From assembly GCA_964016885.1 (NCBI GenBank), contig OZ024757.1, positions 34,968,001 to 35,032,000 of the forward strand: a stretch of 64,000 bases of DNA, read 5' to 3'. This document shows, piece after piece, positions 1 through 64,000 of the stretch (its first letter is position 1; the number at the start of each line of letters is the position of its first letter). This DNA is from Eledone cirrhosa (taxonomy: Eukaryota). Made by a program: the position numbers and the translations under genes. The notes under the pieces were generated by a model that saw only the letters and a program-made list of their open reading frames with translations, searched no databases and was not told the DNA's origin.

Positions 1-69
1 AAGCAAGAAGAGAAAAGTAAATGAAAATGAGAAAAAAAAAGAAGTAAGAAGTCGGGGGGAGGGACAGAC

Positions 70-310
70 ACTTCACCCCAGTCTAAGTGGTCCCTCAGCC
101 GCAACCTGTGGAAGAAACGTAAAAGCGTTACCTCGGAGCAAGGCCAGAGACACCTGCTACAATAGTCGCCCCTCCTCATGAGGCTCCTGTCGTCTTTCCT
201 CCCGACTTTATGGAGGAAATCAACAGTACAGGGACCAAGTATGGCAGAGGTCTCAATGGAGTGGAAGAGGTGAGTCAGGCCTTAGTACTATCTTACTATC
301 CTCTGCATTG
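70..310 (-). mobile_element. Second, distinct 3' remnant of a CRE-like element, present at the start of every A and B unit
   Basis: ETSAILGPCTxDFLHKVGRK then a frameshift to EPHEEGRLL*QVSLALLRGNAF (hand-translated). Confidence 0.65.
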
Positions 311-446
311 CGGGGTGTGGAGCCTAGGTTTGTGGCTGTAGCTATATTTGAACTTTTATATGAAATTTCAGTTTTATATTTTTCACATCTTAAAACTTAA
401 TCTTAGTCTTTTGCAGCTCATCTTGTTTCATCTCGCAGCACACGAT

Positions 447-467
447 TTGGGAACCACTGCTCTAGAG
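447..467 (+). mobile_element. Isolated hAT (Charlie-type) terminal repeat followed by a preferred target sequence; present in each unit except B3
   Basis: ttgggaaccactg (reverse complement CAGTGGTTCCCAA) directly followed by ctctagag, which fits the NTCTAGAN 8-bp target preference. The partner end was not found. Confidence 0.5.
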
Positions 468-891
468 ATAGAAAAAGTATATTTTATGCAGGGATTCCCT
501 GAGACATAAAAACTATTTCAAGAGATCGACATGGGTAGAAAGGTTGAGAAATGCTGCACAATGTTCTTTGGTTTTTGTTCACCTTTAAATAATCATGTAT
601 AAAATATCGGGTGTGCAAGATTTCATGAAAAGGTATAACATTATTTATGCTGATCTTGCAGGGACTAGCTCCAATTGAGAGTTGTACCAATTCCCACTAA
701 ACTCGAAACTCCTGGACAATATATACATATCTTTATAAGTTCCTGTGTATTGTGTCGTTGTATAATGAAACATAAATATATACCAGGCATGTCAGTCAGA
801 TTTGAACTCACTATATTTGGCGTTTTATAGATATAATTTGTTTGTTAAAACAATTGATTAAATAATAACTAAATAAAATTAATTCTACAAT

Positions 892-967
892 CCTGGATAG
901 GGAATGAACTTATAACTTCATAATAGAAGCCATCTATTCGAGCAGTATTGCCATCTAAGCCACCAGG
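892..967 (-). other. Degenerate tRNA-like / Pol III promoter remnant (in every A and B unit)
   Basis: Minus strand reads cctggtggcttagatgg (A-box-like) ... aagttcattcc (weak B box) ... ccagg, with complementary ends. No full cloverleaf was verified. Confidence 0.3.
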
Positions 968-1345
968 TTACTTACAGAACTTCATTCAAATATAAAATAT
1001 AAAATATATGCCAGACATAGTGAGTTGGAATCTGACTGATTAGTTGGTCATTGTCCCAGCCAACAGTTTAAATCGCCAACCAGTAGGTGACATCGACTAG
1101 GTTGGGAAAACTTGGTTAAGTAGCTCCAGTTATTGCTACGTTAGACATATTCAAGACTTATCGACACTGAATAGAAGAAAGGTAAAGTTGAACTCAGAGT
1201 AAAGAACTGGAAAAATACTGCAAAGAATTCTATCTGATGTTCTAACAATTCTACCAAGTTACCTTATGTATATATATTTATATCTAGAGATAAGAAGAAA
1301 ACTGAAAGAAAGAAAAGAAAAAAAATGAGACCTTATATGTAACCC

Positions 1346-2147
1346 ATGTTACAACTCAATATATATATATTTGAGTTGTAACATATATTCCCGCCGTTGA
1401 AATAAAAATTTTAACAGAGAAACGGCGGGAATATATGTTACAATCCAATCTACATATATTTGGGTTGTAACATATATTCCCGCCGTTGAAATAAAAATTT
1501 TAATAGAAAAACGTCGGGAATATATGTTACAACGCAATCTATATATATTTGGGTTGTAACATATATTCCCGCCGTTGAAATAAAATTTTAATAGAAAAAC
1601 GGCGGGAATATATGTTACAACCCAACCTATATATGTTTGGGTTGTAATATATATTCCCGCCGTTTTTCTGTTAAAATTTTTATTTCAAAGGCGGGAATAT
1701 ATGTTACAACCCAAATATATGTAGATTGGGTTGTAACATATATTCCCGCCGTTTTTCTATTAAAATTTTTATTTCGACGGCGGGAATATATGTTACAACC
1801 CAAATATATGTAGATTGGATTGTAACATATATTCCCGCCGTTTTTCTATTAAAATGTTTATTTCAACGGCGGGAATATATGTTACAACCCAAATATATAT
1901 AGATTGGGCTGTAACATATATTCCCGCCGTTTTTCTATTAAAATTTTTATTTCAACGGCGGGAATATATGTTACAACCCAAATATATATAGATTGGGCTG
2001 TAACATATATTCCCGCCGTTTTTCTATTAAAATTTTTATTTCAACGGCGGGAATATATGTTACAACCCAAATATATAGAGATTGGGTTGTAACATATATT
2101 CCCGCCGTGTTTCTATTAAAACTTTTATTTCAACGGCGGGAATATAT
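1346..2147. repeat. 89-bp double-hairpin (palindromic) minisatellite, 9 units with internal inversion
   Basis: Unit gttgtaacatatattcccgccgtt-gaaataaaaattttaatagaaa-aacggcgggaatatatgttacaac-ccaatctatatatatttgg. Starts at 1375, 1464, 1553, 1641. Loops are reversed after about 1630. Confidence 0.97.
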
Positions 2148-2204
2148 ACCCTGAGAGACTGAGAAATCTCTTTCAAAGAGATTTCTCAGTCTCTCAGGGT
2201 ATAT
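2144..2204. repeat. Perfect 61-bp hairpin (30-bp arms, 1-nt loop); also 26862-26922, 29539-29599, 32216-32276, 34981-35041
   Basis: atataccctgagagactgagaaatctcttt-c-aaagagatttctcagtctctcagggtatat. Confidence 0.97.
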
Positions 2205-2420
2205 TTGCAATGGTGGCAACACAACCTTTCCTTTATTACAACAGTTACAATTTTCATTTCTAAATTTCAAAGCTCCACAGTGATCACACGAAACATTCAT
2301 ATCACTGATATGAAATCCTTCTACATTTCCATTAATATTAATTGTTGGCCAATTTCTCTTATGACACTCATTATCCATTCTTCTCTGTCTGAATGTTTTC
2401 CAGTCTAAGTCTATTTGCAT
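2175..2420 (-). pseudogene. Truncated Helitron N-terminal Cys-cluster fragment in unit A (also 26893-27138, 29570-29815, 32247-32492, 35012-35257)
   Basis: ORF MQIDLDWKTF..CDHCGALKF..YPERLRNLFER then diverges into the fold-back and satellite sequence. Confidence 0.88.
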
Positions 2421-4027
2421 GGAATAATTATATTCTGTTGTTTATTATGTAATTAAATAGCTCTGTACAATACATAGAGCATTCTTCTTTTCTTTACCTT
2501 TTCTATGGAAATACAAGAACAAACATATATATATATATATATATGTGTGTATATACATAAACAAGACTGTTATTGCTCCAACCAGTCTATTTACCTTTGA
2601 TAACTATCCTAAATATAAATACACCTATACCATACATACACATATCATATATGTTTTTGATGCCATGGTATAGCAGAGATAAGCAAGAAGAGAAAAGAAA
2701 ATGAAAATGAGAAAAAAAAAGAAGTAAGAAGTCGGGGGGAGGGACAGACACTTCACCCCAGTCTAAGTGGTCCCTCAGCCGCAACCTGTGGAAGAAACGT
2801 AAAAGCGTTACCTCGGAGCAAGGCCAGAGACACCTGCTACAATAGTCGCCCCTCCTCATGAGGCTCCTGTCGTCTTTCCTCCCGACTTTATGGAGGAAAT
2901 CAACAGTACAGGGACCAAGTATGGCAGAGGTCTCAATGGAGTGGAAGAGGTGAGTCAGGCCTTAGTACTATCTTACTATCCTCTGCATTGCGGGGTGTGG
3001 AGCCTAGGTTTGTGGCTGTAGCTATATTTGAACTTTTATATGAAATTTCAGTTTTATATTTTTCACATCTTAAAACTTAATCTTAGTCTTTTGCAGCTCA
3101 TCTTGTTTCATCTCGCAGCACACGATTTGGGAACCACTGCTCTAGAGATAGAAAAAGTATATTTTATGCAGGGATTCCCTGAGACATAAAAACTATTTCA
3201 AGAGATCGACATGGGTAGAAAGGTTGAGAAATGCTGCACAATGTTCTTTGGTTTTTGTTCACCTTTAAATAATCATGTATAAAATATCGGGTGTGCAAGA
3301 TTTCATGAAAAGGTATAACATTATTTATGCTGATCTTGCAGGGACTAGCTCCAATTGAGAGTTGTACCAATTCCCACTAAACTCGAAACTCCTGGACAAT
3401 ATATACATATCTTTATAAGTTCCTGTGTATTGTGTCGTTGTATAATGAAACATAAATATATACCAGGCATGTCAGTCAGATTTGAACTCACTATATTTGG
3501 CGTTTTATAGATATAATTTGTTTGTTAAAACAATTGATTAAATAATAACTAAATAAAATTAATTCTACAATCCTGGATAGGGAATGAACTTATAACTTCA
3601 TAATAGAAGCCATCTATTCGAGCAGTATTGCCATATAAGCCACCAGGTTACTTACAGAACTTCATTCAAATATAAAATATAAAATATATGCCAGACATAG
3701 TGAGTTGGAATCTGACTGATTAGTTGGTCATTGTCCCAGCCAACAGTTTAAATCGCCAACCAGTAGGTGACATCGACTAGGTTGGGAAAACTTGGTTAAG
3801 TAGCTCCAGTTATTGCTACGTTAGACATATTCAAGACTTATCGACACCGAATGGAAGAAAGGTAAAGTTGAACTCAGAGTAAAGAACTGGAAAAATACTG
3901 CAAAGAATTCTATCTGATGTTCTAACAATTCTACCAAATTACCTTATGTATATATATTTATATCTAGAGATAAGAAGAAAACTGAAAGAAAGAAAAAAAA
4001 AAAATGAGACCTTATATGTAACCCATG

Positions 4028-4088
4028 ACCAGGATTGAAACCGAAACCAGGACTACCACCATCTCTGGTATCACCCACCAGACCACCA
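4028..4088 (-). other. Degenerate tRNA-derived head (SINE-like) next to the unit-A breakpoint
   Basis: Minus strand tggtctggtgg (A-box-like) ... ggtttcaatcc (ggtttgaatcc in B3; B-box-like). Confidence 0.35.
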
Positions 4089-4569
4089 TGAAAGATACAA
4101 AAATCTGCCTTTTTAATATTTATAAGCCTACTTTCAATATTAAAGTAATTAACATGTGGTGTTGTTCATGCCTTTCTCTATGTTATTGGTAAAAAATAAA
4201 GTATTTAAACCTCAAATTTTGTTATTCAAATATGCTTGCTTATGTAATTATAAATGTCGCAGAATACACACACATATATAGATGTGAAAATATTCAGGAC
4301 CCCAACGGCTGTGCTACTGCCGTTTCGACATCTATATATATATCTTTTAGTCCTAGGCTCTTTCAGCGCAGAAAGAATTCTCCAATGATCACAACCAGCT
4401 AATGGTGCCCAGTGGAAGCACTTTAGTCTAATTATAACCCCAACGATCACGATTAGCGGCGGCTTTTTCGAGTCTGAGGTTGACTGCCAGATATATATAT
4501 ATATCTATATATATATATATATTTTTATACTTTGCTAGAATCCCGGAGAACAACAGAAAGATGCTGAGT

Positions 4570-6911
4570 TCAGAGTTTAAAAAACATGTCCCCTTTAATA
4601 TAAAAACAATCCGAGTCTTGTAAAAGTGTTATTACTGTAATATAAAGTAGAAACCCTTTATTTAAACAAAGCTGCGATGCAGCGATCATCAAAGCAAACC
4701 CCAAAATGTAAACACACTTCTCGCAGGTGCTGCCAGATACACGATAACATGTGTATACGAAGTGTAACAGGGAGTTGGGTCGTATTATATGACTTTCAAA
4801 TTGACCCCTATTATATTAAAATTATCCCCTGTGGGGCGTGCACCCCACGTTGAGAATCCCTCATAAATAAATATATGTGAGTGTGTTGCTATGACTGCTA
4901 TTTCTAGCAGGTTTACTGCAGTCCTGTAGACGCACAACAAAAACCGGAAGTGGCAGCCATTAAAAAACTTTGGCTTAAAATCAGCCAAAAGATTTTCAAT
5001 AATAGTAAAATTTTATTTTTGACAAGGACGATAACTTTTGTCTTACTTAATCGCAAAAATCGAGGCAAAAATTTTGAGGGTGTGCAGTTTACACGCTAAA
5101 AATAAACCTGCTAGAAATAGCAGTCATAGCAACTCACTTACATATATTTATATATCATATATATATATATATGATATATATATGGACACTTTAGAAATAG
5201 CAGCGAATAACAGAAAGGACACACACACACACACATATATATATATACACACACACACATATATATATATGCCCCAGCACACACACATATATATATATAT
5301 ATATACACACACACATATATATATATATGCCCCAGCATACACACACACACATATATATACATATATATATATATGCCCCAGCATGGTCTTGGACGATTGT
5401 CTAACTAAGGCCAATAATAAAATACTTCAAAATAAATTAAACACCCCTAAATCCGGGGTTACAACTTGGATTACTTAAAAGTCAGTAAAGCTGTAAAGAT
5501 TCTATATTGTAAATAGGTGGTCGCATGTTCGAATCCGGGCAAATCCCGAGAAAAATAACGAAAAGAAGGACAATGTAAAAATAGCAGCCATAGACGAGGG
5601 GAGGACACACACACAAACACACACACTCACACACACATATACACACACATGTGTATATATATATATGTGTGTCTGTGTATGTGTTTGGCTGCTATATATA
5701 TATATAGCGGTCAACACACACACACGTACATATATAAGTGTGTGTGTTTGGCTGATATATATATATATATATATATATGATATATAAATATATGTGAGTT
5801 GCTATGACTGCTATTTCTAGCAGGTTTATTTTAGCGTGTAAACTGCACACCCGCAAAATTTTTGCCTCGATTTTTGCGATTAAGTAAGACAAAAGTTATC
5901 GTCCTTGTCAAAAATAAAATTTTACTATTATTGAAAATCTTTTGGCTGATTTTAAGCCAAAGTTTTTTAATGGCTGCCACTTCCGGTTTTTGTTGTGCGT
6001 CTACAGGACAGCCAGAAACCTACTAGAAATAGCAGTCATAACAACACACTTATGTATATTTATATATCAGGGATTCTCAACGAAGGGTACACGCCCCACA
6101 GGGGCAATTTGAATTTAATAGGGGCCAATTAGAAAGTGATATAATACGACCAAACTTCCAGTTACACTTTGTTCACATGTTATCGTGTATCTGGCAGCAG
6201 CTACGAGAAGTTTGTTTATATTTTGAAGTTTGTTTTGATCATCGCGGCATCGTAGCTTTGTTTAATTAAAGCATTTCTACTTTATATTACAGTAGTAACA
6301 CTTTTACAAGACTCGGTTTATTTCTATATTAAAGGGGAACATAAACCTAATTTTTAAACGTTGAGGTGGGGCATGGAGCAAAAAAGGTTTGGAACTACTG
6401 AAGACAACGAATCATCGTTTTTATTAATGTAAACAAACTTCTCGCAGGTGCTGCCAGATACACGATAACATGTCTATACAAAGTGTAACAGGGAGTTGGG
6501 TCGTATTATATGACTTTCAAATTGACCCCTATTATATTAAAATTATCCCCTGTGGGGCGTGCACCCCACGTTGAGAATCCCTCATAAATAAATATATGTG
6601 AGTGTTGCTATGACTGCTATTTCTAGCAGGTTTACTGCAGTCCTGTAGACGCACAACAAAAACCGGAAGTGGCAGCCATTAAAAAACTTTGGCTTAAAAT
6701 CAGGCAAAAGTTTTTTTAACAATTTGCCAAGAAAGATAACTCTTGTCTTACTTAATCGCAAAAATCGAGGCAAAAATTTTGCGGGTGTGCAGTTTGTTTG
6801 GTGTATTTGACTGCTATTTCTAGCATATATGGACACTTTAGAAATAGCAGCGAAACACGGGAAACATAAGAAAGAAGGTCACACACGTATATATATATAT
6901 ATAATTATGTA

Positions 6912-6949
<38 letters not shown>

Positions 6950-7450
6950 TATATGCACAGATATATACATTTAAATATATATATTTATATATATATACAC
7001 GCGCGCACACACACCTATACGTAGATATGGGTGTGTGTATAGCTGGTATATATATGTATGGGTGAGTGTATAGCTGGTATATATATATATATATATAGGT
7101 GTGTGTCCTTCTTTCTGCTGTTTTCCGTTTTTCGCTGCTATTTCTAAAGTGTCCATACATGCTAGAAATAGCAGTCAAATACACCAAACAAACTGCACAC
7201 CCGCAAAATTTTTGCCTCGATTTTTGCGATTAAGTAAGACAAGAGTTATCTTTCTTGGCAAATTGTTAAAAAACTTTTGCCTGATTTTAAGCCAAAGTTT
7301 TTTAATGGCTGCCACTTCCGGTTTTTGTTGCGCGTCTACAGGACTGCAGTAAACCTGCTAGAAATAGCAGTCATAGAAACACACTCACATATATTTATTT
7401 ATGAGGGATTCTCAACGTGGGGTGCACGCCCCACAGGGGATAATTTGAAT
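4570..7450. repeat. Two adjacent fold-back (inverted repeat) structures with TA/CA microsatellite spacers (also about 37140-39980)
   Basis: Arms about 4740-5160 / 5770-6180 and about 6541-6890 / 7095-7447. The same ORF (DFKPKFFNGCHFRFLL) appears on alternating strands. Recurrent ctagaaatagcag motif. Confidence 0.88.
6068..6400 (+). mobile_element. hAT-like MITE (about 333 bp); also 38582-38915 and partial copies in both orientations at about 4570-4862, 6430-6582, 7403-7450, 14630-14903, 15525-15830, 17075-17252
   Basis: Imperfect terminal inverted repeats cagggattctcaac / gtttggaactactg resemble CAG(G/T)GGTTC(T/C)CAA hAT ends. No clear target-site duplication. Confidence 0.5.
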
Positions 7451-8048
7451 ATCCCCCTCTTTATATCAATTAGCACTAACTCTCTCCCTCTCTATATCTA
7501 CTACACGGCACTCTCTTCCAATACCCCTCTCTATATGAAGTAACACCAAACTCTCCCCCTCTCTATATATTAAGCACTAAGTCAGGAATTTTTTTCTTCT
7601 TTCGTGCAGAGAGAGTAAAGTTGATTAAATCTACTGCAGTGAATTACTGGTATTTTATTTAATAAAAATTAAAATTTACTATTTGTCTTCGTTTAATTTT
7701 CGTTTTTCTTTACATATTTTCGTTTCGTTAAATGTCTCCAGAATTTGTTTTTACTTTTACCGGATATTGAAGGTGTAAACTTGGTGTTGTCTAGAAACGT
7801 GTTAGAAATATTTTTCTTTTAATTGTGAAGAATTTAACCGCAAAGTAAGTTTTTTTTACTGTTTATTTGTGGCTGGGACAACGTATGGTATGTGTTAATG
7901 TAAATGGTGAAGGTTTAAAGATTCTTTTTACAACTGAAAATCAGTTTGTTGTTGCTGCTAATTACTTAACGCATGGAATAGATTTAAAAAATACACGATT
8001 GTTTCTCGGAAGAGAGGAAGAAGAAACAAATCACAGAAGCGGGTAGCA

Positions 8049-8224
8049 CACACATTTGGGACCACATACAACACAAAAACAGGTAATCCACACATCTGGG
8101 ACCACATACAACACACCAGCAGGTAATACATACATCTAGGACCACATAAGCAGGTAATACACACATCTAGGACCACATACAACACACAAGCAGGTAATAC
8201 ACACATCTAGGACGACATACAACC
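8049..8224. repeat. About 40-bp degenerate minisatellite (about 4.5 units; also about 17973-18148, and 40578-40793 with one more unit)
   Basis: acacacatctaggaccacatacaacacacaagcaggtaat repeated. Confidence 0.88.
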
Positions 8225-8306
8225 AAAGGCAGGCGAAAGGGGTGGACAAACGAGCTGCTACTAGATCAAAAGATAACAGTATCGCGAGGAGCACTGGGAA
8301 ACCTCT

Positions 8307-8525
8307 CTAATGATTTTTTAGGCAAGCCAGCACGTCTGCAGCGTTACCTCGGGCGATGGCGAGGCTGAGGAGCTGGAACAACCAAGTGCCCTCACGAGCT
8401 TCACCAGTCACCTTCGTCAGGCTAGCCGCCAGTGAAGATAGGAATCTCGCAGTCAGTATCCTGACTCCCCCAAACGCCACAGTCTGGAAAATGTAGTTGG
8501 CCGACAGATCACATTATTACTTAAC
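8307..8525 (-). mobile_element. 3' remnant of a CRE-like non-LTR element (also 18231-18449 and 40876-41094)
   Basis: ANYIFQPVAFG..FLSSLAASLTKVTGEAREGTWLFQLLSLAIARGNAADVL is the typical C-terminal F.P.A..TG...E...L.Q.LS.A..RGNA signature. Confidence 0.75.
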
Positions 8526-8540
8526 AGTGATAGATATTCT

Positions 8541-8615
8541 GTCTAAAGGAGGGGCGTACAACAGGCGGCCCGCGGGCCACAATCGAGCCCACCTGACCAG
8601 TCAGAGTGGCCCGCA
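8541..8615 (+). mobile_element. Degenerate hAT MITE 5' end immediately upstream of the 55-bp VNTR
   Basis: gtctaaag + gaggggcgtacaacaggcggcccgcgggccac resembles CAGGGGTGTCCAAC..GCGGCCCGCGGGCC hAT MITE ends. Confidence 0.4.
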
Positions 8616-8668
8616 ATGACTCTTGTAGGCTTATTTAGAATTTTTTCCATACCCGTAATACTTCTGTT

Positions 8669-9586
8669 AGTTGACCTATACTAAAGGACTTCACTGATAG
8701 GGTTATATGTGTTATAGTTTCCCAGTTGACCTATACTAAAGGACTTCACTGATAGGGTTATATGTGTTATAGTTTCCCAGTTGACCTATACTAAAGGACT
8801 TCACTGATAGGGTTATATGTGTTATAATTTCCCAGTTGACCTATACTAAAGGACTTCACTGATAGGGTTATATGTGTTATAGTTTCCCAGTTGACCTATA
8901 CTAAAGGACTTCACTGATAGGGTTATATGTGTTATAGTTTCCCAGTTGACCTATACTAAAGAGCTTCACTGATAGAGTTATATGTGTTATAGTTTCCCAG
9001 AGGGCTTCACTGATAGGGTTATATGTGTTATAGTTTCCCAGTTGACCTATACTAAAGGACTTCACTGATAGGGTTATATGTGTTATAGTTTCCCAGTTGA
9101 CCTATACTAAAGGACTTCACTGATAGGGTTATATGTGTTATAGTTTCCCAGTTGACCTATACTAAAGGACTTCACTGATAGGGTTATATGTGTTATAGTT
9201 TCCCAGTTGACCTATACTAAAGGACTTCACTGATAGGGTTATATGTGTTATAGTTTCCCAGTTGACCTATACTAAAGGACTTCACTGATAGGGTTATATG
9301 TGTTATAGTTTCCCAGTTGACCTATACTAAAGGACTTCACTGATAGGGTTATATGTGTTATAGTTTCCCAGTTGACCTATACTAAAGGACTTCACTGATA
9401 GGGTTATATGTGTTATAGTTTCCCAGTTGACCTATACTAAAGGACTTCACTGATAGGGTTATATGTGTTATAGTTTCCCAGTTGACCTATACTAAAGGAC
9501 TTCACTGATAGGGTTATATGTGTTATAGTTTCCCAGTTGACCTATACTAAAGGGCTTCACTGATAGAGTTATATGTGTTATAGTTT
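8669..9586. repeat. 55-bp VNTR, about 17 units (one truncated)
   Basis: agttgacctatactaaaggacttcactgatagggttatatgtgttatagtttccc repeated, starting at 8669, 8724, 8779 and so on. Confidence 0.97.
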
Positions 9587-10150
9587 GAAACAAACTACCC
9601 GCATCAGTTATTATACTTTTATAACACCGCTATATTACCTACATGAAAGAGGTAAATATTTATTTCTCTTGTCTTCTTAAATGTATAGAACATTTTTCTT
9701 ATATATATTCTTAACATAGCTAGGACCGTTTATTATTTACTAGTCTCTACTCCTAGGACTTTGCTGGTCTCATGTCCCCTCCATCAACACACACTCGGTA
9801 GAAAGCTGGTCGTCGGAGGTAAAGTGGCCCTGATTACAGGTCTAGTATTGAAGCCTTTCGGCTTGAGCCTTGCTGATGCCGACAGAGTTCCTGTGGTAGT
9901 TTTGGTAGCACAGGTGACATTTTATTGTGTTTAGGTACCGGCTAGTGCGGACACAGAGAGCACAACCAGGTGGTGAGCTGGCAACGACCAAGTGTAGAGG
10001 GCCAGCTTTGAAATTCGAGCGACGGAGTGAACTAGTAAAAGAGGCAGGGTAAGCAGCATTGGTTCTAACGGTCGGACTAGAATGGAGGTTGGGTAGTGCT
10101 GGGGGTGGGCTAACAGTTGTAGGAGTGGTGGGGGTTGGTAGGATTAATTT

Positions 10151-12464
10151 TTACATCTGTCTGTGAACTCTTGAAAAAGCAACATACAATTGTCCAGGTT
10201 TAAATACTTGCTCAGGGAGGAACAGACCCACTTTATCATGTATTTGACCATGGTTCTTGTTGATTGTCATGGCATATGACAGTCTTAATGGAAACTGGGG
10301 TCTTTCCAAAGTAAAAAGGATGTTGGCACCACTGGGGGCTAACTTCAGTCTTGGGATCAAAACACACCTGCCCATCAAAGGACCATAGATATGAGAAGCT
10401 TTGATAAAATGTTTATGCAGTTCTACTACTTCTAATCTTGTGCCATTACATAATCTGTTCTGGATTGAAATATTCCATAGAAGCATTATTATTGATCCTG
10501 CTTTTAATTGGAGTTTGTGAGGCGGCATCCCAGAAGGTGTAAGCAAGTTCATTTAGCTTGAACCAGGCAGCAAGGGTCCCTGCATTTCTACCACAACCTG
10601 AGCATTGCCTCTTTGAAAGTAAACTCTGTTTGTTCTCCAGGTGTGTGGCTAGGCTGTATACTGTATGTGATGTACCATGAAGCTTAAATTCCGAGAGACA
10701 CGACACTGCTTCTGGCTGAGACACATACCTGCAACAAAGATAGGTTCTTATTTCATCATGGTTGTGTTGGTTCTGAGCCTCATTAGGTAATGCATTATTC
10801 GTTACTTCTATAGATGTAAAATCATGCCCCATGTAACATATTTAAAGAGATACTTGACACTTTTTACAGAAGCGCAAACTTCAACATTAATATGTGCACA
10901 ATATTTCTTAAGCAAAAAGGCATTAAATGGCACAACATTCCTGTTATCTACTGAATGTCATCCAATTTACACTGCAGTTCCTGTCTTGCACCTCCTGTAC
11001 TCTGGGTATCCATTTAGGTTCAATAATGTTTCCCTTCTGTAGGTGTTTGGATAGTTCTTTTGGAAAAATCCATTTTGTATAAATGGGGGAAAAGGGTTTC
11101 CAGAACCACATGGCCCGTGGATCATAAACTTTTAAACCTGCTCATGTAGTACTTGATCATCTTCCAATGCAGGTATTTCTGCTGACACGATTCTGTCAAT
11201 GTCTTCTCTATTTCTTATCTTGTCTTCATTTCTTAAGGCTCAGTGTTATCATCTGTTTAGATAATTCATTAAACCATTATACTCATCCACTCACAATTGG
11301 GCTTGATTGTTCCTCAAATATTGAAGCCTGCATCCCTCTACTTTCATATAGGCTTCCACTAAATACTGCTAAAATAATTTACCTGCCCTATATATCGCAC
11401 TAAATCCTCCTCTATATGCTATACTTTATATGTAATACTCCTGCATTGTCAGTCTATTGCAAACACAGATCCTGCATTCCTCTCCATGTCACTATGCCAC
11501 CAAAATTCACCATTATGGGTCGGTCATGAGGTCCAAGTGGCATGAATTATGTGATATTTTCTGAGGAGGATGGTCTTTAGGAAAGATGATAATATCTCTT
11601 TGTACAGGTGGTCTGCCCTCAATCCCCCACAAAACAACAGCTATCATTACTAGTTGGTAAATTATAGCAGCTCATATCTGATCCTCTTCTAAATCTTAAT
11701 TCACAGTTCTGTACACGACAATTTTCTCTTCTTGCACTTTGCTGTTTGATGCCATGCATTGTATCGTACAATTCGACATATGGATTACATTCATGCAACA
11801 CCTCTCTTATCATAGCCATTTTTTGTGGTGAGCACTCATTATTTGTTGGTACTAGGGCGGTGGATTGGCAGTATCGGTAGAGCGTCAGACACCATGCTTT
11901 GCAGCATAGGGTTATGGCCCTTTACGTTCTGGGTTCAAATCCCTCCAAGGTTGACTTTGTTTTCATCCTTATGAGGTCGATAGAATAAAGTACCAGTAAT
12001 TGCTGGCCTTGTGCCAGAAACAATTATTTGGTTGTACTTCCAATCTGTGCTACACACCTTCGTTCCCATCAATAATATATAACTGGCCATATTGTGGTGT
12101 ATTTTCTGCAGGTTACAGAGGTGGGGGTGTAGTGATATGTTTGACCCTGAATATGAAAGCTATACGGGCCTCTGCCGGGTGGTAACACCAAATGAAGTGA
12201 AATAAATGTAGTTTTAATTGCAGACGTTTCTGTGAAATCAACTGCTTTCTGGCCTCTTTCAAAGAGATTTCTCAGTCTCTCGGGGTATATTTGCAATGGA
12301 GGCAACACAACCTTTCCTTTATTACAACAGTTACAATTTTCATTTTTAAATTTCAAAGCTCCACAGTGATCACACGAAACATTCATATCACTAATATGAA
12401 ATTCTTCTACATTTCCATTAATATTAATTGTTGGCCAATTTCTCTTACAACGCTCATTATCCAT
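10151..12464 (-). pseudogene. Degenerate, internally deleted Helitron Rep-helicase (RepHel), copy B1
   Basis: Minus-strand fragments occur in canonical RepHel order. N-terminal Cys cluster CDHCGALKF..CNCCNKGKVVLPPL. Helitron_like_N-type stretch AGKLF*QYLVEAYMKVEGCRLQYLRNNQAQL*VDEYNGLMNYL (about 11260-11450, hand-translated). DIDRIVSAEIP..MIHGPCG. VDNRNVVPFNAFLLKKYCAHINVEVCASVKSVKYLFKY (Rep tyrosine motif). DEIRTYLCCRYVSQPEA. PIF1 C-terminus GMPPHKLQLKAG..LCNGTRL..QFPLRLSYAMTINK..GQLYVAFSRV. Multiple stops and frameshifts. Confidence 0.92.
11854..12022 (+). mobile_element. tRNA-derived SINE (Octopus CORE-SINE-like) inserted in the Helitron, with target-site duplication
   Basis: A box tggcagtatcgg, B box ggttcaaatcc, body gttgactttgttttcatccttatgaggtcgatagaataaagtaccagt. 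Flanked by attatttgttggtact (11838-11853) and attatttggttgtact (12023-12038). Removing it rejoins the Helitron frame EVQPNN|ECSPQKMAMIREV. Confidence 0.85.
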
Positions 12465-15400
12465 TCTTCTCTGTCTGAATGTTTTCCATTCTGTTGTTTA
12501 TTATGTAATTAAATAGCTCTGTACAATACATAGAGCACTCTTCTTTTCTTTACCTTTTCTATGGAAATACAAGAACAAACATATAAATATATATATATAT
12601 GTATATACGTAAACAAGACTGTTATTGCTCCAACCAGTCTATTTACCTTTGATAACTATCCTAAATATAAATACACCTATACCATACATACATATATCAT
12701 ATATGTTTTTGATGCCGTGGTATAGCAGAGATAAGCAAGAAGAGAAAAGAAAATGAAAAGGAGAAAAAAAAAGAAGTAAGAAGTCGGGAGAGGGACAGAC
12801 ACTTCACCCCAGTCTAAGTGGTCCCTCAGCCGCAACCTGTGGAAGAAACGTAAAAGTGTTACCTCGGAGCAAGGCCAGAGACACCTGCTACAATAGTCGC
12901 CCCTCCTCGTGAGGCTCTTGTCATCTTTCCTCCCGACTTTATGGAGGAAATCAGCAGTACAGGGACCAAGTATGGCAGAGGTCTCAGTGGAGTGGAAGAG
13001 GTGAGTCAGGCCTTGGTAGTATCTTACTATCCTCTGCATTGCGGGGTGTGGAGCCTAGGTTTGTGGCTGTAGCTATATTTGAACTTTTATATGAAATTTC
13101 AGTTTTATATTTTTCACATCATAAAACTTAATCTTAGTCTTTTGCAGCTCATCTTGTTTCATCTCGCAGCACACGATTCGGGAACCACTGCTCTAGAGAT
13201 AGAAAAAGTATATTTTATGCAGGGCTTCCCTGAGACATAAAAACTATTTCAAGAGATCGACATGGGTAGAAAGGTTGAGAAATGCTGCACAATGTTCTTT
13301 GGTTTTTGTTCACCTTTAAATAATCATGTATAAAATATCGGGTGTGCAAGATTTCATGAAAAGGTATAACATTATTTATGCTGATCTTGCAGGGACTAGC
13401 TCCAATTGAGAGTTGTACCAATTCCCACTAAACTCGAAACTCCTGGACAATATATACATATCTTTATAAGTTCCTGTGTATTGTGTCGTTGTATAATGAA
13501 ACATAAATATATACCATGCATGTCAGTCAGATTTGAACTCACTATATTTGGCGTTTTATAGATATAATTTGTTTGTCAAAACAATTGATTAAATAATAAC
13601 TAAATAAAATTAATTCTACAATCCTGGATAGGGAATGAACTTATAACTTCATAATAGAAGCCATCTATTCGAGCAGTATTGCCATCTAAGCCACCAGGTT
13701 ACTTACAGAACTTCATTCAAATATAAAATATAAAATATATGCCGGACATAGTGAGTTGGAATCTGACTGATTAGTTGGTCATTGTCCCAGCCAACAGTTT
13801 AAATCGCCAACCAGTAGGTGACATCGACTAGGTTGGGAAAACTTGGTTAAGTAGCTCCAGTTATTGCTACGTTAGACATATTCAAGACTTATCGACACCG
13901 AATGGAAGAAAGGTAAAGTTGAACTCAGAGTAAAGAACTGGAAAAATACTGCAAAGAATTCTATCTGATGTTCTAACAATTCTACCAAATTACCTTATGT
14001 ATATATATTTATATCTAGAGATAAGAAGAAAACTGAAAGAAAGAAAAGAAAGAAAAATGAGACCTTATATGTAACCCATGACCAGGATTGAAACCGAAAC
14101 CATGACTACCACCATCTCTGGTATCACCCACCAGACCACCATGAAAGATACAAAAATCTGCATTTTTAATATTTATAAGCCTACTTTCAATATTAAAGTA
14201 ATTAACATGTGGTGTTGTTCATGCCTTTCTCTATGTTATTGGTAAAAAATAAAGTATTTAAACCTCAAATTTTGTTATTCAAATATGCTTGCTTATGTAA
14301 TTATAAATGTCGCAGAATACACACACATATATAGATGTGAAAATATTCAGGACCCCAACGGCTGTGCTACTGCCGTTTCGACATCTATATATATATATTT
14401 TAGTCCTAGGCTCTTTCAGCGCAGAAAGAATTCTCCAATGATCACAACCAGCCAATGGTGCCCAGTGGAAGCACTTTAGTCTAATTATAACCCCAACGAT
14501 CACGATTAGCGGCGGCTTTTTCGAGTCTGAGGTTGACTGCCAGATATATATATATATATATATTTTTATACTTTGCTAGAATCCCGGAGAACAACAGAAA
14601 GATGCTGAGTTCAGAGTTTAAAAAACATGTCCCCCTTTAATATAAAAACAATCCGAGTCTTGTAAAAGTGTTATTACTGTAATATAAAGTAGAAACCCTT
14701 TATTTAAACAAAGCTGAGATGCAGCGATCATCAAAGCAAACCCCAAAATGTAAACAAACTTCTCGCAGGTGCTGCCAGATACACGATAACATGTGTATAC
14801 GAAGTGTAACAGGGAGTTGGGTCGTATTATATGACTTTCAAATTGACCCCTATTATATTCAAATTATCCCCTGTGGGGCGTGCACCCCACGTTGAGAATC
14901 CCTCATAAATAAATATATGTGAGTGTGTTGCTATGACTGCTATTTCTAGCAGGTTTACTGCAGTCCTGGAGACGCACAACAAAAACCGGAAGTGGCAGCC
15001 ATTAAAAAACTTTGGCTTAAAATCAGGCAAAAGTTTTTTAACAATTTGCCAGAAAGATAACTCTTGTCTTACTTAATCGCAAAAATCGAGGCAAAAATTT
15101 TGCGGGTGTGCAGTTTGTTTGGTGTATTTGACTATACGTAGATATGGGTGTGTGTATAGCTGGTATATATATATATGTATGGGTGAGTGTATAGCTGGTA
15201 TATATATATATATATATAGGTGTGTGTCCTTCTTTCTGCTGTTTTCCGTTTTTCGCTGCTATTTCTAAAGTGTCCATACATGCTAGAAATAGCAGTCAAA
15301 TGCACCAAACAAACTGCACACCCGCAAAATTTTTGCCTCGATTTTTGCGATTAAGTAAGTCAAGAGTTATCTTTCTTGGCAAATTGTTAAAAAACTTTTG

Positions 15401-15851
15401 CCTGATTTTAAGCCAAAGTTTTTTAATGGCTGCCACTTCCGGTTTTTGTTGTGCGTCTACAGGACTGCAGTAAACCTGCTAGAAATAGCAGTCATAGCAA
15501 CACACTCACATATATTTATTTATGAGGGATTCTCAACGTGGGGTGCACGCCCCACAGGGGATAATTTGAATATAATAGGGGTCAATTTGAAAGTCATATA
15601 ATACGACCAAGCTCCAGATACACTTCGTATACACATATTATTTGAAGTTTGTTTTGATCATCGCTGCATCGCAGCTTTGTTTAAATAAAGGGTTTCTACT
15701 TTATATTACAGTAATAAAAGTTTTACTTCGTCTACACATGTTATCGTGTATCCGGCTGCACCTATGGGCTGTTTGTTTATACTTTGGTGTTTATTTTGAT
15801 CATCGCCTCATCGCAGGTTTGTTTAATTAAAGGTTGCGAGGGGGATCACTG

Positions 15852-15858
<7 letters not shown>

Positions 15859-15943
<85 letters not shown>
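15859..15943. repeat. (TA)n(GA)n compound microsatellite
   Basis: Directly visible. Confidence 0.95.
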
Positions 15944-15949
<6 letters not shown>

Positions 15950-16193
15950 AAGACACACACATATATATACATACACGCAGACATACACCTGTGTGTATGT
16001 GTATGTGCGTGTGTGCGTGTCTTTGGCTGCTCTCTCTATCTCTCTCTCTCTCTTTCTCTCTGTGTATATATATACAGACACACACTGTTGTTTCTTGATT
16101 TTTAGCTGCTGTTTCTAAAGTGTCTATTAATATATGCTAGAAATAGCAGTCAAGGGAACATTTACGTATATATATGTAAGGACAGTGACACCT

Positions 16194-16570
16194 GCTGCAA
16201 CAGGCATCCAACCTCGTGGAACTCCATCCTCAGACGGGCCACAGACACTGCGATGTTGCGGAGGAGCTCGGCTGTAATGGGTCCAAGTTGGCCCGGGGTC
16301 TCGACGGCGGCTGGTGCTTAGAAGAGGCTCCAGGACAAACACCGGAATTTGTTTATTTTATGTTCATCTGCGAGACGGGCAGCGATGCTGGGGTTTGTGG
16401 ATCTACCTCCTTCGAATGGGAAGAGGGTGATTCCCTCGGGGTGCTTGCCATCTCCGCGGCCTAGGCCTGCTGGCTCCAGTTGAGATGGAAATTCAGCTGC
16501 GTCCAGGCTTCTTCTCACTATGTCGTTGAGAGCATTTATGTGGCTCACACACGCGGAGGCCAAGGCGTTG
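16194..16570 (-). mobile_element. Remnant of a CRE-like non-LTR retrotransposon restriction-like endonuclease (RLE) domain
   Basis: Translation HINALNDIVRRSLDAAEFPSQLEPAGLGRGDGKHPEGITLFPF..AARLADEHKINKF, followed by a frameshifted AAVETPGQLGP, matches the RHxxLNDxxxR..LEP.GL.R.DGKRPDG..VETxG pattern of CRE-type RLE domains. Confidence 0.75.
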
Positions 16571-18592
16571 GGCTACTCCGATGCGAGTTCACTCATCATC
16601 AAGAATTTATTTGAATTGAAAGGTCACGAAACTAATATAGGAGTGTCATTTAAAAATAAGGTAAACAGAAATAGTTACACCGGTAACATAATTACTGTTA
16701 CACCGGTAGTTCACTAACAAATCATTTCACGTTCGTCTCTAACAGGTAATGTTTTAATTTGCTCTCCATGTTGGGGAGTAACTGCAGTTTGGCTTGCTAG
16801 GGGTCATACATCTTCATACACACACACACATACTATATATATATATACAAAGGAAAGGAAGATAAACAAATATCAGAGGATTTGACCGGCTTCTTCCTCT
16901 TGGCACCTGTAGCCACCATGACGTATAAGTATAAATATATATATATATATACATATCTATCTATCGATATATATATCATCATTTTCATTTTGCGTCTGCT
17001 TTTCACTGTTTGCAAGGGTGGGACATATATATATATATCATCATCATTATAGATCCACTTTTCCCCGCTTGGCAGCACCTACGAGAAGTTTGTTTTGATC
17101 ATCGCTGCATCGTAGCTTTGTTTAAATAAAGGGTTTCTACTTTATATTACAGTAATAATACTTTCAGAATACTCGGATTGTTTTTATATTAAAGGGGAAC
17201 ATAAACATATTTTAGAGGAGGGGTGTGGAACAGAAAAGTTTGGGGAGCACTGATACACACACACATTTATTTACTATATATATAATATATACATATATAT
17301 ATGTCTGTGTGTGTATACTATATATATATATATGTACAGGGAGGTCGAAGCATTTCAGAATTTTTCTAGGCGGGGCGGGGCGGGGGGGTGGTGGTGCAAA
17401 TCCCCCTCTCTATATCTACTACACGGCACTCTCTTCCAATACCCCTCTCTATATGAAGTAACACCAAACTTCTCCCCCTCTCTATATATTAAGCACTAAG
17501 TCAGGAATTTTTTTCTTCTTTCGTGCAGAGAGAGTAAAGTTGATTAAATCTACTGCAGTGAATTACTGGTATTTTATTTAATAAAAATTAAAATTTACTA
17601 TTTGTCTTCGTTTAATTTTCGTTTTTCTTTACATAGTTTCGTTTCGTTAAATGTCTCCAGAATTTGTTTTTACTTTTACCGGATATTGAAGGTGTAAACT
17701 TGGTGTTGTCTAGAAACGTGTTAGAAATATTTTTCTTTTAATTGTGAAGAATTTAACCGCAAAGTAAGTTTTTTTTACTGTTTATTTGTGGCTGGGACAA
17801 CGTATGGTATGTGTTAATGTAAATGGTGAAGGTTTAAAGATTCTTTTTACAACTGAAAATCAGTTTGTTGTTGCTGCTAATTACTTAACGCATGGAATAG
17901 ATTAAAAAAATACAGGATTGTTTCTCGGAAGAGAGAAAGAAGAAACAAAACAAATCACAGAAGCGGGTAGCACACACATTTGGGACCACATACAACACAA
18001 AAACAGGTAATCCACACATCTGGGACCACATACAACACACCAGCAGGTAATACATACATCTAGGACCACATAAGCAGGTAATACACACATCTAGGACCAC
18101 ATACAACACACAAGCAGGTAATACACACATCTAGGACGACATACAACCAAAGGCAGGCGAAAGGGGTGGACAAACGAGCTGCTACTAGAGCAAAAGATAA
18201 CAGTATCGTGAGGAGCACTGGGAAACCTCTCTAATGATTTTTTAGGCAAGCCAGCACGTCTGCAGCGTTACCTCGGGCGATGGCGAGGCTGAGGAGCTGG
18301 AACAACCAAGTGCCCTCACGAGCTTCACCAGTCACCTTCGTCAGGCTAGCCGCCAGTGAAGATAGGAATCTCGCAGTCAGTATTCCGACTCCCCCAAACG
18401 CCACAGGCTGGAAAATGTAGTTGGCCGACAGATCACAGTATTACTTAACAGTGATAGATATTCTGTCTAAAGGAGGGGCGTGCAACAGGCGGCCCGCGGG
18501 CCACAATCGAGCCAACCTGACCAGTCAGAGTGGCCCGCGATGACTGTTGTAGGCTTATTTAGAATTTTTTCCATACCCGTAATACTTCTGTT

Positions 18593-18809
18593 AGTTGACC
18601 TATACTAAAGGACTTCACTGATAGGGTTATATGTGTTATAGTTTCCCAGTTGACCTATACTAAAGGACTTCACTGATAGGGTTATATGTGTTATAGTTTC
18701 CCAGTTGACCTATACTAAAGGACTTCACTGATAGGGTTATATGTGTTATAGTTTCCCAGTTGACCTATACTAAAGGGCTTCACTGATAGAGTTATATGTG
18801 TTATAGTTT
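18593..18809. repeat. 55-bp VNTR, about 4 units
   Basis: Same unit and same flanks as 8669-9586. Confidence 0.97.
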
Positions 18810-20997
18810 GAAACAAACTACCTGCATCAGTTATTATACTTTTATAACACCGCTATATTACCTACATGAAAGAGGTAAATATTTATTTCTCTTGTCTTCT
18901 TAAATGTATAGAACATTTTTCTTATATATATTCTTAACATAGCTAGGACCGTTTATTATTTACTAGTCTCTACTCCTAGGACTTTGCTGGTCTCATGTCC
19001 CCTCCATCAACACACACTCGGTAGAAAGCTGGTCGTCGGATGTAAAGTGGCCCTGATTACAGGTCTAGTATTGAAGCCTTTCGGCTTGAGCCTTGCTGAT
19101 GCCGACAGAGTTCCTGTGGTAGTTTTGGTAGCACAGGTGACATTTTATTGTGTTTAGGTACCGGCTAGTGCGGACACAGAGAGCACAACCAGGTGGTGAG
19201 CTGGCAACGACCAAGTGTAGAGGGCCAGCTTTGAAATTCGAGCGACGGAGTGAACTAGTAAAAGAGGCAGGGTAAGCAGCATTGGTTCTAACGGTGGGAC
19301 TAGAACGGAGGTTGGGTGGTGCTGGGGGTGGGCTAACAGCTAACAGTTGTAGGAGTGGTGGGGGTTTGCTAGGATTAATTTTTACATCTGTCTGTGAACT
19401 CTTGAAAAAGCAACATACAATTGTCCAGGGTTAAATACTTGCTCAGGGAGGAACAGACCCACTTTATCATGTATTTGACCATGGTTCTTGTTGATTGTCA
19501 TGGCATATGACAGTCTTAATGGAAACTGGGGTCTTTCCAAAGTAAAAGGGATGTTGGCACCACTGGGGGATAACTTCAGTCTTGGGGTCAAAACACACCT
19601 GCCCATCAAAGGACCATAGATATGAGAAGCTTTGATAAAATGTTTATGCAGTTCTACTACTTCTAATCTTGTGCCATTACATAATCTGTTCTGGATTGAA
19701 ATATTCCATAGAAACGTTATTATTGATCCTGCTTATAATTGGAGTTTGTGAGGCGGCATCCCAGAAGGTGTAAGCAAGTTCATTTAGCTTGAACCAGGCA
19801 GCAAGGGTCCCTGCATTTCTACCACAACCTGAGCATTGCCTCTTTGAAAGTAAACTCTGTTTGTTCTCCAGGTGTGTGGCTAGGCTGTATACTGTATGTG
19901 ATGTACCATGAAGCTTAAATTCCGAGAGACACGACACTGCTTCTGGCTAAGACACATACCTGCAACAAAGATAGGTTCTTATTTCATCATGGTTGTGTTG
20001 GTTCTGAGCCTCATTAGGTAATGCATTATTCGTTACTTCTATAGATGTACAATCATGCCCCATGTAACATATTTAAAGAGGTACTTGACACTTTTTACAG
20101 AAGCGCAAACTTCAACATTAATATGTGCACAATATTTCTTAAGCAAAAAGGCATTAAATGGCACAACATTCCTGTTATCTACTGAATGTCATCCAATTTA
20201 CACTGCAGTTCCTGTCTTGCACCTCCTGTACTCTGGGTATCCATTTAGGTTCAATAATGTTTCCCTTCTGTAGGTTTTGGGATAGTTCTTTTGGAAAAAT
20301 CCATTTTGTATAAATGGGGGAAAAGGGTTTCCAGAACCACATGGCCTGTGGATCATAAACTTTTAAACCTGCTCATGTAGTACTGGATCATCTTCCAATG
20401 CAGGTATTTCTGCTGACACGATTCTGTTAATGTCTTCTCTGTTTCTTATTTTGTCTTCATTTTATAAGGCTCAGTGTTATCATCTGTTTAGATAATTCAT
20501 TAAACCATTATACTCATCCACTCACAATTGGGCTTGATTGTTCCTCAAATATTGAAGCCTGCATCCCTCTACTTTCATATAGGCATCCACTAAATACTGC
20601 TAAAATAATTTACCTGCCCTATATATCGCACTAAATCCTCCTCTATATGCTATACAGTATATGTAATACTCCTGCATTGTCAGTCTATTGCAAACACAGG
20701 TCCTGCATTCCTCTCCATGGCACTATGCCACCAAAATTCACCATTATCGGTCGGTCATGAGGTCCAAGTGGCATGAATTATGTGGTATTTTCTGAGGAGG
20801 ATGGACTTTAGGAAAGATGATAATATCTCTTTGTACAGGTGGTGTACCCTCAATCCCCCACAAAACAACAGCTATCATTACTAGTTGGTACATTAGAGCA
20901 GCTCATATCTGATCCTCTTCTAAATCTTAATTCACAGTTCTGTACACGACAATTTTCTCTTCTTGCACTTTGCTGTTTGAGATGAAACAAGATAGCA

Positions 20998-21523
20998 ATG
21001 TCCATAACATTACATGTCAGAATTATTAGCCACAGGGGCAGAGATGTCCATAACATTACATGTCAGAATTATTAGCCACAGGGGCAGAGATGTCCATAAC
21101 ATTACATGACAGAATTATTAGCCACAGGGGCAGAGATGTCCATAACATTACATGTCAGAATTATTAGCCACAGGGGCAGAGATGTCCATAACATTACATG
21201 ACAGAATTATTAGCCACAGGGGCAGAGATGTCCATAACATTACATGACAGCTTTATTAGCCACAGGGACAGAGATGTCCATAACATTACATGTCAGAATT
21301 ATTAGCCACAGGGGCAGAGATGACCATAACATTACATGACATAATTATTAGCCACAGGGGCAGAGATGACCATAACATTACATGACAGATTTATTAGCCA
21401 CAGGTGCAGAGATGACCATAACATTACATGACAGAATTATTAACCACAGGGGCAGAGATGACCATAACATTACATGACAATTATTAGCCCCAGGGGCAGA
21501 TATGTCCATAACATTACATGACA
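20998..21523 (+). repeat. 46-bp minisatellite block (about 11 units)
   Basis: agaattattagccacaggggcagagatgtccataacattacatgtc, period 46 (21001 to 21047). Confidence 0.97.
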
Positions 21524-22770
21524 GAGTTTCATCTCGCGCGCTCTCTCTCTCGTTTCATCTCGCTCTCTCTCTCTCTCGTTTCATCTCTGTCTTCCTCTCT
21601 CTCATTTCATCTCTGTCTTCCTCTCTCTTGTTCCATCTCTCTCTTCCTCTCTCTCGTTCCATCTCTCTCTTCCTCTCTCTCGTTTCATCACTCTCTCTCG
21701 TTTCATCTCTATTTCTCTCTCTCGTTTCATCTCTATCTCTCTCGTTTCATCTGTCTCTCTCTCTGTCGTTTCATCTCCCTCTATCTCTCTCTCGCTCTCT
21801 CATTTCATCTCTCTCTCCCTCTCGTTTCATCTCGCTCTCTCTCTCATGTTTCATCTCGCTCTCTCTCCTGTTTCATCTCGCTCTCTCTCTCCTGTTTCAT
21901 CTCACTCTCTAGTCTCGTTTCCTCTCTCTCTCATTTCATCTCGCTCTCACTCTCTCTCATTTCATCTCGCTCTCACTCTCTCTCATTTCATCTCGCTCTC
22001 TCTCTCTCATTTCATCTCGCTCGCACTCTCTCATTTCATCTCGCTCTCTCTCTCTCTCTCGTTTCATCTCGCTCTCTCTCTCGCTCTCTCTCTCTCATTT
22101 CATCTCACTCTGTCTCTCTCTCTCGTTTCATCTCGCTCTCACTCTCTCGTTTCATCTCGCTCTCACTCTCTCATTTCATCTCGCTCTCTCTCTCTCGTTC
22201 CATCTTGCTCTCTCTCTCTCTTGTTTCAACACTCTAATCCCTCACTTGTTTCATCTCTCTCTAATCCCTCACTTGTTTCATCTCTCTCTTGTTTCAATTC
22301 TTTCTCTCTCTCTCTTTCTCTCCCCTCTCTCTCTTGTTTCATCCCTCACCCTCTTGTTTCATCCCCCCTCTCCCTCTTCCTCTCTCTCTCTTCCTCTCTC
22401 TCTCTTCCTCTCTCTCTCTTCCTTTCTCTCTCTTCCCCTCTCTCTCTTCCTCTCTCTCTCTTCCTCTCTCTCTCTTCCTCTCTCTCTCTCTTCCTCTCTC
22501 TCTCTCTTCCTCTCTCTCTCTTTCACACTCTATCTCCGACTCGTTTCATCACTCTCTCCCCTCTCTCCCCTCACCCTCTTGTTTCAACTCTCTCCTCGTT
22601 TCAACTCTCTCTCCTCTCGTTTCAACTCTCTCTCTCTCTCTCCTCTCGTTACAACTCTCTCTCTCTCTCCTCTCGTTTCAACTCTCTCTCTCTTTTCTCG
22701 TTTCAACTATCTCCTCTCTTGTTTCAACTCTCTCACCTCTCGTTTCAACTCTTTCTCTCTGTGTCTCCAA
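21524..22770 (+). repeat. CT-rich complex satellite (gtttcatctc + (CT)n)
   Basis: Recurrent tcgtttcatctcgctctctct, drifting to gtttcaactc variants at the 3' end. Confidence 0.95.
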
Positions 22771-22964
22771 TGTGTAATAAACCGTGACTCATATATATAT
22801 ACCGAAGAATGTACATAAACACATACATACACGCATGTGTATATATATATACATACATGTGTCTCTCTCTCTCCCTATATATATGTATATATGTGTAAAT
22901 ATGTACATACATATTAGTGTATATATATTGCTATCTATATGCATATTTGTATAATTATACTGTA

Positions 22965-23136
22965 TGGTGAATTGGCAGTATCGGTAGAGGGTCTGACGCC
23001 ATGCTTTCCAGCATAGTTACGTCCCTTTACGATCCGAGGTCAACTTTGCCTTTCATCCTTACGGGGTCGATAAAATAAAGTACCAGTAATGTACTGGTTA
23101 ATTACTGACCTTGTGCCTAAAATAGAAACAATTATT
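22965..23136 (+). mobile_element. Independent, diverged member of the same SINE family (B box region deleted)
   Basis: ttggcagtatcggtagag...gaggtcaactttgcctttcatccttacggggtcgataaaataaagtaccagtaat...gaaacaattatt. Confidence 0.8.
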
Positions 23137-23801
23137 AGTTCAAAGAGAAACCACCATCATAGAGAAACCACCATCCTACCTGAAATATTATGTTATCATA
23201 TTAAATATTTCTTATACTGTCATGTTTTTTTCTTTAAAACGATTGCATCTCAATAAAGTGAAGAAAACTATTATATACTGTTGTTATATCATTATACTTT
23301 AGTTTTAACATTTCTATGTGTATAAATATAATGTATGTAAGTGTGTTTGAAAATATATAATAATAATATGCATGTTTGAAGCAGGGTTCAACTGAAATAT
23401 CTATACCAGTAACTTAATTAGTGTTACACCTTAGGCATAAACTATTTGGCATTCTTTGAAGGAGGTACTAGGTTTTTCGCTGTCTTAAATGGAGTATACA
23501 CGCGCACACGATGCATATATATAAATTGTTTTTCTCTGTACAAAGAGATTGACATCATTTCTTAAATCATTATTTAGGGTTTTACAACAAAACATATTGT
23601 ATGTGTAATTATACAAATTGAATTTAAGTATTTATTTTAAAATTTTACATACACTTTAGTAGTATATATATATATATATATATATATTCATTTGTGATGC
23701 CATGCATTGTATTGTACACTTCGACATATGGATTATATTCATGCAACACCTCTCTTATCATAGCCATTTTTTGTGGTGAGCAGTCATTATTTGTTGGGAT
23801 T

Positions 23802-23970
23802 AGGGCAGTGGATTGGCAGTATCGGTAGAGCGTCAGACACCATGCTTTGCAGCATAGGGTTATGGCCCTTTACGTTCTGGGTTCAAATCCCTCTAAGGTT
23901 GATTTTGTTTTCATCCTTATGAGGTCGATAGAATAAAGTACCAGTAATTGCTGGCCTTGTGCCAGAAACA
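23802..23970 (+). mobile_element. SINE copy in Helitron B2
   Basis: Paralogous to 11854-12022. Confidence 0.85.
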
Positions 23971-24558
23971 ATTATTTGGTTGTACTTCCAATCTGTGCTA
24001 CACACCTTCGTTCCCATCAATAATATATAACTGGCCATATTGTGGTGTATTTTCTGCAGGTTACAGAGATGGGGGTGTATTGATATGTTTGACCCTGAAT
24101 ATGAAATCTATACGGGCCTCTGCCGGGTGGTAACACCAAATGAAGTGAAATAAATGTAGTTTTAATTGCAGATGTTTCTGTGAAATCAACTGCTTCCTGG
24201 CCTCTTTCAAAGAGATTTCTCAGTCTCTCAGGGTATATTTGCAATGGTGGCAACACTACCTTTCCTTTATTACAACAGTTACAATTTTCATTTCTAAATT
24301 TCAAAGCTCCACAGTGATCACACGAAACATTCATATCACTAATATGAAATTCTTCTACATTTCCATTAATATTAATTGTTGGCCAATTTCTCTTACGACG
24401 CTCATTATCCATTCTTCTCTGTCTGAATGTTTTCCATTCTAAGTCTATTTGCATGGAATAATTATATTCTGTTGTTTATTATGTAATTAAATAGCTCTGT
24501 ACAATACATAGAGCATTCTTCTTTTCTTTACCTTTTCTATGGAAATACAAGAACAAAC

Positions 24559-24590
<32 letters not shown>

Positions 24591-26065
24591 ACATACATAA
24601 ACAAGACTGTTATTGTTCCAACCAGTCTATTTACCTTTGATAACTATCCTAAATATAAATACACCTATACCATACATACATATATCATATATGTTTTTGA
24701 TGCCGTGGTATAGCAGAGATAAGCAAGAAGAGAAAAGAAAATGAAAATGAGAAAAAAAAAAGAAGTAAGAAGTCGGGGGAGGGACAGACACTTCACCCCA
24801 GTCTAAGTGGTCCCTCAGCCGCAACCTGTGGAAGAAACGTAAAAGCGTTACCTCAGAGCAAGGCCAGAGACACCTGCTACAATAGTCGCCCCTCCTCATG
24901 AGGCTCCTGTCGTCTTTCCTCCCGACTTTATGGAGGAAATCAGCAGTACAGGGACCAAGTATGGCAGAGGTCTCAATGGAGTGGAAGAGGTGAGTCAGGC
25001 CTTGGTACTATCTTACTCTCCTCTGCATTGCGGGGTGTGGAGCCTAGGTTTGTGGCTGTAGCTATATTTGAACTTTTATATGAAATTTTAGTTTTATATT
25101 TTTCACATCATAAAACTTAATCTTAGTCTTTTGCAGCTCATCTTGTTTCATCTCGCAGCACACGATTCGGGAACCACTGCTCTAGAGATAGAAAAAGTAT
25201 ATTTTATGCAGGGCTTCCCTGAGACATAAAAACTATTTCAAGAGATCGACATGGGTAGAAAGGTTGAGAAATGCTGCACAATGTTCTTTGATTTTTGTTC
25301 ACCTTTAAATAATTATGTATAAAATATCGGGTGTGCAAGATTTCATGAAAAGGTATAACATTATTTATGCTGATCTTGCAGGGACTAGCTCCAATTGAGA
25401 GTTGTACCAATTCCCACTAAACTCGAAACTCCTGGACAATATATACATATCTTTATAAGTTCCTGTGTATTGTGTCGCTGTATAATGAAACATAAATATA
25501 TACCATGCATGTCAGTCAGATTTGAACTCACTATATTTGGCGTTTTATAGATATAATTTGTTTGTTAAAACAATTGATTAAATAATAACTAAATAAAATT
25601 AATTCTACAATCCTGGATAGGGAATGAACTTATAACTGCATAATAGAAGCCATCTTTTCGAGCAGTATTGCCATCTAAGCCACCAGGTTACTTACAGAAC
25701 TTCATTCAAATATAAAATATAAAATATATGCCAGACATAGTGAGTTGGAATCTGACTGATTAGTTGGTCATTGTCCCAGCCAACAGTTTAAATCGCCAAC
25801 CAGTAGGTGACATCGACTAGGTTGGGAAAACTTGGTTAAGTAGCTCCAGTTATTGCTACGTTAGACATATTCAAGACTTATCGACACTGAATGGAAGAAA
25901 GGTAAAGTTGAACTCAGAGTAAAGAACTGGAAAAATACTGCAAAGAATTCTATCTGATGTTCTAACAATTCTACCAAGTTACCTTATGTATATATATTTA
26001 TATCTAGAGATAAGAAGAAAACTGAAAGAAAGAAAAGAAAAAAAATGAGACCTTATATGTAACCC

Positions 26066-26865
26066 ATGTTACAACTCAATATATATATATTTGGGTTGTA
26101 ACATATTCCCGCCGGTGAAATAAAAATTTTAATAGAAAAACGGCGGGAATATATGTTACAACCCAATCTATATATATTTGAGTTGTAACATATATTCCCG
26201 CCGTTGAAATAAAAATTTTAATAGAAAAACGGCGGGAATATATGTTACAATCCAATCTACATATATTTGGGTTGTAACATATATTCCCGCCGTTGAAATA
26301 AAAATTTTAATAGAAAAACGTCGGGAATATATGTTACAACGCAATCTATATATATTTGGGTTGTAACATATATTCCCGCCGTTGAAATAAAATTTTAATA
26401 GAAAAACGGCGGGAATATATGTTACAACCCAACCTATATATGTTTGGGTTGTAACATATATTCCCGCCGTTTTTCTATTAAAATTTTTATTTCGACGGCG
26501 GGAATATATGTTACAACCCAAATATATATAGATAGGGTTGTAACATATATTCCCGCCGTTTTTCTATTAAAATTTTTATTTCAACGGCGGGAATATATGT
26601 TACAACCCAAATATATCTAGATTGGGTTGCAACATATATTCCCGCCGTTTTTCTATTAAAATGTTTATTTCAACGGCGGGAATATATGTTACAACCCAAA
26701 TATATATAGATTGGGCTGTAACATATATTCCCGCCGTTTTTCTATTAAAATTTTTATTTCAACTGCGGGAATATATGTTACAACCCAAATATATATAGAT
26801 TGGGTTGTAACATATATTCCCGCCGTTTTTCTATTAAAATTTTTATTTCAACGGCGGGAATATAT
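26066..26865. repeat. 89-bp palindromic minisatellite array (4 forward + 5 reverse loops)
   Basis: Same unit as 1346-2147. Confidence 0.96.
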
Positions 26866-28742
26866 ACCCTGAGAGACTGAGAAATCTCTTTCAAAGAGAT
26901 TTCTCAGTCTCTCAGGGTATATTTGCAATGGTGGCAACACAACCTTTCCTTTATTACAACAGTTACAATTTTCATTTCTAAATTTCAAAGCTCCACAGTG
27001 ATCACACGAAACATTCATATCACTGATATGAAATCCTTCTACATTTCCATTAATATTAATTGTTGGCCAATTTCCCTTACGACGCTCATTATCCATTCTT
27101 CTCTGTCTGAATGTTTTCCAGTCTAAGTCTATTTGCATGGAATAATTATATTCTGTTGTTTATTATGTAATTAAATAGCTCTGTACAATACATAGAGCAT
27201 TCTTCTTTTCTTTACCTTTTCTATGGAAATACAAGAACAAACATATATATATATATATATATGTGTGTATATACATAAACAAGACTGTTATTGCTCCAAC
27301 CAGTCTATTTACCTTTGATAACTATCCTAAATATAAATACACCTATACCATACATACACATATCATATATGTTTTTGATGCCGTGGTATAGCAGAGATAA
27401 GCAAGAAGAGAAAAGAAAATGAAAATGAGAAAAAAAAAGAAGTAAGAAGTCGGGGGAGGGACAGACACTTCACCCCAGTCTAAGTGGTCCCTCAGCCGCA
27501 ACCTGTGGAAGAAACGTAAAAGCGTTACCTCAGAGCAAGGCCAGAGACACCTGCTACAATAGTCGCCCCTCCTCATGAGGCTCCTGTCGTCTTTCCTCCC
27601 GACTTTATGGAGGAAATCAACAGTACAGGGACCAAGTATGGCAGAGGTCTCAATGGAGTGGAAGAGGTGAGTCAGGCCTTGGTACTATCTTACTATCCTC
27701 TGCATTGCGGGGTGTGGAGCCTAGGTTTGTGGCTGTAGCTATATTTGAACTTTTATATGAAATTTCAGTTTTATATTTTTCACATCTTAAAACTTAATCT
27801 TAGTCTTTTGCAGCTCATCTTGTTTCATCTCGCAGCACACGATTTGGGAACCACTGCTCTAGAGATAGAAAAAGTATACTTTATGCAGGGATTCCCTGAG
27901 ACATAAAAACTATTTCAAGAGATCGACATGGGTAGAAAGGTTGAGAAATGCTGCACAATGTTCTTTGATTTTTGTTCACCTTTAAATAATTATGTATAAA
28001 ATATCGGGTGTGCAAGATTTCATGAAAAGGTATAACATTATTTATGCTGATCTTGCAGGGACTAGCTCCAATTGAGAGTTGTACCAATTCCCACTAAACT
28101 CGAAACTCCTGGACAATATATACATATCTTTATAAGTTCCTGTGTATTGTGTCGCTGTATAATGAAACATAAATATATACCATGCATGTCAGTCAGATTT
28201 GAACTCACTATATTTGGCGTTTTATAGATATAATTTGTTTGTTAAAACAATTGATTAAATAATAACTAAATAAAATTAATTCTACAATCCTGGATAGGGA
28301 ATGAACTTATAACTGCATAATAGAAGCCATCTATTCGAGCAGTATTGCCATCTAAGCCACCAGGTTACTTACAGAACTTCATTCAAATATAAAATATAAA
28401 ATATATGCCAGACATAGTGAGTTGGAATCTGACTGATTAGTTGGTCATTGTCCCAGCCAACAGTTTAAATCGCCAACCAGTAGGTGACATCGACTAGGTT
28501 GGGAAAACTTGGTTAAGTAGCTCCAGTTATTGCTACGTTAGACATATTCAAGACTTATCGACACTGAATGGAAGAAAGGTAAAGTTGAACTCAGAGTAAA
28601 GAACTGGAAAAATACTGCAAAGAATTCTATCTGATGTTCTAACAATTCTACCAAGTTACCTTATGTATATATATTTATATCTAGAGATAAGAAGAAAACT
28701 GAAAGAAAGAAAAGAAAAAAAATGAGACCTTATATGTAACCC

Positions 28743-29542
28743 ATGTTACAACTCAATATATATATATTTGGGTTGTAACATATTCCCGCCGGTGAAATAA
28801 AAATTTTAATAGAAAAACGGCGGGAATATATGTTACAACCCAATCTATATATATTTGAGTTGTAACATATATTCCCGCCGTTGAAATAAAAATTTTAATA
28901 GAAAAACGGCGGGAATATATGTTACAATCCAATCTACATATATTTGGGTTGTAACATATATTCCCGCCGTTGAAATAAAAATTTTAATAGAAAAACGTCG
29001 GGAATATATGTTACAACGCAATCTATATATATTTGGGTTGTAACATATATTCCCGCCGTTGAAATAAAATTTTAATAGAAAAACGGCGGGAATATATGTT
29101 ACAACCCAACCTATATATGTTTGGGTTGTAACATATATTCCCGCCGTTTTTCTATTAAAATTTTTATTTCGACGGCGGGAATATATGTTACAACCCAAAT
29201 ATATATAGATAGGGTTGTAACATATATTCCCGCCGTTTTTCTATTAAAATTTTTATTTCAACGGCGGGAATATATGTTACAACCCAAATATATCTAGATT
29301 GGGTTGCAACATATATTCCCGCCGTTTTTCTATTAAAATGTTTATTTCAACGGCGGGAATATATGTTACAACCCAAATATATATAGATTGGGCTGTAACA
29401 TATATTCCCGCCGTTTTTCTATTAAAATTTTTATTTCAACTGCGGGAATATATGTTACAACCCAAATATATATAGATTGGGTTGTAACATATATTCCCGC
29501 CGTTTTTCTATTAAAATTTTTATTTCAACGGCGGGAATATAT
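28743..29542. repeat. 89-bp palindromic minisatellite array
   Basis: Same unit as 1346-2147. Confidence 0.96.
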
Positions 29543-31419
29543 ACCCTGAGAGACTGAGAAATCTCTTTCAAAGAGATTTCTCAGTCTCTCAGGGTATATT
29601 TGCAATGGTGGCAACACAACCTTTCCTTTATTACAACAGTTACAATTTTCATTTCTAAATTTCAAAGCTCCACAGTGATCACACGAAACATTCATATCAC
29701 TGATATGAAATCCTTCTACATTTCCATTAATATTAATTGTTGGCCAATTTCCCTTACGACGCTCATTATCCATTCTTCTCTGTCTGAATGTTTTCCAGTC
29801 TAAGTCTATTTGCATGGAATAATTATATTCTGTTGTTTATTATGTAATTAAATAGCTCTGTACAATACATAGAGCATTCTTCTTTTCTTTACCTTTTCTA
29901 TGGAAATACAAGAACAAACATATATATATATATATATATGTGTGTATATACATAAACAAGACTGTTATTGCTCCAACCAGTCTATTTACCTTTGATAACT
30001 ATCCTAAATATAAATACACCTATACCATACATACACATATCATATATGTTTTTGATGCCGTGGTATAGCAGAGATAAGCAAGAAGAGAAAAGAAAATGAA
30101 AATGAGAAAAAAAAAGAAGTAAGAAGTCGGGGGAGGGACAGACACTTCACCCCAGTCTAAGTGGTCCCTCAGCCGCAACCTGTGGAAGAAACGTAAGAGT
30201 GTTACCTCGGAGCAAGGCCAGAGACACCTGCTACAATAGTCGCCCCTCCTCATGAGGCTCCTGTCGTCTTTCCTCCCGACTTTATGGAGGAAATCAACAG
30301 TACAGGGACCAAGTATGGCAGAGGTCTCAATGGAGTGGAAGAGGTGAGTCAGGCCTTGGTACTATCTTACTATCCTCTGCATTGCGGGGTGTGGAGCCTA
30401 GGTTTGTGGCTGTAGCTATATTTGAACTTTTATATGAAATTTCAGTTTTATATTTTTCACATCTTAAAACTTAATCTTAGTCTTTTGCAGCTCATCTTGT
30501 TTCATCTCGCAGCACACGATTTGGGAACCACTGCTCTAGAGATAGAAAAAGTATACTTTATGCAGGGATTCCCTGAGACATAAAAACTATTTCAAGAGAT
30601 CGACATGGGTAGAAAGGTTGAGAAATGCTGCACAATGTTCTTTGATTTTTGTTCACCTTTAAATAATTATGTATAAAATATCGGGTGTGCAAGATTTCAT
30701 GAAAAGGTATAACATTATTTATGCTGATCTTGCAGGGACTAGCTCCAATTGAGAGTTGTACCAATTCCCACTAAACTCGAAACTCCTGGACAATATATAC
30801 ATATCTTTATAAGTTCCTGTGTATTGTGTCGCTGTATAATGAAACATAAATATATACCATGCATGTCAGTCAGATTTGAACTCACTATATTTGGCGTTTT
30901 ATAGATATAATTTGTTTGTTAAAACAATTGATTAAATAATAACTAAATAAAATTAATTCTACAATCCTGGATAGGGAATGAACTTATAACTGCATAATAG
31001 AAGCCATCTATTCGAGCAGTATTGCCATCTAAGCCACCAGGTTACTTACAGAACTTCATTCAAATATAAAATATAAAATATATGCCAGACATAGTGAGTT
31101 GGAATCTGACTGATTAGTTGGTCATTGTCCCAGCCAACAGTTTAAATCGCCAACCAGTAGGTGACATCGACTAGGTTGGGAAAACTTGGTTAAGTAGCTC
31201 CAGTTATTGCTACGTTAGACATATTCAAGACTTATCGACACTGAATGGAAGAAAGGTAAAGTTGAACTCAGAGTAAAGAACTGGAAAAATACTGCAAAGA
31301 ATTCTATCTGATGTTCTAACAATTCTACCAAGTTACCTTATGTATATATATTTATATCTAGAGATAAGAAGAAAACTGAAAGAAAGAAAAGAAAAAAAAT
31401 GAGACCTTATATGTAACCC

Positions 31420-32219
31420 ATGTTACAACTCAATATATATATATTTGGGTTGTAACATATTCCCGCCGGTGAAATAAAAATTTTAATAGAAAAACGGCGG
31501 GAATATATGTTACAACCCAATCTATATATATTTGAGTTGTAACATATATTCCCGCCGTTGAAATAAAAATTTTAATAGAAAAACGGCGGGAATATATGTT
31601 ACAATCCAATCTACATATATTTGGGTTGTAACATATATTCCCGCCGTTGAAATAAAAATTTTAATAGAAAAACGTCGGGAATATATGTTACAACGCAATC
31701 TATATATATTTGGGTTGTAACATATATTCCCGCCGTTGAAATAAAATTTTAATAGAAAAACGGCGGGAATATATGTTACAACCCAACCTATATATGTTTG
31801 GGTTGTAACATATATTCCCGCCGTTTTTCTATTAAAATTTTTATTTCGACGGCGGGAATATATGTTACAACCCAAATATATATAGATAGGGTTGTAACAT
31901 ATATTCCCGCCGTTTTTCTATTAAAATTTTTATTTCAACGGCGGGAATATATGTTACAACCCAAATATATCTAGATTGGGTTGCAACATATATTCCCGCC
32001 GTTTTTCTATTAAAATGTTTATTTCAACGGCGGGAATATATGTTACAACCCAAATATATATAGATTGGGCTGTAACATATATTCCCGCCGTTTTTCTATT
32101 AAAATTTTTATTTCAACGGCGGGAATATATGTTACAACCCAAATATATATAGATTGGGTTGTAACATATATTCCCGCCGTTTTTCTATTAAAATTTTTAT
32201 TTCAACGGCGGGAATATAT
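31420..32219. repeat. 89-bp palindromic minisatellite array
   Basis: Same unit as 1346-2147. Confidence 0.96.
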
Positions 32220-34095
32220 ACCCTGAGAGACTGAGAAATCTCTTTCAAAGAGATTTCTCAGTCTCTCAGGGTATATTTGCAATGGTGGCAACACAACCTT
32301 TCCTTTATTACAACAGTTACAATTTTCATTTCTAAATTTCAAAGCTCCACAGTGATCACACGAAACATTCATATCACTGATATGAAATCCTTCTACATTT
32401 CCATTAATATTAATTGTTGGCCAATTTCTCTTACGACGCTCATTATCCATTCTTCTCTGTCTGAATGTTTTCCAGTCTAAGTCTATTTGCATGGAATAAT
32501 TATATTCTGTTGTTTATTATGTAATTAAATAGCTCTGTACAATACATAGAGCATTCTTCTTTTCTTTACCTTTTCTATGGAAATACAAGAACAAACATAT
32601 ATATATATATATATATGTGTGTATATACATAAACAAGACTGTTATTGCTCCAACCAGTCTATTTACCTTTGATAACTATCCTAAATATAAATACACCTAT
32701 ACCATACATACACATATCATATATGTTTTTGATGCCGTGGTATAGCAGAGATAAGCAAGAAGAGAAAAGAAAATGAAAATGAGAAAAAAAAAGAAGTAAG
32801 AAGTCGGGGGAGGGACAGACACTTCACCCCAGTCTAAGTGGTCCCTCAGCCGCAACCTGTGGAAGAAACGTAAGAGTGTTACCTCGGAGCAAGGCCAGAG
32901 ACACCTGCTACAATAGTCGCCCCTCCTCATGAGGCTCCTGTCGTCTTTCCTCCCGACTTTATGGAGGAAATCAACAGTACAGGGACCAAGTATGGCAGAG
33001 GTCTCAATGGAGTGGAAGAGGTGAGTCAGGCCTTGGTACTATCTTACTATCCTCTGCATTGCGGGGTGTGGAGCCTAGGTTTGTGGCTGTAGCTATATTT
33101 GAACTTTTATATGAAATTTCAGTTTTATATTTTTCACATCTTAAAACTTAATCTTAGTCTTTTGCAGCTCATCTTGTTTCATCTCGCAGCACACGATTTG
33201 GGAACCACTGCTCTAGAGATAGAAAAAGTATACTTTATGCAGGGATTCCCTGAGACATAAAAACTATTTCAAGAGATCGACATGGGTAGAAAGGTTGAGA
33301 AATGCTGCACAATGTTCTTTGGTTTTTGTTCACCTTTAAATAATCATGTATAAAATATCGGGTGTGCAAGATTTCATGAAAAGGTATAACATTATTTATG
33401 CTGATCTTGCAGGGACTAGCTCCAATTGAGAGTTGTACCAATTCCCACTAAACTCGAAACTCCTGGACAATATATACATATCTTTATAAGTTCCTGTGTA
33501 TTGTGTCGTTGTATAATGAAACATAAATATATACCATGCATGTCAGTCAGATTTGAACTCACTATATTTGGCGTTTTATAGATATAATTTGTTTGTTAAA
33601 ACAATTGATTAAATAATAACTAAATAAAATTAATTCTACAATCCTGGATAGGGAATGAACTTATAACTTCATAATAGAAGCCATCTATTCGAGCAGTATT
33701 GCCATCTAAGCCACCAGGTTACTTACAGAACTTCATTCAAATATAAAATATAAAATATATGCCAGACATAGTGAGTTGGAATCTGACTGATTAGTTGGTC
33801 ATTGTCCCAGCCAACAGTTTAAATCGCCAACCAGTAGGTGACATCGACTAGGTTGGGAAAACTTGGTTAAGTAGCTCCAGTTATTGCTACGTTAGACATA
33901 TTCAAGACTTATCGACACTGAATGGAAGAAAGGTAAAGTTGAACTCAGAGTAAAAACTGGAAAAATACTGCAAAGAATTCTATCTGATGTTCTAACAATT
34001 CTACCAAGTTACCTTATGTATATATATTTATATCTAGAGATAAGAAGAAAACTGAAAGAAAGAAAAGAAAAAAAATGAGACCTTATATGTAACCC

Positions 34096-34984
34096 GTGTT
34101 ACAACTCAATATATATATATTTGGGTTGTAACATATTCCCGCCGGTGAAATAAAAATTTTAATAGAAAAACGGCGGGAATATATGTTACAACCCAATCTA
34201 TATATATTTGAGTTGTAACATATATTCCCGCCGTTGAAATAAAAATTTTAATAGAAAAACAGCGGGAATATATGTTACAATCCAATCTACATATATTTGG
34301 GTTGTAACATATATTCCCGCCGTTGAAATAAAAATTTTAATAGAAAAACGTCGGGAATATATGTTACAACGCAACCTATATATGTTTGGGTTGTAACATA
34401 TATTCCCGCCGTTGAAATAAAATTTTAATAGAAAAACGGCGGGAATATATGTTACAACCCAACCTATATATGTTTGGGTTGTAATATATATTCCCGCCGT
34501 TTTTCTGTTAAAATTTTTATTTCAACGGCGGGAATATATGTTACAACCCAAATATATGTAGATTGGGTTGTAACATATATTCCCGCCGTTTTTCTATTAA
34601 AATTTTTATTTCGACGGCGGGAATATATGTTACAACCCAAATATATGTAGATAGGGTTGTAACATATATTCCCGCCGTTTTTCTATTAAAATTTTTATTT
34701 CAACGGCGGGAATATATGTTACAACCCAAATATATGTAGATTGGATTGCAACATATATTCCCGCCGTTTTTCTATTAAAATGTTTATTTCAACGGTGAGA
34801 ATATATGTTACAACCCAAATATATATAGATTGGGCTGTAACATATATTCCCGCCGTTTTTCTATTAAAATTTTTATTTCAACGGCGGGAATATATGTTAC
34901 AACCCAAATATATATAGATTGGGTTGTAACATATATTCCCGCCGTTTTTCTATTAAAATTTTTATTTCAACGGCGGGAATATAT
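34096..34984. repeat. 89-bp palindromic minisatellite array (4 forward + 6 reverse loops)
   Basis: Same unit with one extra copy, which accounts for the longer 2763-bp A unit. Confidence 0.96.
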
Positions 34985-37803
34985 ACCCTGAGAGACTGAG
35001 AAATCTCTTTCAAAGAGATTTCTCAGTCTCTCAGGGTATATTTGCAATGGTGGCAACACTACCTTTCCTTTATTACAACAGTTACAATTTTCATTTCTAA
35101 ATTTCAAAGCTCCACAGTGATCACACGAAACATTCATATCACTAATATGAAATTCTTCTACATTTCCATTAATATTAATTGTTGGCCAATTTCTCTTACG
35201 ACGCTCATTATCCATTCTTCTCTGTCTGAATGTTTTCCATTCTAAGTCTATTTGCATGGAATAATTATATTCTGTTGTTTATTATGTAATTAAATAGCTC
35301 TGTACAATACATAGAGCATTCTTCTTTTCTTTACCTTTTCTATGGAAATACAAGAACAAACATATATATATATATATATGTGTGTATATACATAAACAAG
35401 ACTGTTATTGCTCCAACCAGTCTATTTACCTTTGATAACTATCCTAAATATAAATACACCTATACCATACATACACATATCATATATGTTTTTGATGCCG
35501 TGGTATAGCAGAGATAAGCAAGAAGAGAAAAGAAAATGAAAATGAGAAAAAAAAAGAAGTAAGAAGTCGGGGGGAGGGACAGACACTTCACCCCAGTCTA
35601 AGTGGTCCCTCAGCCGCAACCTGTGGAAGAAACGTAAAAGCGTTACCTCGGAGCAAGGCCAGAGACACCTGCTACAATAGTCGCCCCTCCTCATGAGGCT
35701 CCTGTCGTCTTTCCTCCCGACTTTATGGAGGAAATCAACAGTACAGGGACCAAGTATGGCAGAGGTCTCAATGGAGTGGAAGAGGCGAGTCAGGCCTTGG
35801 TACTATCTTACTATCTTTGGTTTTTGTTCACTTTTAAATAATCATGTATAAAATATCGGGTGTGCAAGATTTCATGAAAAGGTATAACATTATTTATGCT
35901 GATCTTGCAGGGACTAGCTCCAATTGAGAGTTGTACCAATTCCCACTAAACTCGAAACTCCTGGACAATATATACATATCTTTATAAGTTCCTGTGTATT
36001 GTGTCGTTGTATAATGAAACATAAATATATATCATGCATGTCAGTCAGATTTGAACTCACTATATTTGGCGTTTTATAGATATAATTTGTTTGTTAAAAC
36101 AATTGATTAAATAATAACTAAATAAAATTAATTCTACAATCCTGGATAGGGAATGAACTTATAACTTCATAATAGAAGCCATCTATTCGAGCAGTATTGC
36201 CATCTAAGCCACCAGGTTACTTACAGAACTTCATTCAAATATAAAATATAAAATATATGCCAGACATAGTGAGTTCGAATCTGACTGATTAGTTGGTCAT
36301 TGTCCCAGCCAACAGTTTAAATCGCCAACCAGTAGGTGACATCGACTAGGTTGGGAAAACTTGGTTAAGTAGCTCCAGTTATTGCTACGTTAGACATATT
36401 CAAGACTTATCGACACCGAATGGAAGAAAGGTAAAGTTGAACTCAGAGTAAAGAACTGGAAAAATACTGCAAAGAATTCTATCTGATGTTCTAACAATTC
36501 TACCAAATTACCTTATGTATATATATTTATATCTAGAGATAAGAAGAAAACTGAAAGAAAGAAAAAAAAAAAATGAGACCTTATATGTAACCCATGACCA
36601 GGATTCAAACCGAAACCAGGACTACCACCATCTCTGGTATCACCCACCAGACCACCATGAAAGATACAAAAATCTGCATTTTTAATATTTATAAGCCTAC
36701 TTTCAATATTAAAGTAATTAACATGTGGTGTTGTTCATGCCTTTCTCTATGTTATTGGTAAAAAATAAAGTATTTAAACCTCAAATTTTGTTATTCAAAT
36801 ATGCTTGCTTATGTAATTATAAATGTCGCAGAGTACACACACATATATAGATGTGAAAATATTCAGGACCCCAACGGCTGTGCTACTGCCGTTTCGACAT
36901 CTATATATATATATTTTAGTCCTAGGCTCTTTCAGCGCAGAAAGAATTCTCCACTGATCACAACCAGCTAATGGTGCCCAGTGGAAGCACTTTAGTCTAA
37001 TTATAACCCCAACGATCACGATTAGCGGCGGCTTTTTCGAGTCTGAGGTTGACTGCCAGATATATATATATATCTATATATATATATATATTTTTATACT
37101 TTGCTAGAATCCCGGAGAACAACAGAAAGATGCTGAGTTCAGAGTTTAAAAAACATGTCCCCTTTAATATAAAAACAATCCGAGTCTTGTAAAAGTGTTA
37201 TTACTGTAATATAAAGTAGAAACCCTTTATTTAAACAAAGCTGCGATGCAGCGATCATCAAAGCAAACCCCAAAATGTAAACACACTTCTCGCAGGTGCT
37301 GCCAGATACACGATAACATGTGTATACGAAGTGTAACAGGGAGTTGGGTCGTATTATATGACTTTCAAATTGACCCCTATTATATTCAAATTATCCCCTG
37401 TGGGGCGTGCACCCCACGTTGAGAATCCCTCATAAATAAATATATGTGAGTGTGTTGCTATGACTGCTATTTCTAGCAGGTTTACTGCAGTCCTGTAGAC
37501 GCACAACAAAAACCGGAAGTGGCAGCCATTAAAAAACTTTGGCTTAAAATCAGCCAAAAGATTTTCAATAATAGTAAAATTTTATTTTTGACAAGGACGA
37601 TAACTTTTGTCTTACTTAATCGCAAAAATCGAGGCAAAAATTTTGAGGGTGTGCAGTTTACACGCTAAAAATAAACCTGCTAGAAATAGCAGTCATAGCA
37701 ACTCACTTACATATATTTATATATCATATATATATGGACACTTTAGAAATAGCAGCGAATAACAGAAAGGACACACACACACACACATATATATATGCCC
37801 CAG

Positions 37804-37855
<52 letters not shown>

Positions 37856-39428
37856 TATATATATGCCCCAGCATACACACACACACATATATATACATAT
37901 ATATATATACGCCCCAGCATGGTCTTGGACGATCGTCTAACTAAGGCCAATAATAAAATACTTCAAAATAGATTAAACACCCCTAAATCCGGGGTTACAA
38001 CTTGGATTACTTAAAAGTCAGTAAAGCTGTAAAGATTCTATATTGTAAATAGGTGGTCGCATGTTCGAATCCGGGCAAATCCCGAGAAAAATAACGAAAA
38101 GAAGGACAATGTAAAAATAGCAGCCATAGACGAGGGGAGGACACACACACACATATACACACACATGTGTATATATATATATGTGTGTCTGTGTATGTGT
38201 TTGGCTGCTATATATATATATAGCGGTCAACACACACACACGTACATATATAAGTGTGTGTGTTTGGCTGATATATATATATATATATATATGATATATA
38301 AATATATGTGAGTTGCTATGACTGCTATTTCTAGCAGGTTTATTTTAGCGTGTAAACTGCACACCCGCTAAATTTTTGCCTCGATTTTTGCGATTAAGTA
38401 AGACAAAAGTTATCGTCCTTGTCAAAAATAAAATTTTACTATTATTGAAAATCTTTTGGCTGATTTTAAGCCAAAGTTTTTTAATGGCTGCCACTTCCGG
38501 TTTTTGTTGTGCGTCTACAGGACAGCCAGAAACCTACTAGAAATAGCAGTCATAACAACACACTTATGTATATTTATATATCAGGGATTCTCAACGAAGG
38601 GTACACGCCCCACAGGGGGCAATTTGAATTTAATAGGGGCCAATTAGAAAGTGATATAATACGACCAAACTTCCAGTTACACTTTGTTCACATGTTATCG
38701 TGTATCTGGCAGCAGCTACGAGAAGTTTGTTTATATTTTGAAGTTTGTTTTGATCATCGCGGCATCGTAGCTTTGTTTAATTAAAGCATTTCTACTTTAT
38801 ATTACAGTAGTAACACTTTTACAAGACTCGGTTTATTTCTATATTAAAGGGGAACATAAACCTAATTTTTAAACGTTGAGGTGGGGCATGGAGCAAAAAA
38901 GGTTTGGAACTACTGAAGACAACGAATCATCGTTTTTATTAATGTAAACAAACTTCTCGCAGGTGCTGCCAGATACACGATAACATGTCTATACGAAGTG
39001 TAACAGGGAGTTGGGTCGTATTATATGACTTTCAAATTGACCCCTATTATATTAAAATTATCCCCTGTGGGGCGTGCACCCCACGTTGAGAATCCCTCAT
39101 AAATAAATATATGTGAGTGTGTTGCTATGACTGCTATTTCTAGCAGGTTTACTGCAGTCCTGTAGACGCACAACAAAAACCGGAAGTGGCAGCCATTAAA
39201 AAACTTTGGCTTAAAATCAGGCAAAAGTTTTTTTAACAATTTGCCAAGAAAGATAACTCTTGTCTTACTTAATCGCAAAAATAGAGGCAAAAATGTTGCG
39301 GGTGTGCAGTTTGTTTGGTGTATTTGACTGCTATTTCTAGCATATATGGACACTTTAGAAATAGCAGCGAAACACGGGAAACATAAGAAAGAAGGTCATA
39401 CACGTATATATATATATATAATTATGTA

Positions 39429-39466
<38 letters not shown>

Positions 39467-41237
39467 TACATATATATGCACAGATATATACATTTAAATA
39501 TATATATTTATATATATATACACGCGCGCACACACACCTATACGTAGATATGGGTGTGTGTATAGCTGGTATATATATATATGTATGGGTGAGTGTATAG
39601 CTGGTATATATATATATATATATATAGGTGTGTGTCCTTCTTTCTGCTGTTTTCCGTTTTTCGCTGCTATTTCTAAAGTGTCCATACATGCTAGAAATAG
39701 CAGTCAAATACACCAAACAAACTGCACACCCGCAACATTTTTGCCTCGATTTTTGCGATTAAGTAAGACAAGAGTTATCTTTCTTGGCAAATTGTTAAAA
39801 AACTTTTGCCTGATTTTAAGCCAAAGTTTTTTAATGGCTGCCACTTCCGGTTTTTGTTGTGCGTCTACAGGACTGCAGTAAACCTGCTAGAAATAGCAGT
39901 CATAGAAACACACTCACATATATTTATTTATGAGGGATTCTCAACGTGGGGTGCACGCCCCACAGGGGATAATTTGAATATCCCCCTCTTTATATCAATT
40001 AGCACTAACTCTCTCCCTCTCTATATCTACTACACGGCACTCTCTTCCAATACCCCTCTCTATATGAAGTAACACCAAACTCTCCCCCTCTCTATATATT
40101 AAGCACTAAGTCAGGAATTTTTTTCTTCTTTCGTGCAGAGAGAGTAAAGTTGATTAAATCTACTGCAGTGAATTACTGGTATTTTATTTAATAAAAATTA
40201 AAATTTACTATTTGTCTTCGTTTAATTTTCGTTTTTCTTTACATAGTTTCGTTTCGTTAAATGTCTCCAGAATTTGTTTTTACTTTTACCGGATATTGAA
40301 GGTGTAAACTTGGTGTTGTCTAGAAACGTGTTAGAAATATTTTTCTTTTAATTGTGAAGAATTTAACCGCAAAGTAAGTTTTTTTTACTGTTTATTTGTG
40401 GCTGGGACAACGTATGGTATGTGTTAATGTAAATGGTGAAGGTTTAAAGATTCTTTTTACAACTGAAAATCAGTTTGTTGTTGCTGCTAATTACTTAACG
40501 CATGGAATAGATTAAAAAAATACAGGATTGTTTCTCGGAAGAGAGGAAGAAGAAACAAATCACAGAAGCGGGTAGCACACACATTTGGGACCACATACAA
40601 CACAAAAACAGGTAATCCACACATCTGGGACCACATACAACACACCAGCAGGTAATACATACATCTAGGACCACATAAGCAGGTAATACACACATCTAGG
40701 ACCACATACAACACACAAGCAGGTAATACACACATCTAGGACCACATACAACACACAAGCAGGTAATACACACATCTAGGACGACATACAACCAAAGGCA
40801 GGCGAAAGGGGTGGACAAACGAGCTGCTACTAGAACAAAAGATAACAGTATCGCGAGGAGCACTGGGAAACCTCTCTAATGATTTTTTAGGCAAGCCAGC
40901 ACGTCTGCAGCGTTACCTCGGGCGATGGCGAGGCTGAGGAGCTGGAACAACCAAGTGCCCTCACGAGCTTCACCAGTCACCTTCGTCAGGCTAGCCGCCA
41001 GTGAAGATAGGAATCTCGCAGTCAGTATCCTGACTCCCCCAAACGCCACAGGCTGGAAAATGTAGTTGGCCAACAGATCACATTATTACTTAACAGTGAT
41101 AGATATTCTGTCTAAAGGAGGGGCGTACAACAGGCGGCCCGCGGGCCACAATCGAGCCCACCTGACCAGTCAGAGTGGCCCGCAATGACTCTTGTAGGCT
41201 TATTTAGAATTTTTTCCATACCCGTAATACTTCTGTT

Positions 41238-41825
41238 AGTTGACCTATACTAAAGGACTTCACTGATAGGGTTATATGTGTTATAGTTTACCAGTTGACC
41301 TATACTAAAGGACTTCACTGATAGGGTTATATGTGTTATAGTTTCCCAGTTGACCTATACTAAAGGACTTCACTGATAGGGTTATATGTGTTATAATTTC
41401 CCAGTTGACCTATACTAAAGGACTTCACTGATAGGGTTATATGTGTTATAGTTTCCCAGTTGACCTATACTAAAGGACTTCACTGATAGGGTTATATGTG
41501 TTATAGTTTCCCAGTTGACCTATACTAAAGAGCTTCACTGATAGAGTTATATGTGTTATAGTTTCCCAGAGGGCTTCACTGATAGGGTTATATGTGTTAT
41601 AGTTTCCCAGTTGACCTATACTAAAGGACTTCACTGATAGGGTTATATGTGTTATAGTTTCCCAGTTGACCTATACTAAAGGACTTCACTGATAGGGTTA
41701 TATGTGTTATAGTTTCCCAGTTGACCTATACTAAAGGACTTCACTGATAGGGTTATATGTGTTATAGTTTCCCAGTTGACCTATACTAAAGGGCTTCACT
41801 GATAGAGTTATATGTGTTATAGTTT
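41238..41825. repeat. 55-bp VNTR, about 11 units (one truncated)
   Basis: Same unit and same flanks as 8669-9586. Confidence 0.97.
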
Positions 41826-42397
41826 GAAACAAACTACCCGCATCAGTTATTATACTTTTATAACACCGCTATATTACCTACATGAAAGAGGTAAATATTT
41901 ATTTCTCTTGTCTTCTTAAATGTATAGAACATTTTTCTTATATATATTCTTAACATAGCTAGGACCGTTTATTATTTACTAGTCTCTACTCCTAGGACTT
42001 TGCTGGTCTCATGTCCCCTCCATCAACACACACTCGGTAGAAAGCTGGTCGTCAGAGGTAAAGTGGCCCTGATTACAGGTCTAGTATTGAAGCCTTTCGG
42101 CTTGAGCCTTGCTGATGCTGACAGAGTTCCTGTGGTAGTTTTGGTAGCGCAGGTGACATTTTATTGTGTTTAGGTACCGGCTAGTGCGGACACAGAGAGC
42201 ACAACCAGGTGGTGAGCTGGCAACGACCAAGTGTAGAGGGCCAGCTTTGAAATTCGAGCGACGGAGTGAACTAGTAAAAGAGGCAGGGTAAGCAGCATTG
42301 GTTCTAACGGTGGGACTAGAACGGAGGTTGGGTGGTGCTGGGGGTGGGCTAACAGCTAACAGTTGTAGGAGTGGTGGGGCTTTGCTAGGATTAATTT

Positions 42398-44752
42398 TTA
42401 CATCTGTCTGTGAACTCTTGAAAAAGCAACATACAATTGTCCAGGGTTAAATACTTGCTCAGGGAGGAACAGACCCACTTTATCATGTATTTGACCATGG
42501 TTCTTGTTGATTGTCATGGCATATGACAGTCTTAATGGAAACTGGGGTCTTTCCAAAGTAAAAAGGATGTTGGCACCACTGGGGCTAACTTCAGTCTTGG
42601 GATCAAAACACACCTGCCCATCAAAGGACCATAGATATGAGAAGCTTTGATAAAATGTTTATGCAGTTCTACTACTTCTAATCTTGTGCCATTACATAAT
42701 CTGTTCTGGATTGAAATATTCCATAGAAGCATTATTATTGATCCTGCTTTTAATTGGAGTTTGTGAGGCGGCATCCCAGAAGGTGTAAGCAAGTTCATTT
42801 AGCTTGAACCAGGCAGCAAGGGTCCCTGCATTTCTACCACAACCTGAGCATTGCCTCTTTGAAAGTAAACTCTGTTTGTTCTCCAGGTGTGTGGCTAGGC
42901 TGTATACTGTATGTGATGTACCATGAAGCTTAAATTCGGAGAGACACGACACTGCTTCTGGCTGAGACACATACCTGCAACAAAGATAGGTTCTTATTTC
43001 ATCATGGTTGTGTTGGTTCTGAGCCTCATTAGGTAATGCATTATTCGTTACTTCTATAGATGTACAATCATGCCCCATGTAACATATTTAAAGAGGTACT
43101 TGACACTTTTTACAGAAGAGCAAACTTCAACATTAATATGTGCACAATATTTCTTAAGCAAAAAGGCATTAAATGGCACAACATTCCTGTTATCTACTGA
43201 ATGTCATCCAATTTACACTGCAGTTCCTGTCTTGCACCTCCTGTACTCTGGGTATCCATTTAGGTTCAATAATGTTTCCCTTCTGTAGGTTTTTGGATAG
43301 TTCTTTTGCAAAAATCCATTTTGTATAAATGGGGGAAAAGGGTTTCCAGAACCACATGGCCCATGGATCATAAACTTTTAAACCTGCTCATGTAGTACTT
43401 GATCATCTTCCAATGCAGGTATTTCTGCTGACACGATTCTGTCAATGTCTTCTCTGTTTCTTATCTTGTCTTCATTTCTTAAGGCTCAGTGTTATCATCT
43501 GTTTAGATAATTCATTAAACCATTATACTCATCCACTCACAATTGGGCTTGATTGTTCCTCAAATATTGAAGCCTGCATCCCTCTACTTTCATATAGGCT
43601 TCCACTAAATACTGCTAAAATAATTTACCTGCCCTATATATCGCACTAAATCCTCCTCTATATGCTATACTGTATATGTAATACTCCTGCATTGTCAGTC
43701 TATTGCAAACACAGGTCCTGCATTCCTCTCCATGTCACTATGCCACCAAAATTCACCATTATGGGTCGGTCATGAGGTCCAAGTGGCATGAATTATGTGA
43801 TATTTTCTGAGGAGGATGGTCTTTAGGAAAGATGATAATATCTCTTTGTACAGGTGGTCGGCCCTCAATCCCCCACAAAACAACAGCTGTCATTACTAGT
43901 TGGTAAATTATAGCAGCTCATATCTGATCCTCTTCTAAATCTTAATTCACAGTTCTGTACACGACAATTTTCTCTTCTTGCACTTTGCTGTTTGATGCCA
44001 TGCATTGTATTGTACAATTCGACATATGGATTACATTCATGCAACACCTCTCTTATCATAGCCATTTTTTGTGGTGAGCACTCATTATTTGTTGGTACTA
44101 GGGCGGTGGATTGGCAGTATCGGTAGAGCGTCAGACACCATGCTTTGCAGCATAGGGTTATGGCCCTTTACGTTCTGGGTTCAAATCCCTCCAAGGTTGA
44201 CTTTGTTTTCATCCTTATGAGGTCGATAGAATAAAGTACCAGTAATTGCTAGCCTTGTGCCGGAAACAATTATTTGGTCGTACTTCCAATCTGTGCTACA
44301 CACCTTCGTTCCCATCAATAATATATAACTGGCCATATTGTGGTGTATTTTCTGCAGGTTACAGAGGTGGGGGTGTAGTGATATGTTTGACCCTGAATAT
44401 GAAAGCTATACGGGCCTCTGCCGGGTGGTAACACCAAATGAAGTGAAATAAATGTAGTTTTAATTGCAGATGTTTCTGTGAAATCAACTGCTTCCTGGCC
44501 TCTTTCAAAGAGATTTCTCAGTCTCTCGGGGTATATTTGCAATGGTGGCAACACTACCTTTCCTTTATTACAACAGTTACAATTTTCATTTCTAAATTTC
44601 AAAGCTCCACAATGATCACACGAAACATTCATATCACTAATATGAAATTCTTCTACATTTCCATTAATATTAATTGTTGGCCAATTTCTCTTACGACGCT
44701 CATTATCCATTCTTCTCTGTCTGAATGTTTTCCAGTCTAAGTCTATTTGCAT
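42398..44752 (-). pseudogene. Helitron RepHel pseudogene copy B3
   Basis: Near-identical to copy B1, with an extra frameshift in the PIF1 C-terminal part (ORFs 42398-42613 and 42532-42798). Confidence 0.9.
44100..44268 (+). mobile_element. SINE copy in Helitron B3
   Basis: Paralogous to 11854-12022. Confidence 0.85.
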
Positions 44753-44920
44753 GGAATAATTATATTCTGTTGTTTATTATGTAATTAAATAGCTCTGTAC
44801 AATACATAGAGCATTCTTCTTTTCTTTACCTTTTCTATGGAAATACAAGAACAAACATATATATATATATATGTATATATGTGTGTATATACATAAACAA
44901 GACTGTTATTACTCCAACCA

Positions 44921-47900
44921 GATGAAACTCTGTCATGTAATGTTATGGACATCTCTGCCCCTGTGGCTAATAATTCTGTCATGTAATGTTATGGACATCT
45001 CTGCCCTGTGGCTAATAATTCTGACATGTAATGTTATGGACATCGCTGCCCCTGTGGCTAATAATTCTGACATGTAATGTTATGGACATCTCTGCCCTGT
45101 GGCTAATAATTCGGAGAGAGATGAAACACGTGAGGGATTAGAGAGAGATAAAACAAGTGAGGGATTAGAGTGTTGAAACAAGAGAGAGAGAGAGAGCGAG
45201 ATGAAATGAGACAGGGAGAGCGAGATGAAACGCGAGAGTGAGAGAAGCGAGATGAAACGAGAGAGTGAGAGCGAGATGAAACGAGAGAGAGAGAGAGCGA
45301 GATGAAACGAGACAGAGAGAGCGAGATTTAATGAGAGAGAGAGAGAGCGGGATGGAACGAGACAGAGAGGAAACGAGAGAGAGAGGAAACGAGAGAGAGG
45401 AAACGAGAGTAGAGAGCGAGATGAAACAGGAGAGAGAGAGCGAGATGAAACGAGAGGGAGAGAGAGATTAAACGAGGGAGATAGAGATGAAACGAGAGAG
45501 AGGAAGAGAGAGATGGAACGAGAGAGAGGAAGACAGAGATGAAACGAGAGAGAGAGAGAGCGCGAGATGAAACGAGAGAGAGAGAGCGCGAGATGAAACG
45601 ACAGAGAGAGAGACAGATGAAAGGAGGGAGATAGAGATGAAACGAGAGAGAGGAAGAGAGAGATGGAACGAGCGAGAGGAAGAGAGAGATGGAACGAGAG
45701 AGAGGAAGACAGAGATAAAACGAGAGAGAGCGAGATGAAACGAGAGAGAGAGAGCGCGAGATGAAACTCTGTCATGTAACGTTATGGACATATCTGCCCT
45801 TGGGGCTATAATTGTCATGTAATGTTATGGACATCTCTGCCCCTGTGGCTAATAATTCTGTCATGTAATGTTATGGACATCTCTGCCCCTGTGGCTAATA
45901 ATTCTTTCATGTAATGTTATGGACATCTCGGCCCCTGTGGCTAATAATTCTGACATGTAATGTTATGGACATCTCTGCCCCTGTGGCTAATAATTCTGAC
46001 ATGTAATGTTATGGACATCTCTGCCCTGTGTCTAATAATTCTGACATGTAATGTTATGGACATCTCTGCCCCTGTGGCTAATAATTCTGACATGTAATGT
46101 TATGGACATCTCTGCCCCTGTGGCTAATAATTCTGCCATGTAATGTTATGGACATCTCTGCCCCTGTGGCTAATAATTCTGGCATGTAATGTTATGGACA
46201 TCTCTGCCCCTGTGGCTTATAATTCTGACATGTAATGTTATGGACATCTCTGCCCTGTGGCTAATAATTCTGACATGTAATGTTATGGACATCTCTGCCC
46301 CTGTGGCTAATAATTCTGAGAGAGATGAAACAAGTGAGGGATTAGAGATAGATAAAACAAGTGAGGGATTAGAGTGTTGAAACAAGAGAGAGAGAGAGCG
46401 AGATGAAATGAGACAGGGAGAGCGAGATGAAACGCGCGAGTGAGAGAAACGAGATGAAACGAGAGAGTGAGAGCGAGATGAAACGAGAGAGAGAGAGAGC
46501 GAGATGAAACGAGACAGAGAGAGCGAGATGTAATGAGAGAGAGAGAGAGCGGGATGGAACGAGACAGAGAGGAAACGAGAGAGAGGAAACGAGAGTAGAG
46601 AGCGAGATGAAACGAGAGGGAGAGAGAGATGAAACGAGAGAGCGAGATAGAGATGAAACGAGAGAGAGGAAGAGAGAGATGGAACGAGAGAGAGGAAGAC
46701 AGAGATGAAACGAGAGAGAGAGAGAGAGAGCGAGATGAAACAAGAGAGAGAGAGCGCGAGATGAAACGAGAGAGAGAGAGCGCGAGATGAAACGAGAGAG
46801 AGAGAGCGCGAGATGAAACGACAGAGAGAGAGACAGATGAAAGGAGGGAGATAGAGATGAAACGAGAGAGAGGAAGATAGAGATGGAACAAGAGAGAGCA
46901 AGAGAGAGATGGAACGAGAGAGAGGAAGTCAGAGATGAAACGAGATAGAGAGAGAGCGAGATGAAACTCTGTCATGTAATGTTATGGACATATCTGCCCT
47001 TGGGGTTAATAATTGTCATGTAATGTTATGGACATCTCTGCCCCTGTGGCTAATAATTCTGTCATGTAATGTTATGGAGATCTCTGCCCCTGTGGCTAAT
47101 AATTCTGATAGAGATGAAACAAGTGAGGGATTAGAGAGAGATAAAACAAGTGAGGGATTAGAGTGTTGAAACAAGAGAGAGAGAGAGCGAGATGAAATGA
47201 GACAGGGAGAGCGAGATGAAACGCGAGAGTGAGAGAAGCGAGATGAAACGAGAGAGTGAGAGCGAGATGAAACGAGAGAGAGAGAGAGCGAGATGAAACA
47301 AGACAGAGAGAGCGAGATGTAATGAGAGAGAGAGAGAGCGGGATGGAACGAGACAGAGAGGAAACGAGAGAGAGAGGAAACGAGAGAGAGGAAACGAGAG
47401 TAGAGAGCGAGATGAAACAGGAGAGAGAGAGCGAGATGAAACGAGAGGCAGAGAGAGATGAAACGAGGGAGAGGAAGAGAGAGATGGAACGAGAGAGAGG
47501 AAGACAGAGATGAAACGAGAGAGAGAGAGCGAGATGAAACGAGAGAGAGAGAGCGCGAGATGAAACGAGAGAGAGAGAGCGCGAGATGAAACGACAGAGA
47601 GAGAGACAGATGAAAGGAGGGAGATAGAGATGAAACGAGAGAGAGGAAGAGAGTGATGGAACGAGCGAGAGGAAGAGAGAGAGAGTGAGATGAAACGAGA
47701 GAGAGGGAAAGAGAGAGCGCGAGATGAAACTCTGTCATGTAATGTTATGGACATCTCTGCCCCTGTGGCTAATAATTCTGTCATGTAATGTTATGGACAT
47801 CTGTGCCCCTGTGGCTAATAATTCTGACATGTAATGTTATGGACATCTCTGCCCTGTGGCTAATAATTCTGACATGTAATGTTATGGACATCTCTGCCCC

Positions 47901-50900
47901 TGTGGCTAATAATTCTGACATGTAATGTTATGGAATCTCTGCCCCTGTGGCTAATAAATCTGTCATGTAATGTTACGGACATCTTTGCCCCTGTGGCTAA
48001 TAAATCTGTCATGTAATGTTATGGACATCTCTGCCCCTGTGGCTAATAATTCTGACATGTAATGTTATGGACATCTCTGTCCCTGTGGCTAATAATTCTG
48101 ACATGTAATGTTATGGACATCTCTGCCCCTGTGGCTAATAATTCTGACATGTAATGTTATGGACATCTGTGCCCCTGTGGCTAATAATTCTGACATGTAA
48201 TGTTATGGACATCTCTGCCCCTGTGGCTAATAATTCTGAGAGAGATGAAACAAGTGAGGGATTAGAGAGAGATGAAACAAGTGAGGGATTAGAGTGTTGA
48301 AACAAGAGAGAGGAAGAGAGAGTGAGAGCGAGATCAAACGAGAGAGAGAGAGCGAGATGAAATGAGAGAGAGAGAGCGAGATGAAACAAGACAGAGAGAG
48401 CGGGATGAAACAAGACAGAGAGAGCGAGAGCGAGATGAAACGAGACAGAGAGTGCGAGATGAAACGAGAGAGAGAGAGCGAGATGAAATGAGAGAGAGAG
48501 AGCGAGATGAAATGAGAGAGAGAGAGCGAGATGAAACGAGAGAGTGAGAGCGAGATGGAACGAGAGAGAGAGAGAGAGAGAGCGAGATGAAATGAGAGAG
48601 AGAGAGCGAGATGAAATGAGAGAGAGAGAGCGAGATGAAACGAGACAGAGAGAGCGGGATGAAACGAGACAGAGAGAGCGAGAGCGAGATGAAACGAGAC
48701 AGAGAGAGCGAGATGAAACGAGAGAGAGAGAGCGGGATGAAATGAGAGAGAGAGAGCGAGATGAAATGAGAGAGAGAGAGCGAGATGAAACGAGAGAGTG
48801 AGAGCGAGATGGAACGAGACAGAGAGAGCGAGATGAAACGAGAGTGGGAGAGCTAGATGAAACGAGAGAGAGAGGAAATGAGAGAGAGAGGAAACGAGAG
48901 AGACGAAACGAGAGAGAGGAAACGAGAGTAGAGAGCGAGATGAAACAGGAGAGAGAGAGCGAGATGAAACAGGAGAGAGATAGCGAGATGAAACGGGAGG
49001 GAGAGAGAGATGAAACGAGAGAGCGAGAGAGAGATAGAGGGAGATGAAACGACAGAGAGAGAGACAGATGAAACGAGGGAGATAGAGATGAAACGAGAGA
49101 GAGGAAGAGAGAGATGGAACGAGTGAGAGGAAGAGAGACATGGAACGAGAGAGAGGAAGGCAGAGATGAAACGAGAGAGAGACAGAGCAAGATGAAACGA
49201 GAGAGAGAGATTAAACGAGAGAGAGGAAGAGAGAGATGGAACGAGAGAGAGGAAGAGAGAGATGGAACGAGAGAGAGGAAGACAGAGATGAAACGAGAGA
49301 GAGAGAGATCGAGATGAAACGAGAGAGAGGATGAGAGAGAGCGCAAGATGAAACGAGAGAGAGAGAGAGAGAGCGAGATGAAACGAGAGAGAGGAAGAGA
49401 GAGAGCGCGAGATGAAACGAGAGAGAGTAAGAGAGAGAGCGCGAGATGAAACGAGAGAGTGAGAGCGAGATGAAATGAGAGAGAGAGAGAACGAGATGAA
49501 ATGAGAGAGAGAGAGAGCGAGATGAAATGAGACATAGAGAGATGAAACGAAAGAGAGATGAAACGAGAAAGAGAGGAAACGAGAGAGTGGAAACAAGAGT
49601 AGAGAGCGAGATGAAACAGGAGTGAGAGAGCGAGATGAAACAGGAGAGAGAGAGCGAGATGAAACGAGAGGGAGCGAGAGATGAAACGAGAGAGCGAGAG
49701 AGAGATAGAGGGAAATGAAACGACAGAGAGAGAGACAGATGAAACGAGGGATATAGAGATGAAACGAGAGAGAGATATGAAACGAGAGAGAGGAAGAGAG
49801 AGATAGAACGAGAGAGAGGAAGAGAGAGATGAAACGAGAGAGAGGAAGACAGAGGTGAAACGAGAGAGAGAGAGAGCGAGATGAAACGAGAGAGAGAGCG
49901 AGATGAAACGAGAGAGAGGAAGAGAGAGAGCGCGAGATGAAACTCTGTCATGGACATCTCTGCCCCTGTGGCTAATAATTCTGTCATGTAATGTTATGGA
50001 CAACTCTGTCCCTGTGGCTAATAATTCTGTCATGTAATGTTATGGACATCTCTGCCCCTGTGGCTAATAATTCTGACATGTAATGTTATGGAATCTCTGC
50101 CCCTGTGGCTAATAAATCTGTCATGTAATGTTACGGACATCTCTGCCCCTGTGGCTAATAAATCTGTCATGTAATGTTATGGACATCTCTGTCCCTGTGG
50201 CTAATAATTCTGACATGTAATGTTATGGACATCTCTGCCCCTGTGGCTAATAATTCTGAGAGAGATGAAACAAGTGAGGGATTAGAGAGAGATGAAACAA
50301 GTGAGGGATTAGAGTGTTGAAACAAGAGAGAGAGAGGAAGAGTGAGTGAGAGCGAAATCAAACGAGAGAGAGCGAGATGAAATGAGAGAGTGAGAGCGAG
50401 ATGAAACGAGAGAGAGAGTGAGAGCGAGATGAAATGAGAGAGAGAGAGCGAGATGAAATGAGAGAGAGAGAGCGAGATGAAACGAGACAGAGAGAGCGGG
50501 ATGAAACGAGACAGAGAGAGCGAGAGCGAGATGAAACGAGAGAGAGAGAGCGAGATGAAACGAGAGAGAGAGAGCGAGATGAAATGAGAGAGAGAGAGCG
50601 AGATGAAATGAGAGAGAGAGAGCGAGATGAAACGAGAGAGTGAGAGCGAGATGGAACGAGACAGAGAGAGCGAGATGAAACGAGAGTGGGAGAGCTAGAT
50701 GAAACGAGAGAGAGAGGAAACGAGAGAGAGAGGAAACGAGAGTAGAGAGCGAGATGAAACAGGAGAGAGAGAGCGAGATGAAACAGGAGAGAGAGAGAGA
50801 GATGAAACGAGAGAGCGAGAGAGAGATAGAGGGAGATGAAACGACAGAGAGAGAGACAGATGAAACGAGGGAGATAGAGATGAAACGAGAGAGAGAGATG

Positions 50901-53900
50901 AAACGAGAGAGAGGAAGAGAGAGATGGAACGAGAGAGAGGAAGAGAGAGATGGAACGAGAGAGAGGAAGACAGAGATGAAACGAGAGAGAGAGAGAGCAA
51001 GATGAAACGAGAGAGAGAGATGAAACGAGAGAGAGGAAGAGAGAGATGGAACGAGAGAGAGGAAGACAGAGATGAAACGAGAGAGAGAGAGATTGAGATG
51101 AAACGAGAGAGTGAGAGCTAGATGAAACGAGAGAGAGAGGAAACGAGAGAGAGAGGAACCGAGAGAGAGAGGAAACGAGAGAGAGGAAACGAGAGAGAGG
51201 AAACGAGAGTAGAGAGCAAGATGAAACAGGAGAGAGAGAGCGAGATGAAATGAGAGGGAGGGAGAGATGAAACGAGAGAGCGAGAGTGAGATAGAGGGAG
51301 ATGAAACGAGAGAGTGATAGCTAGATGAAACGAGAGTGAGAGGAATAGAGAGATGGAACGAGAGAGAGGAAGACAGATATGAAACGAGAGAGAGAGAGAG
51401 CGAGATGAAACGAGAGAGAGGAAGAGAGAGAGCGCGAGATGAAATGAGAGAGAGAGAGAGCGAGATGAAACGAGAGAGAGAGAGCGAGTTGAAATGAGAG
51501 AGTGAGAGTGAGATGAAACGAGAGAGAGAGAGAGAGAGAGCGAGATGAAATGAGAGAGAGAGAGCGAGATGAAACGAGACAGAGAGAGCGAGATGAAACG
51601 AGAGTGGGAGAGCTAGATGAAACGAGAGAGAGAGGAAACGAGAGAGAGAGAGGAAACGAGAGAGACGAAACGAGAGAGAGGAAATGAGAGTAGAGAGCGA
51701 GATGAAACAGGAGAGAGAGAGCGAGATGAAACAGGAGAGAGAGAGCGAGATGAAACAGGAGAGAGAGAGCGAGATGAAACGAGAGGGAGAGAGAGATGAA
51801 ACGAGAGAGCGAGAGAGAGATCGAGGGAGATGAAACGACAGAGAGAGAGACAGATGAAACGAGGGAGATAGAGATGAAACGAGAGAGAGAGATGAAACGA
51901 GAGAGAGGAAGAGAGAGATGGAACGAGAGAGAGGAAGTCAGAGATGAAACGAGAGAGAGAGAGAGAGCAAGATGAAACGAGAGAGAGAGATGAAACGAGA
52001 GAGAGGAAGAGAGAGATGGAATGAGAGAGAGGAAGAGAGAGATGGAACGAGAGAGAGGAAGCCAGAGATGAAACGAGAGAGAGAGAGAGAGAGATGAAAC
52101 GAGAGAGAGGAAGAGAGAGAGAGCGCATGATGAAACGAGAGAGAGAGAGCGAGATGAAACGAGAGAGAGGAAGAGAGAGAGCGCGAGATGAAACGAGAGA
52201 GAGGAAGAGAGAGAGCGCGAGATGAAACGAGAGAGAGAGAGCGAGATGAAATGAGAGAGTGAGAGTGAGATCAAACGAGAGAGAGAGAGCGAGATGAAAT
52301 GAGAGAGAGAGAGCGAGATGAAATGAGAGAGAGAGAGCGAGATGAAACGAGACAGAGAGAGCGGGATGAAACGAGACAGAGAGATCGAGATGAAATGAGA
52401 GAGAGAGAGCAAGATGAAATGAGAGAGAGAGAGCGAGATGAAACGAGAGAGTGAGATCGAGATGGAACGAGTCAGAGAGAGCGAGATGAAACGAGAGAGT
52501 GAGAGCTAGATGAAACGAGTGAGAGGAAACGAGAGAGAGAGGAAACGCCAGAGAGGAAATGAGAGAGAGGAAACGAGAGTAGAGAGCAAGATGAAACAGG
52601 AGAGAGAGAGAGCGAGATGAAACCGGAGAGAGAGAGCGAGATGAAACGAGAGGGAGGGAGAGATGAAACGAGAGAGCGAGAGAGAGATAGAGGGAGATGA
52701 AACAAGAGAGTGACAGCTAGATGAAACGAGAGAGAGAGGAATAGAGAGATGGAACGAGAGAGAGGAAGACAGATATGAAACGAGAGAGAGGAAGAGAGAG
52801 AGCGCGAGATGAAATGAGAGAGAGAGAGAGCGAGATGAAACGAGAGAGAGGAAGAGAGAGAGCGCGAGATGAAAGTCTGTCATGTAATGTTATGGACATA
52901 TCTGCCCTTGGGGCTAATAATTGTCATTTAATGTTATGGACATATCTGCCCTTGGGGCTAATAATTGTCATGTAATGTTATGGATATCTCTGCCCCTGTG
53001 GCTAATAATTCTGTCATGTAATGTTATGGACATCTCTGCCTCTGTGGCTAATAATTCTGTCATGTAATGTTATGGACATCTCTGCCCCTGTGGCTAATAA
53101 ATCTGACATGTAATGTTATGGACATCTGTGCCCAATAAATCTGTCATGTAATGTTATGGACATCTCTGCCCCTGTGGCTAATAATTCTGAGAGAGATGAA
53201 ACAAGTGAGGGATTAGAGAGAGATGAAACAAGTGAGGGATTAGAGTGTTGAAACAAGAGAGAGGAAGAGAGAGTGAGAGCGAGATCAAACGAGAGAGAGA
53301 GAGCAAGATGAAATGAGAGAGAGAGAGCGAGATGAAACAAGACTGAGAGAGCGGGATGAAACGAGACAGAGAGAGCGAGAGCGAGATGAAACGAGACAGA
53401 GAGAGCGAGATGAAACGAGAGAGAGAGAGCGAGATGAAATGAGAGAGAGAGAGCGAGATGAAATGAGAGAGAGAGAGCGAGATGAAACGAGAGAGTGAGA
53501 GCGAGGTGGAACGAGAGAGAGAGAGAGAGAGCGAGATGAAATGAGAGAGAGAGAGCGAGATGAAACGAGACAGAGAGAGCGGGATGAAACGAGACAGAGA
53601 GAGCGAGAGCGAGATGAAACGAGACAGAGAGAGCGAGATGAAACGAGAGAGAGAGAGAGCGGGATGAAATGAGAGAGAGAGAGCGAGATGAAATGAGAGA
53701 GAGAGAGCGAGATGAAACGAGAGAGTGAGAGCGAGATGGAACGAGACAGAGAGAGCGAGATGAAACGAGAGTGGGAGAGCTAGATGAAACGAGAGAGAGA
53801 GGAAACGTGAGAGAGAGGAAACGAGAGAGACGAAACGAGAGAGAGGAAACGAGAGTAGAGAGCGAGATGAAACAGGAGAGAGAGAGCGAGATGAAACAGG

Positions 53901-56163
53901 AGAGAGATAGCGAGATGAAACGAGAGGGAGAGAGAGATGAAACGAGAGAGCGAGAGAGAGATAGAGGGAGATGAAACGACAGAGAGAGTGACAGATGAAA
54001 CGAGGGAGATAGAGATGAAACGAGAGAGAGGAAGAGAGAGATGGAACGAGAGAGAGGAAGAGAGAGATGGAACGAGAGAGAGGAAGACAGAGATGAAACG
54101 AGAGAGAGACAGAGCAAGATGAAACGAGAGAGAGAGATTAAACGAGAGAGAGGAAGAGAGAGATGGAACGAGAGAGAGGAAGAGAGAGATGGAACGAGAG
54201 AGAGGAAGACAGAGATGAAACGAGAGAGAGAGAGATCGAGATGAAACGAGAGAGAGGAAGAGAGAGAGCGCAAGATGAAACGAGAGAGAGAGAGAGAGAG
54301 CGAGATGAAACGAGAGAGAGGAAGAGAGAGAGCGCGAGATGAAACGAGAGAGAGTAAGAGAGAGAGCGCGAGATGAAACGAGAGAGTGAGAGCGAGATGA
54401 AATGAGAGAGAGAGAGAACGAGATGAAATGAGAGAGAGAGAGAGCGAGATGAAATGAGACATAGAGAGATGAAACGAGAGAGAGATGAAACGAGAAAGAG
54501 AGGAAACGAGAGAGTGGAAACAAGAGTAGAGAGCGAGATGAAACAGGAGTGAGAGAGCGAGATGAAACAGGAGAGAGAGAGTGAGATGAAACGAGAGTGA
54601 GGGAGAGATGAAACGAGAGAGCGAGAGAGAGATAGAGGGAAATGAAACGACAGAGAGAGAGACAGATGAAACGAGAGTGAGAGGAATAGAGAGATAGAAC
54701 GAGAGAGAGGAAGACAGATATGAAACGAGAGAGAGAGAGAGCGAGATGAAACGAGAGAGAGGAAGAGAGAGAGCGCGAGATGAAATGAGAGAGAGAGAGA
54801 GCGAGATGAAACGAGAGAGAGGAAGAGAGAGAGCGCGAGATGAAAAGAGAGAGAGAGAGAGAGCGAGATGAAAAGAGAGAGAGGAAGACAGAGAGCGCGA
54901 GATGAAACGAGAGAGAGAGAGCGAGATGAAATGAGAGAGTGAGGGTGAGATGAAACGAGAGAGAGAGAGATAGCGAGATGAAATGTGAGAGAGAGAGCGA
55001 GATGAAATGAGAGAGAGAGAGAGCGAGATGAAACGAGACAGAGAAAGCGGGATGAAACAAGACAGAGAGATCGAGAGGAAATGAGAGACAGAGAGAGCAA
55101 GATGAAACGAGAGAGTGAGAGCGAGATGGAACGAGACAGAGAGAGCGAGATGAAACGAGAGAGTGAGGAAACGAGAGAGAGAGGAAACGAGACAGAGAAA
55201 ACGAGAGTAGAGAGCGAGATGAAACAGGAGAGAGAGAGAGCGAGATCAAACAGGAGACTGAGAGCGAGATGAAACGAGAGGGAGGGAGAGATGAAACGAG
55301 AGAGCGAGAGAGAGATAGAGGGAGATGAAACTACAGAGAGAGAGACAGATGAAACGAGGGAGATAGATATGAAACGAGAGAGCGAGATGAAACGAGAGAG
55401 TGAGAGCGAGATGGAACGAGACAGAGAGAGCGAGATGAAACGAGAAAGAGAGAGCGAGATGTAATGAGAGAGAGAGAGAGTGGGATGGAACGAGACAGAG
55501 AGGAAACGAGAAAGAGAGGAAACGAGAGAGAGAGAGGAAACGAGAGAGAGGAAACGAGAGTAGAGAGCGAGATGAAACAGGAGAGAGAGAGCGAGATGAA
55601 ACAGGAGAGAGAGAGCGAGATGAAACGAGAGGGAGGGAGAGATGAAACGAGAGAAGGAGAGAGAGATAGAGGGAGATGAAACGACAGAGAGGGAGACAGA
55701 TGAAACGAGGGAGATAGAGATGAAACGAGAGAGGAAGAGAGAGATGGAACGAGAGAGAGGAAGAGAGAGATGAAACGAGAGAGAGGAAGACAGAGATGAA
55801 TAGAGAGAGAGAGAGAGAGCGAGATGAAACGAGAGAGAGGAAGAGAGAGAGCGCGAGATGAAACGAGAGAGAGAGAGCGCGAGATGAAACTCTGTCATGT
55901 AATGTTATGGACATATCTGCCCTTGGGGCTAATAATTGTCATGTAATGTTATGGACGTCTCTGCCCCTGTGGCTAATAATTCTGTCATGTAATGTTATGG
56001 ACATCTCTGCCCCTATGGCTAATAATTATGTCATGTAATGTTATGGACATCTCCGCCCCTGTGGCTAATAATTCTGACATGTAATGTTATGGACATCTCT
56101 GCCCCTCTGGCTAATAATTCTGACATGTAATGTTATGGACATCTCTGCCCCTGTGGCTAATAA
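44921..56163 (-). repeat. Left arm of the composite satellite: seven 46-bp blocks alternating with six GA-rich tracts
   Basis: GA tracts at about 45112-45769, 46318-46969, 47108-47731, 48238-49945, 50258-52877, 53189-55891, with 46-bp blocks between them, all in reverse orientation. Confidence 0.95.
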
Positions 56164-56170
56164 ATCAGAA

Positions 56171-59100
56171 TTATTAGCCACAGGGGCAGAGATGTCCATA
56201 ACATTACATGTCAGAATTATTAGCCACAGGGGCAGAGATGTCCATAACATTACATGTCAGAATTATTAGCCACAGGGACAGAGATGTCCATAACATTACA
56301 TGTCAGAATTATTAGCCAGAGGGGCAGAGATGTCCATAACATTACATGTCAGAATTATTAGCCACAGGGGCAGAGATGTCCATAACATTACATGACAGAT
56401 TTATTAGCCACAGGGGCAGAGATGTCCATAACACTACATGTCAGAATTATTAGCCACAGGGGCAGAGATGTCGATAACATTACATTACATAATTATTAGC
56501 CACAGGGGCAGAGATGTCCATAACATTACATGACAATTATTAGCCCCAAGGGCAGATATGTCCATAACATTACATGACAGACTTTCATCTCGCGCTCTCT
56601 CTCTCCCTCGTTTCATCTCGCGCTCTCTCTCTTCCTCTCTCTCGTTTCAACTCGCTCTCTCTCGTTTCATCTCGCGTTAACTCTCTTCCTCTCTCTCGTT
56701 TCATCTCGCTCTCTCTCTCTCGTTTCATCTCTGTCTTCCTCTCTCTCGTTCCATCTCTCTCTTCCTCTCTCTCGTTCCATCTCTCTCTTCCTCTCTCTCG
56801 TTTCATCTCTCTCTCTCGTTTCATCTCTCTCTCTCGTTTCATCTCTATCTCCCTCGTTTCATCTGTCTCTCTCTCTGTCGTTTCATCTCCCTCTAACTCT
56901 CTCTCGCTCTCTCGTTTCATCTCTCTCTCCCTCTCGTTTCATCTCGCTCTCTCTCTCCTGTTTCATCTCGCTCTCTCTCTCCTGTTTCATCTCGCTCTCT
57001 CTCTCCTGTTTCATCTCGCTCTCTCTCTCCTGTTTCATCTCGCTCTCTACTCTCGTTTCCTCTCTCTCATATCCTCTCTCTCGTTTCCTCTCTCTCTCGT
57101 TTCCTCTAGCTCTCACTCTCTCGTTTCATCTCGCTCTCTCTCTCTCATTTCATCTCGCTCTCTCTCTCTCATTTCATCTCGCTCTCTCTGTCTCGTTTCA
57201 TTTCGCTCTCTCTCTCTCTCATTTCATCTCGCTATCTCTATCTCGTTTCATCCCGCTCTCTCTGTCTCGTTTCATCTCGCTCTCTCTCTCTCATTTCATC
57301 TCGCTCTCTTTCTCTCATTTCATCTCGCTCTCTCTCTCTCTCGTTTCATCTCGCTCTCACTCTCTCATTTCATCTCGCTCTCTCTCTCTCGTTTGATCTC
57401 GCTCTCACTCTCTCTTCCTCTCTCTCTCTTGTTTCAACACTCTAATCCCTCACTTGTTTCATCTCTCTCAGATTTATTAGCCACAGGGGCAGAGATGTCC
57501 ATAACATTACATGACGAATTTATTAGCCACAGGGGCAGAGATGTCCATAACATTACATGACAGAATTATTAGCCACAGGGGCAGAGATGTCCATAACATT
57601 ACATGACATAATTATTAGCCACAGGGGCAGAGATGTCCATAACATTACATGACTGAATTATTACCACAGGGGCAGAGATGTACATAACATTACATGACAA
57701 TTATTAGCCCCAAGGGCAGATATGTCCATAACATTACATGACAATTATTAGCCCCATGGGCAGATATGTCCATAACATTACATGACAGACTTTCATCTCG
57801 CGCTCCCTCTCTCTCGTTTCATCTCGCCCTCTCTCTCTTCCTCTCTCTCGTTTCATCTCGCTCTCTCTCTCTCTCGTTTCATCTCGCTCTCTCTCTCTCT
57901 CGTTTCATCTTTGTCTTCCTCTCTCTCGTTCCATTTCTCTCTTCCTCTCTCTCTCGTTCCATCTCTCTCTCGTTTCATCTAGCTCTCACTCTCTCGTTTC
58001 ATCTCGCTCTCTCGTTTCATCTCTATCTCCCTCGTACATCTGTCTCCCTCTCTGTCATTTCATCTCCCTCTATCTCTCTCTCGCTCTCTCGTTTCATCTC
58101 TCCCCCCCCTCTCGTTTCATCTCGCTCTCTCACTCCTGTTTCATCTCGCTCTCTCTCTCCTGTTTCATCTCGCTCTCTACTCTCATTCCATCTCTCTCTC
58201 GTTTCATCTAGCTCACACTCTCTCGTTTCATCTCGCTCTCTCTGTCTCGTTCCATCTCGCTCTTTCTGTCTCGTTTCATCTCGCTCTCTCTCTCTCATTT
58301 CATCTCGCTCTCTCTCTCTCATTTCATCTCGCTCACTCTCTCTCTCTCGTTTCATCTCACTCTCACTCTCTCATTTCATCTCGCTCTCTCTCTCTCTCGT
58401 TTCATCTCACGCTCTCTCTCTTCCTCTCTCTCGTTTCATCTCGCTCTCTATCTCTCTCTCGTTTCATCACGCGCTCTCTCTCTTCCTCTCTCTCTTTTCA
58501 TCTCTCTCTCTCTCTCTCTCCTTTCATCTCTCTCTTCCTCTCTCTCGTCCCATCTCTCTCTTCCTCTCTCTCGTTTCATCTCTCTCTCTCGTTTCATCTC
58601 TATCTCCCTCGTTTCATCTGTCTCTCTCTCTGTCGTTTCATCTCCCTCTATCTCTCTCTCGCTCTCTCGTTTCATCTCTCTCTCCCTCTCGTTTCATCTC
58701 GCTCTCTCTCTCCTGTTTCATCTCGCTCTCTCTCTCTCCTGTTTCATCTCGCTCTCTACTCTCGTTTCCTCTCTCTCGTTTCCTCTCTCTCTCATTTCCT
58801 CTCTCTCTCGTTTCATGTAGCTCTCACTCTCTCGTTTCATCTCGCTCTCTCTCTCTCATTTCATCTCGCTCTCTCTCTCTCGTTTCATCTCGCTCTCTCT
58901 GTCTCGTTTCATCTCGCTCTCTCTGTCTCTCATTTCATCTCGCTCTCTCTGTCTCGTTTCATCCCGCTCTCTCTGTCTCGTTTCATCTCGCTCTCTCTCT
59001 CTCATTTCATCTCACTCCCACTCTCTCATTTCATCTCGCTCTCTCTCTCTCGTTTCATCTCGCTCTCACTCTCTCTTCCTCTTTCTCTCTTGTTTCAACA

Positions 59101-62100
59101 CTTTAATCCCTCACTTGTTTCATCTCTCTCTAATCCCTCACTTGTTTCATCTCTCTCAGAATTATTAGCCACAGGGGCAGAGATGTCCATAACGTTACAT
59201 GTCAGAATTATTAGCCACAGGGGCAGAGATGTCCATAACATTACATGTCAGAATTATTAGCCACAGGGGCAGAGATGTCCATAACATTACATGACAGATT
59301 TATTAGCCACAGGGGCAGAGATGTCCATAACATTACATGACGAATTTATTAGCCACAGGGGCAGAGATGTCCATAATATTACATGACAGAATTATTAGCC
59401 ACAGGGGCAGAGATGGCCATAACATTACATGACAGAATTATTAGCCACAGGGGCAGAGATGTCCATAACATTACATGACAATTATTAGCCCCTAGGGCAG
59501 ATATGTCCATAACATTACTTGACAGACTTTCATCTGGCGCTCTCTCGTTTCATCTCTTCCTCTCTCTCGTTTCATCTCACTCTCTCTCTCTCTCGTTTCA
59601 TCTCGCACTCTCTCTCTTCCTCTCTCTCGTTTTATCTTGCTCTCTCTCTCTCTCGTTTCATCTCTATCTCCCTCGTTTCATCTGTCTCTCTCTCTGTCGT
59701 TTCATCTCCCTCTATCTCTCTCTCGCTCTCTCGTTTCATCTCTCTCTCCCTCTCGTTTCATCTCGCTCTCTCTCTCCTGTTTCATCTCGCTCTCTCTCTC
59801 TCCTGTTTCATCTCGCTCTCTACTCTCGTTTCCTCTCTCTCGTATCCTCTCTCTCGTTTCCTCTCTCTCTCGTTTCCTCTCTCTCTCGTTTCCTCTAGCT
59901 CTCACTCTCTCGTTTCATCTCGCTCTCTCTCTCTCATTTCATCTCGCTCTCTCTCTCTCGTTTCATCTCGCTCTCTCTCTCTCTCTCGTTTCATCTTTGT
60001 CTTCCTCTCTCTCGTTCCATTTCTCTCTTCCTCTCTCTCTCGTTCCATCTCTCTCTCGTTTCATCTCGCTCTCTCGTTTCATCTCTATCTCCCTCGTTTC
60101 ATCTGTCTCTCTCTCTGTCGTTTCATCTCCCTCTATCTCTCTCTCGCTCTCTCGTTTCATCTCTCCCTCCCTCTCGTTTCATCTCGCTCTCTCACTCCTG
60201 TTTCATCTCGCTCTCTCTCTCCTGTTTCATCTCGCTCTCTCTCTCCTGTTTCATCTCGCTCTCTACTCTCGTTCCATCTCTCTCTCGTTTCATCTAGCTC
60301 ACACTCTCTCGTTTCATCTCGCTCTCTCTGTCTCGTTCCATCTCGCTCTCACTCTCTCGTTTCATCTCGCTCTCTCTGTCTCTCATTTCATCTCGATCTC
60401 TCTGTCTCGTTTCATCCCGCTCTTTCTGTCTCTTTTCATCTCGCTCTCTCTCTCTCATTTCATCTCGCTCTCTCTCTCTCGTTTCATCTCTCTCTCACTC
60501 TCTCATTTCATCTCGCGCTCTCTCTCTCTCGTTTCATCTCGCGCTCTCTCTCTCTTCCTCTCTCTCGTTTCATCTCGCTCTCTCTCTCTCTCTCGTTTCA
60601 TCACGCGCTCTCTCTCTTCCTCTCTCTCGTTTCATCTCGATCTCTCTCTCTGTCGTTTCATCTCTGTCTTCCTCTCTCTCGTTCCATCTCTCTCTTCCTC
60701 TCTCTCGTTCCATCTCTCTCTTCCTCTCTCTCGTTTCATCTCTCTCTCTCGTTTCATCTCTATCTCCCTCGTTTCATCTGTCTCTCTCTCTGTCGTTTCA
60801 TCTCCCTCTATCTCTTTCTCGCTCTCTCGTTTCATCTCTCTCTCCCTCTCGTTTCATCTCGCACTCTCTCTCCTGTTTCATCTCGCTCTCTCTCTCTCCT
60901 GTTTCATCTCGCTCTCTACTCTCGTTTCCTCTCTCTCGTTTCCTCTCTCTCGTTTCCTCTCTCTCGTTTCCTCTCTCTCTCGTTTCCTCTCTCTCTCGTT
61001 TCATGTAGCTCTCACTCTCTCGTTTCATCTCGCTCTCTCTCTCTCATTTCATCTCGCTCTCTCTCTCTCATTTCATCTCGCTGTCTCTGTCTCGTTTCAT
61101 CTCGCTCTCTCTGTCTCTCATTTCATCTCGCTCTCTCTGTCTCGTTTCATCCCGCTCTCTCTGTCTCGTTTCCTATCGCTCTCTCTCTCTCATTTCATCT
61201 CACTCTCTCTCTCTCATTTCATCTCGCTCTCTCTCTCTCGTTTCATCTCGCTCTCACTCTCTCATTTCATCTCGCTCTCTCTCTCTCGTTTGATCTCGCT
61301 CTCACTCTCTCTTCCTCTCTCTCTCTTGTTTCAACACTTTAATCCCTCACTTGTTTCATCTCTCTCTAATCCCTCACTTGTTTCATCTCTCTCAGAATTA
61401 TTAGCCACAGGGGCAGAGATGTCCATAACGTTACATGTCAGAATTATTAGCCACAGGGGCAGAGATGTCCATAACATTACATGTCAGAATTATTAGCCAC
61501 AGGGGCAGAGATGTCCATAACATTACATGTCAGAATTATTAGCCACAGGGGCAGAGATGTCCATAACATTACATGATAGATTTATTAGCCACAGGGGCAG
61601 AGATGTCCATAACATTACATGACAGAATTATTAGCCACAGGGGCAGAGATGGCCATAACATTACATGACAGAATTATTAGCCACAGGGGCAGATATGTCC
61701 ATAACATTACATGACAGACTTTCATCTCGCGCTCTCTCGTTTCATCTCGCTCTCTCTCTCTTCCTCTCTCTCGTTTCATCTCACTCTCTCTCTTTCTCGT
61801 TTCATCTCGCACTCTCTCTCTTCCTCTCTCTCGTTTTATCTTGCTCTCTCTCTCTCTCGTTTCATCTCTGTCTTCCTCTCTCTCGTTCCATCTCTCTCTT
61901 CCTCTCTCTCGTTTCATCTCTCTCTCTCGTTTCAACTCTATCTCCCTCGTTTCATCTGTCTCTCTCTCTGTCGTTTCATCTCCCTCTATCTCTCTCTCGC
62001 TCTCTCGTTTCATCTCTCTCTCCCTCTCGTTTCATCTCGCTCTCACTCTCTCATTTCATCTCGCTCTCTCTCTCTCTAGTTTGATCTCGCTCTCACTCTC

Positions 62101-63570
62101 TTTTCCTCTCTCTCTCTTGTTTCAACACTCTAATCCCTCACTTGTTTCATCTCTCTCAGAATTATTAGCCACAGGGGCAGAGATGTCCATAACTTTACAT
62201 GTCAGAATTATTAGCCACAGGGGCAGAGATGTCCATAACATTACATGACAGTTTTATTAGCCACAGGGGCAGAGATGTCCATAACATTACATGACGAATT
62301 TATTAGCCACAGGGGCAGAGATGTCCATAACATTACATGACAGAATTATTAGCCACAGGGGCAGAGATGTCCATAACATTACATGACATAATTATTAGCC
62401 ACAGGGGCAGAGATGTCCATAACATTACATGACAGAATTATTAGCCACAGGGGCAGATATGTCCATAACATTACATGACAATTATTAGCCCCAAGGGCAG
62501 ATATGTCCATAACATTACATGACAGACTTACATCTCACGCTCTCTCTCTCTCTCGTTTCATCTCGCGCTCTCTCTCTTCCTCTCTCTCGTTTCATCTCGC
62601 TCTCTCTCTCTCTCTTGTTTCATCTCGCGCTCTCTCTCTTCTTCTCTCTCGTTTCATCTCGCTCTCTCTGTCTCTCGTTTCAACTTTGTCTTCCTCTCTC
62701 TCGTTCCATCTCTCTCTTCCTCTCTCTCTCGTTCCATCTCTCTCTCGTTTCATCTAGCTCTCACTCTCTCGTTTCATCTCGCTCTCTCTGTCTCGTTCCA
62801 TCTCGCTCTCTCTCTCTCGTTTCATCTCTATCTCCCACGTTTCATCTGTCTCTCTCTCTGTCATTTCATCTCCCTCTATCTCTCTCTCGCTCTCCCGTTT
62901 CATCTCTACCTCCCTCTCGTTTCATCTCGCTCTCTCACTCCTGTTTCATCTCGCTCTCTCTCTCCTGTTTAATCTCGCTCTCTACTCTCGTTCCATCTCT
63001 CTCTCGTTTCATCTAGCTCTCACTCTCTCGTTTCATCTCGCTCTCTCTGTCTCTCATTTCATCTCGATCTCTCTGTCTCGTTTCATCCCGCTCTCTCTCT
63101 CTCGTTTCATCTCACTCTCACTCTCTCATTTCATCTCGCTCTCTCTCTCTCGTTTCATCTCGCGCTCTCTCTCTTCCTCTCTCTCGTTTCATCTCGCTCT
63201 CTCTCTCTCGTTTCATCACGCGTTCTCTCTCTTCCTCTCTCTCGTTTCATCTCTCTCTCTCGTTTCATCTCTATCTCCCTCGTTTCATCTGTCTCTCTCT
63301 CTGTCGTTTCATCTCCCTCTATCTCTCTCTCGCTCTCTCGTTTCATCTCTCTCTCCCTCTCGTTTCAACTCGCTCTCTCTCTCCTGTTTCATCTCGCTCT
63401 CTCTCTCTCCTGTTTCATCTCGCTCTCTACTCTCGTTTCCTCTCTCTCGTTTCCTCTCTCTCGTTTCCTCTCTCTCTCGTTTCCTCTCTCTCTCGTTTCA
63501 TTTAGCTCTCACTCTCTCGTTTCATCTCGCTCTCTCTCTCTCATTTCATCTCGCTCTCTCTCTCTCGTTT
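56171..63570 (+). repeat. Right arm of the composite satellite: five 46-bp blocks alternating with five CT-rich tracts
   Basis: CT tracts at about 56580-57469, 57788-59157, 59525-61393, 61717-62157, 62525-63570. Confidence 0.95.
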
Positions 63571-63658
63571 CCATAGAAAAGGTAAAGAAAAGAAGAATGC
63601 TCTATGTATTGTACAGAGCTATTTAATTACATAATAAACAACAGAATATAATTATTCC

Positions 63659-64000
63659 ATGCAAATAGACTTAGAATGGAAAACATTCAGACAGAGAAGA
63701 ATGGGTAATGAGCGTCGTAAGAGAAATTGGCCAACAATTAATATTAATGGAAATGTAGAAGAATTTCATATTAGTGATATGAATGTTTCGTGTGATCACT
63801 GTGGAGCTTTGAAATTTAGAAATGAAAATTGTAACTGTTGTAATAAAGGAAAGGTTGTGTTGCCACCATTGCAAATATACCCTGAGAGACTGAGAAATCT
63901 CTTTGAAAGAGGCCAGGAAGCAGTTGATTTCACAGAAACATCTGCAATTAAAACTACATTTATTTCACTTCATTTGGTGTTACCACCCGGCAGAGGCCCG
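63659..64000 (+). pseudogene. 5' part of the Helitron RepHel pseudogene in inverted orientation, running off the window
   Basis: 63568-64000 is the reverse complement of 44411-44843 with a few SNPs and encodes MQIDLEWKTFRQRR..CDHCGALKF..CNCCNKGKVVLPPL. Confidence 0.9.

Follow-up and report, generated by a model that had tools for sequence, protein, structure and literature searches.

A tandem unit with a dead Helitron, probably broken repeatedly and repaired by capture of pre-existing satellite DNA

Several described systems resemble the locus studied here in part. In yeast, repaired breaks carry fold-back duplications of 5-34 bp, and distant inserts combine two inverted pieces from a single locus, their ends overlapping by 0-4 bp (available part of Yu et al., PMC11724301). 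Fold-back inverted duplications with a spacer are described in the available part of Hermetz et al. (PMC3907307), and Helitron-associated satellites and Helitron graveyards in the accessible portions of two reviews (PMC12628747, PMC8268682). In the accessible part of the work on T2T human centromeres, more than 200 inversion breakpoints are placed in HSat3B5 and beta-satellite arrays (10.1101/2021.07.12.452052).

The window analysed here, a 64,000-nucleotide stretch of Eledone cirrhosa contig OZ024757.1 (Table 1), is similar to these systems in some respects and different in others, as far as the same parts of the sources describe them. As in yeast (PMC11724301), a hairpin-primed short inverted duplication lies beside a break, overlaps are 0-5 bp and inserts combine two inverted pieces from a single locus, but the inserts measure 0.8, 2.7 and 18.6 kb, are satellites and have been re-amplified, whereas the yeast inserts span tens to ~150 bp and come mostly from mutants. 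As in the fold-backs of Hermetz et al. (PMC3907307), two opposed copies of a segment, with ends that differ by 70 bp, face each other across a spacer; this spacer, however, is an 18.6-kb foreign satellite with non-mirror halves, and its flanks are not sister-identical. Truncated tandemised parts lie amid arrays of several types and orientations, as in Helitron graveyards (PMC12628747, PMC8268682), but no Helitron terminal boxes delimit the arrays, which join a decayed autonomous-type coding remnant within a 10-kb segmental unit. Strand switches inside arrays are shared with human satellites (10.1101/2021.07.12.452052), although the present arrays are far smaller, have one switch each and belong to a non-human animal. 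No account of these satellites or of this locus was found in the literature covered (main texts of mostly non-subscription papers).

Our best explanation, which we regard as probable, is that a tandem unit with an already dead Helitron suffered about three breaks, which were healed through microhomology-mediated templated insertion, followed by unequal exchange, the Helitron being a passenger in these rearrangements. The inserted satellites would likely have existed elsewhere before the repair. The region would thus be mostly ordinary scarring of repeat-rich DNA, built from known mechanisms. Read in this way, it offers a clean natural germline case of satellite capture by microhomology repair with later re-amplification, which is useful to work on satellite evolution and is no demonstration of Helitrons making satellites. 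Its significance would be much greater if the GA/46 repeat caps chromosome ends or if Rep nicks these internal sites.

Table 1. Positions of the repeats, joints and remnants in the window.
Feature	Position	Strand	Details
Unit B, copy B1	7483..17400		~10-12 kb tandem macrosatellite unit; self-BLAST blocks
55-bp array in unit B	8669..9586	+	17, 4 and 11 copies across three B copies
Dead Helitron RepHel remnant	10157..12497	-	tblastn; Pfam; P0001 aa 148-512, 633-867, 1367-1498
Very high-copy short repeat within the Helitron remnant	11852..12000		depth peak and loose ends in 4/4 runs
TA-rich microsatellite	12569..12615		between the 12567 and 12637 breakpoints
89-bp array	1346..2147		left joint to B 14080 via ATG overlap
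Snap-back palindrome	2148..2200		20 bp running on from B 12254, copied in inverted orientation
0.5-kb repeat cluster	4589..7452		direct and inverted copies; also at 14627-15833
B2 insertion, 2.7 kb	20981..23694	-	TGA duplicated
Tandem unit A	26066..34984	+	2677-bp period = B 12254-14080, 89-bp array and snap-back
Satellite-free deletion joint (B 13031-13296)	35814..35815	+	2-bp overlap
Giant array, left arm	44922..56164	+	46-mer block followed by six 27-mer/GA/46-mer units; purine strand +
Giant array, right arm	56165..63567	-	five units; purine strand -; abuts B 12567 in inverted orientation
Inverted B copy (B1 12165-12567)	63568..64000	-	continues past the window end

Further copies or part-copies of unit B begin at ~2168, 17401, 35005 and 40012 (self-BLAST within the window), and the copies differ pairwise by 1.0-1.8%. 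Other repeat fragments within B 12640-14080 appear as peaks of sequencing-run depth. Unit B was present in the contigs of all three contig runs compared, and the run depths in the pieces listed (24 of 46223; 665-1340 in 7 of the 8 pieces for X1, 4-12 for X4, 3-8 for X6) are an indication, though no copy number, that organism A may have numerous copies. Rfam gave no match over window 1-26000.

The Helitron remnant that the initial annotation placed in unit B is indeed present, on the minus strand (tblastn). It represents Rep plus Pif1-type helicase coding sequence: three segments match P0001, whose domains are Helitron_like_N and PIF1 (Pfam), at 39-78%, and a Pif1 2B domain was recognised (E=5e-14, Pfam). 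Further copies lie at 19388-24424, where an insertion splits the copy, and at 42404-44722. The remnant contains stops and frameshifts, and its HUH region and helicase core are deleted; P0001 aa 513-632 are absent, and a six-frame search of the whole window gave no match to an intact HUH nuclease motif. The nearest intact RepHel found shows 60% identity on average. The scan for a 3-prime end returned five weak hairpin matches, none of them with CTAG. The short repeat inside the remnant, which we take to be SINE-like and to resemble an octopus SINE, has a second copy at 22966-23090, and nearly all of the listed loose ends (24 of 1216) and listed joints (15 of 138) fall at it.

Four independent junctions between satellite and the 5-prime kilobase of this Helitron had been claimed. 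All four were located (11749, 12254, 12567 and 12637 in B1-equivalent positions), each with a 2-6 bp overlap or a snap-back: 11749 is at window 20980 (overlap GA), 12254 at 2148-2168 (snap-back, then ATAT to the 89-mer), 12637 at 44921 (overlap AG) and 12567 at 63568, inverted, with an overlap of 4-5 bp read by eye. They are not independent, as 12567 and 12637 mark opposite ends of a single array and lie on either side of one TA-rich microsatellite, a short tract that is one of 12 such tracts in B1. The claim also omitted a fifth satellite junction, at 14080, where the 89-mer insertion has its other end (overlap ATG). Nor do they all fall within the Helitron: among 120 proteins compared, RepHel homology spans 10157 to 12497, leaving 12567 and 12637 70-140 bp outside, and no Helitron 5-prime terminus was recognised. 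The overlaps at the insert ends are 2, 2, 3, 4 and 4-5 bp. At all seven satellite or snap-back joints the overlap is at least 2 bp (range 2-6 bp; chance 0.16 each), and the same holds for two of the three satellite-free unit B deletions scored (2 bp each).

The clustering depends on how these junctions are counted. Four of four junctions in 890 bp give p=0.001-0.003 and four of five give p=0.005-0.013 (0.029 weighted by copy number), while counting the giant-array ends once gives p=0.05-0.09 (0.12 weighted by copy number). The significance of a 0.9-kb cluster thus fades to ~0.12, and what stands is a broader 2.3-kb zone (11.75-14.08 kb), which holds 8 of the 14 structural breakpoints between copies (manual count). 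Two thirds of this zone lie outside the RepHel frame, whose start it includes, and 7.5-11.7 kb has no breakpoints except array copy-number changes. This broader hot zone is real and speaks against the capture model. The breakpoints share no motif, and none is at a recognisable Helitron terminus. A clear hairpin is present at one of eight breakpoints, none is among the most stable 15% of windows, and hairpin strengths from the 18th to the 95th percentile do not single the breakpoints out.

The 89-bp monomer is laid out as a 28-bp stem X, a loop, the reverse complement of X and a second loop, and each 89-mer array has one strand switch, within the stem at ~1637-1664. The adjoining snap-back was primed by a natural 6-bp stem (CTCTTT-C-AAAGAG), and ATAT joins its 20-bp copy (2148-2168) to the 89-mer. 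The copies of unit A, with arrays at 26066, 28743, 31420 and 34097, are 0.16-0.43% apart, the flanks differ by 0.16-0.86% between A copies, and the mirrored variants between the 89-mer arms vary from one unit-A copy to another, which fits the expectation of arm-to-arm exchange. Judged from the monomer sequence, the switch likely requires nothing beyond the 89-mer's own 28-bp inverted repeats, exchange between which would produce it. In the second of the proposed events, 12254-14080 would have been duplicated, with a captured 89-mer array plus the 20-bp fold-back closing the joint, to be amplified later as unit A. In run X4, which has a different species label, a contig stops exactly at 14080 and the next begins 30 letters earlier, as a branch at this joint would produce, which suggests that related species share the joint; a 568-letter contig of the same run spans 12254 unbroken, and the snap-back joint was not seen in it.

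The insertion in copy B2 consists of a 17-nt inverted filler, 11.5 copies of the 46-mer, an ordered GA block, two 27-mers and older GA variants, and also holds ~930 bp of non-satellite flank. The giant array contains the same ordered series of variants, which in the B2 insertion grades into the older GA variants and non-satellite DNA. In the first event, a break at 11748 may have been filled by this 2.7-kb genomic piece, which holds a 27/GA/46 template in native flank, with the filler probably copied from B 13147-13165. The template, beside native-looking flank, differs by 4-8% from the giant-array units, and this distance from all 11 units rejects it as their direct template. The insertion was also rejected as a Helitron; its minus strand starts A/TC, but no CTRR or hairpin end is present.

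At head-to-head telomere fusion sites, the purine-rich strand heads toward the central strand switch from both sides. Similarly, the purine strand of the giant 46/GA array (18.6 kb) leads away from unit B toward the centre in both arms, and the GC and AT skews flip at 56 kb; unlike fusion sites, the array is made of complex 0.8-3 kb composite units and has no TTAGGG or CCCTAA over its whole length. This shared polarity is an odd point, which resembles an end-to-end fusion and is unexplained by the capture model. The single strand switch is at 56163-56164, with a TC overlap. One switch in each of two satellites had been claimed; this held for the 89-mer and 46/GA arrays, but a third 46/GA copy, in the B2 insertion (20998-22290), has none. 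The two arms are not mirror copies, with 7 mismatches in 194 aligned positions beside the centre and 130 in 1493 over 2 kb. For each of the 11 composite units the nearest relative is found in the same arm (permutation 1 of 462); pairs at mirror positions have 0.005-0.069 of rare words in common vs 0.13 within arms. Copying of the composite units proceeded in long ordered blocks, and the units group by arm and by neighbour; such blocks rule out a telomerase-like synthesis. Both arms terminate at the same 46-mer phase as each unit, and the right flank has 5 differences in ~344 positions from the left flank vs 2 from other B copies. In the third event, breakage beside the TA-rich tract would have left two oppositely oriented B copies linked through a diversified two-armed 46/GA array, whose switch may have arisen separately, through a 2-bp end-join or a fold-back. 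The array is ~100 times longer than yeast inserts, another point against the capture model.

The relative age of satellites and joints was read from divergence. Monomers of the 89-mer are 4.0-6.8% apart pairwise in 6/6 half-arrays, 46-mer blocks 4.2-15.9% in 13/13 blocks and GA parts of composite units 2.1-10.3%, all exceeding the flanks (0.16-1.8%). Since the arms are also non-mirror and a template lies beside native-looking flank, it is likely on sequence grounds that the satellites existed before the breaks, entered them through microhomology-mediated templated insertion and afterwards multiplied by unequal exchange. That they are older than their joints is unproven, because homogenisation between B copies may account for the similar flanks, and mismatch may be overstated where GA alignments are rich in gaps. 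The 55-bp array of unit B, with monomers 0-0.9% apart, served as an internal control for a young array; neither it nor the 40-bp array of the unit has an internal strand switch. Exact-motif scans with the 89-mer and 46-mer gave no loci in metagenome_contigs and viral_contigs.

The initial annotation had proposed that breaks in the Helitron generate satellites. Its microhomology, snap-back, template switching and re-amplification fit the locus, while Helitron-driven generation is unsupported: it is disfavoured because the HUH motif is missing, the breakpoints are off termini, the satellites are diverged beyond their flanks, units are block-copied and satellite-free deletions show the same 2-bp overlaps. 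In its full form, a Helitron Rep acting in trans would repeatedly nick this kilobase, with iterative templated synthesis building satellites de novo with fold-back. We consider this very unlikely, even though the satellite joints, counted as five, show nominal clustering (p 0.005-0.03), the form of the 89-mer matches rolling circle on an 89-nt dumbbell, and Helitron-linked satellites are well documented in the accessible portions of PMC12628747 and PMC8268682. The breakpoints have no motif in common and are located within the coding region or upstream of it, whereas Helraiser cutting is set by the terminal 40 bp (available part of PMC4778049). Moreover, the monomers are diverged and the units related hierarchically, not star-like; among the matches listed, masked unit B offers nothing as a source of the 89- or 46-mer except low-complexity stretches of 11-14 nt; and the youngest array, that of the 55-mer, is free of inversions and located outside the zone. 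An alternative that leaves the satellites as passengers or insertion targets treats units A and B as tandem arrays that arose by rolling circle from a truncated non-autonomous Helitron, presuming many 5-prime ends and one 3-prime end. Unit A does repeat only the upstream region and N-terminal RepHel, as in plant arrays (Xiong 2016, as cited in the available part of PMC12628747), and 14080 reads A/TG on the Helitron strand, with A before T in both contexts. This reading is nevertheless unlikely, as the putative start is TG instead of TC, no convincing hairpin-CTRR end accompanies it, 12640-14080 contains the other repeat fragments, and the unit ends in a snap-back that rolling-circle exit does not predict.

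Another possibility is that 46/GA is a terminal repeat, subtelomeric or a telomere substitute, and that two B ends broken near the TA tract were capped by recombination and fused head to head. The purine polarity, the separate diversification of the arms, the terminal 46-mer phase common to arms and units, and a right flank no nearer to the left flank than to other copies all agree with this. It is still improbable: telomere motifs are absent, the long conserved variant order indicates DNA block copying and not telomerase, one copy is interstitial with native-looking flank, polarity in two of two arms is weak evidence, and two independent breaks 70 bp apart demand a fragile site. That 27/GA/46 is the lineage's non-TTAGGG terminal repeat, block-copied onto broken ends, with 44.9-63.6 kb as a fossil head-to-head fusion, appears quite unlikely. 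Least credible is an artefact of assembly or reads (a fold-back chimera) as the origin of the giant palindrome-like block. Its centre and three of the joints occur only once in the window, but the mismatches and arm-specific variants between the arms rule out a read fold-back, and contigs carry unit B in every contig run compared. The capture of existing satellites is the reading we retain. Beyond the claimed breakpoint cluster, the 0.5-kb repeat cluster represents more inversions and deletions.

The content of the window is animal repeat DNA, and its repeat units were resolved by self-alignment (table). A high-copy short repeat possibly resembles an octopus SINE (unconfirmed). Joints are given here in coordinates equivalent to the first copy (B1) of unit B. 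The four joints reported in the initial annotation, at 11749, 12254, 12567 and 12637, were borne out in position, as was the claimed microhomology. The overlap is GA at 11749, AG at 12637, 4–5 bp (read by eye) at 12567 and TC at the centre of the 46/GA array; at 12254, a 6-bp stem has primed an inverted copy of 20 bp, which meets the 89-mer via ATAT. Because all seven satellite or snap-back joints overlap by at least 2 bp (chance 0.16 each), the microhomology is real; however, it is not special to satellites, since two of three scored satellite-free deletions have such overlaps too. In all B and A copies, 16 bp at 13151–13166 agree exactly with the GA-satellite core, a match that 7 of 300 shuffles also reach; the site lies next to an element end that is presumably hAT-MITE-like. 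An element of this kind may have given rise to the GA satellite. The 17-nt filler of the 11749 joint (window 20979–20997) matches this site inverted (15 nt exact) and may have been locally templated.

Repeat units of the window as resolved by self-alignment
Feature	Position or length	Description
Unit B, copy B1	7483–17400	10–12 kb tandem unit
Unit A	2677 bp	B 12254–14080 plus 89-bp array
Insertion in B2	20981–23694	2.7 kb
46-bp/GA array	44922–63567	18.6 kb
Inverted B piece	from end of 46-bp/GA array to past window end	inverted

If the arrays had been spun out at breaks, as initially proposed, monomer divergence should not exceed flank divergence. The flanks diverge by 1.0–1.8% (B copies) and 0.16–0.86% (A copies), but the 89-mer monomers by 4.0–6.8% (6/6 half-arrays) and the 46-mer monomers by 4.2–15.9% (13/13 blocks), an age gap that flank homogenisation and gap-rich alignments possibly exaggerate; monomers of the control 55-mer array diverge by 0–0.9%. 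Each composite unit of the giant 46/GA array is one ordered series (27-mer, GA variants in fixed order, 46-mer block), and the B2 insertion also has this series, which there gives way gradually to older GA variants and to non-satellite sequence. The GA parts of the units differ by 2.1–10.3%, the closest being neighbours and alternates (left-arm units L4 and L6 are 2.1% apart over 1.7 kb). The nearest relative lies in the same arm for all 11 units (permutation, 1 of 462). Little is shared between units at mirror positions of the two arms. The right flank of the array differs at 5 of ~344 letters from the left flank and at 2 from B2/B3. These data fit a pre-diversified satellite that was captured and then underwent unequal exchange. 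A single rolling burst is disfavoured, as is a simple mirror fold-back. Motif scans of viral and metagenome collections gave no match to the 89-mer or 46-mer satellite. The 55-bp array (8669–9586, 18593–18809 and 41238–41825; 17, 4 and 11 copies among the B units) is very homogeneous and the youngest in the window.

The single internal strand switch noted in both satellites is real, but the two differ in kind. The 89-mer consists of a 28-bp stem, a loop, the reverse complement and a loop, with the switch inside the stem, so any exchange between its inverted repeats yields one; in the 46/GA array, the strands change over at a 2-bp join. No internal switch was found in the third 46/GA copy, the 55-bp array or the 40-bp array. 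Variants mirrored between the left and right 89-mer arms are not the same in every unit-A copy, which suggests that exchange or conversion between the arms continues. In the 89-mer arrays (window 1346–2147, 26066–26865 and 34097–34984), stem and reverse complement alternate strictly with two loops, as a dumbbell circle of 89 nt would be expected to yield; the stem holds what we assume to be an E2F-like GGCGGGAA motif. At the giant-array centre (window 56150–56180), a small hairpin-like structure with a 4–5 nt loop, both arms end at the 46-mer phase that closes every composite unit.

The proposed clustering of breakpoints in the Helitron 5' kilobase held only in part. The four joints gave p=0.001–0.003 on a 9.9–13.7 kb unit, but this set omitted 14080, the other joint of the 89-mer; adding it gave p=0.005–0.013, further weighting by copy number (8–9 copies of 12254–14080 vs ~3 elsewhere) p=0.029, and counting both giant-array ends as one p=0.05–0.12. 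For some four of 12–14 uniformly placed breakpoints to fall within 890 bp, p=0.27–0.72; the observed set has five. Since 8 of the 14 breakpoints counted between copies lie in 11.75–14.08 kb and none, array length changes aside, in 7.5–11.7 kb, there is a modest hot zone, two thirds of it outside the frame of the Helitron protein (RepHel). The 12567 and 12637 breakpoints flank a TA-rich tract (12569–12615). Repeats of the AT/TA type can be fragile, according to one report (PMC12972899), but this tract is short, and B1 has 12 of them. In run X4, which carries a different species label and belongs to a different study, one contig stops exactly at 14080 and the next starts 30 letters back at lower depth, as expected for a branch at the unit-A joint; 12254 is spanned unbroken by a further contig. 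Rearrangements form a second cluster, unconnected to any Helitron, at a 0.5-kb repeat present in several direct and inverted copies (window 4589–7452 and 14627–15833); they include a homology-mediated deletion in B1 as well as additional inversions.

The RepHel remnant, on the minus strand of unit B, matches amino acids 148–512, 633–867 and 1367–1498 of the reference protein P0001; the HUH-motif-bearing part and the helicase core are both deleted, and none of the six frames retains an HUH motif. Comparison with 120 RepHel proteins confined the homology to 10157–12497. No Helitron terminus was found here; Helraiser cutting is described as set by the terminal 40 bp (PMC4778049). The remnant's C-terminus continues into an unrelated broken frame (window 9780–10150 and 19065–19430, minus strand) that includes a stretch resembling a PHD finger (Pfam E=0.03, below cut-off) and may come from a retroelement.

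A literature search returned no description of these particular satellites. According to PMC5646656, there is a single telomere-localisation study in cephalopods. Strand switches are reported as common in satellites (10.1101/2021.07.12.452052), spacer-containing fold-back inverted duplications have been described (PMC3907307), and in oyster, truncated and tandemised Helitron parts are reported to be interspersed with arrays of mixed kinds and orientations (PMC12628747, PMC8268682). The locus is a new instance of known processes.

On balance, we favour a reading in which about three repairs of the microhomology-mediated templated-insertion type would have occurred in a macrosatellite carrying the Helitron as a dead passenger. 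Yeast breaks are reported to show hairpin-primed inverted duplications of 5–34 bp, as well as distant inserts composed of two pieces of a single locus in inverted orientation, with end overlaps of 0–4 bp; these are the same small features as at this locus, but far shorter (PMC11724301). The polarity of the giant array is a residue that the repair reading leaves unexplained: the purine strand heads away from B in both arms, as in a fusion. End-capping by the 46/GA composite followed by head-to-head fusion would also agree with arms that diversified separately and both finish at the unit-end phase; however, the giant array contains no TTAGGG, and we regard this course as unlikely, about on a par with or slightly below Helitron rolling-circle tandemisation with the satellites as passengers. 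Rep-driven de novo satellite synthesis is less probable still, the monomers being more diverged than their flanks, contrary to expectation for arrays made at breaks. An artefact is the least probable explanation; unit B is matched by contigs under three species labels and is therefore not peculiar to this assembly. Compared with the listed contig pieces of runs X1, X4 and X6 under these labels, it mostly has 0–3% other letters. Contig depths for unit B are ~100-fold greater in organism A, the high-depth species label of run X1, which hints at lineage-specific amplification.

Follow-up and report, generated by a model that had tools for sequence, protein, structure and literature searches.

A palindromic minisatellite whose single inversion point is fixed, at a duplication junction and probably made once by template switch and fold-back

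Closest described systems

In bacteria, the BIME-2/REP arrays consist of short palindromic units that alternate in orientation and are repeated in tandem. The arrays studied here lie in eukaryotic repeat DNA instead, and their unit had no match in prokaryote or viral collections. Exact matches to the stem of the unit numbered 0 in viral contigs, GTDB genomes and metagenomes, blastn against phages and plasmids gave only matches of E 0.3-0.9 (2 and 5 records), and Rfam gave 0 matches at gathering score in the window, by which we mean the whole 64-kb stretch of DNA that was analysed. A gapped hairpin pattern was met at 3 metagenome loci, each of them a lone hairpin with unrelated flanks, and these matches were set down to chance. 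With 0 exact stem matches and weak blastn matches only, a viral or prokaryotic origin was rejected.

Among eukaryotic satellites, the arrays of TfSat01 in Tribolium freemani consist mostly of two inverse subarrays, whose arms are unequal and whose inversion points are conserved, while inverted subunits build up the monomers of related Tribolium satellites, according to sections of PMC12581902. The present locus resembles these macro-dyad arrays in its inverse subarrays, in a conserved switch without foreign sequence and in arms that are unequal here too. However, the monomer here is only 89 bp long and is itself a double hairpin, and the array measures 0.8 kb and stands at one duplication junction. 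The dogbone and inverted dimeric circle of ODIRA, as outlined in part of PMC10766183, are similar in their alternating inverted segments and retained spacers, and in a single inversion with arms that are balanced in 4/5 arrays here, whereas the segment here is 24 bp and not kilobases long, the spacers measure 11-22 nt against a preferred 40-80, and the flanks are direct duplicates with no inverted triplication. Coral CMITEs, in the portion of PMC2872659 that treats them, are ~100-bp units with inverted ends arranged head to tail, an arrangement ascribed to slippage. Unlike them, the array ends here have neither a TTAA duplication nor a piggyBac-type terminal motif, no solo copies were seen in the window, and the inverted arms make up most of the 89-bp unit. 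Tandem repeats derived from MITEs and Helitrons are reviewed more widely in parts of PMC12628747.

The stem motif was not found in open-access text, which also held no related report of a palindromic octopus satellite DNA like these arrays, and a 12-nt stem match was absent from the supplement of one Octopus repeat paper. The double-hairpin monomer, the two-arm array and the likely repair junction each have precedents, and their combination is a variant.

Array anatomy and the inversion point

Tandem Repeats Finder located arrays of the 89-bp unit at 1346, 26066, 28743, 31420 and 34097, with 9, 9, 9, 9 and 10 copies, which are all five places where a preliminary description of this DNA had claimed them. 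The unit is a dyad composed of a stem, a 19-nt loop, the inverted stem and a 22-nt loop. The features of the arrays, in window coordinates, are as follows.

1346..2147, no strand: array of nine 89-bp dyad units, long loops 3 forward + 6 reverse
26066..26865, no strand: array copy, 4+5 by unit parsing
28743..29542, no strand: array copy, 4+5, 800/800 identical to 26066
31420..32219, no strand: array copy, 4+5, 799/800 identical
34096..34984 (start 34096/7), no strand: array copy, 4+6, with one 89-nt unit beyond 26066, just past the central loop
1375..1398, + strand: example of the 24-bp stem, whose orientation alternates every 43/46 nt
1622..1664, no strand: fixed switch, made up of the marked central short loop 1622-1640 and the next stem, the same unit in 5/5 arrays

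A Hamming scan found 83 copies of the 24-bp stem at <=3 mismatches, all within the five arrays and in strict +/- alternation, a count that omits the first S stem of four arrays, where 2 bp are deleted. Outside the arrays the same kind of scan found 0 copies in the 64-kb window at <=6 mismatches. The alternation bears out the earlier statement that every stem is inverted relative to both neighbours. Unit parsing agreed further with that description: orientation is carried by the two AT-rich loops only, and it switches once per array, with forward and reverse counts by the longer loop of 3+6, 4+5 (three arrays) and 4+6.

The preliminary description had also suggested that an array can fold in two alternative hairpin registers. 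The predicted folding was far stronger than chance, with energies of -391 and -396 kcal/mol and z of -54 and -73 (20 shuffles each), but the predicted minimum was a single long fold-back rather than local hairpin registers. Two short-loop hairpins, at 1622-1640 and 1355-1376, contain paired complementary changes, in a bulged register for the central loop and in the stem for unit 1 of array 1346, a pattern that templated hairpin correction would be expected to give.

It had further been proposed that the array is an active element whose inversion point is moved by stem-stem recombination or template switching. Every loop does lie between inverted stems of 24 bp, and a spacer so placed can be turned round by an inter-strand switch, according to part of 10.1101/038380. 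Moreover, one marker is common to both arms at positions that do not mirror each other (216 vs 39), and some exchange between the arms did occur, without shifting the switch. The position of the switch speaks against such movement. In 5/5 arrays the loop orientation changes in the stem that follows one and the same marked loop and one and the same 88-nt unit, and eight forward-side variants stand at identical distances from the centre of the central loop (257, 187, 178, 117, 97, 49, 5 and -4 nt). Since a flip would have carried forward markers across, and none has moved to the reverse side in any of the five arrays, the switch is not moving; singly inverted loops numbered 0/92 over the same five arrays. 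In these copies a movable inversion point is refuted, and we regard the active-element reading as very improbable. It should be added that, with identities of 800/800 and 799/800 among the 4+5 arrays, only three independent haplotypes stand behind the five arrays, a number that leaves room for rare movement of the switch. The earlier ideas of an origin by template switching and of a hairpin or cruciform potential fit the evidence, while ongoing flipping does not.

The differences in count have another form. Aligned to array 34096, with which it shares 782/802 positions, array 1346 has a single gap of 87 nt at offset 16 and so is without the first, 87-nt forward unit, and array 26066 shows one 89-nt gap directly past the central loop (790/800 identical). 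The count differences are whole-unit gains and losses, such as may come from slippage or unequal exchange.

The duplication junction and its Helitron setting

Self-BLAST of the window revealed a ~10-kb macro-repeat that contains a 2677-bp tandem unit. The features of this unit and its junctions are listed below.

24202..35004, no strand: ~2677-bp units in tandem, each made up of duplicated segment, array and snap-back, beginning with an unjoined copy at 24202
2168..4024, no strand: 1857-bp tandemly duplicated segment, the array filling the junction of successive copies
1346..1348, + strand: left junction, 3-bp microhomology common to the array start and the continuation in the empty allele
2144..2204, no strand: 61-nt perfect palindrome, composed of 4-bp microhomology, the 20-nt snap-back copy (2148-2167) and the first part of the duplicated segment
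4025..4060, + strand: empty allele, the array-less continuation of the left flank, found likewise from 14078 and 36594

All five arrays share identical left and right junctions. Empty left sites (n=3) are accompanied by unjoined right sites on the + strand (n=3) and by one inverted unjoined copy: at 12254, 24202 and 44500 a different sequence stands before the right segment, and the inverted copy lies near 63910. Given the shared flanks and these empty and unjoined sites, each array fills the junction of a ~1857-bp direct duplication. One copy of the duplicated segment, 35005-36593, is about 270 bp shorter through an internal deletion near 35814. The duplicated flanks differ by 0.16-1.81%, and the array units differ from their consensus by 2.3-3.3%; because the units are more diverged than the flanks, the array is likely older than the junction or faster mutating. 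In the first case it would have aged at another place until it was captured, and this difference counts against the reading we prefer below.

Between the array and the right segment, a 20-nt insertion is the reverse complement of the adjoining segment, and its seed is a native 13-nt hairpin at the start of the duplicated segment, with 6-bp arms and a 1-nt loop. Snap-back synthesis-dependent end joining gives such an inverted-repeat insertion from templates within 50 bp, in the part of PMC9303309 that deals with it. The likeness to this snap-back SD-MMEJ, or polymerase-theta-type insertion, extends to an inverted primer repeat at the break, an adjacent template, an inverted-repeat scar and microhomology, and the inverted primer repeat, the adjacent 20-nt templated insertion and a 4-bp microhomology are all present here. 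The locus differs in its extra 800-nt insertion, which has no template in the window, and the role of polymerase theta is putative. This insertion is also far longer than the templated insertions in the sections of PMC9303309 concerned, which counts against a capture of the array in repair. Tandem duplications from 1 kb up, some of them carrying insertions, are described in part of PMC7368036, and the duplication here is likewise in the kilobase range.

Fold-back chimeras are a familiar artefact of long reads, and three of the arrays are nearly identical, as an assembly or library fold-back artefact might leave them. Reads and contigs of other samples speak against this. Seven runs were listed, four of them with part of the array and with no RNA run among the holders, and X1, X4, X5 and X6 were compared over 30700-31575, a span of left flank, left junction and 156 bases of one array. 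X5 and X6 are raw reduced-representation reads from two other samples, with ends at AATT sites and likely duplicates. The left junction and the tandem joint are present in the contigs of X1 and X4 and in the raw reads of X5 and X6, where about 55-75 reads cross the junction. At its first base, array 34096 carries a G variant that was also seen in 10/59 X5 reads, and the haplotypes differ by consistent markers. With the junction and the markers in reads of two other samples, the structure is no assembly error, and we give the artefact reading practically no credence.

In X1, depth was 1488-1938 in the flank and about 600-740 at the junction, although depth is not copy number. X4, which is labelled as another organism, has a nearly identical flank and junction at depth 7-10, and its unit depth of 7.6 is about equal to, and not ninefold, its junction depth of 6.7, which counts against the reading we prefer below. 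The central-loop markers were found in 31/233 and 48/355 reads of two samples, roughly 1 in 7-8 units, against 6/41 window units. At eight sites among the variants listed, the shares of these markers in X5/X6 were 0.133/0.135 and 0.133/0.140 against 0.146 in the window (41 units), and two other variants fitted as well (0.091/0.161 vs 0.122; 0.202/0.189 vs 0.171). The shares departed from those of the window at 4/8 sites (0.380/0.301 vs 0.244; 0.126/0.130 vs 0.049; 0.792/0.840 vs 0.902; 0.098/0.045 vs 0.098), which counts against the reading we prefer below. Read depth in X5 was flat across the short loop, from 234 to 223. The undiluted array-specific markers and the flat depth suggest that most sampled units come from copies of this array, a comparison that would not show a single donor locus elsewhere.

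Two further observations concern this span. The change 31464 C>T in the first unit is common in X4, X5 and X6 and absent from the arrays of the window, so further haplotypes exist. In the left flank, 31232-31331 is a high-copy SINE-like piece with many diverged reads and loose ends. The SINE-like pieces of the window suggest an octopus as the putative host.

The right side of the junction lies in Helitron remnants, as listed here; the preliminary description had missed this setting, with its tandem duplication, decayed Helitron and snap-back hairpin.

2172..2360, - strand: N-terminal coding fragment of Helitron RepHel, cut by the junction hairpin
10157..12467, - strand: decayed Helitron RepHel in the ~10-kb macro-repeat, with zinc-finger region, Rep part, PIF1 helicase end and frameshifts
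19388-24424 (interrupted) and 42404-44722: further RepHel copies

Over 82% of a 142-aa frame, the right segment shares 54% identity with a protein of 1530 aa in which PF14214 and PF05970 occur, and tblastn mapped this homologue in broken pieces over 10157-12467 and its repeats; residues ~868-1366 of the RepHel homologue were unmatched in 10157..12467. Pfam matches were obtained in 1/7 Helitron fragments (PF21530, E 5e-14), and homologue searches gave none of near length and 1 of longer length. The right array junction stands inside RepHel coding sequence and not at a Helitron terminus. No Helitron-type 3' end (hairpin and CTRRT) was found at the array, the one match in a scan of 2101-14100 being at 4050, off the array ends. 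Accordingly, an origin of the unit from a Helitron terminus was dropped as unsupported.

The setting nevertheless recalls transposons. The unit could be an 89-bp mini-MITE with ~28-bp inverted ends, repeated in tandem, or a foldback repeat arm, and the array could have come from a dispersed family. Full-length MITEs of ~100 bp form tandem arrays in corals (part of PMC2872659), the array looks older than the junction, and it sits in a Helitron remnant, palindromic minisatellites being known from the 5' parts of Helitrons (part of PMC13404089). The array ends are not mutual inverted repeats, however: the left end starts mid-stem with a second half, and the right end stops after a first half, of a stem in the same sense. 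No short target duplication is present, and the flanks are the two ends of the 1857-bp duplication plus the snap-back insertion. Solo copies number 0 in 64 kb, the right junction is within coding sequence, and the flat X5 depth and undiluted markers may point away from a dispersed family. We thus find the transposon-derived unit quite unlikely. The suggestion of a foldback-type mobile unit in the preliminary description failed on the same ends and missing target duplication, and on there being one junction only.

Proposed history of the arrays

We consider it probable that this palindromic minisatellite, with its one fixed inversion point, was made once by template switch and fold-back, captured in microhomology-mediated break repair and then amplified as a passenger of the macro-repeat. 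The stem-loop-stem-loop seed would have arisen by a short switch of template from one imperfect AT-rich hairpin to another. The four-point template switch of type 3-1-4-2, in the portion of 10.1101/038380 that presents it, has the geometry of this seed, for which there is no ancestral sequence to fit, and that model covers single events and not arrays. Slippage or rolling copying would have expanded the seed head to tail to at least 4.5 units, and one fold-back would then have copied the block in reverse. The seed, expansion and fold-back steps are unobserved, and within the 64-kb window neither stem nor loops have a local donor, the best BLAST matches outside the arrays being 10-15 nt long and AT-rich.

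The fold-back is suggested by mirrored markers. Reverse complements of the linked forward markers 178/187 stand in the reverse arm of 2/5 arrays, at 179/188 in array 1346 and at 268/277 in array 34096. The chance of independent mirrored recurrence is 0.001-0.003 per register and 0.006-0.02 over six registers, which makes a common descent of the two arms, through fold-back or conversion, likely. Counting against this, none of the three 4+5 arrays has the whole mirrored pair, with another base at site 179 and no change at 188. The arms of the 4+5 arrays measure 372 and 427 nt, and the reverse arm reaches ~55 nt farther than the mirrored left end; this overrun indicates that the fold-back likely took place on a template longer than the present array. 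The block sits in the duplication junction with microhomologies of 3 and 4 bp at its joins and a 20-nt snap-back insertion, and was presumably joined there during the repair of a break. Later whole-unit gains and losses followed, together with amplification as the 2677-bp unit, which implies no function.

A different origin may be considered for the two-arm form, namely that the array was a once-opened extrachromosomal molecule. An 89-nt dumbbell would have been copied by rolling circle into a ~400-bp hairpin-ended duplex, the equivalent of a 9-unit inverted-dimer circle, which was nicked once near the cap and captured at a break. One unit closed to a circle is predicted to fold as a dumbbell (-27.8 kcal/mol), and a 4+5 array is predicted to fold as a nicked dumbbell. 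In yeast, hairpin-capped 'dogbones' yield inverted dimeric circles once they are replicated, according to part of PMC10766183. Both array ends fall at the same stem position, which gives whole-number units, and the arms are balanced in 4/5 arrays, as the inverted-dimer geometry with retained spacers would have it. By position, the chance of ends in phase is ~0.09, or 2/7 given the ATAT microhomology, and that of balanced arms is ~0.18, but the joint chance of ~0.02-0.05 does no more than suggest this origin. No replication origin or nicking enzyme is known here, the arms of the 3+6 array are out of balance, for most markers the other arm has no mirror partner, and a precedent for a dumbbell or rolling-circle minisatellite was not found in open-access text. 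On balance, we judge this origin unlikely. If true, it would be direct evidence for an origin-free rolling-hairpin birth of satellites in animals: the array would be a fossil of hairpin-capped extrachromosomal DNA in the animal germ line, needing no transposon or origin, and a snapshot of a satellite arising de novo outside the chromosome.

Under the history of template switch, fold-back and capture, which we prefer, the locus would be an unusually clean record of palindromic satellite seeding, fold-back, trapping at a repair junction and amplification, with empty alleles nearby. It would serve as a useful case study and not as a new system. It also shows that many copies of a 0.8-kb, 97%-perfect palindrome can be maintained with no flipping of the loops.

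The window contains other inverted and tandem repeats. From 44929 to 63571 there are 46-bp satellite blocks and AG-rich repeats whose strand changes once, at 56108-56226 (~56164), where 45-bp perfect arms enclose a 29-nt spacer, and a Helitron segment is inverted at 63571-64000. This field and the inverted Helitron segment are a second, larger fold-back in the window, and we counted its inversion at ~56164 in the 46-bp satellite in support of the preferred history. A 46-bp/CT satellite block at 20998-22767 interrupts a Helitron copy and has the orientation of the satellite blocks beyond 56165. Around microsatellites, a ~600-bp inverted pair of 91% identity (4586-5181/5755-6342 and 37155-37735/38271-38857) resembles a MITE with long terminal inverted repeats. 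Finally, a 55-bp tandem array has 16.9, 3.9 and 10.9 copies in successive copies of the macro-repeat (8669-9586, 18593-18809 and 41238-41825).

Follow-up and report, generated by a model that had tools for sequence, protein, structure and literature searches.

A composite satellite between Helitron remnants

In the 64,000-nt stretch of Eledone cirrhosa DNA analysed here (the window), a composite satellite block of 18.6 kb (44922-63570) is bracketed by Helitron sequence, with one 5′ coding segment standing in opposite orientations on the two sides. The satellite consists of arrays of a 46-bp monomer (3-12 46-mers per array) in alternation with CT-rich tracts of 0.4-2.7 kb, which have a sub-unit order of their own.

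The left flank (41826..44921, minus strand) is a broken Helitron copy, that is, a Rep/helicase remnant with its 5′ coding end toward the satellite, and it is 97-98% identical to the copies at 9587-12637 and 18810-20980. Helitrons are typically bounded by TC at the 5′ end and by a hairpin with CTRR at the 3′ end. Translation of 41826-44773 meets many stops, which were read through with X for the Pfam search; one of its three minus-strand frames matched PF21530 (E 6e-13, above the cut-off) and also PF14214 (E 9e-7; 29.7 bits, cut-off 28.9), i.e., Rep and Pif1 helicase coding remnants. When seven single frames were searched against Pfam, four had no match (the flank frame among them), two matched Pif1_2B and one gave a weak PHD match. 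Moreover, 28 of 30 matches in the atlas search with the flank frame were without a family, and in one cluster 25% of the members had PF14214. Rfam gave no matches within the window at gathering scores.

The right flank (63568..64000, plus strand) comprises 433 bp of the inverted Helitron 5′ coding end and stops at the window edge. Read in reverse complement, it matches 44411-44843 at all but 5 of its 433 positions (98.8%), and it is 99.5% identical to 24113-24545; each of the copies at 24113 and at 35005 differs from it at 2 sites. The alleles of the two flanks differ at sites 44555 and 44735, and both alleles also segregate among other Helitron copies. The right flank is nearer to other copies than to the left flank, i.e., the flanks are non-sister. 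The left Helitron/satellite junction (44920..44921), defined against an uninterrupted copy at about 24625, has a 2-bp AG overlap; the right junction (63568..63571) has a 4-bp TTTC overlap and lies 77-78 bp deeper into the Helitron, within a unit of at least 2.7 kb. The sequence-only reading had called the flanks inverted Helitron copies and had placed the left junction at 44921 and the right one about 77 bp further in with TTTC; the two Pfam families, the flank alignment and the junctions all agree with it, the right-hand copy being known from 433 bp only.

The turn and its unequal arms

The orientation of the satellite was followed through 416 orientation-marking motifs (249 reverse and 167 forward), among which only one strand switch is found across the whole block, bounded by the motifs at 56137 and 56186. 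The purine fraction per kb falls from 0.70-0.87 on the left of the turn to 0.13-0.33 on the right. The turn itself is the 7-nt loop ATCAGAA (56164-56170), which contains no foreign bases, all 7 nt belonging to one or the other of two truncated 46-mers, which share TC at 56165-56166. No unique spacer between the arms is visible, and tandem 46-mer units could hide one. The perfect stem is only 56 bp long; the first 227 bp of the arms include 8 mismatches, and past them the register is lost. The predicted hairpin reaches -162.5 kcal/mol over 300 nt, and none of 200 shuffles is as stable, which is what is expected for any turn of this sort.

The left arm (11.2 kb) has seven arrays of 46-mers and six full CT tracts, and the right arm (7.4 kb) has five arrays and five CT tracts, the last of them truncated. 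The outer left modules L7-L4 (44922..48239, minus strand) have CT tracts of 627-657 bp and form a short-tract subfamily absent from the right arm, with longest exact matches of 110-129 bp among the L4-L6 tracts against 48-81 bp to the right-arm tracts. The inner left modules L3-L1 (48240..56163, minus strand), with tracts of 1709, 2621 and 2705 bp, are nearer to the right arm than L7-L4 are; the L2 tract shares exact matches of 90-163 bp, as well as a variant at the tract start, with all five right tracts. In the right arm (modules R1-R5, 56171..63570, plus strand) the tracts measure 891, 1371, 1870, 442 and 1049 bp. The 46-mer arrays make up 22% of the arms, and the turn has such arrays on both sides in near-mirror register. 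A satellite running in reverse, turning through a 7-nt loop at 56164-56170 and then running forward, with '6 vs 5' modules in non-mirror arms of differing tract length, had been described from the letters beforehand, and that description holds, six and five being the counts of full left and of right CT tracts.

Recent duplications fall within the arms: 828 21-mers are present in two modules and no more, and for 97 of them the two modules lie in different arms, where a mean of 439 is expected; a value as low is reached by 1 of 792 labellings. The CT sub-units cluster by arm only modestly, the nearest neighbour lying in the same arm for 17 of 21 (12 of 462 labellings) in an incomplete set of 25 sub-units, and for 30 of 44 (25 of 462) when 46 sub-units with imperfect anchors were used. 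The longest cross-arm match at an identity of at least 96% is 363 bp. The mirror order of the modules is not kept: by k-mer containment the observed value is reached by 85 of 120 permutations, and by the number of exclusive k-mers by 7 of 120, a count largely due to a single 17C>G site. This variant is present in 2 of 100 46-mers, L1u2 and R1u4, which belong to the two innermost arrays; by hand calculation, a cross-arm pair falls on L1-R1 with a chance of 54/1950 (0.03) and on any mirror pair with 260/1950 (0.13). Public runs bear out the satellite as real and abundant; 17C>G is seldom seen in them, at about 0.1% of the contig depth of X4 and X5 and in 9 of 823 reads of X9. The block is not a true palindrome: the stem is 56 bp, the arms are unequal, the duplications lie within arms, the mirror order is lost and the right flank is nearer to other Helitron copies.

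Origin of the turn

The turn is likely the scar of a single old fold-back repair event, by which a Helitron-satellite unit was copied back on itself. The best fit is the full course, i.e., an old fold-back duplication, then one microhomology deletion and, last, turnover in each arm by itself; about an even chance is given to it. Four steps could account for the features observed: one strand switch with an overlap of 2 bp, two Helitron junctions and variants specific to each arm. A Helitron copy in a macrosatellite would have been joined to a satellite block at the AG overlap at 44921. A break or fork stall within a 46-mer array would then have exposed the 3′ end of the purine-rich strand, which may have folded back by at least one unit, paired through TC/GA with the strand it belongs to and primed synthesis, so that copying ran outward through the satellite and then the Helitron. 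A single deletion at TTTC in the new arm would have taken out the short-tract modules on the outside together with 78 bp of the Helitron. Finally, slippage and unequal exchange would have turned over each arm separately; by shortening the perfect stem to 56 bp, this would likely have left the structure stable enough to persist.

Fold-back copying is favoured by the lack of foreign bases and the 2-bp overlap at the turn (weak evidence, 2 bp being the weakest class of inverted microhomology of 2-8 bp), by the restriction of 17C>G to the innermost arrays, by the position of the turn between 46-mer arrays, which occupy 22% of the arms, in near-mirror register, and by the closeness of the two Helitron junctions. 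In addition, the right tracts resemble L1-L3 more than L4-L6, as a single deletion would leave them, and the within-arm excess of 21-mers points to separate turnover. Against it stand the non-sister flanks, for which fold-back requires a later conversion, the missing spacer, which has a median of 3.4 kb in the human cases of PMC3907307, and the lack of an independent record across the turn in the listed pieces and reads of public runs. The fold-back with independent arm evolution proposed by the sequence-only reading has partial support: the overlap, the shared innermost variant and junctions no more than 78 bp apart speak for it, and the lost mirror order and the non-sister flanks against it. 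The much larger inverted domain and the breakage-fusion-type repair put forward in that reading are conjectural, the window reaching 433 bp into the right flank.

The main rival, which is possible but doubtful, is an inversion in a macrosatellite that had at least two paralogous Helitron-satellite units in tandem. With both broken inside their satellite, diverged blocks would be joined head to head without self-copying, in the order Helitron, reverse satellite, forward satellite, inverted Helitron. With the mirror order lost and the flanks non-sister, it would give an identical picture; the differing junctions, the arm-specific variants, the repeated unit duplication in the window and the presence of the satellite once more in a different Helitron are in its favour too, and more than 200 such breakpoints are reported from human HSat3 and beta-satellite arrays (10.1101/2021.07.12.452052). 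However, both breaks must then have hit 46-mer arrays in near-mirror register, the variant common to L1 and R1 must be due to chance or later conversion, and one event more than in the fold-back is needed. An assembly artefact, in which a chimeric read or a faulty route through the repeat graph put two genuine satellite blocks head to head, is unlikely. It is suggested by the public runs, for no contig piece across the turn is among those listed for X1, X4 and X5 (the longest 24 of 251, in contigs that lose rare variants), and the listing for 1027 reads of X9 contains no head-to-head joint. Nevertheless, fold-back read chimeras have near-identical mirror arms, and here the perfect stem and the longest cross-arm match are short; there is no N gap, neighbouring units are still resolved in the assembly at differences as small as 0.16%, and window variants recur in public runs. 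The 'opposite strands' joints of X9 were rejected as support for the turn, their coordinates being ordinary tandem continuations mapped onto a two-orientation stretch.

It is quite improbable that the turn is a conserved dyad centre of the Tribolium kind, one of many copies that travelled with the satellite and perhaps shape (peri)centromeric chromatin. The inversion sites of T. freemani, as presented in PMC12581902, share its anatomy (truncated monomers, no foreign DNA, a small loop and unequal arms), satellite and microsatellite-like tracts alternate as for TmSat4 (PMC13081366), and the satellite is abundant in four public runs. Were there hundreds of copies, though, a contig spanning 56167 over about 60 bp should appear, and the longest listed pieces at the turn, 44-52 bp, end at it, contigs of depth 3.5-20 being retained alongside depths in the thousands; a single switch in 18.6 kb also speaks against recurrence. 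Hardly credible at all is a Foldback-type DNA transposon inserted in the Helitron, which the long, modular and unequal inverted arms bring to mind. Such elements have colinear flanks with a target-site duplication and matching outer termini; the flanks here are inverted without target duplication, the outer ends mismatch (the left one coincides with a CT-tract start, the right one lies in mid-tract), and the centre has no coding or unique DNA. The inverted flanks and unlike termini contradict this origin.

Relation to known systems and further copies

Satellite strand switches are already well known from human and Tribolium, and the present case adds one instance. In Tribolium, macro-dyad turns of putative (peri)centromeres occur in thousands of copies conserved at 95-99.9% and were confirmed on raw reads (PMC12581902, PMC13081366); PMC13081366 describes array-level dyad symmetry as documented so far exclusively in that genus. 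According to these reports, common features are multi-kb subarrays that run in opposite directions and differ in length, an overall extent of tens of kb and a turn of truncated monomers without foreign DNA, with a loop of 9-27 nt there and 7 here; different are the single turn, its lack of recurrence among the listed pieces and reads, and the Helitron flanks. The alternation of satellite with variable simple-sequence tracts recalls TmSat4 with (AC)n, whereas here whole 46-mer arrays alternate with CT-rich tracts having their own sub-unit order (PMC13081366). The human HSat3 and beta-satellite breakpoints likewise switch strand within satellite arrays in heterochromatin-like DNA (10.1101/2021.07.12.452052), but the present block is small, composite and bracketed by one inverted transposon segment. 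Of 13 human fold-back junctions with short microhomology given in PMC3907307, 7 have 2 bp, and the inverted copy begins at a 2-bp overlap as here; these human inverted duplications are new, with an adjacent deletion and a unique spacer of 766-70,466 bp, in contrast to the diverged arms without visible spacer. In the oyster Helentron HINE, which includes subterminal inverted repeats and a 3′ palindrome, a tandem array and microsatellite-like DNA also adjoin rolling-circle element sequence, but the array is described as lying between distinct left and right modules (PMC7492417), in contrast to the single 5′ coding segment that flanks the present block on both sides in inverted orientation.

As a single rearrangement scar the turn has little significance, and no function is proposed for it. 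It may serve as a natural case of the decay of a near-zero-spacer palindrome, in which the arms turned over separately, without mutual conversion, and a 56-bp stem was left. There is a slim chance that it is one of many conserved head-to-head centres, i.e., a macro-dyad architecture like that of Tribolium in an animal far removed from it, with purine/pyrimidine-skewed, hairpin-prone blocks organising heterochromatin and seeding inverted macrosatellite domains. If the turn recurs genome-wide, array-level dyad symmetry would extend beyond Tribolium, and a second system would be available for asking whether satellite shape outweighs sequence.

The metagenome scans gave no exact matches to any head-to-head 46-mer junction and none to the 46-mer itself; since not even the monomer matches in that collection, the junction result is uninformative. 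Within the window, a separate single-module copy of the satellite (20981..23694, plus strand) consists of 11 46-mers, one CT tract and about 0.9 kb of other DNA, and is inserted in a different copy of the Helitron, where TGA (3 bp) is duplicated. Its tip (20981-20997) is a candidate 'miniature dyad'; it matches the purine strand of the satellite over 12-13 bp but also a motif of the 2.7-kb unit over 13-14 bp.

The inverted array and its turn

The composite satellite follows a single plan, in which an array of 3–12 units of a 46-bp monomer (46-mer) is followed by a CT-rich tract of 0.4–2.7 kb and one or two 27-mers. Between 44922 and 63570, the 416 motifs that mark orientation are divided into 249 reverse and 167 forward by one switch, in agreement with the single central inversion described in the sequence-only reading. 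The left arm (44922–56163, reverse, 11,242 bp) contains 7 arrays and 6 full tracts, and the right arm (56171–63570, forward, 7,400 bp) contains 5 arrays and 5 tracts. Global alignment of the arms pairs 6115 bases, spread over 105 blocks, and leaves 287 mismatches. At ≥96% identity, the longest match between the arms reaches 363 bp, whereas matches of 465 and 354 bp lie inside single arms. The arms are not mirror images, as had been stated from their unequal modules, and strictly speaking the structure is not a 19-kb palindrome but an inverted array.

The loop lies where it had been placed, at 56164–56170, and contains no foreign DNA. On the left of the turn, a variant of the 46-mer that is common in the window (13 of 100 units) ends at 56166; on the right, a normal 46-mer starts at 56165, so that the two overlap by TC. 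Such an overlap would be expected had the purine-rich strand folded back and primed, by its 3′ end, on a GA in one of its own preceding units. The stem is perfect for 56 bp, then has 8 mismatches within 227 bp, and beyond that the register is lost; a 300-nt stretch at the centre has a folding energy of −162.5 kcal/mol, as is expected of any such turn.

History of the arms and flanks

When the 12 arm modules (numbered outward from the turn, L1–L7 and R1–R5) are compared, 828 21-mers are shared by two modules and no more; 97 of them are cross-arm, against a mean of 439 expected, and a count as low occurs in 1 of 792 labellings. Since the longest exact tract matches also lie within arms (L1–L3, 218 bp; R2–R3, 201 bp), recent duplication ran within arms, with which sub-unit nearest-neighbour tests agree only modestly (12/462 in an incomplete set, and 25/462). 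The mirror order of modules is not kept, the observed values being reached by 85/120 and 7/120 permutations. The geometry described from the sequence alone is confirmed in the window, and the proposed fold-back with independent evolution of the arms is supported in part.

Three features bear on a common origin across the turn. Of 100 units, 2 carry the 46-mer variant 17C>G, and they belong to the innermost arrays of the left and the right arm, respectively; public sequencing runs have this variant at low frequency (X4 and X5, about 0.1% of contig depth; X9, 9/823 reads). The tract-start variant of L2 is common to all five right modules, and the L2 tract has exact matches of 90–163 bp with the tracts of these modules. 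The short-tract modules L4–L6 have no right-arm counterpart, which one deletion at the right junction would explain. These features point to a common origin across the turn.

As for the flanks, the right one (63568–64000, 433 bp) is the reverse complement of 44411–44843 with 5 differences, in keeping with the sequence-only reading. Satellite and Helitron overlap by 2 bp (AG) at the left junction and by 4 bp (TTTC) at the right one, which lies 77–78 bp deeper into the Helitron; this upholds the earlier estimate of about 77 bp with tttc microhomology.

Origin of the turn

An old fold-back duplication is given about an even chance as the origin. The same geometry would be obtained, with no self-copying needed, by an inversion that broke the satellite of each of two paralogous Helitron–satellite units. 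Inversion takes one event more, and both breaks must fall, in near-mirror register, within the 46-mer arrays, which make up 22% of the arms; it is regarded as rather unlikely. Nine copies of the flank segment were compared, and the right one differs from the left flank at 5 sites but from those at 24113 and 35005 at 2, which counts against a simple fold-back. Left and right also differ in allele at 44555 and 44735, both alleles segregating among other copies; the copies appear mosaic, and conversion could account for non-sister flanks, 433 bp being little sequence. Misassembly at the turn is improbable, because a chimeric read would yield mirror arms and these are not mirror.

The region 42000–45120 is partly or wholly present in 7 of 11 public runs from 3 studies, 5 of them with half of its words or more, and 4 of the 11 were compared with 56118–56217, three as contigs (9, 111 and 113) and one as 1027 reads. 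The 46-mer is abundant there, and its variants and neighbours (27-mer, tract start) match those of the window, which shows that the satellite family is real. Among the 24 longest of 251 pieces (≤52 bp) none crosses the turn, contigs dropping rare forms, and the coordinates of all 11 joints listed agree with ordinary tandem continuation. In X9, molecules end at 56165 and 56169; this library was therefore probably cut at AATT, next to the turn, so its reads are less informative here. The public runs thus neither confirm nor refute the turn, and they speak against one conserved at high copy number.

Tribolium freemani arrays turn through truncated monomers without foreign DNA, with loops of 9–27 nt, unequal arms and six conserved turn types among 1793 two-subarray arrays (PMC12581902), while T. 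madens has dyads up to 75 kb at thousands of conserved, raw-read-confirmed sites, with satellite/microsatellite conjunction, such dyads being, according to that study, documented only in Tribolium (PMC13081366). The anatomy is alike; recurrence defines the Tribolium case, and none was seen for the present turn in the compared runs. A recurrent macro-dyad architecture outside beetles is the boldest reading, and a very improbable one. Human fold-back duplications have 2–8 bp microhomology and a unique spacer (PMC3907307), and the centre here resembles such a junction. Inverted arms are reported to be less stable the longer and more alike they are when the spacer is short (PMC7999016), which fits survival of this structure after decay. 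Oyster HINE arrays are flanked by distinct left and right modules (PMC7492417), unlike the present block, and human HSat3 and beta-satellite arrays contain >200 strand switches (10.1101/2021.07.12.452052). A strand switch in a satellite is thus already known, and the present turn is a further instance. Most likely it is an old scar left by a single rearrangement, and nothing observed in it points to a function.

Two 27-letter motifs of the 46-mer had no match in a full-text search that excluded supplements and most subscription papers, and among the few papers found on octopus or cephalopod satellites none was on this repeat, judged by title or abstract start. Satellite consensus lists are usually placed in supplements, and the family may already be in print.

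Surrounding macrosatellite and Helitron

The window is repeat DNA of an animal genome. A nested macrosatellite spans 1–44921. It consists of tandem copies of a 2.7-kb unit, which are up to 99.8% alike, and of longer units in which a broken Helitron is carried (96–99% identity). When 41826–44773 was translated across stops with X, PF14214 (E 9e-7) and PF21530 (E 6e-13) were matched above cut-offs in one of three minus-strand frames, and the Helitron label holds. A SINE-like repeat, similar in appearance to an octopus repeat and without an Rfam match, breaks this frame at 44105–44246 and recurs at 11859–12000, 22966–23090 and 23808–23948. Just past the 3′ end of the coding remnant, every long unit has 55-bp and 40-bp minisatellites differing in copy number (8669–9586, 18593–18809, 41238–41825; 8032–8233, 17956–18157, 40561–40792).

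A very recent higher-order amplification occupies 24202–34984, where a unit of 2677 bp, composed of a Helitron 5′ fragment, upstream DNA and an 89-bp array, is repeated in tandem about four times (98.4–99.8% alike). The 89-bp arrays, of 9–10 copies each (1346–2147, 26066–26865, 28743–29542, 31420–32219, 34097–34984), are placed at the cut-off point of the Helitron 5′ piece in the 2.7-kb unit; their unit is two abutting hairpins (−23.4 kcal/mol, z −8.9, 0/200 shuffles), so each array matches itself on the opposite strand. The core motif of the CT tract, otherwise confined to the arrays, occurs once per copy in the upstream DNA of the 2.7-kb unit (425, 3105, 13156, 25145, 27822, 30499, 33176), by chance or as a trace of shared origin.

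Nested, MITE-like inverted repeats lie at 4589–7452 and 37158–39981, with partial copies at 14627–15726; they include a pair of arms, about 590 bp long and 91% alike, on either side of an AT/AC microsatellite. At 20981–23694, one module of the composite satellite and about 0.9 kb of other DNA, including a 75–77% alike copy of the SINE-like repeat, are inserted in a Helitron copy, with TGA (3 bp) duplicated; the first 13–17 bases of this insert are inverted and match either the satellite's other strand or a motif in the 2.7-kb unit.
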